A stretch of DNA of 61,596 bases, from positions 1-61,596 of IMG/VR virus record IMGVR_UViG_3300044858_001325. One strand, written 5' to 3'. The translations under genes were made by a program, and so were the position numbers. Positions 1 to 61,596 of this stretch are shown here, piece by piece. Below the pieces are notes generated by a model. It saw nothing but the letters and a program-made list of their open reading frames with translations, made no database searches and was not told where the DNA came from. Every line of letters starts with the position of its first letter. Positions within the stretch are counted from its first letter, which is position 1. The DNA comes from a virus (lineage: Duplodnaviria; Caudoviricetes).

Positions 1-468
1 GTGATGCGGCTGATGGCCTGGGCCAGCGACCCCAAAAAGGGCATCGTTGGCGGCGTGCCTCGCACCCGCAAGACCAACAAGGTCTACATCGCCCAGCTCG
101 ATCAGGACGATGAAGGCGTCACCATGAATGGCATGGGGCTGGTACGCGCCAAGCGCATCGCCACGGCCTTCATGATGGTGCGCAGGGAAGTCTTTGAGCG
201 GCTGGTCAATGAGAACCCCCAGTGGGACTACTACGACCACAGCAGCGACCGGCAGCTCAATGCCGTGTTTGACTTCCTTGTGACCGAGGAGGGCTACATG
301 GGCGAAGACTACCTGTTCTGCGACCGGGCCCGAGCCATTGGCTACGAGGTCTGGATTGACCCAACCATCAAGCTGGGTCACATGGGGGTGCAGGAGTACG
401 AAGGCGACTTTGGCCGCGATGTGCTGTACCCAATGGTCAACCCAATCAAGGGCGAAAAGGTGGCGTAG
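1..468 (+). CDS. Glycosyltransferase-like (GT-A) protein, probably 5'-truncated
   Basis: ATAFMMVRREVF, GEDYLFC and DPTIKLGH motifs; paralogous to 48559..49422. Confidence 0.65.
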   Translation: MMRLMAWASDPKKGIVGGVPRTRKTNKVYIAQLDQDDEGVTMNGMGLVRAKRIATAFMMVRREVFERLVNENPQWDYYDHSSDRQLNAVFDFLVTEEGYMGEDYLFCDRARAIGYEVWIDPTIKLGHMGVQEYEGDFGRDVLYPMVNPIKGEKVA

Positions 469-729
469 ATGGCAAAGACACCAGCTTGGCAGCGCAGCGA
501 GGGGAAGAATCCCAAGGGCGGCTTAAATGCCAAGGGGCGCGCCTCTGCCAAAGCCCAGGGCATGAATCTTAAGCCCCCAGCTCCCAAACCCAAGACAGAC
601 AAGGACGCTGCTCGACGCAGTTCGTTCTGCGCCCGCATGTCTGGGATGAAGGAAAAGCTCACCTCTGAGAAGACCAAAAAAGACCCAAATTCAAGGATCA
701 ACAAGTCCTTGAGAGCATGGAATTGTTGA
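469..729 (+). CDS. Small basic conserved phage protein
   Basis: 86 aa, K/R-rich (MAKTPAWQR...RRSSFCARM...LRAWNC); abuts upstream stop codon. Confidence 0.75.
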   Translation: MAKTPAWQRSEGKNPKGGLNAKGRASAKAQGMNLKPPAPKPKTDKDAARRSSFCARMSGMKEKLTSEKTKKDPNSRINKSLRAWNC

Positions 730-730
730 C

Positions 731-973
731 ATGGAATTGATGATATGGAACGTCATCCTGTCATTCATCTCCGCCCTAGTGTTGTGGTTGATGAAGACGA
801 TGTGGGACGAGGTACACAGAATCCAGATCCTGTTGAATCGCACGCGCGAGGAGATTGCGCGTGACAACATCACGAAGGACGAGATTGACAAGATCTCGCA
901 CCATCTTGATCAACGGTTCAACAAGCTGGAGCAGAAGATCGACAACTTGATGCAAAGGAACAGTCATGCGTAA
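731..973 (+). CDS. Small membrane protein (N-terminal TM helix plus coiled coil)
   Basis: Hydrophobic LMIWNVILSFISALVLWLM followed by heptad-like helix. Confidence 0.7.
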   Translation: MELMIWNVILSFISALVLWLMKTMWDEVHRIQILLNRTREEIARDNITKDEIDKISHHLDQRFNKLEQKIDNLMQRNSHA

Positions 974-1142
974 TGCAATGTCACCAGCGGCCCCGATGCC
1001 ACCCCGTCCGGCCAAGATGGTCAAGGATGCCAAGTCCGCGCAAGAGCAATCTCGCACGATGATGTTCAAGAGCGGTGGATCTGCATCCAAACGCGCCGAT
1101 GGGTGCGCGGTGCGCGGCAAGACCAGGGGCAAGATGCTGTGA
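966..1142 (+). CDS. Small basic protein, 58 aa, absent from the ORF track
   Basis: Translated by hand: MRNAMSP...MFKSGGSASKRADGCAVRGKTRGKML; shares ADGxAVRGKTxG with the next gene. Confidence 0.75.
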   Translation: MRNAMSPAAPMPPRPAKMVKDAKSAQEQSRTMMFKSGGSASKRADGCAVRGKTRGKML

Positions 1143-1201
1143 GAACGCGGCTGGGCAACTGGGCGACCGGCGGCAAGCCCGTTGAGCAAGGAGGATATGC
1201 C

Positions 1202-1633
1202 ATGCCTGCGAAAACGGCAAAGCAGAAGAAATTCATGGATGCAGCGGCTCACAGCCCTGCGTTTGCGAAGAAGGTCGGCGTCCCTTCCAAAGTCGCCAAA
1301 GAGTTCAGTGAGTCCAGCAAGGGTATGAAATTTTCAAAAGGTGGTGAAATGAAAGAGTCCAAAAAAATGACTGGTAAGGAAGTGGCCTTCATGAAGAAGA
1401 AGGGCGCTCCCAAGTCCATGATCAAGCACGAGATGGCCGAAGTGGGCATGGAGGCCGGTGGCCGCGCCAAGGGCAAGATGATGCCCACGGCCAACCAGAT
1501 GGGCAGCCTTGGCATGAAGCATGGCGGTCTGGCCCAGGGCCACAAAGCGGCTGACGGCGTGGCTGTGCGCGGCAAGACCAAAGGCACCCAGGTCAAGATG
1601 GCCAAGGGCGGCATGGCCAAGAAGTATTGCTGA
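1202..1633 (+). CDS. Lys/Met-rich putative internal virion protein
   Basis: GGAGGA RBS before ATG 1202; four xxxGG motifs. Confidence 0.75.
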   Translation: MPAKTAKQKKFMDAAAHSPAFAKKVGVPSKVAKEFSESSKGMKFSKGGEMKESKKMTGKEVAFMKKKGAPKSMIKHEMAEVGMEAGGRAKGKMMPTANQMGSLGMKHGGLAQGHKAADGVAVRGKTKGTQVKMAKGGMAKKYC

Positions 1634-1636
1634 GCC

Positions 1637-1885
1637 ATGAGAGCCAGTCGCGGTATGGGGGTCATGAACCCCGGCAAAATGCCAAAGAAGGGGCGCCGCA
1701 AGGATGACCCCGACAGCTTTGACATGTACGCCGAGGGCGGCAAAGTCGGCCTTTACGACAACATCAATGCCAAGCGCAAGCGCATCGCAGCCGGATCTGG
1801 CGAGAAGATGCGCAAGCCTGGGAGCAAAGGTGCCCCGACCAAGCAGGCTTTCGTTGAATCGGCCAAGACGGCCAAGAAACGGTAA
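1637..1885 (+). CDS. Small basic protein with YAEGG motif
   Basis: 82 aa, K/R-rich, tightly packed in the operon. Confidence 0.75.
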   Translation: MRASRGMGVMNPGKMPKKGRRKDDPDSFDMYAEGGKVGLYDNINAKRKRIAAGSGEKMRKPGSKGAPTKQAFVESAKTAKKR

Positions 1886-1988
1886 CGGTGTTACGGTGTG
1901 GCCAATCATCTGCGCAAGGAGCGGCGAAGGCAAAACCCTCCGCATCAGCCTCCTGCGCCGCCGCCCGTAAACCCACCGGAGAAGCCCA

Positions 1989-2903
1989 ATGACAACGACC
2001 GGAACGACATCCTTCAACCTAGACCTCGCCAACCTCATGGAGGAGGCGTTTGAGCGCGCGGGTGGGGAGATTCGGTCTGGCTACGATGTGCGCACGGCTC
2101 GCCGCAGCCTCAACCTGCTGACCATTGAGTGGGCCAACCGGGGCATCAACCTCTGGACGATTGAGCAGGGCCAGATCCCCATGAATCAGGGGCAGATTGC
2201 CTACCCTTACCCGGCGGATACGATTGATCTTCTGGATCAGGTGGTGCGCACCCAGACTGGCATTGACCAGACGGACATCAACATCAGCCGGATCTCGGTG
2301 TCTACCTATGCCACCATCCCCAACAAAAACGCCCAGGGCAGGCCGATTCAGGTCTGGATCAACCGCCAGTCCGGCACGGTGTCGGCGAGCGGCCTGACGC
2401 TTTCTGGTGGCCTTCTTGCGGGGGTAACCACTGTTACCCTCAGTGCGGCACCTGAAAAGTTCCCGGAGATTGGTTTCATCAACGTCGGCTCGGAAACGAT
2501 CCAGTACACCGGCATCAGCGGCAATACCTTGACTGGGTGCTATCGTGGCCAAAATGGCACCACGGACGCCCTCCATGCTGGCGGCACACCGGTGTACCTG
2601 AACAATCTGCCGTGCGTGAACGTCTGGCCATCGCCCAATCAGGACAACTTCTACACCTTCGTGTACTGGCGCCTGAAGCGGATTGACGACGCTGGCAATG
2701 GCCGCGCCGAGCAGGACATCCCCTTCCGTATGCTGCCATGTCTGGTGGCCGGGCTGGCCTACTACATTTCCATGAAAATCCCAGAGGGCGCGAACCGCGT
2801 GGATCGCCTGAAGCTCGATTACGAGGAGCAGTGGCTGCTGGCTTCTGCTGAAGACCGGGAGAAGGCCGCTTTGCGGCTTGCCCCACGGCAAATGTTCTTC
2901 TGA
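1989..2903 (+). CDS. Virion structural protein (head-tail connector-like)
   Basis: GGAGA RBS; helical N and C termini around a beta insert; structural-region context. Confidence 0.6.
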   Translation: MTTTGTTSFNLDLANLMEEAFERAGGEIRSGYDVRTARRSLNLLTIEWANRGINLWTIEQGQIPMNQGQIAYPYPADTIDLLDQVVRTQTGIDQTDINISRISVSTYATIPNKNAQGRPIQVWINRQSGTVSASGLTLSGGLLAGVTTVTLSAAPEKFPEIGFINVGSETIQYTGISGNTLTGCYRGQNGTTDALHAGGTPVYLNNLPCVNVWPSPNQDNFYTFVYWRLKRIDDAGNGRAEQDIPFRMLPCLVAGLAYYISMKIPEGANRVDRLKLDYEEQWLLASAEDREKAALRLAPRQMFF

Positions 2904-2911
2904 GGTGACAC

Positions 2912-3346
2912 ATGCCGAACAGGTTTGCCTCGGGAAAATATGCAATCGCGGAGTGCGACAGATGCTCTTTCCGGTATCCGCTCAAGGTGCTGCGCTCGCT
3001 GGTCATCAAGACCAAGAATGTCAACCTGTTGGTTTGCCCGACGTGCTGGGAGCCGGATCAACCGCAGCTCCAGCTCGGCATGTACCCGGTGGACGATCCC
3101 CAGGCTCTGCGCAACCCGCGACCGGACACCAGCTATCTGACCTCCGGCCTGAATGGAATTCAGACCGAAAACCTGACCGCCCAGACAACGAGCCAGCTCG
3201 CGTTTGGGACGCCAGAAGGCGGCAGCAGAATCATCCAATGGGGATGGAACCCCGTCGGTTTGAACAACCCCCTCAAACTGAGCGGATTGCAGGATAATTT
3301 GCAGGCAAGTGGGCAAGTTGGTTCCGTGTCCGTTTCGACTACTTAG
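2912..3346 (+). CDS. Zn-ribbon phage protein
   Basis: CDRC...CPTC pairs; C terminus ends in one copy of the fibre repeat. Confidence 0.7.
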   Translation: MPNRFASGKYAIAECDRCSFRYPLKVLRSLVIKTKNVNLLVCPTCWEPDQPQLQLGMYPVDDPQALRNPRPDTSYLTSGLNGIQTENLTAQTTSQLAFGTPEGGSRIIQWGWNPVGLNNPLKLSGLQDNLQASGQVGSVSVSTT

Positions 3347-3354
3347 GAGAAGCC

Positions 3355-3564
3355 ATGAACAAGTATCTGTCCGGCGGCGATGTGAAAAAGGTTAAGACCA
3401 TTGCCAAAGCCGAAGTCAAAGGCCACGAAGCCAAAATGCACGGCAAGGGCTATGCAAAAGGCGGCGTGACAAACATGCAGCGCAAAGAGCTGGGGCGCGG
3501 CTTGGCCAAGGTGGCCAACCAGAAGAAGTCCAGCTTTACCTATCGCAAGATGGGAGGCAAGTGA
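3355..3564 (+). CDS. Small basic protein (YLSGG/YAKGG)
   Basis: AGGAG RBS; 69 aa, K-rich. Confidence 0.7.
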   Translation: MNKYLSGGDVKKVKTIAKAEVKGHEAKMHGKGYAKGGVTNMQRKELGRGLAKVANQKKSSFTYRKMGGK

Positions 3565-3764
3565 TGAGCAAAGCCAACGACAAGTTTGATTTCTTCCCTG
3601 CAAACACCAAGGATCCAATCAACAAGTACAAGCAGCCCAAGCCCTACAAGGATAACCTGGGTGAGAACGGCTATCCCAACGGCGTGGCCAACACCCAGAC
3701 GATGCGCACGCGCGGCACGAAGCACACCACTCGCGGCAACAGCAACAGCTTGAAGATGGGCTGA
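3564..3764 (+). CDS. Small hypothetical basic protein
   Basis: GGAGG RBS; overlaps the previous stop codon. Confidence 0.65.
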   Translation: MSKANDKFDFFPANTKDPINKYKQPKPYKDNLGENGYPNGVANTQTMRTRGTKHTTRGNSNSLKMG

Positions 3765-3765
3765 G

Positions 3766-4452
3766 ATGAACTACGACGAGCTGTTTGAAACGATCAAGGG
3801 ATACGTCGAGAACGACTTCCCTGGGACGACGTGGACGGATCCTGCTGGGACTGGGACGGTGACGTTCACCCAGAAGGAGCAGATCGACACGTTCATCAAA
3901 CAGGCCGAGCAGCGCATCTACAACACGGTGCAGCTTCCGGCGTTGCGAAAAAACGTGACGGGCAACTGCACCATCAACAACAAGTATCTGGCCATGCCAA
4001 GCGACTGGTTGTCGATGTTCTCTCTTGCCATCATCCGAGCTGACGGCACGCAGGAATATCTGCTGAACAAGGACGTTGAGTTCATCCGTTCTGCGTTCCC
4101 GGATCCTACGGACATAGGGGAGCCCAGCCACTACGCCATTTTTGACAACAACACGATGATCTTGGGCCCGACGCCAGATGCCTCCTACAACATGGAGATG
4201 CACTACTACGGGTATCCCACCAGCATCGTGGACGCGCCCAGCGGGACGACATGGCTGGGTGATCGTTTTGACAGCGCGTTGCTGTACGGCAGCCTGATGG
4301 AGGCATACACCTTTATGAAGGGTGAGACTGATGTCATTCAGATCTACAAGGCGCGGTATGACGAGGCGTTGGCGTTGTTGAAGGCGCTTGGCGACGGCAA
4401 AGATCGTCAAGATACTTATCGTACTGGCCAAGTGAGGTACCCCGTAACATGA
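3766..4452 (+). CDS. Head-tail adaptor / tail tubular protein A-like
   Basis: 228 aa, FIKQAEQRI...LLYGSLMEA pattern typical of podovirus adaptors; context. Confidence 0.6.
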   Translation: MNYDELFETIKGYVENDFPGTTWTDPAGTGTVTFTQKEQIDTFIKQAEQRIYNTVQLPALRKNVTGNCTINNKYLAMPSDWLSMFSLAIIRADGTQEYLLNKDVEFIRSAFPDPTDIGEPSHYAIFDNNTMILGPTPDASYNMEMHYYGYPTSIVDAPSGTTWLGDRFDSALLYGSLMEAYTFMKGETDVIQIYKARYDEALALLKALGDGKDRQDTYRTGQVRYPVT

Positions 4453-4736
4453 TGATCGAATCGATGCTCCCTGTAGTCAATAGCGTTGAAGTCAGAACCA
4501 CGAGTCACCGGGGCTTTACGCCCGAGGAGGTGGCAAACCGTTGCGTGGAGAAAATCATCTCCATTGGCGACCAGTCGCATCCAGCGATTCGTGATCAGGC
4601 GCACGCCTTCAAAGAGTACATCCACGCTGTAGTCACCTTCTACATCAAGGATGCAATCCGCAACGATAGGCACACTATCGCAACCCGTCTTCGGGATGCC
4701 GGGCATCCTGAACTTGCAATCATTCTGGAGGAATAA
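4452..4736 (+). CDS. Hypothetical protein
   Basis: Overlapping start/stop with neighbours. Confidence 0.7.
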   Translation: MIESMLPVVNSVEVRTTSHRGFTPEEVANRCVEKIISIGDQSHPAIRDQAHAFKEYIHAVVTFYIKDAIRNDRHTIATRLRDAGHPELAIILEE

Positions 4737-4739
4737 ATC

Positions 4740-5177
4740 ATGGCATTCACTGGTAACTTCATGTGTACCAGCTTCAAAGTGGAGCTGATGCGCGCTATTC
4801 ACAACTTTACGGCCAGCACTGGCAACACGTTCAAGCTGGCGATGTACACCAACAGTGCTTCGTTCACTGCTGCGACCACGGCCTACACCACGACCAATGA
4901 GGTGACGGCCAGCGGTTCGTATTCGGCTGGCGGGGGCACGTTGACCAACGTCACGCCCACCAGCTCGGGAACAACGGCCTTCACCGACTTTGCCGATCTG
5001 TCGTTCACCACCGCCACCATCACGGCACGCGGCGCGCTGATTTACAACGACACGGCCACTGGTGATCCTACGGTTGTGGTGCTGGACTTTGGTTCGGACA
5101 AGACTTCGACCAGCGGAACTTTCCAGATCATCTTCCCCGCAGCCGACGCCTCAAATGCAATCATCCGCATTGCTTGA
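4740..5177 (+). CDS. Small T/A/S-rich virion structural protein
   Basis: GGAGG RBS; beta-rich composition. Confidence 0.7.
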   Translation: MAFTGNFMCTSFKVELMRAIHNFTASTGNTFKLAMYTNSASFTAATTAYTTTNEVTASGSYSAGGGTLTNVTPTSSGTTAFTDFADLSFTTATITARGALIYNDTATGDPTVVVLDFGSDKTSTSGTFQIIFPAADASNAIIRIA

Positions 5178-5189
5178 TAGGGCGCAGAC

Positions 5190-6818
5190 GTGGCAGATGT
5201 CACCGTACCGCTTGGAGGCTGGGGTGCCCTAAGCTGGGGTGAGGCAGCCTGGGGACAAGGCTCAGTCAGCCTGACCGGAACTGGTCAGGTTGGCTCAGTC
5301 ACGACCACCGCTGGCGCAGATGTCAGCGTTACGGGCGTTTCCGCCACTGGTGCGGTTGGATCTGTCTCCATCACTGGGGGCGCAAATGTCACGGTAACGG
5401 GCCTGTCGGCGACTGGGGCGGTTGGCTCTGTAACCGTCGCCGCCGACGCCAATGTGTCCGTCACTGGAGTGGCGGGCACTGGGCAGGTTGGAACGGTTCA
5501 GGCCCAGGCCGGGGCTGACGTAAACGTCACCGGCCTCTCGGCCACGGGCTCTGTTGGTTCCGTCACCATCACGGCGGATGCCAACGTCAGCGTAACAGGT
5601 GTTACCGGCACCGGGGCCGTGGGCTCCGTGTCTGTGACTGCTGATGCAAACGTCACCGCAACCGGGCTATCTGCAACCGGCCAAGTTGGCTCTGTCACGG
5701 TGGCGGCGGGCGCCAATGTGTCGGTCACCGGCCTGTCTGCTACAGGCCAAGTTGGCACCGTAGGGGTGCAGGCTGGCGCCACTGTCAATGTCACCGGTCT
5801 GTCGGCCACGGGCGCCGTTGGATCTGTCACGGTATCTGCCAATGCAAATGTGACGGCTACTGGGGTGACAGGAGCGGGCCAAGTTGGGACTGTCGAGGCT
5901 CAGGCCGGGGCGGATGTCAACGTCAGCGGTCTGTCAGCCACCGGGCAAGTTGGATCCGTCACCATCGTTGCAGACGCCAACGTCACTGTGACGGGGCTGG
6001 CTGCAACCGGCAGTGTTGGGTCAGCCACCGTGTCGGCGGACGCCAATGTCACCGTCACGGGCCTGCAAGCCACCGGATCAGTGGGCACGGTCGAAGCCCA
6101 GGCGGGCGCGGATGTGACCGTAACAGGTGTTACCGCTACCGGCCAAGTGGGGTCGGTAACCACGACGGGTGACGCAAATGTGACCGTAACCGGCCTGTCG
6201 GCCACCGGCAGCGTCGGATCCGTCGAAGCCCAGGTCGGGGCTGACGTAAACGTGTCCGGCCTGTCTGCCACGGGTTTTGTTGGCTCGGTCACTGTGGCTG
6301 CCAATGCAGACGTGTACGCCACCGGGGTGTCGGCTACTGGTCAGGTCGGGCAAGTTCAATCTGGCAGCATAGTTGTAGTTGACCTTGTTGGCGTCAGTGC
6401 CACGGGCGCAGTTGGGTCAGTAACAGCGCAGGCGGGCGTTGAGGTGTCGCTGGTCGGCCTGCAATGCGACGGACAAGTCGGCTCTGTTGAAGCCCAGGCT
6501 GGCGCAAATGTCAATCTCACGGGCGCTCAGGGAGATGGGCAAGTTGGCTCTGTCACGGTTAACGAAGGCGTCGGCGTGTATGTCACCGGCGTAGCGGCCA
6601 TTGGGGTTGTTGGCACCGTTGAGATTACTGGCGACGGCGTTGTTTACGTTACGGGTGTTTCCGCTATCGGCATCGTCGGCAATGTTTTAATATGGGGTCT
6701 AATAGACGAGAATCAGACCCCGAATTGGGCGGCCATCAATGATGGCCAAACGGACGGCTGGACGCCTGTGGATGACGCCCAAACACCCGACTGGGAAGAA
6801 ATTGCACAAGCAGCATAG
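5190..6818 (+). CDS. Repeat-rich fibre-like protein (about 22 copies of a 22-aa V/T/G/A repeat)
   Basis: ADANVTVTGLSATGQVGSVTV-type repeats; Trp-rich N and C caps. Confidence 0.8.
   Translation: MADVTVPLGGWGALSWGEAAWGQGSVSLTGTGQVGSVTTTAGADVSVTGVSATGAVGSVSITGGANVTVTGLSATGAVGSVTVAADANVSVTGVAGTGQVGTVQAQAGADVNVTGLSATGSVGSVTITADANVSVTGVTGTGAVGSVSVTADANVTATGLSATGQVGSVTVAAGANVSVTGLSATGQVGTVGVQAGATVNVTGLSATGAVGSVTVSANANVTATGVTGAGQVGTVEAQAGADVNVSGLSATGQVGSVTIVADANVTVTGLAATGSVGSATVSADANVTVTGLQATGSVGTVEAQAGADVTVTGVTATGQVGSVTTTGDANVTVTGLSATGSVGSVEAQVGADVNVSGLSATGFVGSVTVAANADVYATGVSATGQVGQVQSGSIVVVDLVGVSATGAVGSVTAQAGVEVSLVGLQCDGQVGSVEAQAGANVNLTGAQGDGQVGSVTVNEGVGVYVTGVAAIGVVGTVEITGDGVVYVTGVSAIGIVGNVLIWGLIDENQTPNWAAINDGQTDGWTPVDDAQTPDWEEIAQAA
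5260..6690 (+). repeat. Degenerate 66-bp coding tandem repeat
   Basis: 22-residue periodicity in the translation. Confidence 0.85.
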
Positions 6819-6829
6819 AGGACTGAAAA

Positions 6830-9442
6830 ATGACGATCAATTACACCACGCTGCTGGCACTGGCCAAGCCAGTTACCGGCACGGAAACCGGCCAATGGGG
6901 CGATGTAGTCAATGACCAGATTACATCGATGCTGGAGGACGCCATAGCCAATGCGGCCACGTTCAGCGTCACCAGCGGCAACGTCACCCTGACGACGGCC
7001 AACGGCTCAACCAGTCAAGCGCGGATGTCCACGCTGATCATCACTGGTACGCCGGGCACTACGCGCAACGTGATTGCGCCCAGTCAGGCCAAGATCTATG
7101 TGGTAATCAACCAGTCGAACGGCGCCGTCGTCATCAAGGGTGCCGCGACCACTGGCGTCACGGTCGGTGCTGGCCAGACGGCCCAGATTGCTTGGAACGG
7201 CTCTGACTTCGTGGAGATTGGAAATTACGTCCACGGCAATTTTGTCATCAACGGCAATCTCACGGTCAACGGCAACACGACCTTGGGCGATGCGGCAGCC
7301 GACAACATCACGTTCAACGGCACCATCACCTCGCACCTGCTGTTCACCGACAACACCTACGACATCGGTGCCAGTGGCGCGACGCGCCCGCGCAACCTGT
7401 TCCTGGCCGGCAACGCGACCATCGGCGGCAACACCACAATGACCGGCACGCTGACCGTGGACAGCACGACCGATTCCAGCAGCACGACCACCGGCTCGAT
7501 CCAGACGGACGGTGGCGTGGGCGTGGCTAAGGCACTGTACGTCGGTACCACGGCCAACATTGCAGGGGCCGTGACCCTTTCAGGCGGCACCGCAAACGGC
7601 GTGGCCTACCTTAACGGCAGCAAAGTCCTGACCACTGGGTCTGCGCTGACGTTTGATGGTTCGTTGCTAAACACCACCGGGTCAATCCGCGCACAAAACA
7701 GCCTGTTCGTGTATGGCACAGGCGACCGCCTAAACGTATTTCCGCAAACGGCTGGCAGCGGTGTTCAACTTGTTTCCACCAACAACGCCAACTCCGCTTA
7801 TGCACCGCTGACCTTGGATGGGTCGGCAACCATTTTCAATGCCAGTGGCGGCGAACAAATGCGCCTGACCAGCACAGGGCTGGGTATTGGGACGAGTTCG
7901 CCTACTGCAAAGTTGGATGTAAAGAAAACCTCCAACGACACAATCTCTCGGACAAATGCAGTAGGTGGTTTTGGGGATTGGGATTCCCTCGGCGCTGGTC
8001 TGCTGATGCAACAGACTCTGAGTTCGCCATATGGATTTGCACTGCAAGCAGCCAACGCAGCCAACAGCGTACAGTTCCCGCTGCTGCTCAACCCGTCTGG
8101 CGGCAACGTGGGTATTGGGACGAGTTCGCCTGCTTATAAGCTGGCCGTACAAGGCAGCGCATACATCACCTCCACAGTCGGCATTGGCACCACGCCTGGA
8201 AACTACGGCGGTCAGGTAGATATTTACGCAAACAGCAATGCTGTTTTTAATGGCATTTGGGTTCGCAACGACAGCAGCGGCGCATCTGCCAATGCTGGCA
8301 TCGTCATAAACGCATCTGGCAATAGCTGGCGCATGGCGATGGGGTCAACCGCCAATAACAACAATGCGCTTTTCTGGGCAGTTGATGCCGGCTCTCCGAC
8401 GACGCTGATGACTCTCAGCACCTCCGGCAACCTCGGCCTGGGGGTGACGCCGAGTGCTACAAATACCTCTTTCCGAGCATTTGAGGTCGGTAGCTTTACT
8501 GTTTTTAGCGGTACTGGTGGACTCTCGTCATACATAGACAACAATGCATTTTTTAATACGTCAAGCCAGTATATTTACAAGAGCAGTGGGCACGCCGGTG
8601 AGTATGCAATGCTCACTTCAGATGGCTCACACCGCTGGTACATCGCCCCCTCCGGCACAGCAGGCAACGCCATCACCTTCACCCAGGCAATGACATTGGG
8701 GGCAAATGGAAACTTGGCTGTTGGCGATACAAGCACAGGGAATGCTCGGTTATTTTCCTACATTAGTGATGCTTCATTGGCCGCAATCAACGCAAGACAA
8801 GACGGAGCCGGGCCAATTCAAGTTTGGAATTCTGGCGGCACCGAACGCGCCCGTATCGACTCCAGCGGTAACTTGCTGGTGGGGACGACGAGCCAGCCAG
8901 CGTTTGCAACATCGCGTGCAGTAGTTGCATACGGAAACGCAGACTACGCCTTTGCAGTAGTAAACAGCAACGCAGACCCATATGGGATGGCGATGGGGTA
9001 CACGGGAGCCGCGCCAAACAGTACATCCAACGCATTTTTTTACTGTCAAGATAGCGGCTCTACGCAAAGATTTTCTGTGCGCTCAAACGGAGGCGTTTAT
9101 AACTACAGCGCCAACGATATCAACCTTTCCGACCGCAGAGAGAAGACTAACTTCGTTCCGGCCAAGTCTTACCTTGAAACCATCTGCGCGATTCCCGTTC
9201 AGACCTTCAACTACATCGACCAGAACATGGAAGAAGACCCCGGCTTGACGCTGGGCGTGGTGGCGCAGGACGTTCAGGCTGTTGCGCCTGAGTTGGTCAC
9301 GGAAAGCAACTGGGGCAGCAAAGATGACCCCAAGATGCGGCTGTCGATCTACCAGACCGACCTGCAATATGCGCTGATGAAGTGCATCCAAGAACTCAAA
9401 GCCGAGGTTGACAGCCTCAAATCTCAACTCAAAGGAGCCTAA
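6830..9442 (+). CDS. Tail fibre with C-terminal intramolecular chaperone (peptidase S74-like)
   Basis: GNVGIGTSSP repeats; SDRREKTN autocleavage motif, GVVAQDV, terminal coiled coil. Confidence 0.9.
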   Translation: MTINYTTLLALAKPVTGTETGQWGDVVNDQITSMLEDAIANAATFSVTSGNVTLTTANGSTSQARMSTLIITGTPGTTRNVIAPSQAKIYVVINQSNGAVVIKGAATTGVTVGAGQTAQIAWNGSDFVEIGNYVHGNFVINGNLTVNGNTTLGDAAADNITFNGTITSHLLFTDNTYDIGASGATRPRNLFLAGNATIGGNTTMTGTLTVDSTTDSSSTTTGSIQTDGGVGVAKALYVGTTANIAGAVTLSGGTANGVAYLNGSKVLTTGSALTFDGSLLNTTGSIRAQNSLFVYGTGDRLNVFPQTAGSGVQLVSTNNANSAYAPLTLDGSATIFNASGGEQMRLTSTGLGIGTSSPTAKLDVKKTSNDTISRTNAVGGFGDWDSLGAGLLMQQTLSSPYGFALQAANAANSVQFPLLLNPSGGNVGIGTSSPAYKLAVQGSAYITSTVGIGTTPGNYGGQVDIYANSNAVFNGIWVRNDSSGASANAGIVINASGNSWRMAMGSTANNNNALFWAVDAGSPTTLMTLSTSGNLGLGVTPSATNTSFRAFEVGSFTVFSGTGGLSSYIDNNAFFNTSSQYIYKSSGHAGEYAMLTSDGSHRWYIAPSGTAGNAITFTQAMTLGANGNLAVGDTSTGNARLFSYISDASLAAINARQDGAGPIQVWNSGGTERARIDSSGNLLVGTTSQPAFATSRAVVAYGNADYAFAVVNSNADPYGMAMGYTGAAPNSTSNAFFYCQDSGSTQRFSVRSNGGVYNYSANDINLSDRREKTNFVPAKSYLETICAIPVQTFNYIDQNMEEDPGLTLGVVAQDVQAVAPELVTESNWGSKDDPKMRLSIYQTDLQYALMKCIQELKAEVDSLKSQLKGA

Positions 9443-9445
9443 ATC

Positions 9446-9763
9446 ATGACTACTATCACCTGGACAATCACTGCGATGGACTGCTATCCGCAAGAGGGTG
9501 GCAACACCGATGTCGTGTTCAATGTCCACTGGACATGCGCTGGCACTGACGGCACATACAACGCCTCTGTGTACTCCACCTGTGCTGTTCCCGGCCCAGG
9601 CAATCCGTTCACCCCATACCCAGACTTGACTCAGCAGCAAGTGCTTGGGTGGATCTGGGCCAACGGCGTGGATCAAGCAGCCACAGAGGCCGCTGTGCAG
9701 CAGCAGGTCAACAACCAGATCAACCCTCCGGTGGTCACGCCTCCTCTGCCTTGGGCGGCATAA
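9446..9763 (+). CDS. Tail-fibre-associated small protein
   Basis: AAGGAG RBS; PYPDLTQQQVLGW...PLPW pattern following the fibre gene. Confidence 0.7.
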   Translation: MTTITWTITAMDCYPQEGGNTDVVFNVHWTCAGTDGTYNASVYSTCAVPGPGNPFTPYPDLTQQQVLGWIWANGVDQAATEAAVQQQVNNQINPPVVTPPLPWAA

Positions 9764-9813
9764 TTGATGAGGGGTAATCCGCTGCCCCGTCACAGCGGCA
9801 CAAGGAGCTAGAA

Positions 9814-9987
9814 ATGAACGATCAAAACGTAACTCTGAAACTGGGTCTGGTGAATGCCATGCTGCAATATCTTGGCACTCGTCCGTATCAGGAGGTGTTT
9901 CCTCTGGTGCAGGAAATCCAAGCTGTGGTGATCCCGCAGTTGCCCGTGCCTGAGCAAAAGCCTGCTGAAGCCCCAGCCGCCGAGTAA
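9814..9987 (+). CDS. Hypothetical 57-aa protein, absent from the ORF track
   Basis: AAGGAG RBS; MNDQNVTLKLGLVNAMLQYLGTRPYQEV... Confidence 0.7.
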   Translation: MNDQNVTLKLGLVNAMLQYLGTRPYQEVFPLVQEIQAVVIPQLPVPEQKPAEAPAAE

Positions 9988-9997
9988 GGAGGGCATC

Positions 9998-10171
9998 ATG
10001 GCCGACAAGTGGATCCAATCCGCCATCAAGAAGCCTGGGGCCTTGCGGGCTTCGCTGGGCGTCAAGAAGGGGGAGAAGATCCCTGCCAAGAAACTGGAGG
10101 CAGCGGCCAAGAAACCCGGCAAGATGGGCCAGCGGGCTCGTCTTGCCCAAACCCTCAAGGGGATGAAATGA
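9998..10171 (+). CDS. Small basic 57-aa protein, absent from the ORF track
   Basis: AAGGAGG RBS; MADKWIQSAIKKPGALRASLG...RARLAQTLKGMK. Confidence 0.75.
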   Translation: MADKWIQSAIKKPGALRASLGVKKGEKIPAKKLEAAAKKPGKMGQRARLAQTLKGMK

Positions 10172-10386
10172 TCACCACCATTGAGGCGCATGAGCGTGAG
10201 GGGGCCATAGAGCCCCGTCACATTGTTGAGATTTTGTGCCCGGCCTGTGATCGGGACGTTGACGCCAATGAGCTGGCCAACATGAAGTGCAATGACTGTG
10301 GACAAGACCTGTCAGAGCCCAAGCAGAACGTAGCGATTCACGCCACGACTGTCCCGGCAGCCGGAGGCTTAACTATGGGTGACTGA
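10168..10386 (+). CDS. Small Zn-finger protein
   Basis: ATGA overlap; CPAC...CNDC. Confidence 0.65.
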   Translation: MITTIEAHEREGAIEPRHIVEILCPACDRDVDANELANMKCNDCGQDLSEPKQNVAIHATTVPAAGGLTMGD

Positions 10387-10387
10387 T

Positions 10388-10804
10388 ATGACCAATACCG
10401 ATGAAATTGCCATGCTCAAGGCCCAGGCGCGCGCGGAGATCCAGCGCCTTGAGGCCCAGTCCCCAGCCAAGGAAGTCGCTGGCAAAGCTATTGGCAAACA
10501 TGGCCTTGCCTATATCACAGCGATTGTTTTGGTCGGTGTTATAGCCAGCCTATTCCTTGAGGAGTCCAAAATCGCTGCGGTGATCGGGCTGGTTAGCGCG
10601 GCCTTGACCGCTTTGATTGCCATGCTCAACGGCATTGCCGGGGCCAACCCAAAGCAGGAAAAACCAGAGTTTGAGGTCATGAAGCAGTTGATCGACAAAC
10701 TCGACAAGCTCGACAGACAAGAGCAGCCCATGCGGGTTGAAGTAGAAGGCGACAGGGTGACGGTGCGTAAGGGTGACGATGTGGTCACCGCGAAGAAGGA
10801 GTGA
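10388..10804 (+). CDS. Two-TM membrane protein (holin/antiholin candidate)
   Basis: Two hydrophobic helices; lies upstream of the endolysin. Confidence 0.55.
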   Translation: MTNTDEIAMLKAQARAEIQRLEAQSPAKEVAGKAIGKHGLAYITAIVLVGVIASLFLEESKIAAVIGLVSAALTALIAMLNGIAGANPKQEKPEFEVMKQLIDKLDKLDRQEQPMRVEVEGDRVTVRKGDDVVTAKKE

Positions 10805-10806
10805 GC

Positions 10807-11307
10807 ATGGACTGGCTAAAACAGATTGCTCCTACCGTAGCCACTGCGCTGGGTGGCCCTCTTGCTGGGATGGCTGTGTCTGCCATTTCCAAAGCCATAG
10901 GTGTAGATGAGGACAAGGTAACTGACATCATCTCCAGCAACAAGCTCACGGCAGATCAAGTAGCCCAGATCAAGATTGCAGAGATTGAGCTTGCTAAGCA
11001 GGCGCAGGAGCTTGGTCTGAACTTTGAAAAACTGGCAGTCGATGACCGCAAGAGCGCCCGCGAGATGCAGGCGGTGACCCGTTCGTGGGTTCCTCCCTTG
11101 CTGGCCGCCTCGGTGACCCTCGGATTTTTCGCCATCCTTGGCGGCATGATGTTCGGTCAGATGTCCGTGGCTGACAACACGGCGCTCACCATGATGCTTG
11201 GCTCTTTGGGCACGGCCTGGACTGGAATCATTGCCTACTACTTCGGCTCGTCTGCTGGCTCTCAGGCCAAGACTGATCTGCTCTCTAAAGCACCGCCCGT
11301 CAAATAA
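10807..11307 (+). CDS. Holin-like membrane protein
   Basis: DRKSAREMQ, two C-terminal TM helices, YYFGSS; adjacent to the endolysin. Confidence 0.65.
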   Translation: MDWLKQIAPTVATALGGPLAGMAVSAISKAIGVDEDKVTDIISSNKLTADQVAQIKIAEIELAKQAQELGLNFEKLAVDDRKSAREMQAVTRSWVPPLLAASVTLGFFAILGGMMFGQMSVADNTALTMMLGSLGTAWTGIIAYYFGSSAGSQAKTDLLSKAPPVK

Positions 11308-11316
11308 GGAGTCTCC

Positions 11317-11772
11317 ATGCCATTCCAACTTTCTCAGCGTAGTCTCGACAAACTGGTGGGCGTTCGCCCAGAATTGGTTGAGGTGGTCAAGCGTGCCATC
11401 GAGATCACCACTGTTGACTTCGGTGTCACCGAGGGGCTGCGTACCAAAGAACGTCAAATCGAACTCTTTGAAAAGGGCGCATCTCAGATTCGTGAAGGTG
11501 GTACGCACGTCGATGGGCGTGCTGTAGACCTGATGGCTTACCTTGGTGACCGTGGCAGTTGGGAACTCAACCTGTACGACAACATTGCTGATGCGGTGAA
11601 ACAGGCGGCAATCGAGAAGAATGTCGCCATCCGTTGGGGCGCGGCGTGGAACGTGCCTGACATTCGGATGTGGCGAGGCACGATGGAAGAAGCCATGAAC
11701 TTCTACATCGACGAGCGCCGCAAGCAGAACCGGCGCCCTTTCATTGATGGGCCGCATTTTGAGATGGTTTAA
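11317..11772 (+). CDS. Endolysin, M15 family L-Ala-D-Glu peptidase-like
   Basis: EGLRT..RQ, H..GRAVD, WG..W and DGPHFE Zn-peptidase motifs. Confidence 0.85.
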   Translation: MPFQLSQRSLDKLVGVRPELVEVVKRAIEITTVDFGVTEGLRTKERQIELFEKGASQIREGGTHVDGRAVDLMAYLGDRGSWELNLYDNIADAVKQAAIEKNVAIRWGAAWNVPDIRMWRGTMEEAMNFYIDERRKQNRRPFIDGPHFEMV

Positions 11773-11774
11773 AC

Positions 11775-13697
11775 ATGGCCTTCATCAAGCTCCAGTTTCG
11801 CCCAGGGGTCAACCGCGACCAGACCAACTACACCAATGAGGGTGGTTGGTTTGCGTGCGACAAGATTCGCTTTCGCTCGGGCTACCCGCAGAAGCTGGGC
11901 GGCTGGATGCAGGCCACGTCACAGATCTTTCTGGGGGTGTGCCGCCAGATGTTTGGCTGGATCACCAGCTTTGAGGACAACTTTGTTGCCCTGGGCACCA
12001 GCAAGAAGGTCTACATCAACGTCGGATCGCAGTTTTACGACATCACGCCACTGAGGGAAACGACAGCGCCTGGAGCGGTGACTTTTTCCGCAGTCACCAC
12101 GGCCCCGTTCAGTTCGATCATCACGGTGACGGACGTTGCGGCCAACGTGGATGTCGGCGACTTTGTGACGTTTAGCGGCGCGGTCAGCCTGGGCGGCAAC
12201 ATCACAGCGGCGGTGCTCAATCAGGAGTATGAGGTCTACCAGTCTCTGACGGCCAACACCTACACCATCATTGCCAAAAGTTCGACCACCGGCCTGCCAG
12301 TTACCAGCAACGCATCTGATGTTGGCGACGGCGGCGCCGCAGTGGTTGGCGCATACCAAATCCCGATTGGGTACGACACGACAACCTACGGCTACGGCTG
12401 GGGCGCTGGATCTTGGGGTTCGTCGCCTTGGGGTCTTGGCGCCTCGTCCCCGATTGTTCTTCAGCAGAGAGATTGGTTCTTCGACAACTTCGACAACGAT
12501 CTTGTGATGAACATCCGGGATGGAGAAATCTACTACTGGGTGCGCGGCCAGAAGAACGACATCAACGTGCAGTTGGCCACTCGGGCGGTGCTGCTGTCCT
12601 CGTTGGCTGGCGCGGAGAATGTGCCGGTGCAGGCCATGCAGATTTTGGTGTCGCAGAACGACAAGCACCTGCTGGCCTTTGGCTGCACGCCGTTTGGATC
12701 CAGTTCAACGGCTGATTTTGACCCTCTGCTGATTCGTTGGGCGGCTCAGGATGCGCCAGAGTTTTGGACGCCTGGGACGGCCATCGTGCCATCGACGGGC
12801 AACCTGAGCAGTGCGGGCTTCATCCGCGTGTCTCGCGGCTCCAGCATCGTTCGCGCCCTGCCAACCAGACAGACCATTTTGGTTTGGACAAACTCGCACC
12901 TGTTCTCGTTGCAGTACACCGGCACCACGGAGGTCTTCAACCTTCAGGAAATGGCCGACAACATTTCAATCATGTCGCCGCGTGCGGTTGCGTCTGCCAA
13001 CAACGTGACGTACTGGATGGGGACGGACAAGTTCTACGGGTTTGCTGGAGCGGTGGAAACGCTGCCTTGCACGCTGCGCAACCATGTCTTCAACAACCTG
13101 AACTACAACCAGAAGAATCAAGTCATCGCGGGAACCAATGAGGGCTTCCATGAGATCTGGTGGTTCTACCCCAGCCTCAATTCCGAGCAGGTTGACTCCT
13201 ATGTGGCCTACAACTACTTGGAGCGGATCTGGTTCTACGGCACCCTAGATCGCACCGCATGGCTGGATAGCCCACTACGGACTTATCCGCAGGCCGTTGG
13301 GTACGACAACATTCTCATGGATCACGAAAAGGGCGTGGATGCAGACACCCTCCCGATGGAGGCTTACATCCAGTCGTCTGACTTTGACTTGGCCGATGGC
13401 GACCAGTTCATGCTCACGCGCCGGATCATCCCCGACGTGAATTTTGAGGGATCCACTGCAACCACGCCGGAGCTGGACTTCCTGATCAAGCCGCGCAACT
13501 TCCCCGGCTCGACCTATCAGGCCGACAGCTTTGACACCCAGGCTGTGGTGCAGTCATCCGTGAACGTCTACACCGACCAGATCTGGATCCGCGCTCGGGC
13601 CCGCCAGATGGCCTTGAAGATCCAGTCGCAGGACTTGGGCGTCAATTGGCAGCTTGGATCCCCGCGCCTTGATGCACGCGCAGATGGAAAGAGGTAG
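11775..13697 (+). CDS. Tail tubular B / DNA-stabilisation (P22 gp10-like) protein
   Basis: 640 aa, beta-propeller-like; position before the ejection genes. Confidence 0.65.
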   Translation: MAFIKLQFRPGVNRDQTNYTNEGGWFACDKIRFRSGYPQKLGGWMQATSQIFLGVCRQMFGWITSFEDNFVALGTSKKVYINVGSQFYDITPLRETTAPGAVTFSAVTTAPFSSIITVTDVAANVDVGDFVTFSGAVSLGGNITAAVLNQEYEVYQSLTANTYTIIAKSSTTGLPVTSNASDVGDGGAAVVGAYQIPIGYDTTTYGYGWGAGSWGSSPWGLGASSPIVLQQRDWFFDNFDNDLVMNIRDGEIYYWVRGQKNDINVQLATRAVLLSSLAGAENVPVQAMQILVSQNDKHLLAFGCTPFGSSSTADFDPLLIRWAAQDAPEFWTPGTAIVPSTGNLSSAGFIRVSRGSSIVRALPTRQTILVWTNSHLFSLQYTGTTEVFNLQEMADNISIMSPRAVASANNVTYWMGTDKFYGFAGAVETLPCTLRNHVFNNLNYNQKNQVIAGTNEGFHEIWWFYPSLNSEQVDSYVAYNYLERIWFYGTLDRTAWLDSPLRTYPQAVGYDNILMDHEKGVDADTLPMEAYIQSSDFDLADGDQFMLTRRIIPDVNFEGSTATTPELDFLIKPRNFPGSTYQADSFDTQAVVQSSVNVYTDQIWIRARARQMALKIQSQDLGVNWQLGSPRLDARADGKR

Positions 13698-13700
13698 CGC

Positions 13701-14462
13701 ATGGCGATGCTCAAGTTCCGTGCGCCGCCTCTGCCCATCGCAGGGCCGGACTACAAGCAGGACTACTTCGCCCAACTGATCCGCGCGCTCGGCCTGTACT
13801 TCAACCAACTGGACTCCAAGACGCCAGTCCAGTGGGAAACGGTCATTGCCGACGATTTCATTGGCGGCGACTTTGCTGGGTATGGTCAGGGCATCAAGTT
13901 ACCTCACATCTCGGCATCCAGCGCCAGCGATCAACTGGCCACAGGAGACAACACGCCCACCTTGGTGACATGGGAAATTGTTGAGGCCGGGGAGGGCTTT
14001 ACGCTCAACAATGACGGCACCGCAACGGCTTTGTACCCAGGCGTCTACCAAATCAGCTTTGGGCTTCAGTTTGCCAACACGGCCAACGCTGCGCATGACG
14101 TGTATGTGTGGCTGCAAGTCGATGGCATAGATGTGCCGCGCACGGCATTCAGCTTCACGATACCGGCCCGCAAAAGCGCGGGGGTGCCGTCCTATCTGTT
14201 GGCGTACTCCAGCGCCACCTTTTCGCTGAATACCAATCAGGACATCGCGCTGTACTGGGCAACCGACAAAGCGTATGACAACTCGCCCTCCGTGGATGGC
14301 GTGTACATGGAATCCCAGCCGGTTTCCACCAGCCCATACGCCAGACCGGCGGTGCCGTCAGCAAACGGCTCAATTGTTTTTGTGTCAGCCTTGCCCACGC
14401 CTACCGTCACAGGGGTTTATGCTTCTGGGTACGTTGGTAGCGTGACTGTTTCAACCACCTAA
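13701..14462 (+). CDS. Tail-associated protein (N-terminal helix plus jelly-roll-like domain)
   Basis: GVYQISFGLQF...VYVWLQVDG; ends in one fibre-repeat copy. Confidence 0.55.
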   Translation: MAMLKFRAPPLPIAGPDYKQDYFAQLIRALGLYFNQLDSKTPVQWETVIADDFIGGDFAGYGQGIKLPHISASSASDQLATGDNTPTLVTWEIVEAGEGFTLNNDGTATALYPGVYQISFGLQFANTANAAHDVYVWLQVDGIDVPRTAFSFTIPARKSAGVPSYLLAYSSATFSLNTNQDIALYWATDKAYDNSPSVDGVYMESQPVSTSPYARPAVPSANGSIVFVSALPTPTVTGVYASGYVGSVTVSTT

Positions 14463-14482
14463 ATCAAATACAAGAGGGTCAA

Positions 14483-14773
14483 ATGAATGAAGCGCAGTTC
14501 TTGGAGTTTCTTACCGGCTTGGCCAAGATCGTCAAGCCCTTGCACCGTAACACTGTTACCGTCCCTGATTTTGATGTGGAGTTCAAGGAGATCGACATCG
14601 ACAGCTTGGACACCTTGATGATCGTGATTTACTCCTGCGAGCTTCACGGCATCTCGGAGGAGGTGGGCAAAGAGTGCAACCCCAAGAATGCGCGCGAGCT
14701 GTGGGATTTCATTTTGGCCCACAAGACGCAGGACGTGACTGACGTGGCGGCTGCTCTGGAGGCGTGCAAATGA
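14483..14773 (+). CDS. Acyl carrier protein
   Basis: Acidic, 96 aa; IDSLDTL phosphopantetheine-Ser motif. Confidence 0.85.
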   Translation: MNEAQFLEFLTGLAKIVKPLHRNTVTVPDFDVEFKEIDIDSLDTLMIVIYSCELHGISEEVGKECNPKNARELWDFILAHKTQDVTDVAAALEACK

Positions 14774-15873
14774 TCTACCTCACACACGCTCAGGCCGCCT
14801 ACAGCGAACAGACTGAGCTGCTGGACGGGTTGTATTCGCAAAGGGTGCATTGGTTCCCTGACACTTATGCGCGAGTCAAGACCGGCATGTCTTACCCTCC
14901 GCACAAGCTGACCGAGAAGGTCATCGTGCCTGAGCTGGCCGAATGGCTGCGGGCCACCCCAATGAAGACGGCCTTCATCTTGGCCGGTGGCAACCAGCAC
15001 TTTGCTGGGATCAACAAGATGGCCAAGTCGCCCTTGGTCTACGAGTACAAGTTCCTGCCGCTGACTCTCACCCAGGTCTACGCCGGGCGGATTGCCCAGC
15101 AACTGGGGGCCAACGACTTGATCCAGACGGACGCCACGGCCTGCGTGTCAAGCCTCAAGGCGTGCATGGATGTCCAGACCCTGATCAAGTTCTACGGCTT
15201 TGACCGGGTAATTGTGCTGGGGGTGGAGGATGCGGTCAGCGCCAGCGTTCTGGACTTCTTTGGGGAGTCAGGGGCCAGCTTGACCAAGGCCAAGGAGGAC
15301 GCCAGCGGCATGGTGCCATCTGCTTTTGACGACAAGAACCAAGGGTTCTACGTTGGCCAGGGCGCCGTGCTGGCGGTCTTCCACAGCCAGAGGGCCATCA
15401 ACCGCTTGAAAATGGCCCCATTGGCCCGTCTGCACAGCGCCTACACGGCCTCGGAGGACTGCTCCAATGCCATCGGCCAACGCAACGACGGGCAGGGTTA
15501 CATCAACGCCATGAAGGGCGCAATGGATCTGGCGGATCTGTCGCGCAAAGACATCCGGGTGGTAAAAACCCACGGAACGGGCACCGCCAGCAACAACGCT
15601 GCCGAACGGGCTGCGCTAGAAGCTACGCTGGAGGGGTTTATCGCAACCAGCTTTAAGCCTAAAATTGGGCATACGATGGGGGCAAGCGGGCTTCTGGAGA
15701 GCGTAATGCTCTGCGAGTCAATATCCAGAGGCGTCATCCCGGCCATTTCCAATCGCACCCAAAACGACTCGGTATTTTTGTCGCAAGACGCGAAGGCCCC
15801 AAGTGGGCTGTTCCTGAGTTTGGCGGCGGGTATGGGTAACGTCTACTCGGCTGCCATTTTTGAGGTGATGTAA
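14770..15873 (+). CDS. Beta-ketoacyl synthase (FabB/FabF-like, N-terminally shortened)
   Basis: Catalytic Cys (TACVSS), HGTGT, KIGHTMGASG; ATGA-coupled to the ACP gene. Confidence 0.9.
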   Translation: MIYLTHAQAAYSEQTELLDGLYSQRVHWFPDTYARVKTGMSYPPHKLTEKVIVPELAEWLRATPMKTAFILAGGNQHFAGINKMAKSPLVYEYKFLPLTLTQVYAGRIAQQLGANDLIQTDATACVSSLKACMDVQTLIKFYGFDRVIVLGVEDAVSASVLDFFGESGASLTKAKEDASGMVPSAFDDKNQGFYVGQGAVLAVFHSQRAINRLKMAPLARLHSAYTASEDCSNAIGQRNDGQGYINAMKGAMDLADLSRKDIRVVKTHGTGTASNNAAERAALEATLEGFIATSFKPKIGHTMGASGLLESVMLCESISRGVIPAISNRTQNDSVFLSQDAKAPSGLFLSLAAGMGNVYSAAIFEVM

Positions 15874-16329
15874 ATGGCCGACATGATAGACAGCAACCAG
15901 ACGATGCTCCCAGTCAATGAGATCGTCGCCATCGCGGCTCAGAATACTGAGTCGCCCTTCCCTGTTCAGAACGTAATTGCCAGCATCAAGGCGGAGGTTG
16001 AGAGCCCAGGATCCTTGCCGATGCGTTACGGCAACACGTTATTTCTGTGCCACAAAAGCAAAAATCGCGTGGGCACTTTTAGGGCCTTGAATGCGGACAC
16101 GGCGCGCAACTTCCTTGAGAATGGGATGCGCTGGGTGGTGGCGGCGTATGACGCCGGCTTTGACTTTATGGTCACGGAGTTTTACGACAGCTCCCTCCTG
16201 AGCATCTTCAAGGCAATCTCTCGTCGTCCGCCTCGCCCCAACATGGGCTATCAAGCGCGCAAGATGAAGGACGGCAAGATGCAGGTGATCTTGCAGCTCG
16301 GCCCTAAGCGCCCAGGAGATAAAGTATGA
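15874..16329 (+). CDS. Hypothetical protein, possible GNAT-like acyltransferase
   Basis: 151 aa alpha/beta pattern; occupies the slot of T7 gp13/P22 gp14 (fold is inference). Confidence 0.45.
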   Translation: MADMIDSNQTMLPVNEIVAIAAQNTESPFPVQNVIASIKAEVESPGSLPMRYGNTLFLCHKSKNRVGTFRALNADTARNFLENGMRWVVAAYDAGFDFMVTEFYDSSLLSIFKAISRRPPRPNMGYQARKMKDGKMQVILQLGPKRPGDKV

Positions 16330-18008
16330 GCGCCGTTTTTGAAGCAGTTGGCAACCTCGTAGAAGGTGTTGCTGATGTTGTTGGCGACGCCCTTGAGTGG
16401 GTTGGCGATACCGTCACCAACGTGGTTGAGTCTGCGATGGACGACCCTCTCAAGGCAATTGCACAGGTTGCAGTGATTGCTGCAACATCAGGAGCTGGAG
16501 CGGGCGTTTTGGGCCTATCAGCTCCACTGACTGCCATGCAGGCATCTTTGGGCATGGCGGCTATTGAAGGCATTGATGTGCTGGAGGAAGGCGGAGATTT
16601 GGGTGACGTGCTTGAGGCTTCGGCCAAGAGTTTTGCCGTTTCGCAAGCCGTCAGCTTTGGCATGGACGCATTCAGTGCGGCTGGCCCAACAGGAACCACT
16701 GGCAGCGCGACTTCGCAGTTCTTTGACGATGGCAGCTCTATTCAATTTTTTGACGATGGATCAAGGCTGGTCACCGACACCGCAGGCAAAATCACTTCGT
16801 CCGCAGCCGATGAGGTATTGGGGGCCGCCGCAACAACGGCTGGCGAAACGGGGGCAACAACTTCTCCTGTGTTGGCGCCAGAAGTTACGGTAGACGTGCC
16901 GTATTTGAGAGATGATCCGTTTTTGAAAGACTCTGTTGTGTCGCCCGTTGATGTGTCTCCCGTGGAACTCATGGGCACCGAACAAGCTCCGTTTATTCAA
17001 ACGCCGCCCGGTAGCCCATACATGGAGCAAGCAGATCTGAGGGCGGCCATTGCAAAGGGTGAAGACGTTGGCGCAAGATACCGCTACGACCTTGGCAATG
17101 ATGCGGCTTCTTTTGGGTATCCGCCAAGGGGTGGAGTTGATACAGCGTACAACTCTATGGAAGATCTGTTGCTGGAAACTGGCGCCATTACAAGAGATCA
17201 GTACAACGAACTGCTCAGCACAGGGGTTGCCGTAGCTCCAGATGGAAGCATGTTGCCGGACATCTATGACAACTTGCCAGAGAGTGTTGGCAATACCGTT
17301 GCAGTAGATAGGGGTGCGGCTAAAGACATCTATGACAGCCTGCCAGAGAGTGCTGGAAACGCTGTTGCAGTGGATCCAAATGCCAAGCAGTATGGCTCGA
17401 TGGAAGATCTTCTGTATGACAAAGGCGTATTGACCGACGCCCAGTACAAAGATCTCACGGGTGTAGCTCCCGTGGTTGACAAGAGCAGTCCTGCTGGCCC
17501 GATGAGCAATGTGTCTGTCGTGGACGCGGCCAAAGATCTTGGCAGCGCGGCTGTGGATTACGCAATCGCAAACCCACTGACAACTGCTGGCGTGATTGGT
17601 GGCGGCCTGGCTTTGGCGGGCGCCGTATCGGGCGATGAATCCACTCCTGCGACCAAGCCCGGCGAAACTGCGAAAAAGACCTTCACCTACGGCGCAGCGC
17701 CGGAAATCCGCCGCACCGGTCTGGATCAGCTCTACAGCGCATCAGCAAACATTTATGGGCCCCGTGGCGCCACCGGCACTCCGGGGTCTACGCTGCCGCC
17801 GCCCGTCCAGTTCCAATCATCATTCCAGCCGTTGATTGGTGGCGCCGCTCCAGGCGCTGCACGGTTTGGACTTGGTGCGCTTGGCCAGGGCTTCAGCTAC
17901 ACCCCGATGGGGTCACCCCAAACTTTTGACATCAGTACCCTGACGCCCGAGCAGATCGTGCAAATGCAGGACGCAATGGCGCGCCGCCGTGCCGCTGGAG
18001 GAGGTTGA
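16326..18008 (+). CDS. Acidic putative ejection / internal virion protein
   Basis: Amphipathic N terminus, Gly/Ala hydrophobic stretches, internal repeats. Confidence 0.6.
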   Translation: MSAVFEAVGNLVEGVADVVGDALEWVGDTVTNVVESAMDDPLKAIAQVAVIAATSGAGAGVLGLSAPLTAMQASLGMAAIEGIDVLEEGGDLGDVLEASAKSFAVSQAVSFGMDAFSAAGPTGTTGSATSQFFDDGSSIQFFDDGSRLVTDTAGKITSSAADEVLGAAATTAGETGATTSPVLAPEVTVDVPYLRDDPFLKDSVVSPVDVSPVELMGTEQAPFIQTPPGSPYMEQADLRAAIAKGEDVGARYRYDLGNDAASFGYPPRGGVDTAYNSMEDLLLETGAITRDQYNELLSTGVAVAPDGSMLPDIYDNLPESVGNTVAVDRGAAKDIYDSLPESAGNAVAVDPNAKQYGSMEDLLYDKGVLTDAQYKDLTGVAPVVDKSSPAGPMSNVSVVDAAKDLGSAAVDYAIANPLTTAGVIGGGLALAGAVSGDESTPATKPGETAKKTFTYGAAPEIRRTGLDQLYSASANIYGPRGATGTPGSTLPPPVQFQSSFQPLIGGAAPGAARFGLGALGQGFSYTPMGSPQTFDISTLTPEQIVQMQDAMARRRAAGGG

Positions 18009-18010
18009 AC

Positions 18011-19297
18011 ATGCAAACGATTGAGCAATTCCGACAAGAGCTGGCTGAGCTGGCGTCATCACAACCGCAGCCAGCACAGGGGCTGGCATCGCAGGGGCGA
18101 GGCGGGGACTCCATGCTTGTCCATATGCGGCCCGATGAGGTGGCCGCAATGCAGGGCATGGCCCGGCAGGCCGGGACATCGATGACGATCAACCCGGTAA
18201 CAGGGTTACCCGAGGCGTTCAAGCTCAAGGATCTGTTCAACATCAACACCTACACCGACCCGATCCAGAAGGGCATGAAGTCCGCTGGTTTGGGCGGTCT
18301 GTATGACACGGTGTCGGACGCTGCCAAATGGACTGGCAAGAATGCCCAGTACATCCTGCCATTCATCCCAGGCGGCGCGTTTGCCAGCGTGGGTCTGGGT
18401 GGCTTGGCCACTCCGATGGGCAAGGGCATCTTGGGCGGCTTGGCTGGCACGTTTGCCAGTGGCCGTCCAAATCTCAAGCGCGGCCTGATGACGGGCCTGA
18501 CTTCCTACGGCCTGAGCAGCGCCTACGAAGGCTTGCAGGCCGCTGGTGGTGGCACTGGCGCGGTGGGACAGAGCTATGACTCGTTTGGCAACCCTGTGGA
18601 GGCCGGTAGCAAGGCCGCGATGAATGCCGATGTGTCTGGAACAATTGCCGAAAACGCTACGCGGCCCCTGACGGCGGAGTTTGATGCTGCCAGCCAAGGT
18701 GTCAAGAACCTGATGTCCAGCGACAAGGCGGTGTCCAAGGCCGCAGGCGAGGCATTCAAGCCGCACTTTGGCATGGGCACCGGATACGCCACGATGATGG
18801 GCATCACCGGCACAATGGATCTGGATGCACAAGAGGCTCAATTGGAGGCAGCGAGAGCAGCCGGGCAGGTTGCCGAGGCTCAGTATGCACAGATGAAAGC
18901 ACGGATTGCAGAGGCGCGCAGGCGCTCAGAAGAAGCGGTGCGAGCAAATCCCTACCGCTTTGCGATGGGTGGCGTGCCGTTGGCAATGAAGGGCTCGCCT
19001 GATGATGAGCTGAACCCATACGGCGGCATGGCCCAAGGCGGCGTGCCGAGGTTTATCGACGGCGATGGGGATGGCATGAGTGATTCCGTACCTGCCATGA
19101 TTGAAGGCCAGCAGCCAGCTCGATTGGCTGATGGTGAGTTTGTGATCCCGGCGGACGTGGTAAGTCACCTGGGCAATGGATCAACCAAGGCTGGCGCGAA
19201 GCAGTTGTACGCGATGATGGATCGTGTGCGGCAAGCTCGCACTGGCAACGAACAGCAGGGCAGAGAAATCGTACCTACCAAGTACACCCCTGCGTAA
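18011..19297 (+). CDS. Putative ejection protein with C-terminal GDGMSDS...DGEFVIPADVV domain
   Basis: GGAGG RBS; INPVTGLPE motif, Gly-rich hydrophobic segments. Confidence 0.65.
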   Translation: MQTIEQFRQELAELASSQPQPAQGLASQGRGGDSMLVHMRPDEVAAMQGMARQAGTSMTINPVTGLPEAFKLKDLFNINTYTDPIQKGMKSAGLGGLYDTVSDAAKWTGKNAQYILPFIPGGAFASVGLGGLATPMGKGILGGLAGTFASGRPNLKRGLMTGLTSYGLSSAYEGLQAAGGGTGAVGQSYDSFGNPVEAGSKAAMNADVSGTIAENATRPLTAEFDAASQGVKNLMSSDKAVSKAAGEAFKPHFGMGTGYATMMGITGTMDLDAQEAQLEAARAAGQVAEAQYAQMKARIAEARRRSEEAVRANPYRFAMGGVPLAMKGSPDDELNPYGGMAQGGVPRFIDGDGDGMSDSVPAMIEGQQPARLADGEFVIPADVVSHLGNGSTKAGAKQLYAMMDRVRQARTGNEQQGREIVPTKYTPA

Positions 19298-19306
19298 GGA
19301 GAAAAC

Positions 19307-20887
19307 ATGCCAACCAACACCACTACCGTCAGCGGCCAACAATCAATCCCAGAGGTTCTGGAGCCGTACTTTACTGGCGCCGGTACGCCGGGCGGGGCGG
19401 ACTATGTTCCCGGCCTATTGCCCACTGCGCAAGCCCTGTTCTCGCAGGACTACTCCACGGTTTTTAAGCCGCTGCAAGACAAAGGGTTTTTGGGCGAAGG
19501 CCGGATTGCTGGCATTACCGGCACGGACGCGCAGAATGCGCTGAAGACTGGGATCGCGGGGCTGAGCACGCCCGGACAGTTTGCCACTGCGACCAACTAT
19601 ACCTCGCAGGCAGCAGCGGGCCTCAACAACCTGTTGAACGCTTCTGCCTTGAGTGTGGGCGCGCCTGATCTGACCACATATCAGATGGGCCCAACAGCCA
19701 CCGTCAATGCGCCCGCGCTCAACCAGTACAGCATGAATGCGGTCAACGCCAACTACACGCCCAATGCCCAAGGCGCGTCAATGTCGGCGGCTCAAACGTC
19801 GTTCAGGCCGGATCTGACGATGTACCAAATGGAGGCGCCCGAGCAGTTCTCGTCCCAGACTGCCCAGCGTTACATGGATCCGTACATGCAGAATGTGACG
19901 GACATTGCCAAGCGCAAAGCCATTGAAGATGCGCAGCGTCAGCAGTTGGCGGGCAACCTGGGCGCAGGCCGCAAGGGCATGTTGGGCTCATCTGCCAACC
20001 TGTTGGCCAGCACTGAGCGCGAACGGCAAATTGGCTTGCAGTTAGGGGACATTCAAGCTCGCGGCTTGGAGTCGGCCTATCAAAACGCCCAGACGCAGTT
20101 TGAGCGCGACCGCGCGGCCAGCATGGGGGCTGCGCAGCAGAACCTTCAAGCCAAGCTCGGAGTGCAGCAGCTTGGCACCCAGACCGGCCTTCAGGCCGCG
20201 CTGGCCAACCTCAACGCCGATCAGCAGGCGCGCGTGCAGAATCTGGCCGCCCAGCTCCAGACGCAGGGCCTCAACGCGCAGCAGGCTTTGCAGGTTGCCC
20301 TGTCCAACCAGCAGGCCGGGATGACCGCAAACCAGCAGAATCTGGCTGCGCAACTTCAAACGCAGCAGCTTGGGTCTGCCCAAGATTTGCAAGCCCAGCA
20401 GCTTAACCAAGCGGCCATACAGGAGTCTGCGCGCCAAAACTTGGCGGCGGCTCTTGGTGTTCAGCAGCTTGGCGCCCAGCAAAACCTGACCGCTCAACAG
20501 GCCAACCAACAGGCTTCGCTTCAGGCTCAGCAGCAACGGATTGCGGCTGCACAGGGTTTGGGGGGATTGGCGGCGACGACTGGACAACTTGGTGTTGCTC
20601 AGCAGGCTGCGGATCTCGACCGCCTCAAGGCTGTTGGCGCCTACGGCGATCTGGAGCGCGCCTACGCGCAGCAGAAGCTCGACGCGCAGTACCAAGACAT
20701 TTTGCGCCAGATCGGCTACCCGGAGGAGCAATTGGCGAAAATGGCCAACATCCTGCGCGGCGTGCCGCTGGGCGACACCATGACCAATCAGGCGACCACC
20801 ACCCCGCCACCGAGCTTTGCCTCGCAACTGGCGGGCATGGGGCTGTCGGGCCTGAGTCTGTACAACCTGCTGAATAGGGGTGGATGA
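19307..20887 (+). CDS. Gln/Ala-rich DNA pilot / ejection protein
   Basis: YMDPYMQNV motif, QQNLAAQL repeats, hydrophobic C terminus. Confidence 0.65.
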   Translation: MPTNTTTVSGQQSIPEVLEPYFTGAGTPGGADYVPGLLPTAQALFSQDYSTVFKPLQDKGFLGEGRIAGITGTDAQNALKTGIAGLSTPGQFATATNYTSQAAAGLNNLLNASALSVGAPDLTTYQMGPTATVNAPALNQYSMNAVNANYTPNAQGASMSAAQTSFRPDLTMYQMEAPEQFSSQTAQRYMDPYMQNVTDIAKRKAIEDAQRQQLAGNLGAGRKGMLGSSANLLASTERERQIGLQLGDIQARGLESAYQNAQTQFERDRAASMGAAQQNLQAKLGVQQLGTQTGLQAALANLNADQQARVQNLAAQLQTQGLNAQQALQVALSNQQAGMTANQQNLAAQLQTQQLGSAQDLQAQQLNQAAIQESARQNLAAALGVQQLGAQQNLTAQQANQQASLQAQQQRIAAAQGLGGLAATTGQLGVAQQAADLDRLKAVGAYGDLERAYAQQKLDAQYQDILRQIGYPEEQLAKMANILRGVPLGDTMTNQATTTPPPSFASQLAGMGLSGLSLYNLLNRGG

Positions 20888-22401
20888 TGAGCATTCTTGA
20901 CGCACTGAGAGTCCAAAAAGCCAACCAGCAGTCGGTATCACAACTGGCGGCGCTGCCCCAGAACGAGATCATTCGGCTGGCTCAGATGGGCCAGATCCCG
21001 GCGGACGTTGTGCCGGTTGTCATTAACGAGAAGGCGCGCATGGCCAAGGAAGAAGCCAACATGCGTGCGGCGATGCAGATGCAACAGCAGGGGCGCATCC
21101 CTACTGTCATTGAACAGGCCATGCAGGCGAATGCCCAAGCTGAGAGTCCGACCGGCTTACCCGCCGCGATGCCTCCAGCCGCCATGCAGATGCCCGCTCA
21201 AAGCCCCATGCCGCCGCAGGGGCAGCCGCCGCAGGGGATGCCTCCCCAAGGCCAAGAGCAGGGCGTGGCCGCACTTCCTACGGGTGACATGTTCCAAGGT
21301 CAGAATTTCCAAGCTGGCGGGATCGTGGCGTTCAATGGCGAGGATGGTTCTTTTGTGGAGGGCCCAACCGGCCTGATGATTTCGCGCGAGGATGCGCAGC
21401 CCCCAGGCCAAGGCCCAGCCAGTTTGGCCGAGTTCATCAACCAGTACAAGGGCCTGACCGCAAGCTCTCGCACTGAGTCTCCAGAGGAGATTGCCTACCG
21501 CGAGGCCGTCAAGAAGGGCAGTCTGTCGCCAGAAGACATCAAGCAACAGCAGTGGATGCGGATGTTCCAAGCTGGCCTTGGCATCATGGGCGGCGAGTCG
21601 CCGTATGCCTTCACCAACATCGGCAAAGGCAGCCAAGAGGCGCTCAAGGGATACGCCGAGGATCTGCGCGCTCAGCAGGGCCAGCGGATGCTAGATCTCA
21701 AGACGGCAGCAGAATCAGCCAGGGCCAAGCGCAGCGAGGAGCTGCAAGACGTTCAGGGTGGCGCCAAGCTGTACGAGTCCTATCTAGACCGTGAGCTGCG
21801 CGAGAAGATTGCCAAAGACAGCCAACTGGGCGCCAAGTATGCCGACAACTATGTAGCCATGAAGAAGGCCAGTGGCGACAAGCGGCCTGAAGAAGTGATC
21901 CGCGACGAAGGGTTCCGCACGTTCTTCCAAGAGTACGGCTACGCATCGGGCCGGGCCGCAACGACGGCGGCCACCGCAGCCGCCGCGCAAGGCGTGCAGG
22001 CCACCGGCCAAGAAAGATCTGCGAGGGAAACCGCTCTTAGGGAGTGGAACGACCTCAAGATCTCTGACCCGTCCAAGATGGAGCACCGCAGGCTGGCCAA
22101 GAAGGATCAGGAAAATGCGGCAGCGGGCAACCCGACGCGCTTGGCGGAGCAGTATGAAAACGACTGGGTGGGCAGACGCGCCCAGCGGATCATTGGAGCC
22201 CCTGCCGAGGCCCCTGCGCAGGCAGCACCGGCGGCACCGGCAGCCGCCGCAGGCGCTGCTGCTGGTCGCACCAAACCAGACATCAGCAGAATCACGGGTG
22301 CGCCTTCCGGCTCGTCCGTGGGCGATTTTGTGCAAGGCAGAGGATGGGAAATCAAGGACAGAAGCGGTAAGCTAATCGGGTACGCTCCAGTAACGAGGTG
22401 A
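20884..22401 (+). CDS. Putative ejection protein
   Basis: P/Q linker, FQAGGIVAF, helical body. Confidence 0.6.
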   Translation: MMSILDALRVQKANQQSVSQLAALPQNEIIRLAQMGQIPADVVPVVINEKARMAKEEANMRAAMQMQQQGRIPTVIEQAMQANAQAESPTGLPAAMPPAAMQMPAQSPMPPQGQPPQGMPPQGQEQGVAALPTGDMFQGQNFQAGGIVAFNGEDGSFVEGPTGLMISREDAQPPGQGPASLAEFINQYKGLTASSRTESPEEIAYREAVKKGSLSPEDIKQQQWMRMFQAGLGIMGGESPYAFTNIGKGSQEALKGYAEDLRAQQGQRMLDLKTAAESARAKRSEELQDVQGGAKLYESYLDRELREKIAKDSQLGAKYADNYVAMKKASGDKRPEEVIRDEGFRTFFQEYGYASGRAATTAATAAAAQGVQATGQERSARETALREWNDLKISDPSKMEHRRLAKKDQENAAAGNPTRLAEQYENDWVGRRAQRIIGAPAEAPAQAAPAAPAAAAGAAAGRTKPDISRITGAPSGSSVGDFVQGRGWEIKDRSGKLIGYAPVTR

Positions 22402-22404
22402 TGA

Positions 22405-25400
22405 ATGCGATTCGTACCCCTGTCAGAAATTGAAGCGCAGGAGCAAACACTTCAGTTTGTCCCTCTGCAAGCCGAGCCCCCGCCCGCAGCGGAACCTGTT
22501 GTTTCTCCCGAGGAGCTGGCGGCACCGCCCGGCGGTGTTGTGACGCCCGGTGGCGCCGTCATGGTGCCGCCTCGCGTGGGCCGCAGGCCGCCGAGTGAAG
22601 GCGCCCCGGCTGCCGCATCCAGAGATCGCAGTCGCCAACGTGACACCACTGCGGCACCCCCGGCGCCCCCAGTCGCTGCGGCAGCGCCCACTGGGCCCGA
22701 GCTGCGCCCGTGGGAGCCAACCCTGTGGGAGAGGTTCCTCAACCTGTTCCCAGGTGATCGCGCCAAAGCAGCCAATGAGGCGCTGGCCCGTCGCATTGCC
22801 AAGGAAAAGAACATCCCGGTGGACGAAGCCTACCGGCAGATGAAGGAGGCGCTTGGCGTGCGCGGCGTCATGGGCACAAGGCCGTCTGGCCAGCCCATGT
22901 TCAACCCGGAAGGACGCGCTCCGATCAAGGCAACCACTGAGGCTGTGCCGTATGTGGTCGAAGGCATCCTTGACATCCCCAAGGGGATGGCCGAGGCGGC
23001 TTTGCGCGCCTACCGTGCTGGTGACATCGACAGCACGATAGACACCGGGTATGTGGACAGAACCATCACCTACCTTGGCAATGACGCCAAGGACATCTTT
23101 ATCCCCAACTTGCCTGAGCGCATGGGGTTGCGTCGGGATGACCCGAACTACCAAGGCTTCATGGGCTTGGGCAAGAGCCTGGGCTACAGCCTCACCACGA
23201 TGGTGGCATCGGCCATCACAGGCACTGGCGCCACGGCGGCAACCGGCAACCCGATAGTTGGTGTTGGCGCTGGCATGGCCACGTCCGGCACGCTGGCGTA
23301 CCGGGCCAGCAAGGACGACTTCCTTGACCGGCTGCGCACCAAGCTAAACGATGATTCCAAGCGGGTGTTTGGCCGGGCGCTGAGCGCCGCTGACTGGAAC
23401 AAGGCCAAGAAGGAATTCAACGCCGCCGCCGTTGAGTACGGGGCTTGGGAGGCGATCCCGGAGGCCATCAGTAACGCAATCTTCTTGCGGGCCTTTGCTG
23501 CACCGGCCAAGGGGGCGCCCGGCGCCAAGCTGGCTGGGTACATCCAGAAGGCCAATTCGTTCGCTGCCGAGAACCTTACGGAAACGGCCACCGGCATGGG
23601 CCAGAACGCCGCCGAGCTGAAGGCTGGCCTGACCGAGGACGAAATCACGGTTGCGGACGCCTTCAAGCAGCAGTTCATCCAGACGGCCATCACGATGGGC
23701 GTTATGGGTGGCGGCATGAAGGGCAAGGATCTGGCCGTCAAGTTCTACAACGAGCAGGTTCTGCCCAAAATAGATCCGGCCTCCGCACTGGCCAAGGCCA
23801 TCAAGGCGGACATCGATGCCGTGGCATTCAGTCCCCAGGCCATCAAGCAGGAGGCTGCATTCTTGGCCCGCACGGGAGCCCAGCCGCGCACACTGGCCGA
23901 GCTGGCACGGCAGCGCCCCGTGGGCCCAGTGCCGCCCGGAGGTGCGCCCGCCGGAGGAGAGCCGCCAGAGGAGCCTGCTGCACCGCCTGCCGCTGGTCGC
24001 CGAGTGGAGCCCGAGCTGGGTGAGCCAACCGCTGGCCCAGAGGCTGGGGGGCGCATTGAGCCGCGCGTCGATTTCGAGGCCCTGCCACCATCTCAGGGGG
24101 CCGAGCCCAGCCTGACGTTTGTGCCTTTGGATGAGTCGGAAGGCCGGGCAGAACCGACGTTTGCCATCTCGCCTGAAGAAGAAGCCCTGGCCGACCGGAT
24201 TCTGGATTTAGAGTCCCGGCAGTTTGGCCTGTTCACGCCAGACGGAAACCCGCCGCGCGCCGGATCCCCGGATCGCAAACAGTTTGACGACCTTCAAAAC
24301 CAGATCGCCGATGCGCGGGCTGAGCTGTTCAGCTTGCAAACCGGCGAGCCAATCACGCGCCTGCCTGAGATTGCGCCGCCCCGTGAGCCCCGCGCGCCGG
24401 GCGCCCGAGAGGTGCCAACCATCCCCGGTATGCCCACCGGAGAGGAGCTGGCCGAGCAGCCCGCACCGGTAACACCCGTTACCCTGGCTGAAGTGGCCGC
24501 CGCGCCAGCCGTAACACCTGTTACCCCTGCCCAGCCAGCGGTGCCGCAAGGCATCCAGCCCACGACGGCTGCTGTTGCTGTGCCTGAAGCGCCCACCGTG
24601 CCACCGGTCACCAAGCCGCGTGAGTTTGAGCCTGCGCCCCAGAACAACGAGGCCCAGGGCATGACCACGGTGGAGGTGCCGCTGGATCAGCTCACGCTGT
24701 CCACGGACGTTCCCCAGTTCAAGATTGGCGCATCCGCCAAGGGTGTGGTGGAGCCGTTGGGTGGCAAGTTTGAGCGTACCGGCGTGGCACCGATTCAGGT
24801 CTGGCGCAGGCTGGACGGTTCGATGGAGGTGATCTCCGGGCGGCACCGTTTTGATCTGGCGCAGCGCAGCGGTGAGTCAACCATCCCCGCCCAGATTCAC
24901 GATGAGGCCAAAGGGTTCACCCGCGACCATGCAGCAGTGCTTGACGCGGAGCTGAACATCCGCGACGGACAAGGAAAGGCGAAGGATTATGTCAACTACT
25001 TCAAGGAAAGCGGCATCGACCGCGAAACAGCCGAGTCAAGGGGACTACTGGCAAGGGCGACGGGCAAGCGGTCTTTCACCATCGCAACTCAAGGCAGTGA
25101 TGAACTCATTACCGCAGTTCGTGCCGACCAAATTGGCGACGAAGCCGCGTTCTACGTCGCGCTGAATGCGCCCAATGATTCGCGTCTTCAGGCGGTAGGG
25201 ATCAATGCCATCAACGATGGCAAGTCCATGAACACCGCCATCAACATGATGCAGGCGGTCAAGGCTCTTGCTGGTGAGCAGGCCATGACCACCGACATGT
25301 TTGGCTTTGATGACAGCGCGATCCGCGAGGCCGAGGAGATGGCCAAGATCGCTGCGCGCAAACAGCGGGAGATCCAGACCCGCCTGTCGGCCATCAGTGG

Positions 25401-28400
25401 TGCCGCCAAGAACCCTGCGGTGGCCAAGGCCGAGGGCATTGACATCAAGGATCCCGAGGCGGTCAAGCGGCGCATCGATGAGCTGCGCCAGCGCAAGGTA
25501 GCCTGGGACAACTGGTCAACCAGCCCGGAGCTAATTGCAGAGATCCGCACCGAGCGCGGCGTGGCTCCGCCTATGCTGACCCCTGTTGAGCGGCCCGCCG
25601 AGCCGTTGCTGACCGCCCAGACGCCAGAGGAGCTGCGTGAGCGTGCCGAGCAAGAGGCGGCAGAGACAAGGCGCAAGACGCTGGCAGATCAGGAGATGGA
25701 GCGCAAAGAGCGCGCTGATCGGGCCCGTGATGAGTTTGTGCTGACCGGCAGCGACCGGCCTGCTGACGAGGCTGCTGCCCGTGGCCAGGAAGATCTGTTT
25801 GCGGCGCCCCCTGCTGCCGCACCGGCCCCTGCGCCAGCTCCCGCACCAAAAGCCGAGGCAACGGATTCGCAAGATCGCACCATCGGCATGACGCGGGCCC
25901 AGTACCGCGAAGACCAAGCTACGCGCGGGCAGAGCACAAGCGCCGCGCTGGGCGTGAAGCCAGCAGGCATGACTCCCAAGACGCTGTTGGACAAACACGG
26001 AGAGAAGAACGTCCGACTGTTGGCGCGCCTGTATGGCGTGGAGGTCAAAGACAAGAACACGATGGCCCAGAAGCTCATCGACTTGTTCAACGGCATGGCC
26101 ACGATGGATGGCTACACCCAGCCTCAGTTGGAGTCCATGACGCTGGCGAAACTCAAGCCGCTGGCCAACGAAATAGGCACGTCAACAAACGGCTCCAAGG
26201 CAGAAATCATCAGGCGACTGATGGCGTTTGCCCCCAATGCGCGCCGCCAGTTTGAAGACCGTTTGCAAGACCTCAAGCACAGGGCCGCCATCACCAACGC
26301 CGTGCGTCAGGGCAAAGAAATTGCAGATGAAGTTCTGAAGGACTACCCTGAGCTGGTGCTGTACGCCAGAGAGCGCGGCAGCGACATGTACAACAAGGCT
26401 GCCCGCGACATGGCCTTGAAGATGACGCGCGATGTGCGCGGCATGGACATGAAGGCAGAGGCAGAAAACCTGCGCCAATCACTGACCGGCATCGAAGATC
26501 CAAAGGAGCGCCAAGTCACGGAAGACGTGGCCAACGCCATCGATGCGCTGCACCAGAAGATGTTTGGCGAGAAAGAGGCTGAGCCAACGGATGCGCCCGA
26601 TGAAAATGACCCAGGCTTCCGTGGTGCATCGGACGAGGAAGTGTCTGATGTTGCTGATGCGTTCCAAGGCGCCAAACAGGCTCAGGACGCAGATACCATC
26701 ACGCGAGTGTTTGACGCGCCCAAGAAGGCGGACATTGTGCGCATCGAGGAGAAGGCGCGCATCTTTGTCAAGGACGCGGGCTACCTGACTGTTGAGCAGG
26801 CCAAGCAGCGCATTGAGGAGTGGAAGCGTAACGCCCAGGCGCAAGGCGACACACGGCGCAACTCTGAAAAGATCGTCCTGTCTTTGTTTGACATGACCGG
26901 CGAGTGGAGCAAGCCTTGGGATGAAGCCGGGTATCAGGTGTTCCGCTTTGACATCCAAGAAGACCCAGAAATGGGTGATGTCAACAAGTTTTCTGCCGAG
27001 TTCTTCAACGACCTGTATGGCGCGTTTGAAGGTCAGGACATCTACGCCATCCTCGCTGCCTGCCCATGCACTGACTTTGCATCCAGCGGGGCCCGGCACT
27101 TTGCAGCCAAGGATGCCGATGGCCGCACCGTGGAGTCCGTCGAGCTGGTGAGGCAAACCCTGGCCACCGTCGAGTATTTCAAGCCTTCCGTGTGGGCCAT
27201 TGAGAACCCGGTTGGGCGCATTGAAAAGCTGACCGGCCTGCCGCCGTGGAGGCTGTCGTTCAACCCGAACCATTTTGGGGATCCGTACACCAAGAAGACG
27301 CTGCTGTGGGGCCGCTTCAACGCGAACCTGCCCATAGCCCCCGTGGAGCCTGTCGAGGGTTCCAAGATGCACCGCATGTACGGCGGCAAGTCGCAGGAAA
27401 CCAAGAATGCCCGCAGCGTCACGCCGGAGGGGTTTGCCTACGCCTTCTTCCAGGCCAACAATGCCGTGGACAACCCGGTCATGGCATTGGCCAACAAGTA
27501 CGACATGATGTCGCCGGAGGTCTTCCGAGAGGCCGTGGCGGCTGGCATGAGCGACAAGCAAGTCGCTGATGTGGTGGATGACCCCTACTACTTTGGCACC
27601 GACTATCAGGCCGCAGATCGTGCGCTGCTGGATGAGGTGGAGCGCCTGGGCGCCGCGCCGCTGACTGAGCAGCAGATCCAGAATGAGGCGGAGTTCGTGG
27701 AGACAGTGGCCAAGGACGCGATGGAGCGCATGGCCGGTGATTTCATGGTGGGCGATCAGGTTCGGTTTGGCAACACGCCGGGCGTGGTGATCGGACTGGA
27801 GGGCGACTATGTGCGCTTCCGCCCGGATGCAGCCAAGTCGCCCAAGGCATACCAGCGAGTTCTGAAGTCTAACCTGACCTTCGTGGCTCGGCCTGACATC
27901 TCTGGCACGTCGGCCTACTCCAAGGCGCAGGACAACAAGTTTGGCGAGGAGGCCGGGCAGCTCAATGCTGACATGGGCAACTTGATCCAGTTGCTGGGCG
28001 CGAACATGTACGCCGCCAACCTTGCAGACGTGTCCGTGAAGGAGTTGCTGCAAAACGCCTTTGATGCCGTCAAGGGCGCCGTGTCCAGCAAGAAGGCCCA
28101 GTCACTGTACAAGTCTGGCTCGATTGAGATCACGCTCAACACGAGCGACCGCACCATCTCCATTAAGGACAACGCTCGGGGCATGACGCCCCAGATCGTG
28201 CGCGATGCGTTCTTCACTGTGGCCGGTTCAGAAAAGTCTGACCTTGATCCAAGTGAGCGCAGCGGCGGCCTGGGCTTGGCCAAGATGGGCTTCATGCTGG
28301 GCGCTGATCGGCTGCAACTGGACACCGTGCGTGACGGCGTGCGCGTGACCGTGGACACCACGGCCAAGGACATCGCCAACAACAACTTCAAGATCGTCAA

Positions 28401-31400
28401 GTCGCCAGCACCCAAGGGAGAACACGGCACCACTGTTACGGTGCAGATCCCCGAGAAGTACATTGACCCCAAGACTGGTGACGCCAAGGACATCTGGTTC
28501 CCTTGGGGCCTGGACTACATTGACCCGCTGAACAAACCGCTGATCGGGCCCGTTGAGGTCAAGGTCAAGATGCAGTCGTTTGGCGACACCATCGAGAAGA
28601 CGCTCCCAGTGGGCGTGAATTTCCCCGAGGACAAGTTCCAGAAGTTCAAGGCCAACTTTGAATGGGGCTCGGCTGACATCTACTTTGGCGTGGAGCGCAA
28701 GCTGCGCGGCTCTGAGCATCGCGTGTTGTCCAGCGGCGTGTATCAGTTCGATGACCGGTTCCAGATCGGCAACGAGAAAATCCCCTACGACATAATCATC
28801 AACGTCAAGCCAAACGTCGATGCGCGTCACCCTGACTACCCGTTTGAGAACAGCCGCGAGAGGTTCAAGGGCAGGCTCAAAAAAGACATTGAGTCGATGG
28901 AGGCATATCTTGGCCAGATCTCGCGTGGCTACGAGGCCGCTGGTCTGCAAGAGTCGTTCAAGGGCATCGTGTCCATGCCGCGCGTGGAGGCGGGGGCAGA
29001 GATTGCGAGCGTCACCGAGAAGCTGAAGAAGACCTTTGGCACCCAGGGTGCAGAGGCGCCCGCTGAGTTGAAGCCGCTGCCAAAGGAGGTGAGCATCACC
29101 CCTGATGCGGTGACAGATGCGATCACCAAGAAGGTGCTGCTGAAGATTGAGAAGGCCGTCGAGAAGGAAAAGGAGTCTACGTTTGCGGGCGAGAAGGCGC
29201 CCCAGTCCAAGGACTTCCTGATCGATCTCAAGCAGGATCCAAGCCTGCCCATCTTCCACAACAACACCAACGTGGACTATCTGGAGATTGGCCGCAAGTT
29301 TGGCGAGCCAGAGAAGTTCTTTGCCGAGCTTGGCACGCTCATCGTTGAGATGAAGGAAGATCTGGCCAAGAGCGGCATCTACGGCTATGAGGCGCTGGCC
29401 CCCAACAACCTGTTCTTTGGCGGCGTGTCTATCGACAAAGAGTACGGCGGCCTGCACTTGAAGGTGCCATACAAGGCGGTTTTCGTGAACCCCTTCTATG
29501 ACTGGGGTGCTCGCACGCTGTTTGGCGTTCGCCAGAACCTGTTGAACACCATGATCCATGAAATCGCCCACACTGGGTCAATGGATCACGGGGTTGCCCA
29601 CAACGGCCAGATGATCAAAGTCGAGCAGTACCTTTCGGACGAGGGGCTGATCGATTACTACCGGGACGCAATACTTGATGTGCTGCGTCGTCACGAGTCC
29701 GCATTCACCGCGATGAGAGAGGCGTATGGACAATCTACAACGAGAAACACTGCAAAGTCTCTTGAGGCTTACCAAAAAGACGCCGGAGCCGCATCGGCTA
29801 GAGGAGGTGCAGGCGGCGCTGAATACGCGCCTACAGCTCTATCAGAACGAGTCAGACAAGGCCGGGGCGCTGGTGTATCAGAGGCTCAAGCCGCTGGTCG
29901 AGAGGGCGAAGTCGGCGCAGGAGCTGGAGCAACTGGCTTCATAGAGGTTGACGGCGCACAGCGCCCGATTGCAAACAGCAAAGGGCAGCGCATTCACCCG
30001 ACCGACGCCGGGCTGCGCAACTTCTGGCGCTGGTTTGGTGACTCGCAAGTGGTTGATGCCCAGGGCAGGCCGCTGGTGGTCTACCACGGCACGGGCTTCA
30101 CCCAGGCTGGTGACGCCATCGTGTCCTTCCAGATGAGTGCTGGCCTGTACGGCGCAGGTGCATATTTCAGCGGCAACCCCGAGCGCGCGGCCAACTACGC
30201 CAAGGCTGGTCAAGGCACCGTCTACCCGGTCTACGTTCGGTTGACCAACCCCATTAGCATTGATGACTACATCGAGCGGTTTGAAGGCACAACGCGCAGC
30301 GATGAGCGCGCATGGGATGCCCGGCAGGAGCTGCTGAACGACGGCGTGGACGGCGTGCTCAGTGAGCCCCGTGGGCCTACCCGCTTCTGGGAAGTGGTGG
30401 CGTTCAACGAGAACCAGATCAAGTCGGCCATCGGTAACCTTGGTACGTTCAACCCGGACTCGCCCAGCATCATCCAGAGCATTGAGCCTGCCGCCATTGG
30501 TGCGGTCGAGCCCTACAGTGATCAGGATGTGCTGGACTCCGAGCAACTGCGCAAGGAGCGGATCAAAGAGTACGCCACCCTGCGCGCCCAACTGGCCAGG
30601 GTGCCCAAGGAGGTGGCCGCTGGCCGTGCTGGCCTTGAGATGCAGGAAACTGTGTCCAGGCTGCTGGATCGCGCCCGCAACCTTCAATTCACCATCAAGG
30701 CGACCAAGCCCCGCCGTGACAGCGCCGAGCAGTTCTTGGCCAAGGCTTTGACCGAGTACGACGCTGGCAACATCTCTGCCGACGTGCTGGAGGTCATCCA
30801 AGCTGCCTACGCCAAGACGCCCGATCTGCTGGAAGGCTTGCTGCTGCGCGTGCGTGCGGCGCCCAAGGGGGGCATGGCTGCCGGTGACTTTATGCCGTGG
30901 CAGCGGATCATCCGCCTGTACAAGGGCACGTCTGGCGTGCGCAACCCAGCCACCATCCGGCACGAGCTGGCCCACACGCTTGAGCAGATGATGACGCCCG
31001 AGCAGCGCATGGCTTTGGTGCAAGCCTGGGGCAAGGCCCTGTCTCGCGCCATCAAGCAAAACCCGGACGAGCTGCACCAGAAGTATTTCAACGCGGTGCT
31101 GGACTTCTTGGACAACCCGACCAATGCCAGCTATCGCAAGGCGCAGGAGGCGCTGCCCAGCTACGACATGTACCAGTTCATCAACCCGTCGGAGTTCTGG
31201 GCGGTCAACGCCGAGAAGCTGATGGCGGCCCAACTGGGTGGCGCATGGGACAAGTTCAAGCGCGCCGTCCGCCGCATGTGGGAAGGCGTCAAGAGCGTCT
31301 TGGGCTTTGACAACCGCTCCGAGATTCACAGGGTATTTGGCCAAGTGATGGGCGGCAGCCGGGAGCGCCTTGGCGAAGACATGCTGGTGGACATGGTGTC

Positions 31401-34400
31401 TGCCACGGGCGGCAAGTTTGTGACGCTGGAGAACATCGAGGACGACAGGAAGCTGGTGGAGAAGTACAACCGGCCCAGGACGCCGATGCTCAACACCAAA
31501 CCGATTGCCACCTTCGTGAACCAGCAGTTCAAGAACGGCAAGGAGTTTGTGCAGGATGCCGTGGCCAACCCGCGTGAGGCGATGGTGGGCACGGGTGATG
31601 CCGTGATGGACGGCCTGATCTACCTGCGCAACAAGAACGTCTGGTACGGATCCGGTCTGGAGGCCAGGGACTTTGACCAGTACAACGGCGAGCTGCGCAC
31701 GTCGGAGGGCATTGCCACGGCCTCCGTGGCTTTGGACAACGCCATCCGCAGCGGCAACATCGGCGTCGAGGTGATCTTCCGTGGCGGCATCGAGTATGAC
31801 GCCAAGTCGAACAACTTCGTCGCCGTCAACCGCCGCATGGGCATGAAGGGAGTCTACGAGGCCGAGGGCGAGCTGAAGAAGCAGTTGGGCGACCAACTGG
31901 GCACCGACATCATTCAGGGCTATCTGGAGGCCAAGCGTTCGATCAGCATCATGGACGAGCTGTACGACCGCGAGGCGGCCTTTGAGGCGGCCAAGGACAC
32001 ACTGAAGATGCTGCGCGAGTCTGGGGCGGAACCAGAAGACATTGCCCAGGCCAAGGCTGTTGCAGAGGCTTTGGCCACGGATGTGGACAACATCAAGAAG
32101 GCAGTCTCCTCAGTCAACATGTCCGAGGACGAGATGTACGAGTTTGCCGCTCTGGATCAGAAGCACCCCGAGCTGCGGCAGATCATGGACAACTGGACTG
32201 CCGTGAACCAGAACCTGCTGAAATTCTGGCGTCAGGTGGGCCTGATCTCGCAGGGCCGTTACGAAACGCTGGCGGCAATCAAGGACTATGTGCCGTGGTA
32301 TCGCATCATGGCCGACGAGGAGGACGTGCATTCGCCTCTGCAATCGACCACAAGGGCGCTGACCAACATCGGGCGCGAGAAGCTGTTCAAGCGCGGCAAG
32401 CCTATTGCGGTGGTGGACTTCCGCGCTACCGCTGGCCAGAAGGACTTCAAGATCCAGCCCTCCTCTGTGGTGAAGGTTGAAGTCAACGGCGCGCCGGTTG
32501 CCGACGAGCTGGTGTCAGTGGCGCCGGACGGCCAAGTGCGCCTGGACATGGATCTGGAGGAGAACGATCTGGTGGTCTTCAAGACCAACCGCGAGATCGA
32601 GAACATCATCGACAACATGACGCGCAACGTCATGCGCATGACGATGAATGGCATCCGCCAGTTCGCTGCCAACCGCATCGTGATGGAATACGCCAGCCGC
32701 AATGCCAACGACAAGATCATGACCTTCCCGTCTGTTGACAAGGACAAGGGCAGGTTCAACTGGATCGTCAACGGCAAAAAGGTTGTGGTCGAGATTCAGG
32801 ATCCGCTGGTGGCCTCATCGATCTACGGCATGGAGAACCTGAACCTCCAAATGTGGGCGCCGCTGGCGATGGTGGCCAACCTGACCCGTCGCTCAATCAC
32901 TTTGTCCGGCGTGTTCCAGCTCAAGCAGGTGTTCAAAGACGCCCCGACCGCTGCGCTGGTGACTGGCGTGAAAAACCCGCTGGCCCTGATCGGAGGCGTG
33001 TGGAAGGGCTTCCTGACCAGCCTGACCAACACCGACCCCGCTGTGGACATCCTCAAGGCTGCGGGCATTGGAGGCTTCCACAGCCCCGCCAGAACGCCCG
33101 AGGCGGAGATCAAGCGCCGCCTGGGCATCATGAACCGAAACGTGTTCAGCGCCCTGATCAAAGGGTTGGATCACATCGGCGATGCCTCCGACATGGCGCA
33201 GCGCGTGGCCGTGTACAAGCGCGTGCTGGCCGAGACTGGGGACGAGACTAGGGCCCTGTTTCAAGCCGCCAACGTCATCAACTTCCTGCACCACGGCTCT
33301 GCTGGCTACGCCCAAGCTGCGGTCAAGGTGGTGCCGTTCCTTGGCGCCTACGCCAACGCGATGGACGTGCTGGTGCGGGCCTTGGTGGGCGGCGGCCTCA
33401 AGGGCATGAGCCGCAAGAAGGCGCTGGCCCGGCTGGGCATCACCATGACCATGCTGGTGAGCCTGTCGGTTCTGTACGCCATGCTGGCCGGTGGGGATCC
33501 AGAGTACGACGAGCTGGACGACCAGACCAAGCTGAAGAACATCATCATCCCCGGCACCAAGATCATCCTGCCGATGAACACCAGTGCGGCCTACTTCTTC
33601 AAGGCCCTCCCTGAGCTGATCTACAACGTGGTCACGCGCGAGGGGACGGAGAGCGAGTACGACCGCCGCCGGATCCGCAAGGCGCTGGCAGACGCTGCCC
33701 GCGACATGCTGCTGGGCCCGGAGCCCATCCCTGCGGGCGTCAAGCCGGTGCTGGAGGTTGTCATCAACCACAACTTCTTCACTGGCCGCACGGTCATCCC
33801 GGAGGGCTTGAAGGACGTGCAGGCAGCCGAGCAGTACACGGCCACCACCTCGGAGCTTGGCAAAAAGCTGAGCGCCATGCTGGCCATCCCCGGCACGGAC
33901 GGCAAGCGCGTGCTGAGCCCAATCGAGGCCGATCACATCATCCGTGGCGTGTTTGGCACCGCAGGCGCAATGGGCCAGTGGGTGAGCAACTCCATCGGTG
34001 CAATTGCCGAAACACGGCCAGAGCCGTCAGCCAGGGAGGCCCCGATCACCGGCAGCTTCCTGCGCGAAGACGTGCCGCGAGGCCGCGAGGATCTGTTCTA
34101 CGACTTCAAGGATGCAGTCTTCCAGAAGTACAAGACGTGGCAGAAGATGATTGACCGCGAGGACTTTGACGCGGCAGATGAGTACCTTGCCAAGAACGGC
34201 GATGTGGCTGCCATGTACGAGTACATCAACGAGACTGAGGCGGAGCTGAAGGACATCAACTCTGAGATCCGCAGGCTGGGCGAAACGCGCAGCAAAGATC
34301 AGACGCCGAAGGAGCGCCGCGAGCAGATCGATGAGTTCAAGCGGCTGCGCAACGAGATCCTTGATCCGGTCAAGGAGCTGCGGCGGGAAGTGCTGAAGTA

Positions 34401-34401
34401 A
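22405..34401 (+). CDS. Giant polyvalent (injected) protein: ParB-like, SAP-like, C5-MTase-like, GHKL ATPase, two zincins, ADP-ribosyltransferase, LPD38-like C terminus
   Basis: SGRHR; LSLFD/CPC/ENP; ELLQNAFDA, DNARGM, GGLGLA; HEIAH; YHGT..YFS..EVVAF; HELAH..EFWA. Confidence 0.85.
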   Translation: MRFVPLSEIEAQEQTLQFVPLQAEPPPAAEPVVSPEELAAPPGGVVTPGGAVMVPPRVGRRPPSEGAPAAASRDRSRQRDTTAAPPAPPVAAAAPTGPELRPWEPTLWERFLNLFPGDRAKAANEALARRIAKEKNIPVDEAYRQMKEALGVRGVMGTRPSGQPMFNPEGRAPIKATTEAVPYVVEGILDIPKGMAEAALRAYRAGDIDSTIDTGYVDRTITYLGNDAKDIFIPNLPERMGLRRDDPNYQGFMGLGKSLGYSLTTMVASAITGTGATAATGNPIVGVGAGMATSGTLAYRASKDDFLDRLRTKLNDDSKRVFGRALSAADWNKAKKEFNAAAVEYGAWEAIPEAISNAIFLRAFAAPAKGAPGAKLAGYIQKANSFAAENLTETATGMGQNAAELKAGLTEDEITVADAFKQQFIQTAITMGVMGGGMKGKDLAVKFYNEQVLPKIDPASALAKAIKADIDAVAFSPQAIKQEAAFLARTGAQPRTLAELARQRPVGPVPPGGAPAGGEPPEEPAAPPAAGRRVEPELGEPTAGPEAGGRIEPRVDFEALPPSQGAEPSLTFVPLDESEGRAEPTFAISPEEEALADRILDLESRQFGLFTPDGNPPRAGSPDRKQFDDLQNQIADARAELFSLQTGEPITRLPEIAPPREPRAPGAREVPTIPGMPTGEELAEQPAPVTPVTLAEVAAAPAVTPVTPAQPAVPQGIQPTTAAVAVPEAPTVPPVTKPREFEPAPQNNEAQGMTTVEVPLDQLTLSTDVPQFKIGASAKGVVEPLGGKFERTGVAPIQVWRRLDGSMEVISGRHRFDLAQRSGESTIPAQIHDEAKGFTRDHAAVLDAELNIRDGQGKAKDYVNYFKESGIDRETAESRGLLARATGKRSFTIATQGSDELITAVRADQIGDEAAFYVALNAPNDSRLQAVGINAINDGKSMNTAINMMQAVKALAGEQAMTTDMFGFDDSAIREAEEMAKIAARKQREIQTRLSAISGAAKNPAVAKAEGIDIKDPEAVKRRIDELRQRKVAWDNWSTSPELIAEIRTERGVAPPMLTPVERPAEPLLTAQTPEELRERAEQEAAETRRKTLADQEMERKERADRARDEFVLTGSDRPADEAAARGQEDLFAAPPAAAPAPAPAPAPKAEATDSQDRTIGMTRAQYREDQATRGQSTSAALGVKPAGMTPKTLLDKHGEKNVRLLARLYGVEVKDKNTMAQKLIDLFNGMATMDGYTQPQLESMTLAKLKPLANEIGTSTNGSKAEIIRRLMAFAPNARRQFEDRLQDLKHRAAITNAVRQGKEIADEVLKDYPELVLYARERGSDMYNKAARDMALKMTRDVRGMDMKAEAENLRQSLTGIEDPKERQVTEDVANAIDALHQKMFGEKEAEPTDAPDENDPGFRGASDEEVSDVADAFQGAKQAQDADTITRVFDAPKKADIVRIEEKARIFVKDAGYLTVEQAKQRIEEWKRNAQAQGDTRRNSEKIVLSLFDMTGEWSKPWDEAGYQVFRFDIQEDPEMGDVNKFSAEFFNDLYGAFEGQDIYAILAACPCTDFASSGARHFAAKDADGRTVESVELVRQTLATVEYFKPSVWAIENPVGRIEKLTGLPPWRLSFNPNHFGDPYTKKTLLWGRFNANLPIAPVEPVEGSKMHRMYGGKSQETKNARSVTPEGFAYAFFQANNAVDNPVMALANKYDMMSPEVFREAVAAGMSDKQVADVVDDPYYFGTDYQAADRALLDEVERLGAAPLTEQQIQNEAEFVETVAKDAMERMAGDFMVGDQVRFGNTPGVVIGLEGDYVRFRPDAAKSPKAYQRVLKSNLTFVARPDISGTSAYSKAQDNKFGEEAGQLNADMGNLIQLLGANMYAANLADVSVKELLQNAFDAVKGAVSSKKAQSLYKSGSIEITLNTSDRTISIKDNARGMTPQIVRDAFFTVAGSEKSDLDPSERSGGLGLAKMGFMLGADRLQLDTVRDGVRVTVDTTAKDIANNNFKIVKSPAPKGEHGTTVTVQIPEKYIDPKTGDAKDIWFPWGLDYIDPLNKPLIGPVEVKVKMQSFGDTIEKTLPVGVNFPEDKFQKFKANFEWGSADIYFGVERKLRGSEHRVLSSGVYQFDDRFQIGNEKIPYDIIINVKPNVDARHPDYPFENSRERFKGRLKKDIESMEAYLGQISRGYEAAGLQESFKGIVSMPRVEAGAEIASVTEKLKKTFGTQGAEAPAELKPLPKEVSITPDAVTDAITKKVLLKIEKAVEKEKESTFAGEKAPQSKDFLIDLKQDPSLPIFHNNTNVDYLEIGRKFGEPEKFFAELGTLIVEMKEDLAKSGIYGYEALAPNNLFFGGVSIDKEYGGLHLKVPYKAVFVNPFYDWGARTLFGVRQNLLNTMIHEIAHTGSMDHGVAHNGQMIKVEQYLSDEGLIDYYRDAILDVLRRHESAFTAMREAYGQSTTRNTAKSLEAYQKDAGAASARGGAGGAEYAPTALSERVRQGRGAGVSEAQAAGREGEVGAGAGATGFIEVDGAQRPIANSKGQRIHPTDAGLRNFWRWFGDSQVVDAQGRPLVVYHGTGFTQAGDAIVSFQMSAGLYGAGAYFSGNPERAANYAKAGQGTVYPVYVRLTNPISIDDYIERFEGTTRSDERAWDARQELLNDGVDGVLSEPRGPTRFWEVVAFNENQIKSAIGNLGTFNPDSPSIIQSIEPAAIGAVEPYSDQDVLDSEQLRKERIKEYATLRAQLARVPKEVAAGRAGLEMQETVSRLLDRARNLQFTIKATKPRRDSAEQFLAKALTEYDAGNISADVLEVIQAAYAKTPDLLEGLLLRVRAAPKGGMAAGDFMPWQRIIRLYKGTSGVRNPATIRHELAHTLEQMMTPEQRMALVQAWGKALSRAIKQNPDELHQKYFNAVLDFLDNPTNASYRKAQEALPSYDMYQFINPSEFWAVNAEKLMAAQLGGAWDKFKRAVRRMWEGVKSVLGFDNRSEIHRVFGQVMGGSRERLGEDMLVDMVSATGGKFVTLENIEDDRKLVEKYNRPRTPMLNTKPIATFVNQQFKNGKEFVQDAVANPREAMVGTGDAVMDGLIYLRNKNVWYGSGLEARDFDQYNGELRTSEGIATASVALDNAIRSGNIGVEVIFRGGIEYDAKSNNFVAVNRRMGMKGVYEAEGELKKQLGDQLGTDIIQGYLEAKRSISIMDELYDREAAFEAAKDTLKMLRESGAEPEDIAQAKAVAEALATDVDNIKKAVSSVNMSEDEMYEFAALDQKHPELRQIMDNWTAVNQNLLKFWRQVGLISQGRYETLAAIKDYVPWYRIMADEEDVHSPLQSTTRALTNIGREKLFKRGKPIAVVDFRATAGQKDFKIQPSSVVKVEVNGAPVADELVSVAPDGQVRLDMDLEENDLVVFKTNREIENIIDNMTRNVMRMTMNGIRQFAANRIVMEYASRNANDKIMTFPSVDKDKGRFNWIVNGKKVVVEIQDPLVASSIYGMENLNLQMWAPLAMVANLTRRSITLSGVFQLKQVFKDAPTAALVTGVKNPLALIGGVWKGFLTSLTNTDPAVDILKAAGIGGFHSPARTPEAEIKRRLGIMNRNVFSALIKGLDHIGDASDMAQRVAVYKRVLAETGDETRALFQAANVINFLHHGSAGYAQAAVKVVPFLGAYANAMDVLVRALVGGGLKGMSRKKALARLGITMTMLVSLSVLYAMLAGGDPEYDELDDQTKLKNIIIPGTKIILPMNTSAAYFFKALPELIYNVVTREGTESEYDRRRIRKALADAARDMLLGPEPIPAGVKPVLEVVINHNFFTGRTVIPEGLKDVQAAEQYTATTSELGKKLSAMLAIPGTDGKRVLSPIEADHIIRGVFGTAGAMGQWVSNSIGAIAETRPEPSAREAPITGSFLREDVPRGREDLFYDFKDAVFQKYKTWQKMIDREDFDAADEYLAKNGDVAAMYEYINETEAELKDINSEIRRLGETRSKDQTPKERREQIDEFKRLRNEILDPVKELRREVLK

Positions 34402-34429
34402 AAGGGCGGGGGCGCGAAGCCCCCGCAAA
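34400..34429. terminator. Intrinsic terminator between convergent genes
   Basis: GCGGGGGC-gcgaa-GCCCCCGC hairpin; short T-run on the minus strand. Confidence 0.65.
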
Positions 34430-34456
34430 GATGGCAACTGCTGTGAAGCAGCGGCC

Positions 34457-34813
34457 TCAGTTTATGGGCAGGATCAGGATGGTGCAATGACCGCCCGGCT
34501 CAACCTTTTGCCGGATCACATGCAGCTCATCGATCTGGCTGTCTGATTCGTAGCAGCCAGCGTGCTCGCAGGCGTCCAGCAGCGCCTTCAGAATGTTGTC
34601 CACGTCCCTTGCCCTCCGGTCTGGGGGGAACAGGGCTATGTGGACGGCCAGACGCCCCTCTAGGCCAATGATGCCCTGCTGGGCACATTCCTCTGCCACC
34701 GCCTCCCGAAAGACCCTACCGGCCTTGCTGATGAAGCGCGTGTTGCCCCGCGCCAGCCAGTATTTGTTGACGCTTGGAGGCCAGGGCAGGAGGAGCTGGA
34801 TGGGGTTTTGCAT
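34457..34813 (-). CDS. rusA: RusA-family Holliday junction resolvase
   Basis: LPWPPSVNKYW, RDVDNILKALLD, DSQI. Confidence 0.9.
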   Translation of the reverse strand: MQNPIQLLLPWPPSVNKYWLARGNTRFISKAGRVFREAVAEECAQQGIIGLEGRLAVHIALFPPDRRARDVDNILKALLDACEHAGCYESDSQIDELHVIRQKVEPGGHCTILILPIN

Positions 34814-34874
34814 GGGGATAAGGGTAACAGTGTTACCCAGAATATAGCAGATGAATTGATATGGGTACAACCTG

Positions 34875-34903
34875 TTGACATCGCACATGAATTGCCGCAC
34901 AAT
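34875..34903 (+). promoter_or_regulatory. Sigma70-like promoter
   Basis: TTGACA-17-CACAAT. Confidence 0.65.
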
Positions 34904-34938
34904 GAATTCATGTTTAACCACCTGAAGGAGTGAAAGCG

Positions 34939-35064
34939 ATGCAAAGTCAATGGGAGCGTCAGATGGCCCGAGAGCGGGCCCGTAACATCGTACTGGGGAT
35001 AGCGGGAACCATCACATGGTTTCTGTCGGTTGCCTCCCTGGTCAAGTACCTGTGGGGGCTGTGA
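34939..35064 (+). CDS. 41-aa membrane peptide, absent from the ORF track
   Basis: AAGGAG RBS; MQSQWERQ...IVLGIAGTITWFLSVASLVKYLWGL. Confidence 0.6.
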   Translation: MQSQWERQMARERARNIVLGIAGTITWFLSVASLVKYLWGL

Positions 35065-35066
35065 TG

Positions 35067-35095
35067 TTGACATTCCAAAATGTTTCGCCCATACT
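35067..35095 (+). promoter_or_regulatory. Sigma70-like promoter of the HNH gene
   Basis: TTGACA-17-CATACT. Confidence 0.6.
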
Positions 35096-35115
35096 GAAGC
35101 CTTTTGGAGGTTGAC

Positions 35116-35592
35116 ATGGGAAAGCCGAAGGATGCAGCACTGAGCCAGTGTGCGCTGAATGAGATGTTCGAGTACCGGGATGGCGTTCTGTATTGGAAGC
35201 CAAAGCCAGCAGGAACAGTTGATGGCAATGGATACATGCAGACCGGGATCAAGGGCAAGTATTTCAAAAATCATCGCATCATTTTTTTGATGCACCACGG
35301 CTACCTGCCAGACCTGATAGACCACATAGATGGGAACAAAAGAAACAACAGAATCGAGAACCTGAGAGAGGCAAGCAACAGCCAGAACAACTACAACAAG
35401 CGATTGCAAAAGAACAATCGCTCTGGAGTTAAGGGGGTTCACTGGGTTGAGAGATTCAAGAAGTGGAGAGTCAGGATTGGAGTTGATGGCAAAGATTTGC
35501 ATGTTGGGTATTTTGAAAAGTACGAAGACGCAGTATTTGCCGCCACCAAAGCGAGGATGGACAACCACAGACTTTTTGCTAGGAGCAAGTGA
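35116..35592 (+). CDS. HNH homing endonuclease with AP2-like C terminus
   Basis: HRII, IDHIDGNKRNNRIENL, SGVKGV..W; lower GC than its flanks. Confidence 0.9.
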   Translation: MGKPKDAALSQCALNEMFEYRDGVLYWKPKPAGTVDGNGYMQTGIKGKYFKNHRIIFLMHHGYLPDLIDHIDGNKRNNRIENLREASNSQNNYNKRLQKNNRSGVKGVHWVERFKKWRVRIGVDGKDLHVGYFEKYEDAVFAATKARMDNHRLFARSK

Positions 35593-36485
35593 TGAAGTTG
35601 ACAAACAAATTTAATTTACCGCAGACCTTTGTGAATGTTCTGCATCGTCCAACCTACAGCAAGGGCCGGGCGAACCTGTCGGTCACCCAGTTGATCAACA
35701 GCCCAAAGATCGTGGCCCTGACCCAGAAGTTCCAAGACGAGCTGGAGGAGGACGTGGCCGACATGGTGTGGTCACTGTTTGGATCCGCCGTCCACAATGT
35801 TCTGGAGCACGGCAAGGACAAGAACCACGTCATCGAGGAGCGCATCCATGCCGAGCTGGATGGCTGGCGCGTCAGCGGCGCCGTCGATCTCCAGATCATC
35901 AACGAGGATGGCTCGATCAGCATCCGCGACTACAAGACCACCAGCGCCTGGGCGGTCATGAACGACAAGATTGACTGGGAGTACCAGCTCAACATCTACG
36001 CTTGGCTGGTCGAGTCGCAAAAGCAGCGGCCCATCAAGGATCTTGGCATCGTGGCCATCATCCGCGACTGGAGCCGCCGTGACGCTGGCACCCGTGAGGG
36101 ATACCCAGAGGCGCCGATCAAAGAGCTGCCGATCAAATTGTGGCCAATGGAGCAGCGGGAGGAGTTTGTGCTCAGCCGTATCGCTCAGCATTCGGCCTGC
36201 GAGTTTGCGATGGAGGCCGACGAGCCGCTGCCCAAATGCACACCGGAGGAGATGTGGGAGAAGCCCACCATCTACGCCGTGCGCAAGAAGGGCAACGTGC
36301 GAGCCAAGTCGCTTCACGAATCCGAGGCAGAAGCCAACGCAGCCGCTGAGAAGTTGGGCAAGGACTACGAGGTAGAAGTCCGGCCCGGTGAACGCACGCG
36401 CTGCGCGAACTTTTGTCCGGTGAACGCCTACTGTCAGCAGTGGCGGGATTACCAAGATGGATGGATTGAAACAACCAAGGAGTGA
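35592..36485 (+). CDS. PD-(D/E)XK exonuclease (RecB/Cas4-like)
   Basis: GSAVH, E, GAVD, DYKT, QLNIY and C-terminal Cys cluster. Confidence 0.85.
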   Translation: MKLTNKFNLPQTFVNVLHRPTYSKGRANLSVTQLINSPKIVALTQKFQDELEEDVADMVWSLFGSAVHNVLEHGKDKNHVIEERIHAELDGWRVSGAVDLQIINEDGSISIRDYKTTSAWAVMNDKIDWEYQLNIYAWLVESQKQRPIKDLGIVAIIRDWSRRDAGTREGYPEAPIKELPIKLWPMEQREEFVLSRIAQHSACEFAMEADEPLPKCTPEEMWEKPTIYAVRKKGNVRAKSLHESEAEANAAAEKLGKDYEVEVRPGERTRCANFCPVNAYCQQWRDYQDGWIETTKE

Positions 36486-36487
36486 GC

Positions 36488-36865
36488 ATGTCTGCAAATG
36501 AGCAACAAGTCGGTGGCGAACACTACCGCCACAAGAGCATCCAGCCGTGGGACTACATCGCGGCCAACGGCCTCGGGTTTTTCGAGGGCAACATCGTGCG
36601 CTACGTCAGCCGCTGGAAGGAAAAGGGTGGCGTGCGCGATCTGGAAAAGGCCCGGCACTACATCGACAAGCTGATCGAGTTGTCGAGTGACGCGCTGCAA
36701 AGCAACACCATCACCGTCGCCGCCATTGACGATGCGTTTGAGAAGAAGGGCAACGGCATCGTGGTGCTGAAGAAGGTCAAGCGTGGCCGCAAGCCCAAGG
36801 CTCAGTATGGCCTGAAGGCCGATGGCACCCCGTACTTGCGCCGCCCCCGCAATTGGAAGGAGTAA
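36488..36865 (+). CDS. DUF3310 (T7 gp1.7/SaV-like) protein
   Basis: GGEHY..IQPWD..GNIVRYVSR..KGG..DLEKARHY. Confidence 0.85.
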   Translation: MSANEQQVGGEHYRHKSIQPWDYIAANGLGFFEGNIVRYVSRWKEKGGVRDLEKARHYIDKLIELSSDALQSNTITVAAIDDAFEKKGNGIVVLKKVKRGRKPKAQYGLKADGTPYLRRPRNWKE

Positions 36866-36867
36866 TC

Positions 36868-38454
36868 ATGGAGATCGCTGTAAAAGCCGAGGGCAACCTC
36901 GATGACGCAAGCTACTCAAGCTACATCCAGCGCATGAGCGCGCGGGTGTACAAGATCATTGAGAGTGGCCAGCCCCTTTTCAAGACCAGCGCCCAAGATC
37001 TATTCACGGTCTATCTCGACGCGCTACCCCAAGAGGATCGGCAGTATCACAACTGCTCATGCTGCCGCCACTTCATCAATCGCTTTGGCGGTCTGGTGAC
37101 GATCAGCGACGATGGCATCACCTCCTCTGTCATGTGGGAAGCGGAAGAAGCGCCTGCCTACTACCGCTCTGTGGTGACGGCTCTGCGCAACAAGGTCGCC
37201 CGAGCTGGCGTGGTTAGCCCGTTCCTGTCTGCCGATGAGGAGTGGGGTGACTTTCAGACTGGCCAGTGGACGCACTTCGCTGTGCGTCAGCCGCGCTCGG
37301 CCCGATTCTTCAGCGGACTGCTTACGCCCGGCCAAAAGATGGCCGAGAAGCGCGAGGACTTCAAGAACGTCAGTCGCGCCCTGTCTGAGTTCACCAAGCC
37401 GATGGTGGCCCAGGCTCTGAAGCTGTGCGACACCGACTCCTTGTACCGCAGCGAGAAGGTGCTTGGCAACGCCCGGTGGCTGCACGACTTGCAGGAGAAG
37501 ATGGAGAAGGTGGCCGTGCCGCGCAACTACCTGTGGAAGGCCGTGGCCCTGGCGCCCGCTGGGTTCTGCCATGTGCGCAGCTCCATGATCGGCACGCTGT
37601 TGGAGGACATTGCCGCTGGCATGGACTACAACACCGTGGCTCGCCGCTTCAAGGAGAAGATGCACCCCCTGCAATACCAGCGCCCCCAGGCTGCACCGGC
37701 TGCCGGGAGCATCAAGCGTGCGGAGGAGATTGTCGAGAAGCTGGGCATCGCCCCTTCGCTGGAGCGCCGCTTCGCCACGCTGGCCGATGTGCAGCAGTGG
37801 CTTTGGGTGCCCAGCGCCGAGGAGATTGCCAAGCCCAATGGCGTGTTTGGACACCTCAAGGCCAAGAACAGTCAAGATGTGGCCGACATGAAGGTGCCGC
37901 CCGTGGTCATGACTTGGGAAAAATTCCAGCGTGTCGTGCTGCTGGGCGCCGACAGCATCCAGTTCTACGTCCGCCCTGGCCGTGGCCCGTTCACCGCGAT
38001 GGTGACGGCTGTGCATCCAGATGCGCCGCCCATTCTGTTGTGGGATCACGAGGAGCATCGCAACCCTGTGTCCTCCTATGTGTGGCACTCTGGGTCGCCG
38101 TGCGAACAGTGGGGCTTGAGTGCTGGCTGGGTGGACGTAACAGGTGTTACCTACCGTCCGCACATGTGGTCTGGTGAGTACCCCAACCAGACGACCGGCG
38201 TGATCTTCCTGCTCAAGGGTGCAACCGAGTCCCGAAACGGCGGCTTGGCTCTGTTCCCCGAGATCTTGAAGGGTGAGTTGCGCGAGGTACGCTCTGTCAT
38301 CGAGGCCCACTCCCGCAGCGCGGAGCTGGCCGACATGCGCCAAGGCAATGCCAACGGTATTGGCTTTGACAAGGGCAAGGCTGGGTTTGAGTACCTGTTT
38401 CGCGTGACGAGCAAGGGCCAGACCGTGGACTACAAACTAGACCGTTGGGACTGA
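36868..38454 (+). CDS. Large hypothetical protein with HNCSCCRHF motif
   Basis: AAGGAG RBS; 528 aa with typical codon usage. Confidence 0.75.
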   Translation: MEIAVKAEGNLDDASYSSYIQRMSARVYKIIESGQPLFKTSAQDLFTVYLDALPQEDRQYHNCSCCRHFINRFGGLVTISDDGITSSVMWEAEEAPAYYRSVVTALRNKVARAGVVSPFLSADEEWGDFQTGQWTHFAVRQPRSARFFSGLLTPGQKMAEKREDFKNVSRALSEFTKPMVAQALKLCDTDSLYRSEKVLGNARWLHDLQEKMEKVAVPRNYLWKAVALAPAGFCHVRSSMIGTLLEDIAAGMDYNTVARRFKEKMHPLQYQRPQAAPAAGSIKRAEEIVEKLGIAPSLERRFATLADVQQWLWVPSAEEIAKPNGVFGHLKAKNSQDVADMKVPPVVMTWEKFQRVVLLGADSIQFYVRPGRGPFTAMVTAVHPDAPPILLWDHEEHRNPVSSYVWHSGSPCEQWGLSAGWVDVTGVTYRPHMWSGEYPNQTTGVIFLLKGATESRNGGLALFPEILKGELREVRSVIEAHSRSAELADMRQGNANGIGFDKGKAGFEYLFRVTSKGQTVDYKLDRWD

Positions 38455-38456
38455 TC

Positions 38457-38696
38457 ATGGAAGCCACTATCTCATTCACACCGATGCCCATCTCGGACAT
38501 CAAGTTCCAGCACGGCGAGGACTTTCTGGTCTACGCCCCGCTGGATGACATCACCGGCTTGGAGCTGGCCAACATGATGCACCTGTTCACGATTGCAACA
38601 TTGCAGTCCAGCAACAACGGGTGGTATCTATATGACTACCCCGAATTTATCGAGCGCAAACGACTCATGCGCCATTTCAAAAAGGAACCAAAATGA
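38457..38696 (+). CDS. Hypothetical protein
   Basis: Fills the gap; ATGA overlap downstream. Confidence 0.6.
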   Translation: MEATISFTPMPISDIKFQHGEDFLVYAPLDDITGLELANMMHLFTIATLQSSNNGWYLYDYPEFIERKRLMRHFKKEPK

Positions 38697-39406
38697 CCGT
38701 TCACAAGAAACTCATGGATGCACGCATCGCGCTGCACGCCATGCCACTGAAGAAGTCGGGGTGGAATGACTTCTCCAAGTATTCCTACTTTGAGCTAGGC
38801 GACTTCCTTCCCGAGACTCTGAAGCTGTTCCACGCATCCAACCTGTGCGGCGTTGTGACCTTTGAGGTGGAGATCGCCAAGCTGACGCTGACGGATCTGG
38901 ATGACGGCACCGAGCTGGTTATCACCAGCCCGATGGCCGAGGCCGCGCTCAAGGGTGCGCACGCCATTCAGAACCTGGGTGCGGTGCAGACCTACATGCG
39001 CCGCTACCTTTGGGTCACTGCGATGGAGATCGTTGAGAACGACTACCTTGATCACGTCCACAACAAGAACGCACCAGCACCTTCTCCCAGGGCGCCCAAG
39101 CCTGCGGATCCGCCTGCGCCTCGCTCAGTGGCACCCAGGCCACCGGCCACCATAACGGGCCAAGAAGGCGCTTGGCAACTGAAGGTGACCTTGGAGCACG
39201 GGGGTGACATTCAGAACTGGCTGGGCGTGATTGATGACGCCTGCAAGCTGGCGCTTGAGATGGCGCAGAGCGAAGCGGACGTGATGGCAATCTTCAAGAA
39301 GAACAAGCAACTGTTCGATGAAGTCAAAAAGCAAGACGCCGATTTCTTCAGGGGCCTGATGGCCAAATTCACAGCGGCCAAGAGCCAATTCACGGAGGCA
39401 GCATGA
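38693..39406 (+). CDS. ERF-family ssDNA annealing protein
   Basis: KSGWNDFSKYSYFEL, QNLGAVQTYMRRY. Confidence 0.85.
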   Translation: MTVHKKLMDARIALHAMPLKKSGWNDFSKYSYFELGDFLPETLKLFHASNLCGVVTFEVEIAKLTLTDLDDGTELVITSPMAEAALKGAHAIQNLGAVQTYMRRYLWVTAMEIVENDYLDHVHNKNAPAPSPRAPKPADPPAPRSVAPRPPATITGQEGAWQLKVTLEHGGDIQNWLGVIDDACKLALEMAQSEADVMAIFKKNKQLFDEVKKQDADFFRGLMAKFTAAKSQFTEAA

Positions 39407-39747
39407 GCAATTTTGTACCGAAACCCAACACTGGGACGTTGTGGCCGAACGACCGCAAAACATCGGCCAACCAGCCTGACATGCGCGGTGATCTGGCGCT
39501 TGACCGCACATTCCTGCAAGACATGATTGACAAGTCCGAGGGTGATCTGGTGAAGATTCAGATCTCCGCATGGGACAAGGTGATCTCTGGCAAGAACTGC
39601 CTGTCTATGAGTGCATCGGCGCCCTATGTAAAGCCTGATGCCCAGTCTGGCGGCCAGCAAGCAGGCGGCTATCAGCGGCCCGGCGCCAGACAGCAACCCG
39701 CGCCAGCTCCTGAGCGAGATGTTCCCGATGAAGACATTCCTTTTTGA
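39403..39747 (+). CDS. Single-stranded DNA-binding protein-like
   Basis: QPDMRG...ISAW; acidic DEDIPF tail. Confidence 0.75.
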   Translation: MSNFVPKPNTGTLWPNDRKTSANQPDMRGDLALDRTFLQDMIDKSEGDLVKIQISAWDKVISGKNCLSMSASAPYVKPDAQSGGQQAGGYQRPGARQQPAPAPERDVPDEDIPF

Positions 39748-39762
39748 CGTGAGGAGAACACT

Positions 39763-39927
39763 ATGAACTGGGGTGGCATTGCATTTGTGGTGTGGATCAT
39801 CGCGGCGTGGTTCACGCATATCGTCGTCTGCCTCTCAACGGCGGCATGGGGCTTCCTGATTGCAGGGGCCCTGCTGTTTCCGATTGCATGGGTGCATGGC
39901 ACGGGCATCTGGTTTGGGTGGTGGTGA
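39763..39927 (+). CDS. 54-aa Trp-rich membrane protein, absent from the ORF track
   Basis: GAGGAG RBS; two TM helices. Confidence 0.7.
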   Translation: MNWGGIAFVVWIIAAWFTHIVVCLSTAAWGFLIAGALLFPIAWVHGTGIWFGWW

Positions 39928-40349
39928 TGAAGACCTCCCAATTTGAAGCCGTCAAGGTTGCGCTCAAGCAGGACAAGACAGGCTACGTCCTGACCTTGTG
40001 CCTGCACCCGGACGAGATCCCGGAGGAGCTGCTGCGCGACTATGTGGGCGCCCGGTATCAGGTGGTGATGGTGAGGCTGGACGGACACGAACAGCCTATG
40101 GATCGGCAGGAGGAGTTTGCCGGTGACCGTGCCATGAAGATTGCCGGGGCCCTCTGCCGCGATGAGCGGTTCTGGGTTTACCTGCATGACGACAACCAGA
40201 TCATCGAGCCCAATGAGCTGGAGGCCGTTGAGTGGCTGCGCGAGTACCTTGGGGTGTCTTCGCGCGCCGACCTCAAAACCAATCACGAGGCCAGGATCCG
40301 CCTGGAGTCAATCAACATGGAGTTCACGAAATGGAAGCAAGGAAACTGA
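39927..40349 (+). CDS. Hypothetical protein
   Basis: TGATG coupling; MKTSQFEAVKVALKQ start. Confidence 0.7.
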   Translation: MKTSQFEAVKVALKQDKTGYVLTLCLHPDEIPEELLRDYVGARYQVVMVRLDGHEQPMDRQEEFAGDRAMKIAGALCRDERFWVYLHDDNQIIEPNELEAVEWLREYLGVSSRADLKTNHEARIRLESINMEFTKWKQGN

Positions 40350-40612
40350 TCCCATATTCGGTGTACCTCCCTCCTGAGTATCACGCGAAGCTCAAGGAAG
40401 TGGCCAAGGAACGAAAAGCCTCGGCCATGATCCGCGATGCAATCCTGATGATCTTGGATGGGACGGACGCCTACAAGGGTGGGTACAACAAGGGCGTGCG
40501 AGACAGCGCGCAAGTGGTCTATGAATGCGATGAGGCCCAAATGGTGGCGGTCAAGGGCCGCGACCTTGGCGCCATTCTGACTGAGCGAATCAAAGAATTG
40601 GAGATGCGATGA
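40331..40612 (+). CDS. Ribbon-helix-helix-like DNA-binding protein
   Basis: YSVYLP..HAKLKEVA..SAMIRDAI. Confidence 0.55.
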   Translation: MEARKLIPYSVYLPPEYHAKLKEVAKERKASAMIRDAILMILDGTDAYKGGYNKGVRDSAQVVYECDEAQMVAVKGRDLGAILTERIKELEMR

Positions 40613-41280
40613 CGGATGCAATCGTAGGGGTAACAGGTGTTACCGCCGTTGGCGGAACCAACGACGAGTACGAGTTCACAACCAACTGGTTTGAGTACGG
40701 CGCCTTGATTTGGAGCAACATCATTGAGCACCTTCCGAAGCCCACGAGGCCGAGGAGGTTCATGGAGATCGGGTCTTTTGAGGGCCGCAGCGCCGTCTGG
40801 ATGATCGAGAACATGATGAAGCCGGGCGACAGCCTGTACTGTGTGGACACTTGGGAGGGAGGGGCCGAGCACAAGAAGATTGACATGGAGGCCGTCGAGA
40901 GGCGGTTCGACAAGAACATCCAGACCGCCTTGGCCAAGACGGGGCTGAAAGCTGGCGACATTCACAAGATCAAGGGTTCATCGCTGTACACCTTGGCGCA
41001 CCAGCTCCGCTGGCTGCCCACACCGTCCCAGCGGTTTGACTTCATCTACATCGATGGCAGTCACGAGGCGCCGGATGTGCTGACAGATGCGGTGCTGGCG
41101 TGGCCTCTGCTGCACTACGGCGGGATCATGGTGTTTGATGACTACCTGTGGGGCGACCCCAGGCTGCCGCTTGGCCGACCCAAGATTGCAATTGATGCCT
41201 TTATGAACATCTTTGGCGGTGAGATCAACGTGATGCACATCAGCTATCAGGTTGTCATCAAGAAGACGAGGTTGCCATGA
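40609..41280 (+). CDS. Class I SAM methyltransferase (Methyltransf_24-like)
   Basis: MEIGSFEGRS, CVDTW, FDFIYIDGSH, GGIMVFDDY. Confidence 0.9.
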   Translation: MTDAIVGVTGVTAVGGTNDEYEFTTNWFEYGALIWSNIIEHLPKPTRPRRFMEIGSFEGRSAVWMIENMMKPGDSLYCVDTWEGGAEHKKIDMEAVERRFDKNIQTALAKTGLKAGDIHKIKGSSLYTLAHQLRWLPTPSQRFDFIYIDGSHEAPDVLTDAVLAWPLLHYGGIMVFDDYLWGDPRLPLGRPKIAIDAFMNIFGGEINVMHISYQVVIKKTRLP

Positions 41281-41471
41281 ATGACGCGCTGAAACATGAA
41301 ATCATTGACCTGACGGTAGAGGCTGTAGAAAAGGCTTACAAGATGGGCCTGACAGCCGGAGTCAAGGCCGAAAGAGAGGCTTGTGCGAAGGTGGCCGACA
41401 AGTGGAGCAAACGTGACGATGACGTTGGTGCATTTATAGGCAGAGCCATCCGAGCAAGGGGGCAAGCATGA
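41277..41471 (+). CDS. Small EREACA-motif protein
   Basis: AEREACAKV...AIRARG. Confidence 0.7.
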   Translation: MNDALKHEIIDLTVEAVEKAYKMGLTAGVKAEREACAKVADKWSKRDDDVGAFIGRAIRARGQA

Positions 41472-41614
41472 AGAAAATTCTTTGCTGGATTTTTGGACAC
41501 CGCAACACCATCAGTTGCGTGGCCGATGGGCAAGTTACGCACGACAGGTGCGAACGATGCGGCGCTGATCTACCCATCGCGTACCCCCACCATCAATCAA
41601 GGGGGCAGTCATGA
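41468..41614 (+). CDS. 48-aa Cys/His protein, absent from the ORF track
   Basis: MKKILCWIFGH...CERCG; ATGA overlaps at both ends. Confidence 0.65.
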   Translation: MKKILCWIFGHRNTISCVADGQVTHDRCERCGADLPIAYPHHQSRGQS

Positions 41615-41832
41615 TCCGTCTGACCTACACGCACATCTGCGACCTGTGCAAGAAGCACATTGACGAAGAAAAATTTGAATGCGCCAACTACCTGCTTGGC
41701 GAGTTCCCACGACCAAAAAACCACTACACCTATCAGATCGGTTACACGGCTGAAATGTGTAATGACTGCGCTGCGCCCATCATACAGGCCCGTTACGAGG
41801 TGATAGAGAAGTGGAAAAAGGAGCAAGCATGA
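41611..41832 (+). CDS. Small Zn-finger protein
   Basis: CDLC...CNDC. Confidence 0.7.
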   Translation: MIRLTYTHICDLCKKHIDEEKFECANYLLGEFPRPKNHYTYQIGYTAEMCNDCAAPIIQARYEVIEKWKKEQA

Positions 41833-42107
41833 AAGAAGACATCATCCGCATGGCGCGTGAGGCTGGGTGGCACGATGAACTTTTGTCGGTGTCATTCACG
41901 ATGCCTTTGCTTGAACGCCTTGTCACCATCGCCGAAGACGCGATGGTAAAAAGAATGCACGCTGAAGGCTTTGTCACCGTCGGCCACATGCGCCAGCAGA
42001 TCGCAGCCGAGCGCGAGGCGTGTGCGGAGGTGTGTGACAGCGAAGCCACGATTGAGGGCATAGCGCAGAGATGCGCCGCCGCCATCAGAACAAGGGGGCA
42101 GGTATGA
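41829..42107 (+). CDS. EREACA-motif protein
   Basis: DIIRMAREAG...AEREACA..CAAAIR. Confidence 0.7.
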   Translation: MKEDIIRMAREAGWHDELLSVSFTMPLLERLVTIAEDAMVKRMHAEGFVTVGHMRQQIAAEREACAEVCDSEATIEGIAQRCAAAIRTRGQV

Positions 42108-42376
42108 GCGAGTTCGATGTCAGGGTCTGTGGAATACCTTGCGTCGTGCGCGTCATCCATTGGGAGCGGCACGTCCCTGCTCGCATCTCTGGGCCACCGG
42201 AGAACTGCTACCCCGCCGAGGGTGGATACGGCGACTACGAGCTGCTGGACAGGCGTGGGCGCCCGGCCAAATGGCTTGAGCGCAAGATGACCGACAGGGA
42301 TAGGAACGAACTGGACGAGGCCGTCTTCAACCTCATGGAGAGTGGCGATGATTCCTTTGATGACTGGGAGAGATAA
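42104..42376 (+). CDS. Hypothetical protein
   Basis: GIPC...LDRRGRPAKWLERK; ATGA overlap. Confidence 0.7.
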   Translation: MSEFDVRVCGIPCVVRVIHWERHVPARISGPPENCYPAEGGYGDYELLDRRGRPAKWLERKMTDRDRNELDEAVFNLMESGDDSFDDWER

Positions 42377-42565
42377 ATGACTGAGCTTGAAGATCTGCGC
42401 CTCCAGTTGGAGCGCGAACGTGAATTGCGCAAGCGCATCTGCCGCGAGATTTACGAGGTTTGGGCTGGCAGCGATGGCATCCCTGCGCCTCAATCGCCAT
42501 CTGAGGGGTATCTCATGAAGCTGTTGGATGACGTTAGAGACATTGCCAAAGGAGGGTTGCAATGA
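42377..42565 (+). CDS. Hypothetical protein
   Basis: Contiguous operon packing. Confidence 0.6.
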   Translation: MTELEDLRLQLERERELRKRICREIYEVWAGSDGIPAPQSPSEGYLMKLLDDVRDIAKGGLQ

Positions 42566-43194
42566 GCTACATCGTGGCATCTTTGCCGCCCTTGAAGTGC
42601 TTTGTTAAGCGAGAGTTTTTGTACAACCACACCAAGGGTCATGGCGAGTTTGAGCCTGCAATTTGGGTCAGCATCAAAGCACTGCGCGGCCAAGTGTTCC
42701 GCATTGAGTCGCTGCTGCCGAACTATGGCGCGCTGTACGACAAGCTGCCGATCAGCGCCTACGTTTGGAAAGAAGGACATGGCGACTTGCCTATCGACAC
42801 GCTGCAACTGTGGGACTGCATGGGCTACCGCTTTACCGTGTGTGAGAAGATCGGCTTGCGTAATCTTGGTGTGAAGTTTTTAGGCAAGGACAAGCAGTGG
42901 CACCACGGGCACTATCTGTTTACGGTGGACTTCTGCGCTGACGGCATGGATGTAGACACCGGGTTTACCGAGCAAGCCGAGGAGCACAAGTCTTTCAACT
43001 TCATCAAATTAGAAAACGGTCAGTTTGCCTGCCAGCCCAACAACCGATGTCTGTGGTACGACCAAAGCCTGATTCCATCCGAGGTCAAGTTCCCCGACTT
43101 CCAAGCCGCCAAAACTTTTTGGACTGTTGACGGCACGCGCAAGTGGTCTGCGGGTGACGATTGGTTTTACGACATAAAGGAGAAGAACACATGA
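42562..43194 (+). CDS. Conserved hypothetical phage protein
   Basis: LQLWDC, YLFTVD, EHKSFN, QPNNR motifs. Confidence 0.75.
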   Translation: MSYIVASLPPLKCFVKREFLYNHTKGHGEFEPAIWVSIKALRGQVFRIESLLPNYGALYDKLPISAYVWKEGHGDLPIDTLQLWDCMGYRFTVCEKIGLRNLGVKFLGKDKQWHHGHYLFTVDFCADGMDVDTGFTEQAEEHKSFNFIKLENGQFACQPNNRCLWYDQSLIPSEVKFPDFQAAKTFWTVDGTRKWSAGDDWFYDIKEKNT

Positions 43195-43892
43195 CAACAC
43201 ACATCACGAAGACATGGTTCGACGGCGAGAAGGTGATAACGCAGGAAATCCCTGAGTCTAAGGTTTACGAGCAGAAGCCGTTGGCGTGGGCAGATGAAAT
43301 CATTGACGACCTAAACGCCTTATTCGACAGCGAAATGATTAGAGAGAACGACTCCGGCGATGCGCTTATCCGGTTAGATGCCGCTATCTGTGCGGTGGAA
43401 GAAGCTGAACAAAGGCACACCACCCCACCCGCAGCACAGCCAGCACCTGTGCAGGAGCCTGTGGCGTGGCCTTGTTTAATTGAAGAAGCTGATTTCTCGC
43501 AAAACACGGTGACATTAGCCATGCAATGTGAAGATTACAAAGTTTCTGCTGGAAAACATTGGCTATACACCACCCCACCCGCAGCACAGCAGGAGCCTGA
43601 CGCCTACGGCTATGCAAAATGCCTTGCTGTCGCAATATGGGATCAGCACTACAAGGATGTAGCGCCGCAGTGGAAGCCGTTTGACAATCTGATGGGCGTA
43701 CTCACGCAGATCGACAACATGACCGCAGGACTGACCGCCCAGAACCAGCGCCAGCCGCTGACGGATGATCGGATCGGCCAGATCATCGAGCAGTGCAAAA
43801 TCACTTTGGTCAACTATTGCAGTGGCGAAAAGCAAACCGAGTTTGCCCGCGCCATCGAAGCCGCGCACGGCATAAAGGAGAAGAACACATGA
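43191..43892 (+). CDS. Mosaic hypothetical protein (QEPVAW / LYTTPP / AIEAAHGI modules)
   Basis: Flanked by a 22-bp direct repeat; internal repeat. Confidence 0.7.
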   Translation: MTTHITKTWFDGEKVITQEIPESKVYEQKPLAWADEIIDDLNALFDSEMIRENDSGDALIRLDAAICAVEEAEQRHTTPPAAQPAPVQEPVAWPCLIEEADFSQNTVTLAMQCEDYKVSAGKHWLYTTPPAAQQEPDAYGYAKCLAVAIWDQHYKDVAPQWKPFDNLMGVLTQIDNMTAGLTAQNQRQPLTDDRIGQIIEQCKITLVNYCSGEKQTEFARAIEAAHGIKEKNT

Positions 43893-44110
43893 GCAACGAA
43901 TTCGCTTTCCCACACACCACCGAGCACCTGCACCAGCCGGTGACGGCAGGGATGACGCTCAGGGACTACTTCGCGGCCAAGGCGATGCAAACCCTGTTGG
44001 GCAGCGAATACACCAGTAAACACGGACTGCATGAGGGGTGGATGGTTGCGCTTGCTCATGAGTCCTACATGGTGGCCGATGCCATGTTGAAGGCGAGGGG
44101 CCGGGCCTGA
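43889..44110 (+). CDS. Small GMTLRDYFAAKAM-family protein
   Basis: Common phage motif ending ADAMLKAR. Confidence 0.75.
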   Translation: MSNEFAFPHTTEHLHQPVTAGMTLRDYFAAKAMQTLLGSEYTSKHGLHEGWMVALAHESYMVADAMLKARGRA

Positions 44111-44376
44111 TGCTTAGCAAAAATCTCTCGGCCAAGGACAGGCAACATCTGGCCAAGGTGAAAGAGCTTCCTTGCGGGGTATGTGGCCGAGCTGGGCCGT
44201 CGGATGCGCATCACATCGAGCAGGGACTGCACCACCTGTGCATACCCTTGTGCAAAGACTGCCACCAAGGCAGCCACAACGGGCTCCACGGGCGCCGGGC
44301 CATTTGGAACGTCATGAAGAAGACCGAGCTGTCGGTGCTCAACGACACGATCAAGCGGCTCACCCAGCCCGATTGA
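44110..44376 (+). CDS. Ref/DUF968-like HNH-Zn protein
   Basis: CGVC, AHH, IPLCKDCH. Confidence 0.7.
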   Translation: MLSKNLSAKDRQHLAKVKELPCGVCGRAGPSDAHHIEQGLHHLCIPLCKDCHQGSHNGLHGRRAIWNVMKKTELSVLNDTIKRLTQPD

Positions 44377-44402
44377 CGGGGCCGAAATGCCTGGGCCATA
44401 AT
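44373..44402 (+). promoter_or_regulatory. Sigma70-like promoter of the sRNA
   Basis: TTGACG-18-CATAAT. Confidence 0.6.
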
Positions 44403-44405
44403 GCT

Positions 44406-44504
44406 GGTGTCCAAGCCTCCTAGCAGTGGTTCTCGGACAACCGGATGTTCACATCCAACCCCCCCGACCCCTAGGGCATAACTGCTCTGGGGGTCTTTCT
44501 TTTT
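44406..44504 (+). ncRNA. Candidate trans-antisense sRNA (~100 nt)
   Basis: Own promoter and terminator, no ORF, anti-SD loop CTCCTAGCAGTGGTT. Confidence 0.6.
44466..44504 (+). terminator. Rho-independent terminator
   Basis: 13-bp stem GACCCCTAGGGCA/TGCTCTGGGGGTC followed by TTTCTTTTT. Confidence 0.85.
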
Positions 44505-44580
44505 GCACGGCAATCACATAAAATTCATGTGCCTGTACTCACAGGCATTCATGTGAACAATCCTAAAATGAAAGACTGCT

Positions 44581-44793
44581 ATGGCCATCGCACAACGCAT
44601 CTACATCGTCACGACCAGTGACGGCACTTCCCGCCTCGTGAAGGCATCTTTGCGCCAGCAGGCGCTCTCCCACGTCGCCAACACGCTGTTCACCGTTCGG
44701 GTGGCCAGCCAGGACGATTTGGTGAAGGCGCTGACCTCTGGTGCGACCGTCGAGAACTACAAGGACGCCGACCAGATGGAGATCCAGGGGTAA
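44581..44793 (+). CDS. Small conserved phage protein
   Basis: RIYIV...RLVKA...QALSHVA...VASQDDLV. Confidence 0.75.
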   Translation: MAIAQRIYIVTTSDGTSRLVKASLRQQALSHVANTLFTVRVASQDDLVKALTSGATVENYKDADQMEIQG

Positions 44794-44909
44794 CACCTGT
44801 TACCGTCCCCGGTTCGCCGGGGCCAAGACGCATGGGGATTGGATGCCTACCGCAGGCCCGTCTGATCAACGAGAGCAGGGTTGAACTCCCTGCTCCAGTC
44901 CCCAGCCGT

Positions 44910-45022
44910 GTTGGTGTAGCTCAGAATGATCCCCAGCATAAATTGAAACTGGGTAGTCGGCAGACGAATGGGAGAGCGCCCTCGGCAGGGGGAGGTCGCG
45001 GGTTCGATCCCCGTCTCCAACA
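44910..45022 (+). ncRNA. tRNA-like element with expanded D-loop and no canonical anticodon loop
   Basis: TAGCTCAG...AGAGC, AGGTC GCGGG TTCGATC CCCGT, acceptor stem GTTGGTG/CTCCAAC. Confidence 0.6.
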
Positions 45023-45031
45023 ACCTATCAA

Positions 45032-45547
45032 ATGGACACTGAAGACAAGCTGGCATGGTGCGCCGAAGCAGAAAAAGACGAGCAGGAGTTCGTCAGGGTT
45101 CGCCTGCCCCAGCTCCAGATCCGGGGCGTGGTCAACCCCGAGAAGTTCGCAGACCCATTCACCCACGATCTCACCCTGATCATCCAGGCCGACTTGAAGT
45201 CGGTCAGGACGCCGCTGTTCAAGGCCAGTGAGATCTACGGCATCGACCCCCAGTACGCCGTCACCTTCAACGTCAAGGATGCGCTGCGCTACCGGGAGCT
45301 GTACCCCAACATCATCGTGGTGTTTGACGTGCGCTGGGACACCCTGGAGTGGACTGACAAGCACGGCACCACCTATCGCGTCGAGCCCATGCACGCGACC
45401 TTTGCCGGGTTCCTGAGCGACATCCGCCGGGCCATCATGAAGGGTGGCAATCAGGTGCTCAGCTACCAGCGCCGCGTCGATGACAAGGCGGGCAACGCCA
45501 AGCACAGCTACGTCTTTGATGTGCGAGAACTACACCGCCTCGGTTGA
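45032..45547 (+). CDS. Hypothetical protein, possible PD-(D/E)XK nuclease fold
   Basis: HDL...ADLKS pattern; typical codon usage. Confidence 0.6.
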   Translation: MDTEDKLAWCAEAEKDEQEFVRVRLPQLQIRGVVNPEKFADPFTHDLTLIIQADLKSVRTPLFKASEIYGIDPQYAVTFNVKDALRYRELYPNIIVVFDVRWDTLEWTDKHGTTYRVEPMHATFAGFLSDIRRAIMKGGNQVLSYQRRVDDKAGNAKHSYVFDVRELHRLG

Positions 45548-45551
45548 CCAC

Positions 45552-45581
45552 TTGCGCAGTCGCCAAACTTGTGGTTAGAAT
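45552..45581 (+). promoter_or_regulatory. Putative promoter of the replication-operon leader
   Basis: TTGCGC-18-TAGAAT. Confidence 0.5.
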
Positions 45582-45617
45582 GGCGGTGCTAGGACGTGGA
45601 ACTCCGCAGCAGCAGCG

Positions 45618-45706
45618 AAAGCCGTTAAGTCAGATCCCGACCCCGAATGGGGTGCCGTTACCGAAAGGTGGCGGGTTCCACCGGGGTCTGTCTTAACGGC
45701 TTTTTT
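45618..45706 (+). ncRNA. Three-way-junction RNA / attenuator (c4/CI-like architecture)
   Basis: Long closing stem AAAGCCGTTAAG/CTTAACGGCTTT, two inner hairpins, U-tract. Confidence 0.6.
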
Positions 45707-46068
45707 GCTTTCCACACCCAGCCGTACTCCGCACGACAGCAAGAGCCTGCATGGGCTGCGCGGAAGGAAACACACGGCGATCTCGACACCCCGGATCTGC
45801 CGTACCAGCCTGTCAGCGAGGGACTGGTGTAGTCGGTAGGACAAGGGTGGAGTGCCAAGCCTGCCGATGAACGAATCGCTGCCTCCGGGGGACTGGGGTG
45901 GGGTCTGTCACTGACTCCCTGCCTGGGTCATGGGTGGTGATCCACCCCTTGGGGGAACTGGGTGAGCGATGTCATGTGATGACATGGGGGGTAATTCATC
46001 TGCGATATAGAGGGGGTTGGATTGCGCGGGGGTAGGCCGTAAACTGTTCGTCTTTGCTAGGAGAAACA

Positions 46069-46911
46069 ATGAAAAAATTAAATCTCGCGGCCATCAGACT
46101 TGATGGCTCGACACAGGCGCGAATTGCGCTTGATTCATCCCAGGTGACCGAGTACGCCGAGGCCATGCGGGACGGGGACAAGTTCCCACCCATCGTGGTG
46201 TTCCACGACGGCAGCGATTACTGGTTGGCAGATGGGTTTCACCGATACCACGCAACCAAGCAGAACGGCTTCACAAGCATCGAGGCCGAGGTCAAGACGG
46301 GCACGGTGGAGGAGGCGCAGATATATGCTTTCGGTGCCAATGCAAAGCGGGGGCTGTCAACATCACACGAGGACAATCGCAGCATCATCGTCAGGATGCT
46401 GAATCACCCGATCAGCAGCACATGGACAAACGCAGAGATCGCCCGGCATGTGGGCGTATCCAAGATGACGGTAGGCCGCATCAAGGCCAGCCTGGAGCAG
46501 AAGGAAGACTCTCCTCAAGACTCCAAGAAAACTTACCAGCGCAAGGACGGCAAGCAAGTCACCGTCGATACCAAGAAGCTGGTTACCAAGAAGGCCCAAC
46601 CCGAGGCTGAATCCCCAGAACAAGACGAGCGAGATCACAAGATCGGCGAGCTGCTCGACACCATCAATGACCTCAACACTGAGAACCAGCGGCTCAAGGA
46701 CGTGATCGCTGCGCAGCAGTGGGACGCATCGGACATCGAGCGCATCGACATTCACGAAACGCTGGTCGAGTTGCGCGGTCAAATCAAAACCCTGGAGATC
46801 GACAACCACGCGCTGCGCGACAGTCGGGACATGTTCCAAAGCCGCAATGCTGAGCTGATGAAGACGGTCAAGGTCTTGCAGGGGAAACTGAAAAAGCTGG
46901 AAACAGCCTGA
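46069..46911 (+). CDS. ParB/Srx-fold protein with HTH and coiled coil
   Basis: TQAR, PPIVVF, LADGFHR; WTNAEIARHVGVSKMTVGRI HTH. Confidence 0.85.
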   Translation: MKKLNLAAIRLDGSTQARIALDSSQVTEYAEAMRDGDKFPPIVVFHDGSDYWLADGFHRYHATKQNGFTSIEAEVKTGTVEEAQIYAFGANAKRGLSTSHEDNRSIIVRMLNHPISSTWTNAEIARHVGVSKMTVGRIKASLEQKEDSPQDSKKTYQRKDGKQVTVDTKKLVTKKAQPEAESPEQDERDHKIGELLDTINDLNTENQRLKDVIAAQQWDASDIERIDIHETLVELRGQIKTLEIDNHALRDSRDMFQSRNAELMKTVKVLQGKLKKLETA

Positions 46912-46970
46912 GATAGGGCGCGGTCGCCCTGGCCCACGCCGGAGGGATTCCGGTAGATGAAGGAGTGAAC

Positions 46971-48461
46971 ATGGAATTGATGCTGCGAGAGCATCAGCAG
47001 CAAGTCATTGAGGCCCTGCGCGAGGGATTTCGCCACGGCCATCAGGCTCAGTTGCTTTATGCCCCTACGGGGTTCGGAAAGACAGAGGTGGCCATCGCCT
47101 TGATGAAGGCCACGAAAGAGAAGTACAAGCGAGCTGCGATGGTGCTGGATCGCCTTGTGCTGGTGGATCAGACAAGCCTGCGTCTGTCCAAGTATCACCT
47201 GCCGCATGGCGTGTTCCAGTCGGGCCACTGGAAGTTCGACACGTCGGAGCGGCTTCAGGTGTGCAGCGCCCAGACGCTGGAGCGCAGAACAAAGTTCCCC
47301 CAGATCGATCTGCTGATCGTGGACGAGTGCCACATTGCGCGCAAGCAGACCGTTGAGTTCATCAAGGCCAACCCGAGTGTGAAGGTGGTCGGGCTCACTG
47401 CGACGCCGTTCACCAAGGGCCTGGGCGATGTCTACAAGCATGTGGTGTGCGGCGCCACAAACGAATGGCTGGTGGACAACAAGTGGCTGACGCCCCTGAA
47501 GGTGTTCATTGCCAAGGAGATCGACATGACTGGCGCCAAGAAGGTCGCGGGCGAGTGGGCCCAGGACGTGGTGACAGAGCGCGGCATGAAGATCACGGGC
47601 GACATCGTGGAGGAGTGGGTCAAGAAGACCCACGAGATCTTTGGCAAGCCTGAGAAGACCATCGTGTTTTGTGCGGGCGTAGCGCACGGCGCTGATCTGG
47701 TCGAGCAGTTTGCACGCAAGGGCTTCAACTTCGTGTCCATTTCCTACAAGGACAACGATGACTTCAAGCGGCAGGCCATCGAGGACTTTTCTCGGCCAGA
47801 CACAGAGATACACGGGCTGATCGCCACTGACATTTTGACGCGGGGCTTTGACGTGCCAGACGTGAAGATCGGCGTGTCGGCCCGGCCATTCAGCAAGTCT
47901 TTGAGCAGCCATGTGCAGCAGATGGGCCGCGTGATGCGCGCCCACGCCAGCAAGGAGTTCGGCGTGTGGCTGGATCACTCGGGCAACTACCTGCGGTTCC
48001 GGGACGACTGGGACGAGCTGTACGAGGCTGGCGTGCAGGAGCTGGACAAGAAGGTGGAGAAGGCCAAGAAGGAGCCCACCGAGAAGGAAAAGAAAGAGTC
48101 CAAGTGCCCGGCCTGCGGCCACTTGTGGCCACGCGGCATGGACATCTGCCCTTCATGCGGCCATGTGCGTCAAAAGCGCAATCAAGTCGAGGCCGTTGCC
48201 GGTGAGCTGGAGGAGCTGGCCACGGTCGGCAAGGCGAAGAAGGATGAAAAGCAGAGTTTCTACTCAGAGCTGGTCTGGTATGCCAGCCAGCGGGGCTACA
48301 GCCCCAACTGGGCAAGTCACAAGTACCGCGAGAAGTTTGGGGTCTGGCCTCGCGGCCTTGATTATGTGCCAGCCCCCACCAGTACCAAGACGGCGAACTG
48401 GATCAAGAGCCGCAACATAGCTTGGGCCAAGTCCCAGAGCAGAGTAAGGATGACAGCATGA
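46971..48461 (+). CDS. SF2 DExH helicase (RadD/UvsW-like) with Zn ribbon
   Basis: APTGFGKT, DECH, TAT, GFD, QQMGRVMR, CPAC/CPSC. Confidence 0.92.
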   Translation: MELMLREHQQQVIEALREGFRHGHQAQLLYAPTGFGKTEVAIALMKATKEKYKRAAMVLDRLVLVDQTSLRLSKYHLPHGVFQSGHWKFDTSERLQVCSAQTLERRTKFPQIDLLIVDECHIARKQTVEFIKANPSVKVVGLTATPFTKGLGDVYKHVVCGATNEWLVDNKWLTPLKVFIAKEIDMTGAKKVAGEWAQDVVTERGMKITGDIVEEWVKKTHEIFGKPEKTIVFCAGVAHGADLVEQFARKGFNFVSISYKDNDDFKRQAIEDFSRPDTEIHGLIATDILTRGFDVPDVKIGVSARPFSKSLSSHVQQMGRVMRAHASKEFGVWLDHSGNYLRFRDDWDELYEAGVQELDKKVEKAKKEPTEKEKKESKCPACGHLWPRGMDICPSCGHVRQKRNQVEAVAGELEELATVGKAKKDEKQSFYSELVWYASQRGYSPNWASHKYREKFGVWPRGLDYVPAPTSTKTANWIKSRNIAWAKSQSRVRMTA

Positions 48462-48562
48462 ACGACGAAGACATCAAGAGGGCCATTTTCAAGGGCAAGC
48501 TCTTGATCATTGGCATGGCGGCCCTGGCCGTTCTCATCGCACTGAAGTGGAGGTTTTCATGA
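48458..48562 (+). CDS. 34-aa membrane peptide, absent from the ORF track
   Basis: ATGA overlaps at both ends; LLIIGMAALAVLIAL. Confidence 0.55.
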   Translation: MNDEDIKRAIFKGKLLIIGMAALAVLIALKWRFS

Positions 48563-49422
48563 TTCAAGAACCGGAAGACGAAGCGTGGGACGAGGTGCAA
48601 AAGCGCATCGAGATGGAGCAGGCGTTGCGCGAGAAGGCCAAGGCCAACCCGATGGAGGCGCTGTACGAGGCCGTGCGCAGCGACAACCGAAGGAAGCAGG
48701 TAGGCATCATGCTGGCCATGCCGATGTTCGGGGGCATGTGCCACGGAGACTTTGCTCTGTCGATGATGCGCACGGTGCTGCTGCTGACCCAGCTCGGGTA
48801 TCGGGTGAGCACGCAGGCCATGTTCAACGAGTCGCTGATCACGCGGGCGCGCAACAACCTTGCGGCCACGTTCATGGCAGACAAGACGATGGACTACCTG
48901 ATGTTCCTCGATGCGGACATCCTGTTCTCGGAGCATGACGTGCTGCGGCTGCTGCTGGCGGATCGGGAGTTCTGCGGGGGCATCTACCCTCGCAAGGCCA
49001 TCAACTGGACGGGCGTAGCGGAGGCCGTGCGGGCAGGCAAGGACAACCCGGAAGACTGGTCGTGCAGCTACCTGTTCAACGCGGTCGGCATGGAAAACGG
49101 CGAGAGCGATGCTGACGGGATGATCGAGGTCACCCATGCGGCTACTGGCTTCCTGCTGCTGCGGCGGTCGGTGTTTGAGAAGCTGGCGCCGCACACCCAG
49201 ACCTACGAGGACGTGGTGCAGGGCAAGCCTTTTGTCGGCCATGATTTCTTCCGCGTCGGCGTCGGCGAGAACGGCAAGTACACCAGCGAGGACTACTGGT
49301 TCAGCACATCCTGGCGCAAGATCGGCGGGCGGATCTACTTGAACCCGTACCTGCGGCTGGGCCACATCGGCCAGCACACATTTAACGGCAACCTAGCCCG
49401 CATGGGCACAGAGGCCCTGTGA
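48559..49422 (+). CDS. Glycosyltransferase-like (GT-A) protein
   Basis: ESLITRARN, FLDAD (DxD), ATGFLL, SEDYWF, LGHIG. Confidence 0.8.
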   Translation: MIQEPEDEAWDEVQKRIEMEQALREKAKANPMEALYEAVRSDNRRKQVGIMLAMPMFGGMCHGDFALSMMRTVLLLTQLGYRVSTQAMFNESLITRARNNLAATFMADKTMDYLMFLDADILFSEHDVLRLLLADREFCGGIYPRKAINWTGVAEAVRAGKDNPEDWSCSYLFNAVGMENGESDADGMIEVTHAATGFLLLRRSVFEKLAPHTQTYEDVVQGKPFVGHDFFRVGVGENGKYTSEDYWFSTSWRKIGGRIYLNPYLRLGHIGQHTFNGNLARMGTEAL

Positions 49423-49739
49423 AGCGTGCGCGCCCGGATGCTGACTTCGTTGCTGAGCAGGCGCAGCGCATGATGGAGCTGTTGCAGCCAAGGGGCAATC
49501 TGAGCGCAGAAGATCGAGAGTATGCGGCGGAGCGGCTTTCAAAGATGCGCGACGAGCGGCTGCAAGGGATCTTCGTTGACTTGATTGGCTGGGGCGACGA
49601 TGAGCGGGCCGAGATCGAAACCTTTGTGGCCATTGCCATCGAGGTCATGAAGCGCACCAACGTCAGCAAGCTGCGCGAGTGCGCTCGGATCGTGGAGCTG
49701 CGGTACTGGATGAAAGACATGGACAGGGAGAAGGCATGA
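49419..49739 (+). CDS. Hypothetical protein
   Basis: GTGA/ATGA coupling. Confidence 0.65.
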   Translation: MKRARPDADFVAEQAQRMMELLQPRGNLSAEDREYAAERLSKMRDERLQGIFVDLIGWGDDERAEIETFVAIAIEVMKRTNVSKLRECARIVELRYWMKDMDREKA

Positions 49740-50617
49740 GATTTGAAGACTTTGCCCGGCTGCACGGGCTGCGCGTGGACAGTCTGATTCCAGGCCGCTG
49801 GGTGGCCGTCCCGACCGATGATCACCCCCGCAAGCGTAACGGGCGTTACCGTTGGCTGGGTGATGTGGGGTGGGTGCAGAACTGGGCAACGATGCAGGAG
49901 CCTGCCATGTGGCGCAGCGAGGAGCGGGACTACCAGTCGCCCCAGGTGCGGCGCGCGGTGGCCGATGCTGGCCGGGAGCGGCTGGAGCTGGCCAAGAAGG
50001 CTGCGAGTAAGGCCGGGTGGATCTTGCACCAGTGCAAGACAGACATTCACCCGTACCTTGAGAAAAAGGGGTTCCCGGATGAGTCCGGGAACGTGTGGAC
50101 GACCGAGGAAGGCCAGAGGCTTCTAGTTGTACCGATGCGGGCAGGATCCCGGTTGATCGGGGCCCAGCTCATCGATTGCGAGGGGAACAAGAAGTTCCTC
50201 TACGGTCAACAGACGAAGGGGGCATCGTTCACGATGGACGCAAAGGGCGCCCCAATCCTCTGCGAGGGATATGCCACGGCACTCAGCATCAGGGCCGTCA
50301 TGAAGGCCATGAAGGTGCGCTACACCATCCATGTGTGCTTCAGTGCAGGGAACATGAAGGATGTAGCGCGGGGCATCTCCGGGGGGATCGTCGTCGCCGA
50401 CAATGACCCGAATGGTGTCGGCGAGAAAGCCGCCCGAGAGACAGGTAAACCGTACTGGCTCAGCGATGCAGTCGGTGAAGACTTCAATGACTTTCATCGT
50501 CGTGTCGGTTTGTTCAAAGCCATGTCGTCCCTCAAGCGCGCCGTCTTTGCTGGTGGTAGTCCTGCCGCATCAAGCGCAGGAATTTCGCCTCAATCTGGCG
50601 CACCCGTTCTCGCGTGA
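49736..50617 (+). CDS. Toprim-domain primase
   Basis: HPYLEKKG, LVVPM, CEGYATA, VADND, GEDFND. Confidence 0.85.
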   Translation: MRFEDFARLHGLRVDSLIPGRWVAVPTDDHPRKRNGRYRWLGDVGWVQNWATMQEPAMWRSEERDYQSPQVRRAVADAGRERLELAKKAASKAGWILHQCKTDIHPYLEKKGFPDESGNVWTTEEGQRLLVVPMRAGSRLIGAQLIDCEGNKKFLYGQQTKGASFTMDAKGAPILCEGYATALSIRAVMKAMKVRYTIHVCFSAGNMKDVARGISGGIVVADNDPNGVGEKAARETGKPYWLSDAVGEDFNDFHRRVGLFKAMSSLKRAVFAGGSPAASSAGISPQSGAPVLA

Positions 50618-50828
50618 TACCGTGTGCCTTTGCTGCCTCGGTCAGTGGCGCCCCTTGCGCCCTGGCCCGCAGCATCTCCCAGTAACGCTCGACGTTTTCG
50701 CCTTTGACCCTTTTACCATAGAGGGCCCCGAAAGCCTCGCGTGAAGGGAAGTCCACCAGCAGGATCGGGTTGTCTGGGTGGCCTGTAGCAACGGGCACGC
50801 GGCCCCCGTAGAGTCGCAAATTGTTCAT
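50532..50828 (-). CDS. Sigma70 region-4-like HTH protein
   Basis: LTEAAKAHGITRERVRQIEAK. Confidence 0.75.
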   Translation of the reverse strand: MNNLRLYGGRVPVATGHPDNPILLVDFPSREAFGALYGKRVKGENVERYWEMLRARAQGAPLTEAAKAHGITRERVRQIEAKFLRLMRQDYHQQRRRA

Positions 50829-51043
50829 TGGATTTTTTCCTTGTCAGTGGGTGCAGAAAACGCCTCATAAACTTCGTCGATGACGCCGCAAACGTAGGAC
50901 TTGAAGGCTTCGCGCGGCACGAGGCCGTGAACCCCACAGTTCGCAAGATACCCAGTCAACAGCGGAATCAATTCGTTTAGCGAGGAGCCAGCAATTGCAG
51001 CGTCGATGCGCTCTGGTAAGGTTGGTCTGCTTTTATCAGTCAT
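50825..51043 (-). CDS. Hypothetical protein
   Basis: GAGG RBS; ATGA coupling. Confidence 0.6.
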   Translation of the reverse strand: MTDKSRPTLPERIDAAIAGSSLNELIPLLTGYLANCGVHGLVPREAFKSYVCGVIDEVYEAFSAPTDKEKIQ

Positions 51044-51603
51044 GCGCGCACCTCGGTGGCCTGGGCTTCGGAATACTTGGCCGATTCCATGCCCTCCGAC
51101 AGGCAGTATTCCAATTCGTTGTAGTAGCCCCAGCATGAATCGATTTCCTCGCCTTCCGGGTCGATCACTTTCCACCCGTACACCTGCCCCGTGATGTAGC
51201 CGTCCAGCGTTTTGATCTCGGCGCGCAGGCATTCCAGCACCTTGGCGCGCAGCTTGGCCGTGAGGATCTTTCCTCCCCACTCTTTCAGGGCTTTGGCCTT
51301 GGCCACATAAATCAGACCCACCATACCCGAGTCCCAGGGGCAGGAAAAGCCGGATGTGTTGATGGTGATCCCGCTGTGGTCGTACATATACACCGGCAGG
51401 GTGATGAGATCGGCGCGCTGCGCCAGCTCTTGCAGCTCCTCATTGCTGGCAGTGTCGTCGCCGAAGTCGTAGCGGCATCGGTCGTGCAGAACAACGGTTC
51501 CGAGGTTGTCCCATTCCTTGCGGGGGTTGCATGCGTCCTCAGACGTCCACACTTCGACGGTGTAGCCGCTGGGTCGGGTTTCGCGTGTCACTTGGTAGCT
51601 CAT
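51040..51603 (-). CDS. Conserved phage early protein (YMYDHSGIT...DSCWGYY)
   Basis: AAGGA RBS; recognisable motifs. Confidence 0.75.
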   Translation of the reverse strand: MSYQVTRETRPSGYTVEVWTSEDACNPRKEWDNLGTVVLHDRCRYDFGDDTASNEELQELAQRADLITLPVYMYDHSGITINTSGFSCPWDSGMVGLIYVAKAKALKEWGGKILTAKLRAKVLECLRAEIKTLDGYITGQVYGWKVIDPEGEEIDSCWGYYNELEYCLSEGMESAKYSEAQATEVRA

Positions 51604-51616
51604 GGTTTGATTTCCT

Positions 51617-51706
51617 TCAGATGAAAAGAGCCAAAAAAACCAGCAGCAGCCAGAAGATGGCCGCCACCAGCACAAGAAAGCCGCCACGGCGGCGGTGGTG
51701 TTTCAT
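51617..51706 (-). CDS. 29-aa membrane peptide, absent from the ORF track
   Basis: MKHHRRRGGFLVLVAAIFWLLLVFLALFI. Confidence 0.55.
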   Translation of the reverse strand: MKHHRRRGGFLVLVAAIFWLLLVFLALFI

Positions 51707-51987
51707 TGCTTGATGGCCAGGATTGGCGCCCGTTTGGCGCGGTCATAAATCCATTGAAAAAAGGACTCAAACGGGACATTGCTCCGCAGCCCTTCGCCTG
51801 TGACCAGCTCGACGCCATCGGGCACCGGTGCGCTATCGCGCGCCAGCATCAGGCGCCCAGGCTTGCCCGGCTTGCTGGGTCGGCAGTAGAGATAGAGCGG
51901 CTCGATCTGGCCACGGCTGGCCATCAGTCGAGATAGGGCCTGCCCCTGCTCCGCGCATTGCTGCACCAGTCTGGCGTATTCGTTCAT
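51703..51987 (-). CDS. Hypothetical protein
   Basis: AAGGGG RBS; coupled stops. Confidence 0.65.
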   Translation of the reverse strand: MNEYARLVQQCAEQGQALSRLMASRGQIEPLYLYCRPSKPGKPGRLMLARDSAPVPDGVELVTGEGLRSNVPFESFFQWIYDRAKRAPILAIKQ

Positions 51988-52151
51988 GATGCGGCCCCTT
52001 TGCTTGCTTCGTCTTCGGTGTCAAGGTTGCGGAAGTAGGCCCAGCGCGCCACGGTTTCCGGGTCTTCGCTGGGTGGCGTCCACCCGTAGCGCCTCCATGT
52101 GCGCTGAACGTCGGTGCTCTGCCAGTAGGTGGGCAAGGCGTCCGGCGTCAT
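51984..52151 (-). CDS. Small protein (STDVQRTWRRYGWTPPSE)
   Basis: ATGA coupling. Confidence 0.65.
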   Translation of the reverse strand: MTPDALPTYWQSTDVQRTWRRYGWTPPSEDPETVARWAYFRNLDTEDEASKGAAS

Positions 52152-52366
52152 GATGCAGCCCCCAGCGTTGCGCGCTCGGCCAGCTCTTGCGAGATGTCGC
52201 CGGACTTGCTGAGCACGTCCAGAAAATCGACGAAAGCGCATCGCGTGTCGGTCGGGTACATGGTGCCGCTGCCCGAATAGTTCGGAATCCGGCGGCGCGG
52301 GAGGTCGGGGTGCATGGCCCAGAAGGCCCCGCGGATTTGTCTCTGTGTTGTGTAGGTGTAGCGCAT
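52148..52366 (-). CDS. Hypothetical protein
   Basis: GAGGAG RBS. Confidence 0.7.
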   Translation of the reverse strand: MRYTYTTQRQIRGAFWAMHPDLPRRRIPNYSGSGTMYPTDTRCAFVDFLDVLSKSGDISQELAERATLGAAS

Positions 52367-52378
52367 GGCCTGGGCTCC

Positions 52379-52813
52379 TCAGTAAACGCAAATGCCGCGC
52401 GTGTAGCAGGATTCCGCCTTCGACCCTTGCGGAATGTCGCCAGGGCGCAGGATGTAGAGGGCGGCGCCTCGCGGGTCGGTCTGGATGTAGGCGCCCAGCT
52501 CATCGGCGGCGCGCTCGTTGCGGGCCTTCAGCAGGTCAGCCAGTCGGCGGTAGGCCCCGGTTTCACGGTCGGCAATCGGGCGGCGCGTGCGCTTCCCGGC
52601 ACCCCATTGCGCGCCCCACTCGCTGGCCCAATAGGGGCGCCCGGTGGCTTCGTCGCGCTCGATGCAGCCCGAATTAATGCCGCATTCCAGCTCGTGCCAG
52701 CGTTGCAGGGTGAGGGAAATTCGGCGCAGGGTTTCGCCTTCCTCCTCAGTGAATCCGAGGGAGTGCAGCACCTCGGAGAGGCGCGCGCGGCGCGCGTGTT
52801 CGGTTTTCGTCAT
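52379..52813 (-). CDS. Hypothetical protein (YIQTDPRGAALY family)
   Basis: GAGGA RBS. Confidence 0.75.
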   Translation of the reverse strand: MTKTEHARRARLSEVLHSLGFTEEEGETLRRISLTLQRWHELECGINSGCIERDEATGRPYWASEWGAQWGAGKRTRRPIADRETGAYRRLADLLKARNERAADELGAYIQTDPRGAALYILRPGDIPQGSKAESCYTRGICVY

Positions 52814-52825
52814 GGCGTCAAATCC

Positions 52826-52966
52826 TCAAAGTGAAAAGGCAAAAATCAGGATGAAATAAAGGGCGGCGCAGGCCGCCAGCAGCCCGAGGGCCTGGGCCCA
52901 TGCGGGCGGCGCTTTTTCCTCGGGTGCTGGCGTGTAGTTCTGGCGGTGGCGGTCTTGCGGGGTCAT
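52826..52966 (-). CDS. 46-aa membrane peptide
   Basis: C-terminal TM helix; AAGGGG RBS. Confidence 0.6.
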   Translation of the reverse strand: MTPQDRHRQNYTPAPEEKAPPAWAQALGLLAACAALYFILIFAFSL

Positions 52967-53292
52967 GGTTTCGGCCCCTTCAGGATGCCAGCGGCCCGCA
53001 TGGCGGCGCGCCAGTATTTGGCCCGGCCCGGTGGATTGTCCCGGCCATAGTGCAAGCTGGCCTCGGTGAATTCTCCGGTTATGAAGTCTTGCTCGGTTTC
53101 GGCGCTGAGCCACTCGAAAACCTCGCCGCGCGCGGGATAGCATGAGGGGTGCGGGTGCGCCTGCATCAGCGTGACCAGCTCGCGGAAGGTGACCGCCTCA
53201 TGGGTGGAAGTGCTCACGGGTTCGGGGCAGTAGTCTGCCTCCTCATCATCGGGGGCAGGGTATTGAGATTCGATGCGGGTGATGGTCAGCAT
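52963..53292 (-). CDS. Hypothetical protein
   Basis: GGAG RBS; MLTITRIE start. Confidence 0.65.
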   Translation of the reverse strand: MLTITRIESQYPAPDDEEADYCPEPVSTSTHEAVTFRELVTLMQAHPHPSCYPARGEVFEWLSAETEQDFITGEFTEASLHYGRDNPPGRAKYWRAAMRAAGILKGPKP

Positions 53293-53579
53293 GGCAGGGG
53301 CTCCGTGTAGGCGGGAAGGCGGCGGATCCAGGCGTCGGCGCTCAGGTGTTCCGCGCGGATGGTGTAGGGGATACCGGCGGCGCGCAGGGCCTCCAGCAGC
53401 CGGGGGGCGTCGCAATCCTCCTCCAGCCATACGCGGCGCGAGGGCGCGCGCTCGGCGTAGGAATAGCGGGAGATCTGGCCAGCGATGCCCAGGCGCGCGA
53501 GGGTATCGGCGTCGGTGCTTAGCCAGCCGTGGCCGGGGTCTGCAATGAAGTGCAGCGCGAGGGTTTCGGGTGTCGTCAT
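53286..53579 (-). CDS. Hypothetical protein (DPGHGWL...LEEDCD family)
   Basis: GGAGG RBS; motif. Confidence 0.75.
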   Translation of the reverse strand: MTTPETLALHFIADPGHGWLSTDADTLARLGIAGQISRYSYAERAPSRRVWLEEDCDAPRLLEALRAAGIPYTIRAEHLSADAWIRRLPAYTEPLPC

Positions 53580-53582
53580 GGT

Positions 53583-53864
53583 TCAGCCCTCCAGCGTGGC
53601 AAGGATAGAGCGGGCGCCGTCAAGGGCGGCGCGCTCGGCAGTGCTCAGGCCACCGGCGCCGGTCGGGCGCATGGTCACTGCCAGATGCAGGCGGCGCAGT
53701 GCTGCGGCCAGCTCGGGCGCGGCAGCGATAAGGCGCGCGTCCGCCGGGTTGCGGGCGTCAGAGTAGACGACCTCGCCGATGGCGCGGCCTTGCTTATCGT
53801 TGATCAGGTACACGCGGGCGCAGTGGCCATCAGCGATGGCCCAAGGTGCGGGGGTGTGCGTCAT
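53583..53864 (-). CDS. HTPAPW...ARLIAAAPEL family protein
   Basis: Common phage small-protein motif; GGAGG RBS. Confidence 0.75.
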   Translation of the reverse strand: MTHTPAPWAIADGHCARVYLINDKQGRAIGEVVYSDARNPADARLIAAAPELAAALRRLHLAVTMRPTGAGGLSTAERAALDGARSILATLEG

Positions 53865-53868
53865 GGTG

Positions 53869-54048
53869 TCAGCCCTCCAGCTCATTGGCTGCATCCTCGC
53901 AGGCCGTTACCAGCCCGTCGAAGTCTTCATCCGGCCCCAGGATCGAGGCCAGCGCGTGAACGGTGGCCAGCGGCAGGCCGTTATCCTCGGCCAGCCCTTG
54001 CAGATAGTCGCGGCGCGAGGTGTAACCGTGTTCGGTGTAAATGCTCAT
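53869..54048 (-). CDS. 59-aa first gene of the leftward operon, absent from the ORF track
   Basis: AGGAG RBS; MSIYTEHGYTSRRDYL...LGPDEDFDGLVT. Confidence 0.75.
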   Translation of the reverse strand: MSIYTEHGYTSRRDYLQGLAEDNGLPLATVHALASILGPDEDFDGLVTACEDAANELEG

Positions 54049-54111
54049 GGTGTCAGCTCCTAACAGTGGTTGATGTCATCAGGTGACCCGGAATGGGTAT
54101 CACCTGCCGAC

Positions 54112-54140
54112 ATTATGGGGGCTCAATGGTTGACTGTCAA
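54112..54140 (-). promoter_or_regulatory. Strong sigma70 promoter of the leftward early operon
   Basis: TTGACA-17-CATAAT on the minus strand. Confidence 0.8.
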
Positions 54141-54274
54141 GCACTCAAGCGCCCGCACGGTATTGGGATAAACCCTGCCCGAAGGGCAATAGCCCAGGCG
54201 CTGCCCTTCAGGGAGAGACAAGGGCCCAGCAAGGGGGCCTGTACCTGTCCACCCGTCCCCGGTATCATGGAGGG

Positions 54275-55285
54275 ATGAAGTCTCCGAAAATACTCGAAGC
54301 AACGAAGGCGCCTAAGCTATCCCGGCGCAAGGTGGCCGAAGCACTCCAGGCCGTGCCGGTCGATGTGGTGCTACTGGGCGCAGTGGGCGCGAAGTCCACC
54401 AAATTGACCGCAAAGCAAAAGGCATTTGCGGAAGGTGTAGCGATGGGAAAGACAGGCGCGCAGGCATACCGCGACGCATACGACAGCAAGGGCAAACCCA
54501 TCACGCAAGGGCAGGAAGCAGCACGCCTGAAGGCATCCCCTCACATTGCCGCACAAATCGAGGCGCTGACCCTGGCCAATGAGGCGATGAGATACGCAAC
54601 CCCGGCGGCCTTGAGGGCGCTCGTGATTCAGAAGCTCACCGAGCACGCCATCAGCCAGGAAGTGAAACCGGCCCAGCGGCTGCAAGCTCTCAAGTTACTG
54701 GGCACCGTTACCGAGGTGGCGGCCTTCACCGAGCGGCGCGAGATCATCAAGACCACCGACGCGGGCGCCGCGCGCGCCGCCTTGCTGGAGAACTTGCGGC
54801 AGGCCCTGCGCAGCTCTGCCACTGATGCGCAGATCATTGAGACAAAAGGCCCGAGGGTAACGCCTGTTACCCTTGCAGACCCCGACGCGGCCCAGGCCAG
54901 CGACGCGCCGCCGCCGGAAGACCCCCAGCCGGTCGCCGATGCCGCCCAGGCCGACCCCACCGCCCCGCCACCCCCTGCGCAGCGCGCAGCGAGCGCCCGC
55001 ACTATGCTTAGTAATCCACACGTTGGATCCCATCCTGAACTTAATTTTTCCGATGCGACCCAGCCTAGCCAGTCTGCGCCTGACCTTGAGGCAAGGGTAA
55101 CACCTGTTACCCTACCTGGGGTAAACCCGAAGGTAACACCTGTTACCCTTACTAGGGAAAACCCGGAGGTAACAGATGTTACGCTTGCTGAAGTTGGAGA
55201 GGGGGGTGGGGCTATGAAAAGTTGGGACGTGATAGGAAATGGCTATGGCAAAGTGCCCCCCGGTGGAAATTGGGTAGAAAAGTAG
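54275..55285 (+). CDS. terS: Terminase small subunit with long disordered C-terminal extension
   Basis: LTAKQKAFA...AQAYRDAY HTH, RLQALKLLG; upstream of terL. Confidence 0.75.
   Translation: MKSPKILEATKAPKLSRRKVAEALQAVPVDVVLLGAVGAKSTKLTAKQKAFAEGVAMGKTGAQAYRDAYDSKGKPITQGQEAARLKASPHIAAQIEALTLANEAMRYATPAALRALVIQKLTEHAISQEVKPAQRLQALKLLGTVTEVAAFTERREIIKTTDAGAARAALLENLRQALRSSATDAQIIETKGPRVTPVTLADPDAAQASDAPPPEDPQPVADAAQADPTAPPPPAQRAASARTMLSNPHVGSHPELNFSDATQPSQSAPDLEARVTPVTLPGVNPKVTPVTLTRENPEVTDVTLAEVGEGGGAMKSWDVIGNGYGKVPPGGNWVEK
55096..55184. repeat. 36-bp tandem repeat carrying three GTAAC-N4-GTTAC palindromes
   Basis: Palindrome starts at 55097, 55133 and 55169. Confidence 0.9.
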
Positions 55286-55320
55286 GGGGGGTATATATGC
55301 GGAAAAAAAGGAGTTTAGAG

Positions 55321-55545
55321 ATGACGCCTGCGCAGAAGGATGTGTACTTGGTGATTGATGAGTGGTGGAAGAAGTTTGGGTTTGGGCCGACGATTGACGA
55401 GGTGATGTTGGTGTTGGGGGTTAATGGTCGAGGGAACGTGGCCAGGAAGATGCGCACGTTGGTGGAGTTGGGTGTGTGCAAGGGGATTCCGAGGCGGGCT
55501 CGGAGCATTCGTCCGGCGTATTTGAGGGTGAGGGACATCGTATGA
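55321..55545 (+). CDS. LexA-type winged-HTH protein (DNA-binding domain only)
   Basis: MTPAQ..VY..I....GFGPTIDEV...LVELG.....RARSI; AAGGAG RBS; no peptidase domain. Confidence 0.8.
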   Translation: MTPAQKDVYLVIDEWWKKFGFGPTIDEVMLVLGVNGRGNVARKMRTLVELGVCKGIPRRARSIRPAYLRVRDIV

Positions 55546-55643
55546 TGGACTGGGTGGTTTATGCGTTTGCGGCCATTGGGTTTGTTGTGTCGTTGTGCTT
55601 TGCGTTTCTGATGTGGTTTTACTGGATGTGCAATCGCAAATGA
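55542..55643 (+). CDS. 33-aa membrane peptide, absent from the ORF track
   Basis: ATGA overlaps at both ends; one TM helix. Confidence 0.5.
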   Translation: MMDWVVYAFAAIGFVVSLCFAFLMWFYWMCNRK

Positions 55644-57181
55644 GCACGGACGACGAGTTGCTTGAGCTGCTGGAGCAGATGACTGATGACCAGTTGAATG
55701 CGGTCATTGAGAAGCTGCCGGAGGGTCAGAAGGAGCATTTGTCGCAGATTGCCGATGAGTATGGCAAGGCGATCAGGCGAGATCGTGGGCAGGCCAAGTT
55801 CATGGAGTTCGTCAAGTTGATGTGGCCCAACTTCATTGGGGGTCGGCATCACGAGATCATGGCCGATGCGTTTGAGCGGGTTGCAAGGGGTGAGTTGAAG
55901 CGGTTGATCATCAACATGCCGCCTCGGCACACAAAGTCGGAGTTTGCTTCCTACCTGTTACCGGCGTGGTTCTTGGGCAAGTTTCCCCACAAGAAGATCA
56001 TCCAGTCGTCCAACACGGCTGAATTGGCCGTTGGTTTTGGCCGCAAGGTGCGTAACTTGGTGGACGGGGAGTCTTACGCCAAAGTGTTTCCCAATGTAGC
56101 CCTGCGGCATGACTCCAAGGCGGCTGGGCGGTGGTCAACGAATGCCAACGGAGAGTATTTCGCCATCGGTGTGGGTGGTACGGTGACGGGTAAGGGTGCG
56201 GATCTGTTGATCATTGACGATCCGCATTCGGAGCAGGAGGCCAAGCTGGCCGAAAGTGATCCGTCGGTGTTTGATTCGGTGTATGAGTGGTACACCTCTG
56301 GCCCACGGCAGCGTCTTCAGCCTGGGGGAGCCATTGTGGTGGTGATGACGCGGTGGTCAAAGCGTGATTTGACGGGCCGCGTGATGAAGGATTCGGTGCA
56401 AAGGGGTGGAGATGAGTGGGAGCTGATTGAGTTTCCGGCAATTTTGCCCTCCGACAAGCCGCTTTGGCCCGAGTTTTGGAGCCACGAGGAGCTGTCTGCG
56501 CTGCGTGCGGAGCTTCCGAACAGCAAATGGCAGGCCCAGTACCAGCAAAGTCCCACATCTGACAGTGCGGCCATCGTAAAGCGCGAGTGGTGGCGCATGT
56601 GGAACGAAGATTCGCCGCCTCATTGTGCATTTACCCTCATGGCGTGGGACACGGCGTTTGAAAAGTCCAACCGCGCTGACTATTCGGCCTGCACAATCTG
56701 GGGTGTGTTCTATCACCCAGACGACAGCGGCCTAGAGCAGGCCAACATCATCCTCCTGAACGCTGTTCGGGACAGGGTGGAGTTTCCCGAACTCAAAAGA
56801 CTGGTGCTCAGGCTCACAAAGGACTGGGAGCCAGACAGCACGATCATTGAAAAGAAGGCCAGTGGTGCCCCATTGATCTATGAGCTGCGGGCAATGGGTG
56901 TGCCAGTCCAAGAATTTACGCCCGTCAAGGGCAACGATAAGATTACAAGGCTCAATGCGGTGTCTGACCTCTTTGCTTCTGGCAGAGTTTGGGCGCCAAA
57001 CACAAACTGGGCGGAAGAAGTGATTGATGAAGTCGCATCTTTCCCATCCGGCGAGCATGATGACTATGTTGACACCGTTTCATTGGCGCTGATGCGCTTC
57101 CGCAGGGGCGGCTACATCAGATCGGATCTTGATGAGGACGACGAAACAAAATCATTCCGCCGCAGGCCCGTCTATTACTGA
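55640..57181 (+). CDS. terL: Terminase large subunit
   Basis: NMPPRHTKS Walker A, LLIIDD Walker B, AWDTA and HDDYVD nuclease motifs. Confidence 0.95.
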   Translation: MSTDDELLELLEQMTDDQLNAVIEKLPEGQKEHLSQIADEYGKAIRRDRGQAKFMEFVKLMWPNFIGGRHHEIMADAFERVARGELKRLIINMPPRHTKSEFASYLLPAWFLGKFPHKKIIQSSNTAELAVGFGRKVRNLVDGESYAKVFPNVALRHDSKAAGRWSTNANGEYFAIGVGGTVTGKGADLLIIDDPHSEQEAKLAESDPSVFDSVYEWYTSGPRQRLQPGGAIVVVMTRWSKRDLTGRVMKDSVQRGGDEWELIEFPAILPSDKPLWPEFWSHEELSALRAELPNSKWQAQYQQSPTSDSAAIVKREWWRMWNEDSPPHCAFTLMAWDTAFEKSNRADYSACTIWGVFYHPDDSGLEQANIILLNAVRDRVEFPELKRLVLRLTKDWEPDSTIIEKKASGAPLIYELRAMGVPVQEFTPVKGNDKITRLNAVSDLFASGRVWAPNTNWAEEVIDEVASFPSGEHDDYVDTVSLALMRFRRGGYIRSDLDEDDETKSFRRRPVYY

Positions 57182-57192
57182 AGGAACGCATC

Positions 57193-59712
57193 ATGGCAAT
57201 CGTCAAAGCTCTGAATCCAGCACCCGTCGGCATCGCATCAGGAGATGAACTGGGCGCCGAGCCGATAGAGATAGAAATTGAAGACCCAGAGTCAGTGGCC
57301 ATCAAGGCCGGTGGCATGGAAATTGTGCTGGAGCCCGAGCCGGAAACGGCAGAGGACTTTGACGCCAACCTCGCCGAGTACATGAGAGAGGACGACCTGT
57401 CAGAGCTGGCCACTGAGCTGCTGGCCGACTTCCAGTCAGACGTGGACAGCCGAAAGGACTGGATGCAGACCTACGTTGATGGCATCCAGCTCTTGGGAAT
57501 GAAGCTGGAGGACAGAACCGAGCCCTGGCCTGGGGCATGTGGCGTGTACCACCCGCTTTTGTCCGAGGCGCTGGTGAAATTCCAGTCCGAAACGATCATG
57601 GAGACTTTCCCGGCCCAGGGCCCAGTGAAAACCCAAATCATCGGCAAGGAGGACAGTGAAACTCGGGATGCTGCGGCGCGTGTCAAGGACGACATGAACT
57701 ACCAGCTCACCGAGCGGATGCCAGAGTACCGGCCCGAGCACGAGCGGCTGCTCTGGGGCTTGGGCTTGGCAGGCAATGCCTTCAAGAAGGTCTACTACGA
57801 CCCGAGCCTTGGCCGTCAGGTGGCCATTTTTGTTCCAGCCGAAGACATTGTGGTGCCCTATGGCGCCTCTAGTCTGGAGACATCTGAGCGCGTGGCCCAC
57901 ATCATGCGCAAGACCGAAAACGAGATGCGCAAGCTGCAAGTCAGCGGCTTTTACCGCGACATCGATCTGGGTGATCCAACCGACACGTTCGATGATGTGG
58001 AGAAGAAGATTGCCGAGCGCATGGGCTTTCGAGCCAGCAGTGACGACCGCTTCAAAATCCTTGAGATGCACGTCACCCGTGACCTCAAGGGGTATGAAGA
58101 CAAGGACGAGGATGGCGAGGAGACTGGGATTGGCCTGCCCTATGTGATTACCATCGAGAAGCACACAGCAAAGGTGCTGGCCGTCCGCAGAAACTGGAAC
58201 CCGGATGACGAGCTGAAGATGAAGCGCCAGCACTTTGTCCACTACGGCTATGTGCCTGGGTTTGGCTTCTACTGCTTTGGCTTGATCCACTTGATCGGCG
58301 CCTATGCCAAGTCCGGCACGTCGTTGATTCGCCAATTGGTGGATGCCGGAACGCTGAGCAACTTGCCCGGCGGTTTCAAGACCAAGGGCCTGCGCGTCAA
58401 GGGTGACGACACCCCAATTGCACCGGCTGAGTTCCGAGATGTTGACGTGGCCAGCGGCACGATCAAGGACAACATCATGACCTTGCCCTACAAGGAGCCG
58501 AGCCAAGTGCTGGCTGCCTTGATGGACAAGATCATTGAGGAGGGTCGGCGCTTTGCATCGGCTGCGGATCTCAAGATCAGCGACATGTCGGCCCAGTCGC
58601 CAGTTGGAACCACCTTGGCCATCTTGGAGCGCACGCTCAAGATCATGAGTGCGGTGCAAGCGCGCATCCACTACTCGATGAAGCAGGAGTTCAAGCTCCT
58701 CAAGACCATCATCCGCGACTACACCCCCGAGGACTACAGCTACGAGCCCGAGGAAGGTGACCGCCGTGCCAAGCAGTCTGATTACGACCGCGTGGACGTG
58801 ATCCCGGTGTCCGATCCAAATGCAGCAACCATGAGCCAGAAGGTTGTCCAGTATCAGGCGGTCATGCAGCTCGCCCAGTCGGCTCCCCAGCTCTACGACA
58901 TGGCCCAGTTGCACCGCCAGATGCTTGAGGTGCTGGGCATCAAGAATGCCCACAAGCTGGTGAAGCTGGAAGAAGACAGCAAGCCCAAGGATCCGATCAC
59001 GGAGAACATGGACGTGGTGCGCATGAAGCCCCTGAAGGCGTTTGCGTACCAAGATCAGCAGGCTCACATCGCCACCCATCAGGCTTTCATGCAAGACCCG
59101 ATGACGGCGCAGATGATTGGCCAGAACCCGCTGGCTCAGCAAATGATGGCCGCGCTGCAAGCACACATTGCAGAGCACTACGCCTTCATGTATCGCAACC
59201 TGATTGAACAGCAGGTTGGCGCACCCCTTCCAGCCCCAGATTCCGAGGAGCCGATGCCCGAAGAATTTGAGACTGCACTGTCCCGTATGGTGGCGCAAGC
59301 AGCACAACAACTGCTCATGCAAAACCAAGCTGCCGCCCAGCAAAAACAGGCGCAGCAACAGGCCCAAGATCCAATCCTTCAAATGCAGATGCAAGAACTC
59401 CAGATCAAAGCACAGGAGGTTCAGCGCAAGGCCCAGAAGGATCAAACAGATGCCCAGCTCAAGACCCAGCAGATGCAAATGGAACAGGAGCGCGTTGCGT
59501 CACAAGAGCGCGCCGCTATGGCCGCCGTTCAAGCCAAGCAGCAAGTCGAGATGGAGCGCATTCAATCTCAAGAGGAGATTGAGGGCATGAAGATAGGCGT
59601 CCAAGTCCAAAAGGACAAGGAGGCACTAGCCTCGAAAGAGGAGATCGAGGGGATGCGTATCGGCATCGACATCGCCAGAGCGGCGCAACAAGGAAAGGGG
59701 AAACCTAAATGA
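57193..59712 (+). CDS. Portal protein with Gln-rich C-terminal barrel
   Basis: 839 aa after terL; FKKVYYD, P22-like coiled tail. Confidence 0.85.
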   Translation: MAIVKALNPAPVGIASGDELGAEPIEIEIEDPESVAIKAGGMEIVLEPEPETAEDFDANLAEYMREDDLSELATELLADFQSDVDSRKDWMQTYVDGIQLLGMKLEDRTEPWPGACGVYHPLLSEALVKFQSETIMETFPAQGPVKTQIIGKEDSETRDAAARVKDDMNYQLTERMPEYRPEHERLLWGLGLAGNAFKKVYYDPSLGRQVAIFVPAEDIVVPYGASSLETSERVAHIMRKTENEMRKLQVSGFYRDIDLGDPTDTFDDVEKKIAERMGFRASSDDRFKILEMHVTRDLKGYEDKDEDGEETGIGLPYVITIEKHTAKVLAVRRNWNPDDELKMKRQHFVHYGYVPGFGFYCFGLIHLIGAYAKSGTSLIRQLVDAGTLSNLPGGFKTKGLRVKGDDTPIAPAEFRDVDVASGTIKDNIMTLPYKEPSQVLAALMDKIIEEGRRFASAADLKISDMSAQSPVGTTLAILERTLKIMSAVQARIHYSMKQEFKLLKTIIRDYTPEDYSYEPEEGDRRAKQSDYDRVDVIPVSDPNAATMSQKVVQYQAVMQLAQSAPQLYDMAQLHRQMLEVLGIKNAHKLVKLEEDSKPKDPITENMDVVRMKPLKAFAYQDQQAHIATHQAFMQDPMTAQMIGQNPLAQQMMAALQAHIAEHYAFMYRNLIEQQVGAPLPAPDSEEPMPEEFETALSRMVAQAAQQLLMQNQAAAQQKQAQQQAQDPILQMQMQELQIKAQEVQRKAQKDQTDAQLKTQQMQMEQERVASQERAAMAAVQAKQQVEMERIQSQEEIEGMKIGVQVQKDKEALASKEEIEGMRIGIDIARAAQQGKGKPK

Positions 59713-59900
59713 GCCAAGACTTGCTCAAGCACCTATCAAAGAAGGTGCAAGAGGAGATCAAGGTCATCACTGATGATCTTGCCTTGGGTAAAGCCAAGGA
59801 TCACGGGGACTACAAGTACGCGACTGGAATGATTCGCGGGCTTATGGTCGCAAATTCAGTTATCGCCGACATGGCAGAAAGGTACGAGGAAATCGAATGA
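59709..59900 (+). CDS. Small helical hypothetical protein
   Basis: ATGA coupling; Y....G.IRGL. Confidence 0.7.
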   Translation: MSQDLLKHLSKKVQEEIKVITDDLALGKAKDHGDYKYATGMIRGLMVANSVIADMAERYEEIE

Positions 59901-60307
59901 ATGAAATCCTGATCGGCACAAACCCCGATGACCCAGGAGCAGCCACGGTCTTGCCAGAAACCGCAGAGCAAAAGGCAAAACAACTTCCAGATCCAAGTGG
60001 TTATCGCATTCTGTGCGCCATCCCTGAGATCGAAGACAAGTTTGAAAACGGCATCGTCAAAGCTGACATCACAATGCAGCATGAGGAGCTGTTGACCACC
60101 GTCCTGTTCGTAGTCAAGCTCGGGCCGGACTGCTACAAAGACCCTTCACGTTTTCCCAGTGGCCCTTGGTGCAAACAAGGGGACTTCATTCTTGTGCGCC
60201 CACACGCAGGCACGCGGTTGAAGATCCACGGCAGGGAGTTCCGCATCATCAACGATGATTCTGTCGAGGGGGTTGTTGAAGACCCGCGCGGCATTTCACG
60301 CAAATAG
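59897..60307 (+). CDS. GroES/Cpn10-like co-chaperonin
   Basis: PSGYRIL, GIV, VVKLGP, KQGD, FRIINDD. Confidence 0.85.
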   Translation: MNEILIGTNPDDPGAATVLPETAEQKAKQLPDPSGYRILCAIPEIEDKFENGIVKADITMQHEELLTTVLFVVKLGPDCYKDPSRFPSGPWCKQGDFILVRPHAGTRLKIHGREFRIINDDSVEGVVEDPRGISRK

Positions 60308-60315
60308 GAGAAATC

Positions 60316-61275
60316 ATGGCTACCAAAGAGCAAAACCAAGAACAAGAGATTACGGTTGAAATTACCGCCAACGAAGATGACATCGAAGTGGCGGTTCAGG
60401 ACGACACCCCTGAAGACGACCGTGGCCGTGAGCCCCTCCCGGAGGACATCGTTAAGGAACTCGAAGCCGACGAGTTGGAGGACTATTCGGAAAAGGTGAA
60501 GACGCGCCTCAAGCAGATGAAGAAGGTTTGGCACGATGAGCGCCGGGCCAAAGAGTCTGCCGACCGTGAGCGGCAAGAGGCCATTACCCTGGCCCAGCGT
60601 CTGGTCGAGGAGAACAAGAAGCTCAAAGCCAAAACGACGTACTCGGAAACGGCCCTGATTGCTTCTTTCAAAGAGGCCGCCGCCCGGCAGCTCAAGGAAG
60701 CCCAGGTGGCCTACAAAGAGGCATTTGAGTCTGGTGACTCAGACCGTGTTGTAGAAGCCCAACAGGCGCTTAACTCTGCACAAAATCGTGCGGCCCAGGC
60801 TGATCGATATAAGGCGCCCCCTTTACAAAAGGAGGATAATGAGTTACACAATCAAAATCAGCAGGCACAACCTCAGCCGGTTGTCCAGCGCGATACCAAA
60901 GCGGCTGCGTGGCAAGAGCGCAACCAATGGTTTGGGAAACATCGCCTGATGACGGCTATGGCACTGGGCCTGCATGAGGATTTGGTGGAAAAGCATGGGC
61001 AAGCCTATGCAACCACGGACGAATACTACGACCGCATCGACAAGACCATGCGATCAAAGTTCCCCGAGGAATACACCGGAGAAACGCAGACCGGGGGCGG
61101 CAAGCCCGGTCGAAGCGCAAACAGACCTGCCACCGTGGTTGCTCCCGTGTCACGAAGCACATCCCCCAAAAAGGTTGTGTTGACCGAGAGTCAGGTGAGA
61201 CTTGCCAAGCGTTTGGGAGTTACACCTGAGCAATATGCTCGTGAATTTGTGAAACAGGAGAATCGAAATGGCTGA
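60316..61275 (+). CDS. Capsid scaffolding protein
   Basis: Acidic N terminus, coiled coil, LAKRLGVTPEQYA C-terminal helix pair. Confidence 0.75.
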   Translation: MATKEQNQEQEITVEITANEDDIEVAVQDDTPEDDRGREPLPEDIVKELEADELEDYSEKVKTRLKQMKKVWHDERRAKESADRERQEAITLAQRLVEENKKLKAKTTYSETALIASFKEAAARQLKEAQVAYKEAFESGDSDRVVEAQQALNSAQNRAAQADRYKAPPLQKEDNELHNQNQQAQPQPVVQRDTKAAAWQERNQWFGKHRLMTAMALGLHEDLVEKHGQAYATTDEYYDRIDKTMRSKFPEEYTGETQTGGGKPGRSANRPATVVAPVSRSTSPKKVVLTESQVRLAKRLGVTPEQYAREFVKQENRNG

Positions 61276-61596
61276 AAACCGACTTGCACGCGAAGTACAA
61301 ACCCGTAGCGCATCGGAGCGCCCAAAGCAGTGGCAGCGCGCCGAAACACTTCCCCAGCCTGACAAACAGCCGGGGTACGCTTACAGGTGGATCAGGGTTT
61401 CCATGACCGGACAGAACGACGCCAAAAACGTGGGAGCAAAACTCCGCGAAGGCTGGGAGCCTGTCGGTATCGAGGAACAACCCCAATTCAAGCTGCTCGT
61501 TGACCCAAACAGTCGATTCAAAGACAACATTGAGGTCGCAGGTTTGTTGCTCTGCAAGATGCCCGAGGAGTTCGTTGGTCAGCGCACGGCGTATTT
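61268..61596 (+). CDS. Conserved head-region protein, 3'-truncated
   Basis: CAGGAG RBS; GYAYRWIR...REGWEPV...GLLLCK; runs off the window. Confidence 0.7.
   Translation, partial: MAENRLAREVQTRSASERPKQWQRAETLPQPDKQPGYAYRWIRVSMTGQNDAKNVGAKLREGWEPVGIEEQPQFKLLVDPNSRFKDNIEVAGLLLCKMPEEFVGQRTAY

Follow-up and report, generated by a model that had tools for sequence, protein, structure and literature searches.

In this study, the window was the whole 61,596-nucleotide stretch of one IMG/VR virus record (IMGVR_UViG_3300044858_001325), a lake-water phage called G000 in the comparisons. A pattern count gave 17 exact palindrome copies, 13 of GTAAC-N4-GTTAC (N4 sites) and four with a three-base centre (N3 sites), and the recount confirmed every position listed by the sequence-only reading. 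The distribution had also been called genome-wide, which was literally correct since the record is rated 99% complete. The sites, which as palindromes are given without strand, and the proposed binder are as follows.

1882..1894, N3 site GTAACGGTGTTAC; its TAA is the stop of the ORF 1637..1885, and it lies 104 bp 5' of gene 1989..2903
2424..2437, N4 site within gene 1989..2903, peptide VTTVT
5592..5605, N4 site in the 66-nt tandem-repeat gene 5190..6818, peptide VTGVT
6120..6133, second N4 site in the tandem-repeat gene 5190..6818, peptide VTGVT
14547..14559, N3 site in gene 14483..14773, frame 3, peptide RNTVT
18197..18209, N3 site in gene 18005..19297, peptide VTGLP
24469..24482, N4 site in the gene for the 3998-aa polyvalent protein, within its N-terminal linker rich in Pro and Ala, peptide VTPVT
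24511..24524, N4 site in the same linker, 42 bp past the 24469 site, peptide VTPVT
34824..34836, N3 site, intergenic, 11 bp upstream of the RusA ATG (34813, minus strand)
38137..38150, N4 site in gene 36853..38454, peptide VTGVT
40630..40643, N4 site at codons 8–12 of the methyltransferase-like gene 40609..41280, peptide VTGVT
44790..44803, N4 site; its TAA is the stop of the ORF 44581..44793, with a GC-rich hairpin after it
46069..46911, plus strand, orphan ParB-family gene, proposed binder; ORF open from TTG 46054
49836..49849, N4 site in the primase gene, frame 3, conserved peptide RNGRY
54857..54870, N4 site in the TerS gene, peptide VTPVT
55097..55182, three N4 sites in tandem (55097, 55133 and 55169), spaced 36 bp apart, within the extended 3' part of the TerS ORF

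Neither the N4 nor the N3 pattern had a match in 100 dinucleotide-preserving shuffles. At the other arm spacings from 0 to 11, no copies were present in the window. The N4 set was sharp: all 13 copies had perfect 5-bp arms, and allowing one mismatch gained none. The eight N4 copies previously noted to share an ACCT/AGGT core were found again, four with each core. The codon-shuffle check proposed earlier was run as 1000 synonymous-codon shuffles within 66 curated genes and gave a mean of 2.8 and a maximum of 7 copies, compared with 17 observed. Two non-coding sites were fixed in every replicate, so the coding expectation was about 0.8. The 11 site clusters were spaced more evenly than random (gap sd 2.46 kb, P = 0.028, gaps below 1 kb excluded).

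Twelve sites were read in frame 1 as GTA ACN, encoding VTxVT in 11 cases and VTGLP at 18197. Two (14547 and 49836) were in frame 3, two (1882 and 44790) supplied the TAA stop codon of an upstream ORF, and one (34824) was intergenic. All 11 VTxVT peptides in the 66 curated genes were encoded by GTA-ACN-NNN-GTT-ACN, while GTA and GTT account for 8.5% and 20% of Val codons and ACA for 12% of Thr codons. In the tandem-repeat gene, sister repeats encoded VTG[VL] with different codons (GTT/GTG/GTC, ACG, GGC/GGG). The rare GTA and GTT codons in every VTxVT peptide, together with the shuffles, show that selection acts on the motif at the DNA level, as had been claimed. The weakest copy was that at 49836, with G..C in place of the inner A..T; in relatives the RNGRY peptide was kept and the DNA motif was absent. 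A population variant carries the 54857 site in N3 form, and the lost base is compensated by a +1 insertion 22 bp upstream. The full palindrome of the tandem array was AGGGTAACA-CC-TGTTACCCT, and the array was retained in three near-identical contigs (L014, L027 and L033).

The protein encoded at 46069..46911 had a ParB_N domain with an invariant G-F-H-R, an HTH whose recognition helix is S-K-MTVGR, and a coiled coil at the C-terminus. Pfam matched ParB_N with an E-value of 4e-5 and 24 bits, below the cut-off of 26.3, and HTH_23 was also matched. The PHROG comparison gave ParB-like at 1.1e-22, and the protein aligned to Spo0J (1vz0) over the N-domain and HTH with an E-value of 2.4e-5. The best NCBIfam matches were Noc and parB_part with scores far under the family cut-offs, and the TIGR00180 score was 25 against a cut-off of 58. 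Box II was GFHR rather than GERR, which makes NTP-dependent clamping uncertain. Among the ORFs scanned there was no ParA, in line with the sequence-only reading; the gene is thus not part of a ParABS partition system.

Complete relatives had three to four sites at recurring places, compared with 17 in G000. Sites in the relatives recurred in the terminase region, 5' of ParB, in the divergent RusA/exonuclease promoter region and in the linker of the giant gene. In the giant-gene linker, G001 had two counterparts and G006 and G007 one each, with lineage-specific outer arms. The giant-gene site was kept in four lineages while the peptide shifted with the lineage motif, being VTPVT in G000 and G001 and LTDVR in G006 and G007. 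In G000 a sigma-70-like promoter (34875..34903, plus strand) has its -35 hexamer 39 bp downstream of the 34824 site, and this site had a positional counterpart at 56150 in G007, between RusA and the exonuclease gene. The 44790 site lies 1.26 kb upstream of ParB; the same interval in G001 and G008 carries a site at the ParB start, and the parB start of G000 itself has none.

For the wider comparison, a strong palindrome was defined as TAACA-N1-3-TGTTA plus at least two complementary flanking base pairs. It occurred in 20/20 related records, which share ancestry, with a full-length ParB (ParB_N, HTH and coiled coil) and the helix S-x-M(T/M/F)V(G/S)R. It occurred in none of the seven records in which ParB was cut down to a coiled-coil remnant, G009 alone contributing 49 kb, and in none of the five with a different recognition helix in ParB. 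Four of the 20 were predicted first: L302, L309, L317 and L271 had the motif with ParB outside the locus, and their full contigs contained a full-length ParB in all four cases. The contig of the motif-less L330 showed the ParB remnant only. When ParB and motif states were laid on the existing helicase tree, the losses mapped to two to three separate positions.

Residue x of the helix S-x-MTVGR tracked the base 5' of TAACA, with exceptions. Lys or Arg occurred with gTAACA (G000, L354, L364, L355, G001, L356 and L360), Ser with tTAACA (L357, L363, L350, L365 and L366), and Ala or Pro with cTAACA (G007, L352, L367 and G006). The exceptions were L351 (Ala with aTAACA), L349 (Lys with a and g) and L307 (Met with a). 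For the Ser/tTAACA records, well-supported branches in the ParB tree required at least three changes. The sister pair L365 (Ser, t) and L367 (Ala, c) had branch lengths of 0.055 and 0.072. ParBs with other helices were accompanied by other palindromes, CTGTTGCACGTGCAACAG in L361 and L362 and GAAACGGCCGTTTC, twice, in L372. A TerL-related group (L194, L203, L209, L222 and L224) had CTAACA-W-TGTTAG palindromes; no ParB was found in these contigs, which are short. Centres of 1 and 2 bp (the N3 and N4 forms) coexist in G000 and likewise in several relatives, which is unusual for a fixed dimer. In these sequence comparisons, ParB and the motif are linked across relatives. The co-variation check suggested earlier thus came out positive for the ParB recognition helix, and presence/absence and helix co-variation support the earlier proposal of a phage-wide protein-binding system with the ParB-HTH protein as a parS- or KorB-operator-like binder.

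The results suggested that the palindrome is probably the cognate site of the phage's own orphan ParB (46069..46911), of a parS-like or KorB-operator-like kind. The putative target would be the duplex GGTAACACCTGTTACC. A ParB dimer joined by the C-terminal coiled coil would place one HTH on each palindrome arm, with the core TAACA read by the conserved helix M-T-V-G-R and the flanking G by the preceding residue, Lys in G000. A small core set of sites, as in the relatives, may have multiplied to 17 in G000 through recoding of tolerant gene stretches, the motif TAA even serving as a stop codon. This would provide a loading site every 2.5–10 kb round the genome. The G000 ParB may bind the sites and then spread or slide away from them in the manner of ParB and KorB, and the outcome could be genome-wide control (KorB-like silencing or operon timing) or genome organisation. 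Because several core sites lie at operon starts, transcriptional control was ranked slightly above organisation or partition.

The motif could also be the operator of the LexA-type wHTH encoded at 55321..55545, controlling itself and the late operon, with the dispersed copies as extra operators or roadblocks. The tandem array lies 152–224 bp upstream of this gene, and in L181 an array fills the intergenic gap between TerS and wHTH. In a first sample, TAAC-N3-5-GTTA occurred within about 250 bp upstream of 20/21 distinct wHTH variants, L175 having an extra copy at -400. The label LexA-like was appropriate, as the protein is predicted to fold as the LexA DNA-binding domain (Pfam 25.4 bits, above the cut-off; TM 0.81 to 3jso). 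However, in a larger sample just 23 of 54 distinct variants had a site within 300 nt; nine more had one at -529 to -975, and sites at -500 to -975 fall inside TerS and not at the wHTH promoter. L277 and L299 had a helix identical to that of G000 (RGNVARKM) and no such palindrome in 10–20 kb. The wHTH helix did not track the flanking base, Ala being paired with g in G000 but with t in L335 and L302, and the corresponding co-variation check was negative. As a binder, this earlier candidate is therefore unlikely. The AAC-N4-GTT spacing is that of Gram-positive LexA boxes, and the N3 form is as long as matS. Since the wHTH persists without the motif and does not co-vary with it, these resemblances are of geometry only. 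The G000 wHTH shares the LexA fold and adjoins the array, but at 74 residues it lacks both an S24 peptidase and a dimerisation domain. The arms of matS, the MatP site, are unlike the G000 motif.

It is quite unlikely that a host protein (host ParB or another nucleoid, defence or repair factor) reads the sites, or that they act as hairpins or cruciforms. Canonical bacterial parS with 0–2 mismatches was found in the TerS region of 12 related loci, including lineages without the DNA-binding part of ParB, and these loci may use host ParB. The outer arms vary but remain complementary and the centre is 1 to 3 bp, which is compatible with a stem-loop. Against this, the exact 16-mer was never iterated among the at least 120 genome matches listed, which had one copy each in scattered taxa, at about chance level. 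The ACCT and AGGT loops were equally frequent although all site-bearing genes are on one strand; the sites thus have no strand sense, as for duplex recognition. Co-variation with a phage protein is also unexpected for a host factor or a bare structure.

Packaging signals of the pac/cosB kind, read by the small terminase with the dispersed copies as secondary initiation sites, are a very improbable explanation. Pac sites of many headful phages are in or near the TerS gene; the single position common to all relatives is in or directly 3' of TerS, and a tandem array of 3–8 copies adjoins the terminase genes. However, TerS was retained in motif-less lineages (44% identity in G009, with no strong site in 49 kb), and the core TAACA was unchanged between G000 and G006/G007 although their TerS identity is 33–35%. 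Perfect dyad symmetry fits a dimer, not the TerS ring, and packaging offers no logic for the sites conserved at the start of parB, in the RusA/exonuclease region and in the giant gene. Recognition by a domain of the injected 3998-aa polyvalent protein (DNA methyltransferase, SAP or ParB_N-like segment) is most improbable: it has a methyltransferase segment (phrog_757, 2.3e-46) and a SAP domain, but the ParB_N segment formerly put forward as a binder, at residues 794–833 just past the two internal sites, is faint (E 0.11, under the Pfam cut-off) and without HTH, a methylase target that is enriched rather than avoided would need a separate explanation, and G009 has the giant gene yet no such palindrome.

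ParB of G000 was compared with known systems. Chromosomal ParB (Spo0J) and Noc have the same order of N-terminal ParB domain, HTH and C-terminal dimerisation part, and their sites, parS and NBS, are 14–16 bp palindromes that may lie inside genes. They differ in that the G000 arms are AACA-centre-TGTT rather than TGTT...AACA, the C-terminus of the G000 ParB is a coiled coil and no ParA was found; instead of clustering, the G000 sites are dispersed over the whole genome. Stoperators are asymmetric, act in one orientation and are read by the monomeric immunity repressor of temperate phages; the G000 site is a dyad, the protein proposed to read it is related to ParB, and the ORFs scanned yielded no genes for immunity or integration. 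The likeness is that one phage protein's site (putatively so in G000) occurs in many copies genome-wide and partly at gene ends, as PMC9283540 describes for Cluster A mycobacteriophages.

Orphan ParB-like proteins without ParA are common in phages and on mobile elements, according to PMC12704722. PMC13229309 describes phage ParBs that activate thymine dioxygenases. These have no DNA-binding domain, whereas the G000 ParB has an HTH; the 10 ORFs scanned at 36853–49422 included no Tet/JBP-type gene. In the literature searched, no ParB of this clade had a described set of cognate sites. If the assignment to ParB is true, the motif set would give a handle on the role of orphan phage ParB proteins.

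KorB of the IncP plasmid RK2 works with IncC, its ParA partner, and with KorA, which locks the clamp; in the G000 ORFs scanned, no integrase, repressor or ParA was found. G000 also differs in being a podophage of lytic type, in its box-II GFHR and in having most copies within coding sequence. According to PMC11790492, KorB acts as a CTP-dependent sliding clamp and silences from a distance, and a reference title there mentions 12 KorB binding sites. As in G000, KorB is a ParB-family HTH protein, and its operator OB is a short palindrome with a one- or two-base centre; copies are dispersed around a replicon of roughly 60 kb, both at promoters and well away from them.

A pattern search of the window, a complete IMG/VR virus record (61,596 bp, 58.9% G+C, completeness rating 99%), returned 13 copies of the palindrome GTAAC-N4-GTTAC and four of GTAAC-N3-GTTAC, and every coordinate proposed in the sequence-only reading was confirmed. 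Neither pattern occurred in 100 dinucleotide-preserving shuffles, and the other GTAAC/GTTAC spacings tried (0 to 11) had no copies in the window. Allowing one mismatch in the 5-bp arms added no N4 site; allowing two gave 20 N4-type matches against a shuffle mean of 8.6, which is background level. The site set was unusually sharp. GGTAACACCTGTTACC represents the N4 form, and the fuller consensus of the motif was (A)GGGTAACA-SS-TGTTACCC(T). The N3 sites had identical arms with a single base at the centre. The N4 centre was ACCT in four copies and AGGT in four, so the site was a dyad without strand sense; an RNA hairpin or antitermination site was rejected because the loop had no strand sense. 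A host-iterated motif of the HIP1 or USS kind was rejected since, among the 120 matches listed, the 16-mer occurred once per genome in scattered taxa.

The 17 sites formed 11 clusters with gaps of 2.5–10.3 kb (sd 2.46 kb). These gaps were more even than under random placement (P = 0.004 unconstrained; P = 0.028 once random sets with gaps below 1 kb were dropped), which is modest evidence. In a lake population (run X11, depth ~115), site 54857 had lost one centre base (window 54862), changing N4 to N3, and a base inserted 22 bp upstream (window 54840) restored the TerS frame. The N3 and N4 spacer forms seem to be interchangeable in nature.

The gene map of the window was as follows.

5190..22401: ORFs lacking a named match, together with the tail-fibre protein (6830..9442) and a virion structural protein (11775..13697)
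22405..34401: polyvalent protein of 3998 aa (ART-PolyVal, LPD38, HATPase_c_3, SAP, DNA methyltransferase segment), the giant gene
34457..34813, minus strand: RusA
35104..41280: HNH, exonuclease, kinase, Erf, SSB and methyltransferase-like genes
46069..46911: ParB-like protein
46965..50617: helicase, ORF 48547..49422 without a name, and primase
~50.8–54.0 kb, minus strand: block of small genes
54275..55285: TerS (phrog_51, by PHROG match)
55321..55545: wHTH, a 74-aa LexA-type winged helix
55595..57181: TerL
57193..59712: portal

The nearest cultured TerL was that of Pelagibacter phage HTVC027P, of the HTVC023P-type pelagiphages, with 52% identity; megablast of window 46000-58000 against cultured phages gave no match. 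The case has ecological reach: the window phage is one of a large group of freshwater phages that are uncultured, and the runs listed as containing the sequence were all lake-water metagenomes (24/24). The HTVC023P-type group is reported as very abundant (10.1101/2019.12.14.876532). In the available parts of the HTVC023P-type phage literature, including that source, palindromes, promoters, ParB and LexA were not mentioned. The literature searched gave no description of this ParB/palindrome system.

The sites were selected as DNA. The sequence-only reading had proposed this and named codon-preserving shuffles as one test. In 1000 within-gene synonymous-codon shuffles, the count stayed far below the 17 sites observed (mean 2.8, maximum 7; two of the 17 are non-coding and hence were never shuffled), and the proposal held. 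In the 66 curated genes of the window used for the codon tests, all 11 VTxVT peptides were encoded GTA-ACN-NNN-GTT-ACN, and the codon shares were 8.5% of Val for GTA, 20% of Val for GTT and 12% of Thr for ACA. The motif occupied every reading frame that permits it: 12 sites read GTA ACN (the 11 VTxVT sites and 18197, encoding VTGLP), sites 14547 and 49836 read xGT AAC, and at sites 1882 and 44790 the upstream ORF terminated on the TAA of the motif. Site 34824 was intergenic. Site 49836 was the weakest and lay on the conserved primase peptide RNGRY, which relatives encode without the motif.

In the gene at 5190..6818, built of 66-nt tandem repeats, two repeats carried the exact motif and most repeats encoded VTG[VL] with other codons. 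A related phage locus, L010 (L- and G-numbers denote related loci, contigs or genomes compared with the window), carried the exact 16-mer in its orthologue of gene 3766..4452, which has no motif in the window, so coding sites come and go. In the giant gene, the outer arms of the site were lineage-specific and the peptide changed with them (VTPVT versus LTDVR), which indicates that the DNA site, not the protein, is conserved at this position. Codon usage, together with the LTDVR counterpart of G006 and G007, spoke against a motif at the protein level (VTPVT), and that reading was rejected. The window offers a clear example of recoding, in which a DNA-binding system imposes itself on genes: the site dictates uncommon codons, the VTxVT peptide that recurs and, in places, the stop codon. 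The 5190-6818 product itself is 542 aa with ~20 tandem 22-aa repeats (...ADV(T/S)VTG(L/V)xATGxVGSV...) and lies beside the tail-fibre gene; similar repeats were present in G002, G003 and G004.

Presence of the motif was compared with the state of the orphan ParB. A strong site was defined as TAACA-N1-3-TGTTA plus at least two further complementary flanking pairs. All 20 records with full-length ParB and the helix S-x-M(T/M/F)V(G/S)R had a strong site (L205 and L363, and L355 and L356, are close relatives among them). None was found in the seven records with only a coiled-coil remnant of ParB (L276, L277, G009, L289, L299, L322 and G014, a count that leaves out the near-identical rows L281 and L283), nor in the five with ParB_N and an HTH of different recognition helix. 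The remnant was an ORF of 93–98 aa beside the helicase gene that kept only the C-terminal coiled coil; in G009 it was L347:6069-6350 on the minus strand, and it was also seen in L276, L277, L289, L299, L322 and L353. The coiled coil seems to serve a separate function. As a prediction test, contigs were searched for four of the 20 positives, the motif-bearing L302, L309, L317 and L271, whose ParB lay beyond the fetched flank, and full-length ParB was found in 4/4. The L330 contig, without a strong site, had the remnant only. In the helicase tree, remnant lineages occurred in both main clades, separated by branches with 100/99 support, and probably in two places within one clade. Two to three independent losses are probable, a count read by eye from the helicase tree and the ParB states, not recomputed.

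The ParB HTH had the form ...IA(R/K)HVGVS-x-MTVGR(I/V)..., and the core TAACA accompanied the conserved MTVGR. The base before TAACA varied with residue x.

Residue x of the ParB recognition helix S-x-MTVGR and base before TAACA in the palindrome
x = K or R, base g: G000 (the window phage), L354, L364, L355, G001, L356, L360
x = S, base t: L357, L363, L350, L365, L366
x = A or P, base c: G007, L352, L367, G006

Three records departed from this pattern: L351 paired A with a, L349 paired K with both a and g, and L307 paired M with a. On the ParB tree, the S/t state required five changes, at least three of them forced by well-supported branches, and the sisters L365 (S, t) and L367 (A, c) were separated by branch lengths of 0.055 and 0.072. 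Phages with other ParB helices had other palindromes: L361/L362 (helix NRSTVGR) carried CTGTTGCACGTGCAACAG, a symmetric variant of canonical parS, and L372 carried GAAACGGCCGTTTC twice. Across the relatives, the occurrence of the motif, its core and its flanking bases thus tracked whether the phage ParB was present and which recognition helix it had.

The family membership of the ParB was then considered. Its scores were under the curated Pfam and NCBIfam cut-offs: PF02195 (ParB_N) matched at E 4e-5 with 24 bits against a cut-off of 26.3, and TIGR00180 gave 25 bits against 58. The match to the PHROG ParB-like partition protein was 1.1e-22, and an alignment with Thermus Spo0J (1vz0, E 2.4e-5) spanned residues 6-144, taking in both the N-terminal domain and the HTH. 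The segment 'tnaeiarhvgvskmtvgrik' aligned with the Spo0J HTH, so an HTH was present at the Spo0J position; Pfam HTH_23 matched weakly at 124-145. The box II motif GxxR binds nucleotide and reads GERR in canonical ParB. Here G56-F57-H58-R59 was invariant in 18/18 aligned relatives, with GFHR opposite the GERR of Spo0J. The C-terminal 90 residues were a conserved coiled coil. The 17 palindromes on its own replicon are candidate cognate sites, linked to ParB by presence/absence and helix-base co-variation.

Scans with Pfam, PHROGs and NCBIfam, which covered the 66 curated ORFs except for about 20 small ones, revealed no ParA ATPase partner, so on this evidence the system is not a ParABS partition system. 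Orphan ParB-fold proteins are described as common in phages, with largely unknown roles (PMC12704722). A phage ParB has been described as an activator of thymine dioxygenase (PMC13229309); this role was rejected, as the 10 ORFs scanned in 36853-49422 gave no Tet/JBP match.

Complete or near-complete relatives carried fewer sites of their own extended palindrome type (4 in G001, 3 in G006 and 4 in G007, versus 17 in the window), and several places recurred. A site lay at the TerS 3' end or in the gap before the wHTH gene in the window and all these relatives, and ~115–145 bp upstream of TerS in G006 and G007. The divergent RusA/exonuclease region held a site in the window (34824) and in G007 (56150); site 34824 had the RusA start on one side and, on the other, a sigma-70-like promoter, which is a consensus match only. 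The parB start codon carried a site in G001 and G008, with the L355 site 25 bp upstream, and window site 44790 fell within that interval by synteny. In the giant gene, the Pro-rich linker near the N-terminus had two sites each in the window and G001, and one each in G006 and G007. Directly after site 44790, a GC-rich hairpin without a T tract (CCCCGG-TTCG-CCGGGG, window 44804-44826) was noted at the end of ORF 44581..44793.

By analogy, the closest known system is KorB/OB, which it resembles in the many sites spread over the replicon (17 sites in 11 clusters), some of them at predicted promoters. KorB clamps are described as loading and sliding on RK2, silencing promoters at a distance (PMC11790492). 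From its family, a ParB dimer would be expected to bind each dyad. Provided that the protein has kept its nucleotide switch, ParB clamps would load at the sites and slide, as KorB does. Core sites found at operon starts suggest that the late, recombination and parB-helicase-primase operons are under control of a KorB-like kind. In the window phage, the rise to about one site per 5 kb would widen ParB coverage to the whole genome.

The main alternative is a role in genome organisation, or in partition in a carrier state, and host-type parS in sister lineages lends it some weight. A palindrome that we take to be the canonical bacterial parS was present with 0–2 mismatches in the TerS region of 12 related loci, 62–809 bp upstream of the wHTH gene, against a chance expectation of ~0.4 in 1.67 Mb.

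parS: L275:1697-1712, L276:9938-9953, L279:4485-4500
parS with 1–2 mismatches: L286/G009, L298, L300, L305, L310, L314, L318, L327, L329

The carriers included L276 and G009, both without the DNA-binding half of ParB. Such phages possibly use (hijack) host ParB for the same purpose.

A joint reading can be offered tentatively and is rather unlikely to hold as a whole: a lytic-type podophage would load an orphan ParB clamp from 17 self-written sites over 61.6 kb, with a module interchangeable with that of the host and a re-targetable code. If true, the system would act across the genome as a timer or silencer in the manner of KorB, or would serve the phage as a 'centromere' during a carrier state, and the ParB-truncated sister lineages, which have the bacterial parS in the corresponding position, would rely on the ParB of the host. 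Under the simple residue-base code (K/R-G, S-T, A/P-C), the specificity of ParB could be predicted and re-targeted. With a ParB, an exact candidate site set, natural specificity variants and loss-of-function lineages at hand, the role of a ParA-less phage ParB becomes testable.

The wHTH protein was our first reading of the motif binder. In relatives reached via TerL, each lineage had its own palindromes, and in the first sample a TAAC-N3-5-GTTA palindrome lay upstream of the wHTH gene in 20/21 distinct wHTH variants; in L181, a five-copy array filled the TerS-wHTH gap. The wider sample (the best 80 loci of 573 related stretches, 54 distinct proteins) had a palindrome within 300 nt in 23/54 variants, and nine further variants had a site farther out (-529 to -975), within TerS or ahead of it. 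Lineages with the identical wHTH helix RGNVARKM had no palindrome in 10–20 kb. The wHTH reading was dropped on the 23/54 count and these motif-free lineages. In addition, wHTH was present in 7/7 records without any strong site, and its helix did not track the base before TAACA. The wHTH is not tied to the palindrome. This stand-alone domain, encoded between TerS and TerL, is conserved across at least 573 IMG/VR stretches, with 56–100% identity among examined loci.

The motif might also be a pac/cos terminase recognition site read by TerS, but TerS persists in lineages without the motif; both TerS and the giant gene were present in motif-free G009. The assembled contigs compared with the window showed no molecule ends. 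In the polyvalent protein, ParB_N matched residues 794-833 at E 0.11 only. The TerS ORF (54275-55285) extends ~145 codons past the TerS-family match (residues 39-173) as a Pro/Ala-rich stretch that contains four sites, and the TerS homologue of L181 terminates before the array.

Other known systems differed from that of the window. With its 74 aa, the wHTH protein comprised just a DNA-binding domain (Pfam 25.4 bits versus cut-off 23.7; TIGR00498 25.8 versus 110.95; TM 0.81 to 3jso), and the S24 peptidase/dimerisation domain was absent. Since it has no protease domain and the motif does not co-occur with it, this is not a LexA/SOS system. Stoperators of Cluster A mycobacteriophages are asymmetric, transcription-oriented and read by the immunity repressor of a temperate phage. 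In the window the sites are dyads, and neither an integrase nor a CI-type repressor turned up in the ORFs scanned; this is therefore not a stoperator system. The matS site, 13-bp GTGAC-N3-GTCAC, is bound by MatP and differs in its arms (GTGAC versus GTAAC in the window).

Further palindromes were observed in more distant phages. CTAACA-W-TGTTAG, with the same core, occurred in 5–9 copies over 1–6 kb upstream of TerL in L194, L203, L209/L212, L222 and L224/L226; neither ParB nor wHTH was found in their short contigs, and a Pfam scan of the L222 and L224 ORFs gave no DNA-binding domain. TerL relatives (70–76% identical) without wHTH or ParB (L220, L233, L246, L228/G002 and L235/G003) had perfect palindromes of their own, repeated several times: TTACTGTCNGACAGTAA (8 copies), CTCAAGTCNGACTTGAG (7), CCTGATACGTATCAGG (7), GCATAGGAATTCCTATGC (5) and ATCTCAC-N4-GTGAGAT (3–4). 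These were mostly located between minus-strand early genes upstream of TerS.

Follow-up and report, generated by a model that had tools for sequence, protein, structure and literature searches.

Does the short gene-free stretch that follows a DUF968-like gene in a freshwater phage encode an RNA that controls the translation of distant phage genes? This question is raised by positions 44373-44505 of an uncultivated phage genome deposited in IMG/VR, which was analysed over its whole length of 61,596 bp (in the following the window; estimated to be 99% complete, 59% G+C). A preliminary description had proposed a trans-acting anti-Shine-Dalgarno sRNA that matches the leaders of up to three distant operons. 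The best reading of our data is that of a ~97-nt trans-acting anti-Shine-Dalgarno sRNA that would repress phage translation, and we consider this reading probable, if only just. From the sequence we infer the production of the RNA, its pairing in vivo and the repression, as well as a role in the shut-off of early genes or in immunity.

Gene context of the locus

The terminase, portal and structural genes extend from 54275 through the end of the record and on to 34401 and include one ORF of 3998 aa. The remaining part contains a rightward block that starts at a sigma-70-like promoter at 34875. It encodes a small ORF, an HNH protein, a PD-(D/E)XK nuclease, a kinase-like gene, an Erf-like annealing protein and others, and its last gene is the DUF968-like gene (44110-44376). 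On the 3' side of the putative sRNA unit follow genes of 70 aa and 171 aa, two non-coding elements and the genes for a ParB-like protein, a helicase and a primase. A leftward block with its promoter at 54140-54112 consists of small genes of unknown function. INPHARED contained no close relative of the phage and provided just four short matches (34-111 nt) for the region 43000-46500. Among prophages in bacterial genomes only distant ParB-domain matches were obtained, the nearest bacterial ParB being 42-45% identical.

Promoter, terminator and coding content

A promoter at 44373-44402, about 100 nt without an ORF and a strong terminator had been claimed for the locus, and all three are present in the sequence. 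The promoter is sigma-70-like (TTGACG-18-CATAAT, plus strand) with 10 of 12 consensus positions, and its -35 hexamer overlaps the stop codon of the DUF968-like gene. In a scan of the 20-kb early region (34401-54400) it belonged to the top four promoter-like sites, together with the leftward early promoter at 54140-54112 and the rightward ones at 34875-34903 and 35067-35095, and the -10 hexamers of all four share the type CA(T/C)A(A/C)T. The promoter alone proves nothing, because shuffled sequences give about one such match per 3.5 kb (one found versus a shuffle mean of 1.2).

Placing the start by the -10 hexamer (± 2 nt) and the end at the T-run provides a predicted sRNA of ~97 nt at 44409-44505 on the plus strand. 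The intrinsic terminator including the T-run (44466-44505, plus strand) has a 13-bp stem (44466-44495) with 8 G-C pairs and a loop of 4 nt. It ranked first of the 27 terminator-like sites in the scan of 34401-54400.

No credible ORF was found within the unit, which holds just a 31-aa GTG frame and one minus-strand frame. We also considered a small peptide inside the sRNA and rejected it: there is just a 9-codon ATG frame without a Shine-Dalgarno sequence. A minus-strand gene that starts at the seed described below was rejected as well. Its spacing would be 1 nt to a TTG and 16 nt to an ATG, and the strand opposite to the frame encodes a conserved gene with 537 relatives.

Predicted fold and seed

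The predicted fold of the 97-nt RNA comprises three hairpins and has a free energy of -39.5 kcal/mol (z = -5.1), a stability that was reached by 0 of 200 shuffles. Both the MFE and the centroid structure contain a 5' stem-loop (SL1, 44409-44438, plus strand) with a 10-nt loop at 44418-44427 that reads UCCUAGCAGU. A small middle hairpin (SL2) is predicted at 44443-44456 on the plus strand. SL1 presents the putative seed, i.e. the anti-Shine-Dalgarno sequence CTCCTAGCAGTGGTT (44417-44431, plus strand), the first 14 nt of which are identical in four other sRNA backbones (L071/L183, L169/L174, L186 and L211). The preliminary description had the seed exposed by a 5' stem-loop, in agreement with the predicted fold, which puts it in the loop of the 5' hairpin. 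For the 8-nt core of the seed the mean unpaired probability is 0.78 compared to 0.46 for the whole RNA; 11 of 200 shuffles of the flanks reached 0.78. The loop contains CUAG, which we take to fit the YUNR U-turn motif of antisense-RNA recognition loops.

Related units in other phages

Scans with the DUF968-like and the ParB-like proteins yielded 158 IMG/VR loci. When these were searched with the whole sRNA using nhmmer, only the sRNA itself and two near-identical contigs were retrieved (3 of 159 loci including the window). Many loci carry a short unit with a promoter, a stretch containing CTCC and a strong terminator, which is located either 3' of the DUF968-like gene or 5' of a conserved non-coding element and ParB. 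Units with promoter, CUCCUAGC and terminator occur in IMG/VR on at least 8 other, otherwise unalignable backbones: L071/L183 (genome G002), L013 (G004), L098/L092, L100 (G003), L133, L169/L174 (G001), L186 and L211. In L013 and L071 the unit directly follows the DUF968-like gene, as in the window, while in L098 and L100 it precedes the ParB gene. With the window included, 5 backbones share an identical 14-nt seed and 9 an identical 8-nt core. The units were, however, retrieved by means of the 8-nt core (loci) and the 14-nt seed (IMG/VR), so that part of this invariance of the core follows from the search itself. The search did not select for a promoter, a terminator, the position or the placement in a loop. 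In six of the other backbones (L071, L013, L169, L186, L211 and L100) a similar promoter precedes the seed with the same spacing.

In IMG/VR the 14-mer had 102 matches. Seven contexts passed a terminator filter, and in five of these, which represent four distinct RNAs, the seed is preceded at 25-50 nt by a sigma-70-like promoter. A further kind of match is the reverse complement at 3-12 nt ahead of a start codon, which accounts for 21 of the 102.

Aligned over their full length, the sRNA units have the core and the terminator alone in common. All five RNAs with the window-type seed show the same 10-nt loop and C-G closing pairs, together with outer stems of different sequence (GUCC/GGAC, GACC/GGUC, CAUGAA/UUCAUG and GUCCUAU/GUAGGAC). 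In L013, L098 and L100 the first two or three bases of the core are locally paired, and in L133 most of the core lies in a stem. For the core, unpaired probabilities of 0.77-0.79 were obtained in the five window-type RNAs, of 0.63-0.68 in the next three and of 0.24 in L133; in 8 of the 9 RNAs the core is more open than the RNA is on average. Tests of this exposure were marginal: shuffles reached the respective value in 10-29 of 200 cases for the window-type five, in 47-72 for the next three and in 175 for L133. As the stems are shifted against one another in a MAFFT alignment of the seed hairpins, RNAalifold returned 0 consensus pairs for it, and the hairpin is thus derived from folds of single sequences.

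Predicted pairing sites in the window

The strongest predicted target of the seed is AACCACUGUUAGGAG (54057-54071, minus strand), the RBS of the first leftward gene p59 (59 aa, 53869-54048). Its mRNA would be driven by the leftward promoter TTGACA-17-CATAAT (54112-54140, minus strand; 11 of 12 consensus positions), and its leader carries AGGAG 8 nt ahead of the ATG at 54048. On the plus strand, 54057-54071 (CTCCTAACAGTGGTT) is one base apart from the seed at 44417-44431, such that 15 bp including one G-U can form with the minus-strand mRNA. The 15-nt pairing that had been described for this RBS can therefore be read directly from the sequence. It is the best contiguous complement of the sRNA in the whole genome.

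RNAduplex assigned -27.5 kcal/mol to the p59 site. For 73 other start regions the best value was -26.2 kcal/mol and the median -13.1 kcal/mol; the p59 site is thus best by energy, yet with a margin of 1.3 kcal/mol over the next start region. In an unconstrained RNAduplex scan with a 55-nt seed it was not in the top 6. Scans with such a long seed were swamped by long imperfect GC-rich duplexes, such that scores for contiguous pairing were used instead.

A weaker predicted target is the RBS of the ParB-like gene (46069-46911), where UUGCUAGGAG at 46054-46063 (plus strand) can pair over 10 nt with one G-U (-17.3 kcal/mol). The site had been noticed before with a length of 9 nt, which becomes 10 nt when the G-U is included. 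The same UUGCUAGGAG at 35576-35585 (plus strand) forms the RBS of the PD-(D/E)XK nuclease gene (35592-36485), again as a weaker predicted target with 10 nt and one G-U (-21.4 kcal/mol). This nuclease site had been overlooked in the preliminary description. Altogether GCTAGGAG has three copies on both strands of the window, namely in the ParB RBS, in the nuclease RBS and as the antisense of the seed.

Before the first rightward ORF (orf41, 41 aa, 34939-35064) a possible split 6+5 site, AACCAC-N4-AGGAG (34916-34930, plus strand), is present as had been claimed. The pairing includes a 4x4 internal loop and, at -14.9 kcal/mol, holds rank 31 in the RNAduplex comparison with 73 genes. AACCAC precedes three real start sites (34916, 35563 and 54071), the copy at 35563-35568 being near the nuclease gene. 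As a second target element it was not retained, since its 34 genome-wide copies are about the number expected by chance, and we leave it as a weak hint. In the close relative L003 AACCAC is part of a repeated TTGACAGTCAACC promoter-like motif.

An 8-nt complement at 45587-45594 (UGCUAGGA, plus strand) had been assigned to the ParB leader. The match exists, but it is located at the predicted 5' end of a separate, second conserved RNA (~45583-45705) that has its own promoter and terminator. GCTAGGA at this 5' end is found at 3 of 7 homologous positions (window, L082 and L098) and is absent in L005, L007, L099 and L004. Pairing of the sRNA with the 5' end of the second RNA was not established, and the own seed of L082 does not match.

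In the window the p59 site is hence the only strong match, and the ParB, nuclease and orf41 sites are individually weak.

Comparison with shuffled sequences

When matches anywhere in the genome were allowed, 110 of 1000 dinucleotide shuffles of the 55-nt 5' part reached the score of the 15-nt match, with G-U counted as half. Restricting the comparison to start regions and keeping CTCCT fixed, 54 of 5000 shuffles were as good for the 55-nt seed (413 candidate starts) and 0 of 300 for a 25-nt seed (309 candidate starts). Taken alone, the 10-nt matches at the ParB-like gene and at the nuclease gene do not exceed what chance provides: 48 of 300 shuffles equalled the count of start regions with a score of at least 10.

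The same kind of test was carried out for each of the large genomes. The shuffles did as well as the real seed in 0 of 300 cases for the window and for G001, in 1 (maximum) and 2 (count) of 300 for G003 and in 7 of 300 for G004. No excess was found for G002 (58 of 300). Seed-to-start-site matches thus exceed the shuffles in 4 of 5 large genomes. We further tested eight units that share the position and have other seeds, with loci that are partial genomes. Here 0 of 200 shuffles were as good for L102, the seed of which matches start sites of its own contig, and 6 of 200 for L006, for which the match is G-U-rich and involves doubtful ORFs. The other six units showed no excess over the shuffles (26, 32, 109, 112, 149 and 173 of 200), such that the shuffles are exceeded in just one or two of the eight.

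An extended Shine-Dalgarno motif and its co-variation with the seed

Many small early, ParB and nuclease genes of these phages start with AC(U/C)GCUAGGAG. Over the 158 related loci and the window, 48 of 71 distinct occurrences of GCTAGGAG are followed by a start codon at 3-12 nt, and ACT or ACC precedes half of these start-site copies (24 of 48). Phages that are only 40-60% identical in protein have the motif at their ParB and nuclease start sites; for ParB it is found in L084, L089/L090, L101, L109, L104 and L013. L100/L101 contain a run of six or seven small leftward genes, each of which is preceded by a hairpin and CCGCTAGGAG.

Variation of the seed is accompanied by variation of the motif in G003. 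The sRNA of G003/L100 reads CTCCTAGCGG (...GCGG), and in 4 of the 7 GCTAGGAG start sites of this genome the motif is preceded by CC, giving CCGCTAGGAG in DNA and CCGCUAGGAG in RNA. Genomes with a ...GCAG RNA have GCTAGGAG start sites preceded by CT or TT. Within its own genome the G003 seed matches 7 start regions with a score of at least 10, compared to 1-3 in the other genomes, and non-cognate seeds match 1-3 start regions at this score in the G003 genome.

In G001 the sRNA has a 13-nt match with the nuclease ortholog (71% identical protein) and a 16-nt match including 2 G-U with a 54-aa leftward gene. The latter and the sRNA are 9.6 kb apart, the same distance as for p59 in the window, but the gene is not homologous to p59. 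The target matches of G001 use flanking bases other than those used in the window. For G004 the best target is a 117-aa leftward gene with 12 nt. The strongest targets of the different phages are not orthologous genes, and in L003 the p59 gene is absent.

Changes of the targets in related phages had been suggested as a check of the pairing. The result is mixed: four of the five large genomes and the CGG/CCG co-variation in G003 speak for it, while G002, six of the eight units with other seeds and the lack of orthology among the targets do not.

Proposed mode of action

Taking these data together, the preliminary proposal is partly supported. The comparison with relatives speaks for its core, in that the same architecture and the seed core recur on at least 8 other backbones and a start-site motif is shared. 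Other parts are borne out to a lesser degree, as the window has one strong site only and the complement at 45587-45594 is kept in just some relatives.

According to the proposed mechanism, host polymerase would transcribe the sRNA from the early-type sigma-70 promoter at the 3' end of the DUF968-like gene and transcription would end at the strong intrinsic terminator. The 5' hairpin would display UCCUAGCAGU in its 10-nt loop, and the loop together with its 3' flank would pair with phage mRNAs at their Shine-Dalgarno sequences. As the main target we propose the leader of the first leftward gene (15 bp), with the start sites of the recombination nuclease and the ParB-like gene as weaker ones. 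Pairing would occlude the 30S binding site and reduce translation, and the mRNA may be destabilised as well. The genes 3' of p59 begin at, or a few bases from, the preceding stop, and with the leftward genes nearly abutting a polar effect on the operon is possible. The promoter of the sRNA belongs to the same class as the early promoters, so the sRNA would accumulate alongside its targets. It could act as a delayed brake or in immunity.

Alternative explanations

The shared motif could also have arisen from recombination cassettes, i.e. from units of a hairpin and AC(T/C)GCTAGGAG that are kept alike by recombination. The stretch 44373-44505 would then mainly be an operon terminator with an inverted cassette and have no regulatory role. 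Promoter-stem-loop cassettes of T4-type phages offer a comparison. Such an origin fits the repetition of motif and upstream hairpins before 6-7 adjacent genes in L100/L101, the lack of orthology between the targets of different phages and the swapping of modules between close relatives, and concerted evolution could produce the CCG/CGG match as well. It does not account for the finding that on at least 9 backbones the inverted copy is always flanked by a good promoter and a terminator and in most cases sits in a hairpin loop, and the minus-strand reading in the window is antisense to a conserved gene and has no usable start. We therefore regard cassettes without regulatory function as unlikely. 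A real sRNA may, alternatively, act mainly on host mRNAs or on another RNA (host take-over, sponge), with the matches to phage start sites being secondary. Its core CCUCCU complements any strong Shine-Dalgarno sequence, RNAduplex energies of -20 to -26 kcal/mol are reached with many start regions, and the window offers one strong phage site only. However, the bases that extend the core agree with motifs specific to the phages and, in G003, vary together with them, and we judge a main target outside the phage genes to be clearly unlikely.

The unit might act only in cis, as the 3' end (terminator or 3' UTR) of the rightward recombination operon or as a leader or attenuator of the genes that follow, the promoter-like hexamers being fortuitous. 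It sits at the end of a 9.5-kb co-oriented gene block, about one promoter-like match per 3.5 kb is expected by chance, and a separate operator/promoter-like region follows at 44510-44560. These points are countered by the promoter-like hexamers that six other backbones carry with equal spacing to the seed, by the next gene (44581), which has no Shine-Dalgarno sequence that the seed could sequester, and by the downstream genes being replication genes rather than a late operon, such that a purely cis-acting element appears quite improbable. That a terminator-proximal sequence resembles one RBS by mere chance would agree with the 110 of 1000 genome-wide shuffles and with the negative test of G002; given the tests restricted to start sites, the family of units and the statistics of the motif, we hold this to be very improbable indeed. 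The trans-acting anti-Shine-Dalgarno sRNA remains our preferred reading.

Comparison with known regulatory RNAs

Trans-encoded sRNAs are recognised by their own promoter and Rho-independent terminator around a short non-coding unit and by a conserved accessible seed. The former are found here by consensus matches, and the latter is found in members that were collected by a motif search. The closest known case is the c4 RNA, which we take to be represented by Rfam family RF01695. In a passage of the review PMC12197685 on c4 RNA of P1/P7 (immI), which cites Citron and Schuster (1990), complementary stretches, thought to be in loops, are described to bind the target mRNA around its RBS and to block translation. 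The RNA proposed here is likewise a small phage RNA with loop complementarity to an RBS. It differs in having its own promoter, in its strongest target being 9.6 kb away on the opposite strand and in several unrelated genes sharing the target motif. By contrast, c4 arises by processing from the operon that also contains its target icd-ant, and a placement of this kind, upstream of the target in one operon, is not seen for the window sRNA. An Rfam search over 44373-44505 with E up to 10 returned no family other than an IsrM match of 10.5 bits (E = 5), and the c4 family was not matched; for the sRNA units of eight relatives no Rfam family reached its gathering score.

Other short phage RNAs that lower the expression of phage regulators by base pairing are sar RNA of P22 and OOP RNA of lambda. 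These are cis-encoded and fully complementary to one overlapping target, in contrast to the trans-encoded candidate with a short seed and several candidate targets. In bacteria, hairpins of S. aureus RNAIII as well as RsaE/RoxS pair through pyrimidine-rich loops with the G-rich RBSs of several mRNAs. They are chromosomal regulators with UCCC motifs, whereas the putative sRNA is phage-encoded and combines a 16S-like CCUCCU core with a specific AGCAG(U) extension that matches a motif in genes of its own phage.

Two further classes were considered and rejected. The 6S RNA of lambda (PR'-tR') follows the antiterminator gene, precedes the late lysis/structural operon and is antiterminated by Q. A late-promoter transcript of this type does not fit the locus, where the upstream gene is DUF968-like, the 70-aa ORF, ParB-like gene, helicase and primase lie downstream and the structural genes start at 54275. 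Sponge RNAs of the CsrB/RsmZ type carry several GGA motifs in hairpin loops. The loops of the predicted fold are free of GGA, the seed loop being UCCUAGCAGU, which disagrees with a protein sponge of this type.

Implications for phage gene control

To our knowledge, the phage RNAs known to block an RBS are one-RNA, one-target systems, acting on their own operon (c4) or as cis-antisense RNAs (sar, OOP). In the open-access papers and bioRxiv preprints that we searched no equivalent phage sRNA family was described. Our evidence points to a family of trans-encoded RNAs with a seed that would fit a start-site motif common to many phage genes. If real, a single sRNA would control an entire class of genes post-transcriptionally in a group of uncultivated phages.

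Beyond the single locus we tentatively suggest, as a possibility that falls somewhat short of probable, a widespread unannotated sRNA family of freshwater phages (probably infecting Burkholderiales). Its members would read AC(U/C)GCUAGGAG as an extended RBS code by a 16S-like anti-Shine-Dalgarno loop with a short specific extension, and seed and code would co-evolve. RNA databases hold no match, such that a new family would be added to them. A rule that can be tested would follow if the code is real, namely that the seed variant predicts the start-site variant.

Recognition of early start sites as such has a counterpart among proteins. In a passage of PMC3014915, RegB of T4 is described to cut GGAG in early start regions and RegA to compete with the ribosome on ~30 mRNAs. 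Both are proteins that act on early translation initiation regions, whereas in the phages considered here an RNA would recognise the sites, so that the analogy is a functional one. If the family exists as suggested, it would be the RNA counterpart of RegA/RegB. Dozens of early, recombination and partition genes would carry the code, and one RNA could then control a whole class of phage genes. Co-evolution of seed and code between lineages could in this case set the specificity of immunity among related phages.

A conserved non-coding element and a second small RNA candidate

The region preceding the ParB-like gene contains a conserved non-coding element (45705-46000), with no coding sequence up to the start of the gene at 46069. 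With nhmmer, the DNA sequence of this stretch of approximately 270-300 nt was found to be conserved across more than 40 related loci, with E-values down to 1e-45. Folding of an alignment of 16 sequences with RNAalifold provided 38 base pairs, 25 of which carry double changes, i.e. clear compensatory changes. No Rfam family matched the element, which probably represents either a large structured RNA or a leader located 5' of the ParB-like gene.

Directly before this element lies a second small RNA candidate (about 45552-45705) with the promoter TTGCGC-18-TAGAAT. It contains an invariant pair of stretches, GUGGAA...UUCCAC, and a closing stem of 22 nt (45618-45639 with 45682-45703) that is followed by a T-run at the end. 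Rfam holds no match to this candidate, which is also kept in the related loci L082, L005, L007/L008, L099 and L004.

A tRNA-like sequence was found at 44910-45022, where the Rfam tRNA model scored 34.3 bits (gathering score 29). Its acceptor and T arms are canonical, the D-loop region carries a 49-nt insertion, and ARAGORN called no tRNA at this position. The sequence resides inside a segment (44809-45031) that could not be aligned to the near-identical contigs L002 and L003.

Repeats and putative protein-binding sites

The structural block ends with a single ORF of 3998 aa (22405-34401). All three exact copies of ATTCATGTG are located in regulatory gaps, namely at the rightward promoter (34884-34892, minus strand) and directly 3' of the sRNA terminator (44523-44531 and 44547-44555, plus strand). 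Copies with one mismatch occur at 34848, 34906 and 45994. When one-mismatch copies are included, the 13 occurrences represent no excess over the shuffle mean of 14.3. The exact copies are probably operator half-sites.

The palindrome GGTAACA-NN-TGTTACC is repeated at 38133-38152, 40626-40645, 44786-44805 and 49832-49851, and a sequence resembling it is present near 34820. Similar TAACA..TGTTA palindromes are found 3' of the sRNA terminators in L005, L006, L010 and L011. The palindrome is likely a protein-binding site.

Small-gene runs and exchange of the predicted sRNA target

Four small genes in succession have in common a junction of 17 nt in which stop and start overlap; it reads CAAGGGGGCAAGCATGA or a variant of it (41455-41471, 41598-41614, 41816-41832 and 42091-42107). 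For the sRNA seed and the start region at 41468 RNAduplex predicted -25.0 kcal/mol. In the related loci L100 and L101 there are runs of leftward small genes, each of which has on its 5' side a G+C-rich hairpin followed by (A)AC(C/T)GCTAGGAG; such runs of small genes are also seen in L092, L104/L105 and L108. The units resemble cassettes and could serve in processing or recombination.

Compared with its close relative L003, which is 95-99% identical in the flanking segments that align, the window differs in the first leftward gene and its leader (53583-54314 versus 11460-11882 in L003). Since L003 has another gene and leader at this place, the predicted target gene p59 is a swapped module. The same sRNA has an 11-nt match in L003 at another leftward gene (start 9798).

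Possible hosts

In L098 a Betaproteobacteria-1 RNA (RF02932; 9727-9843, 89 bits) lies between the seed-bearing sRNA and the ParB gene of this relative, i.e. in the slot of the conserved non-coding element in the window. The closest bacterial relatives of ParB are from MAGs of Rhodoferax and Burkholderiaceae (42-44% identity). The RF02932 match hints at betaproteobacterial hosts.
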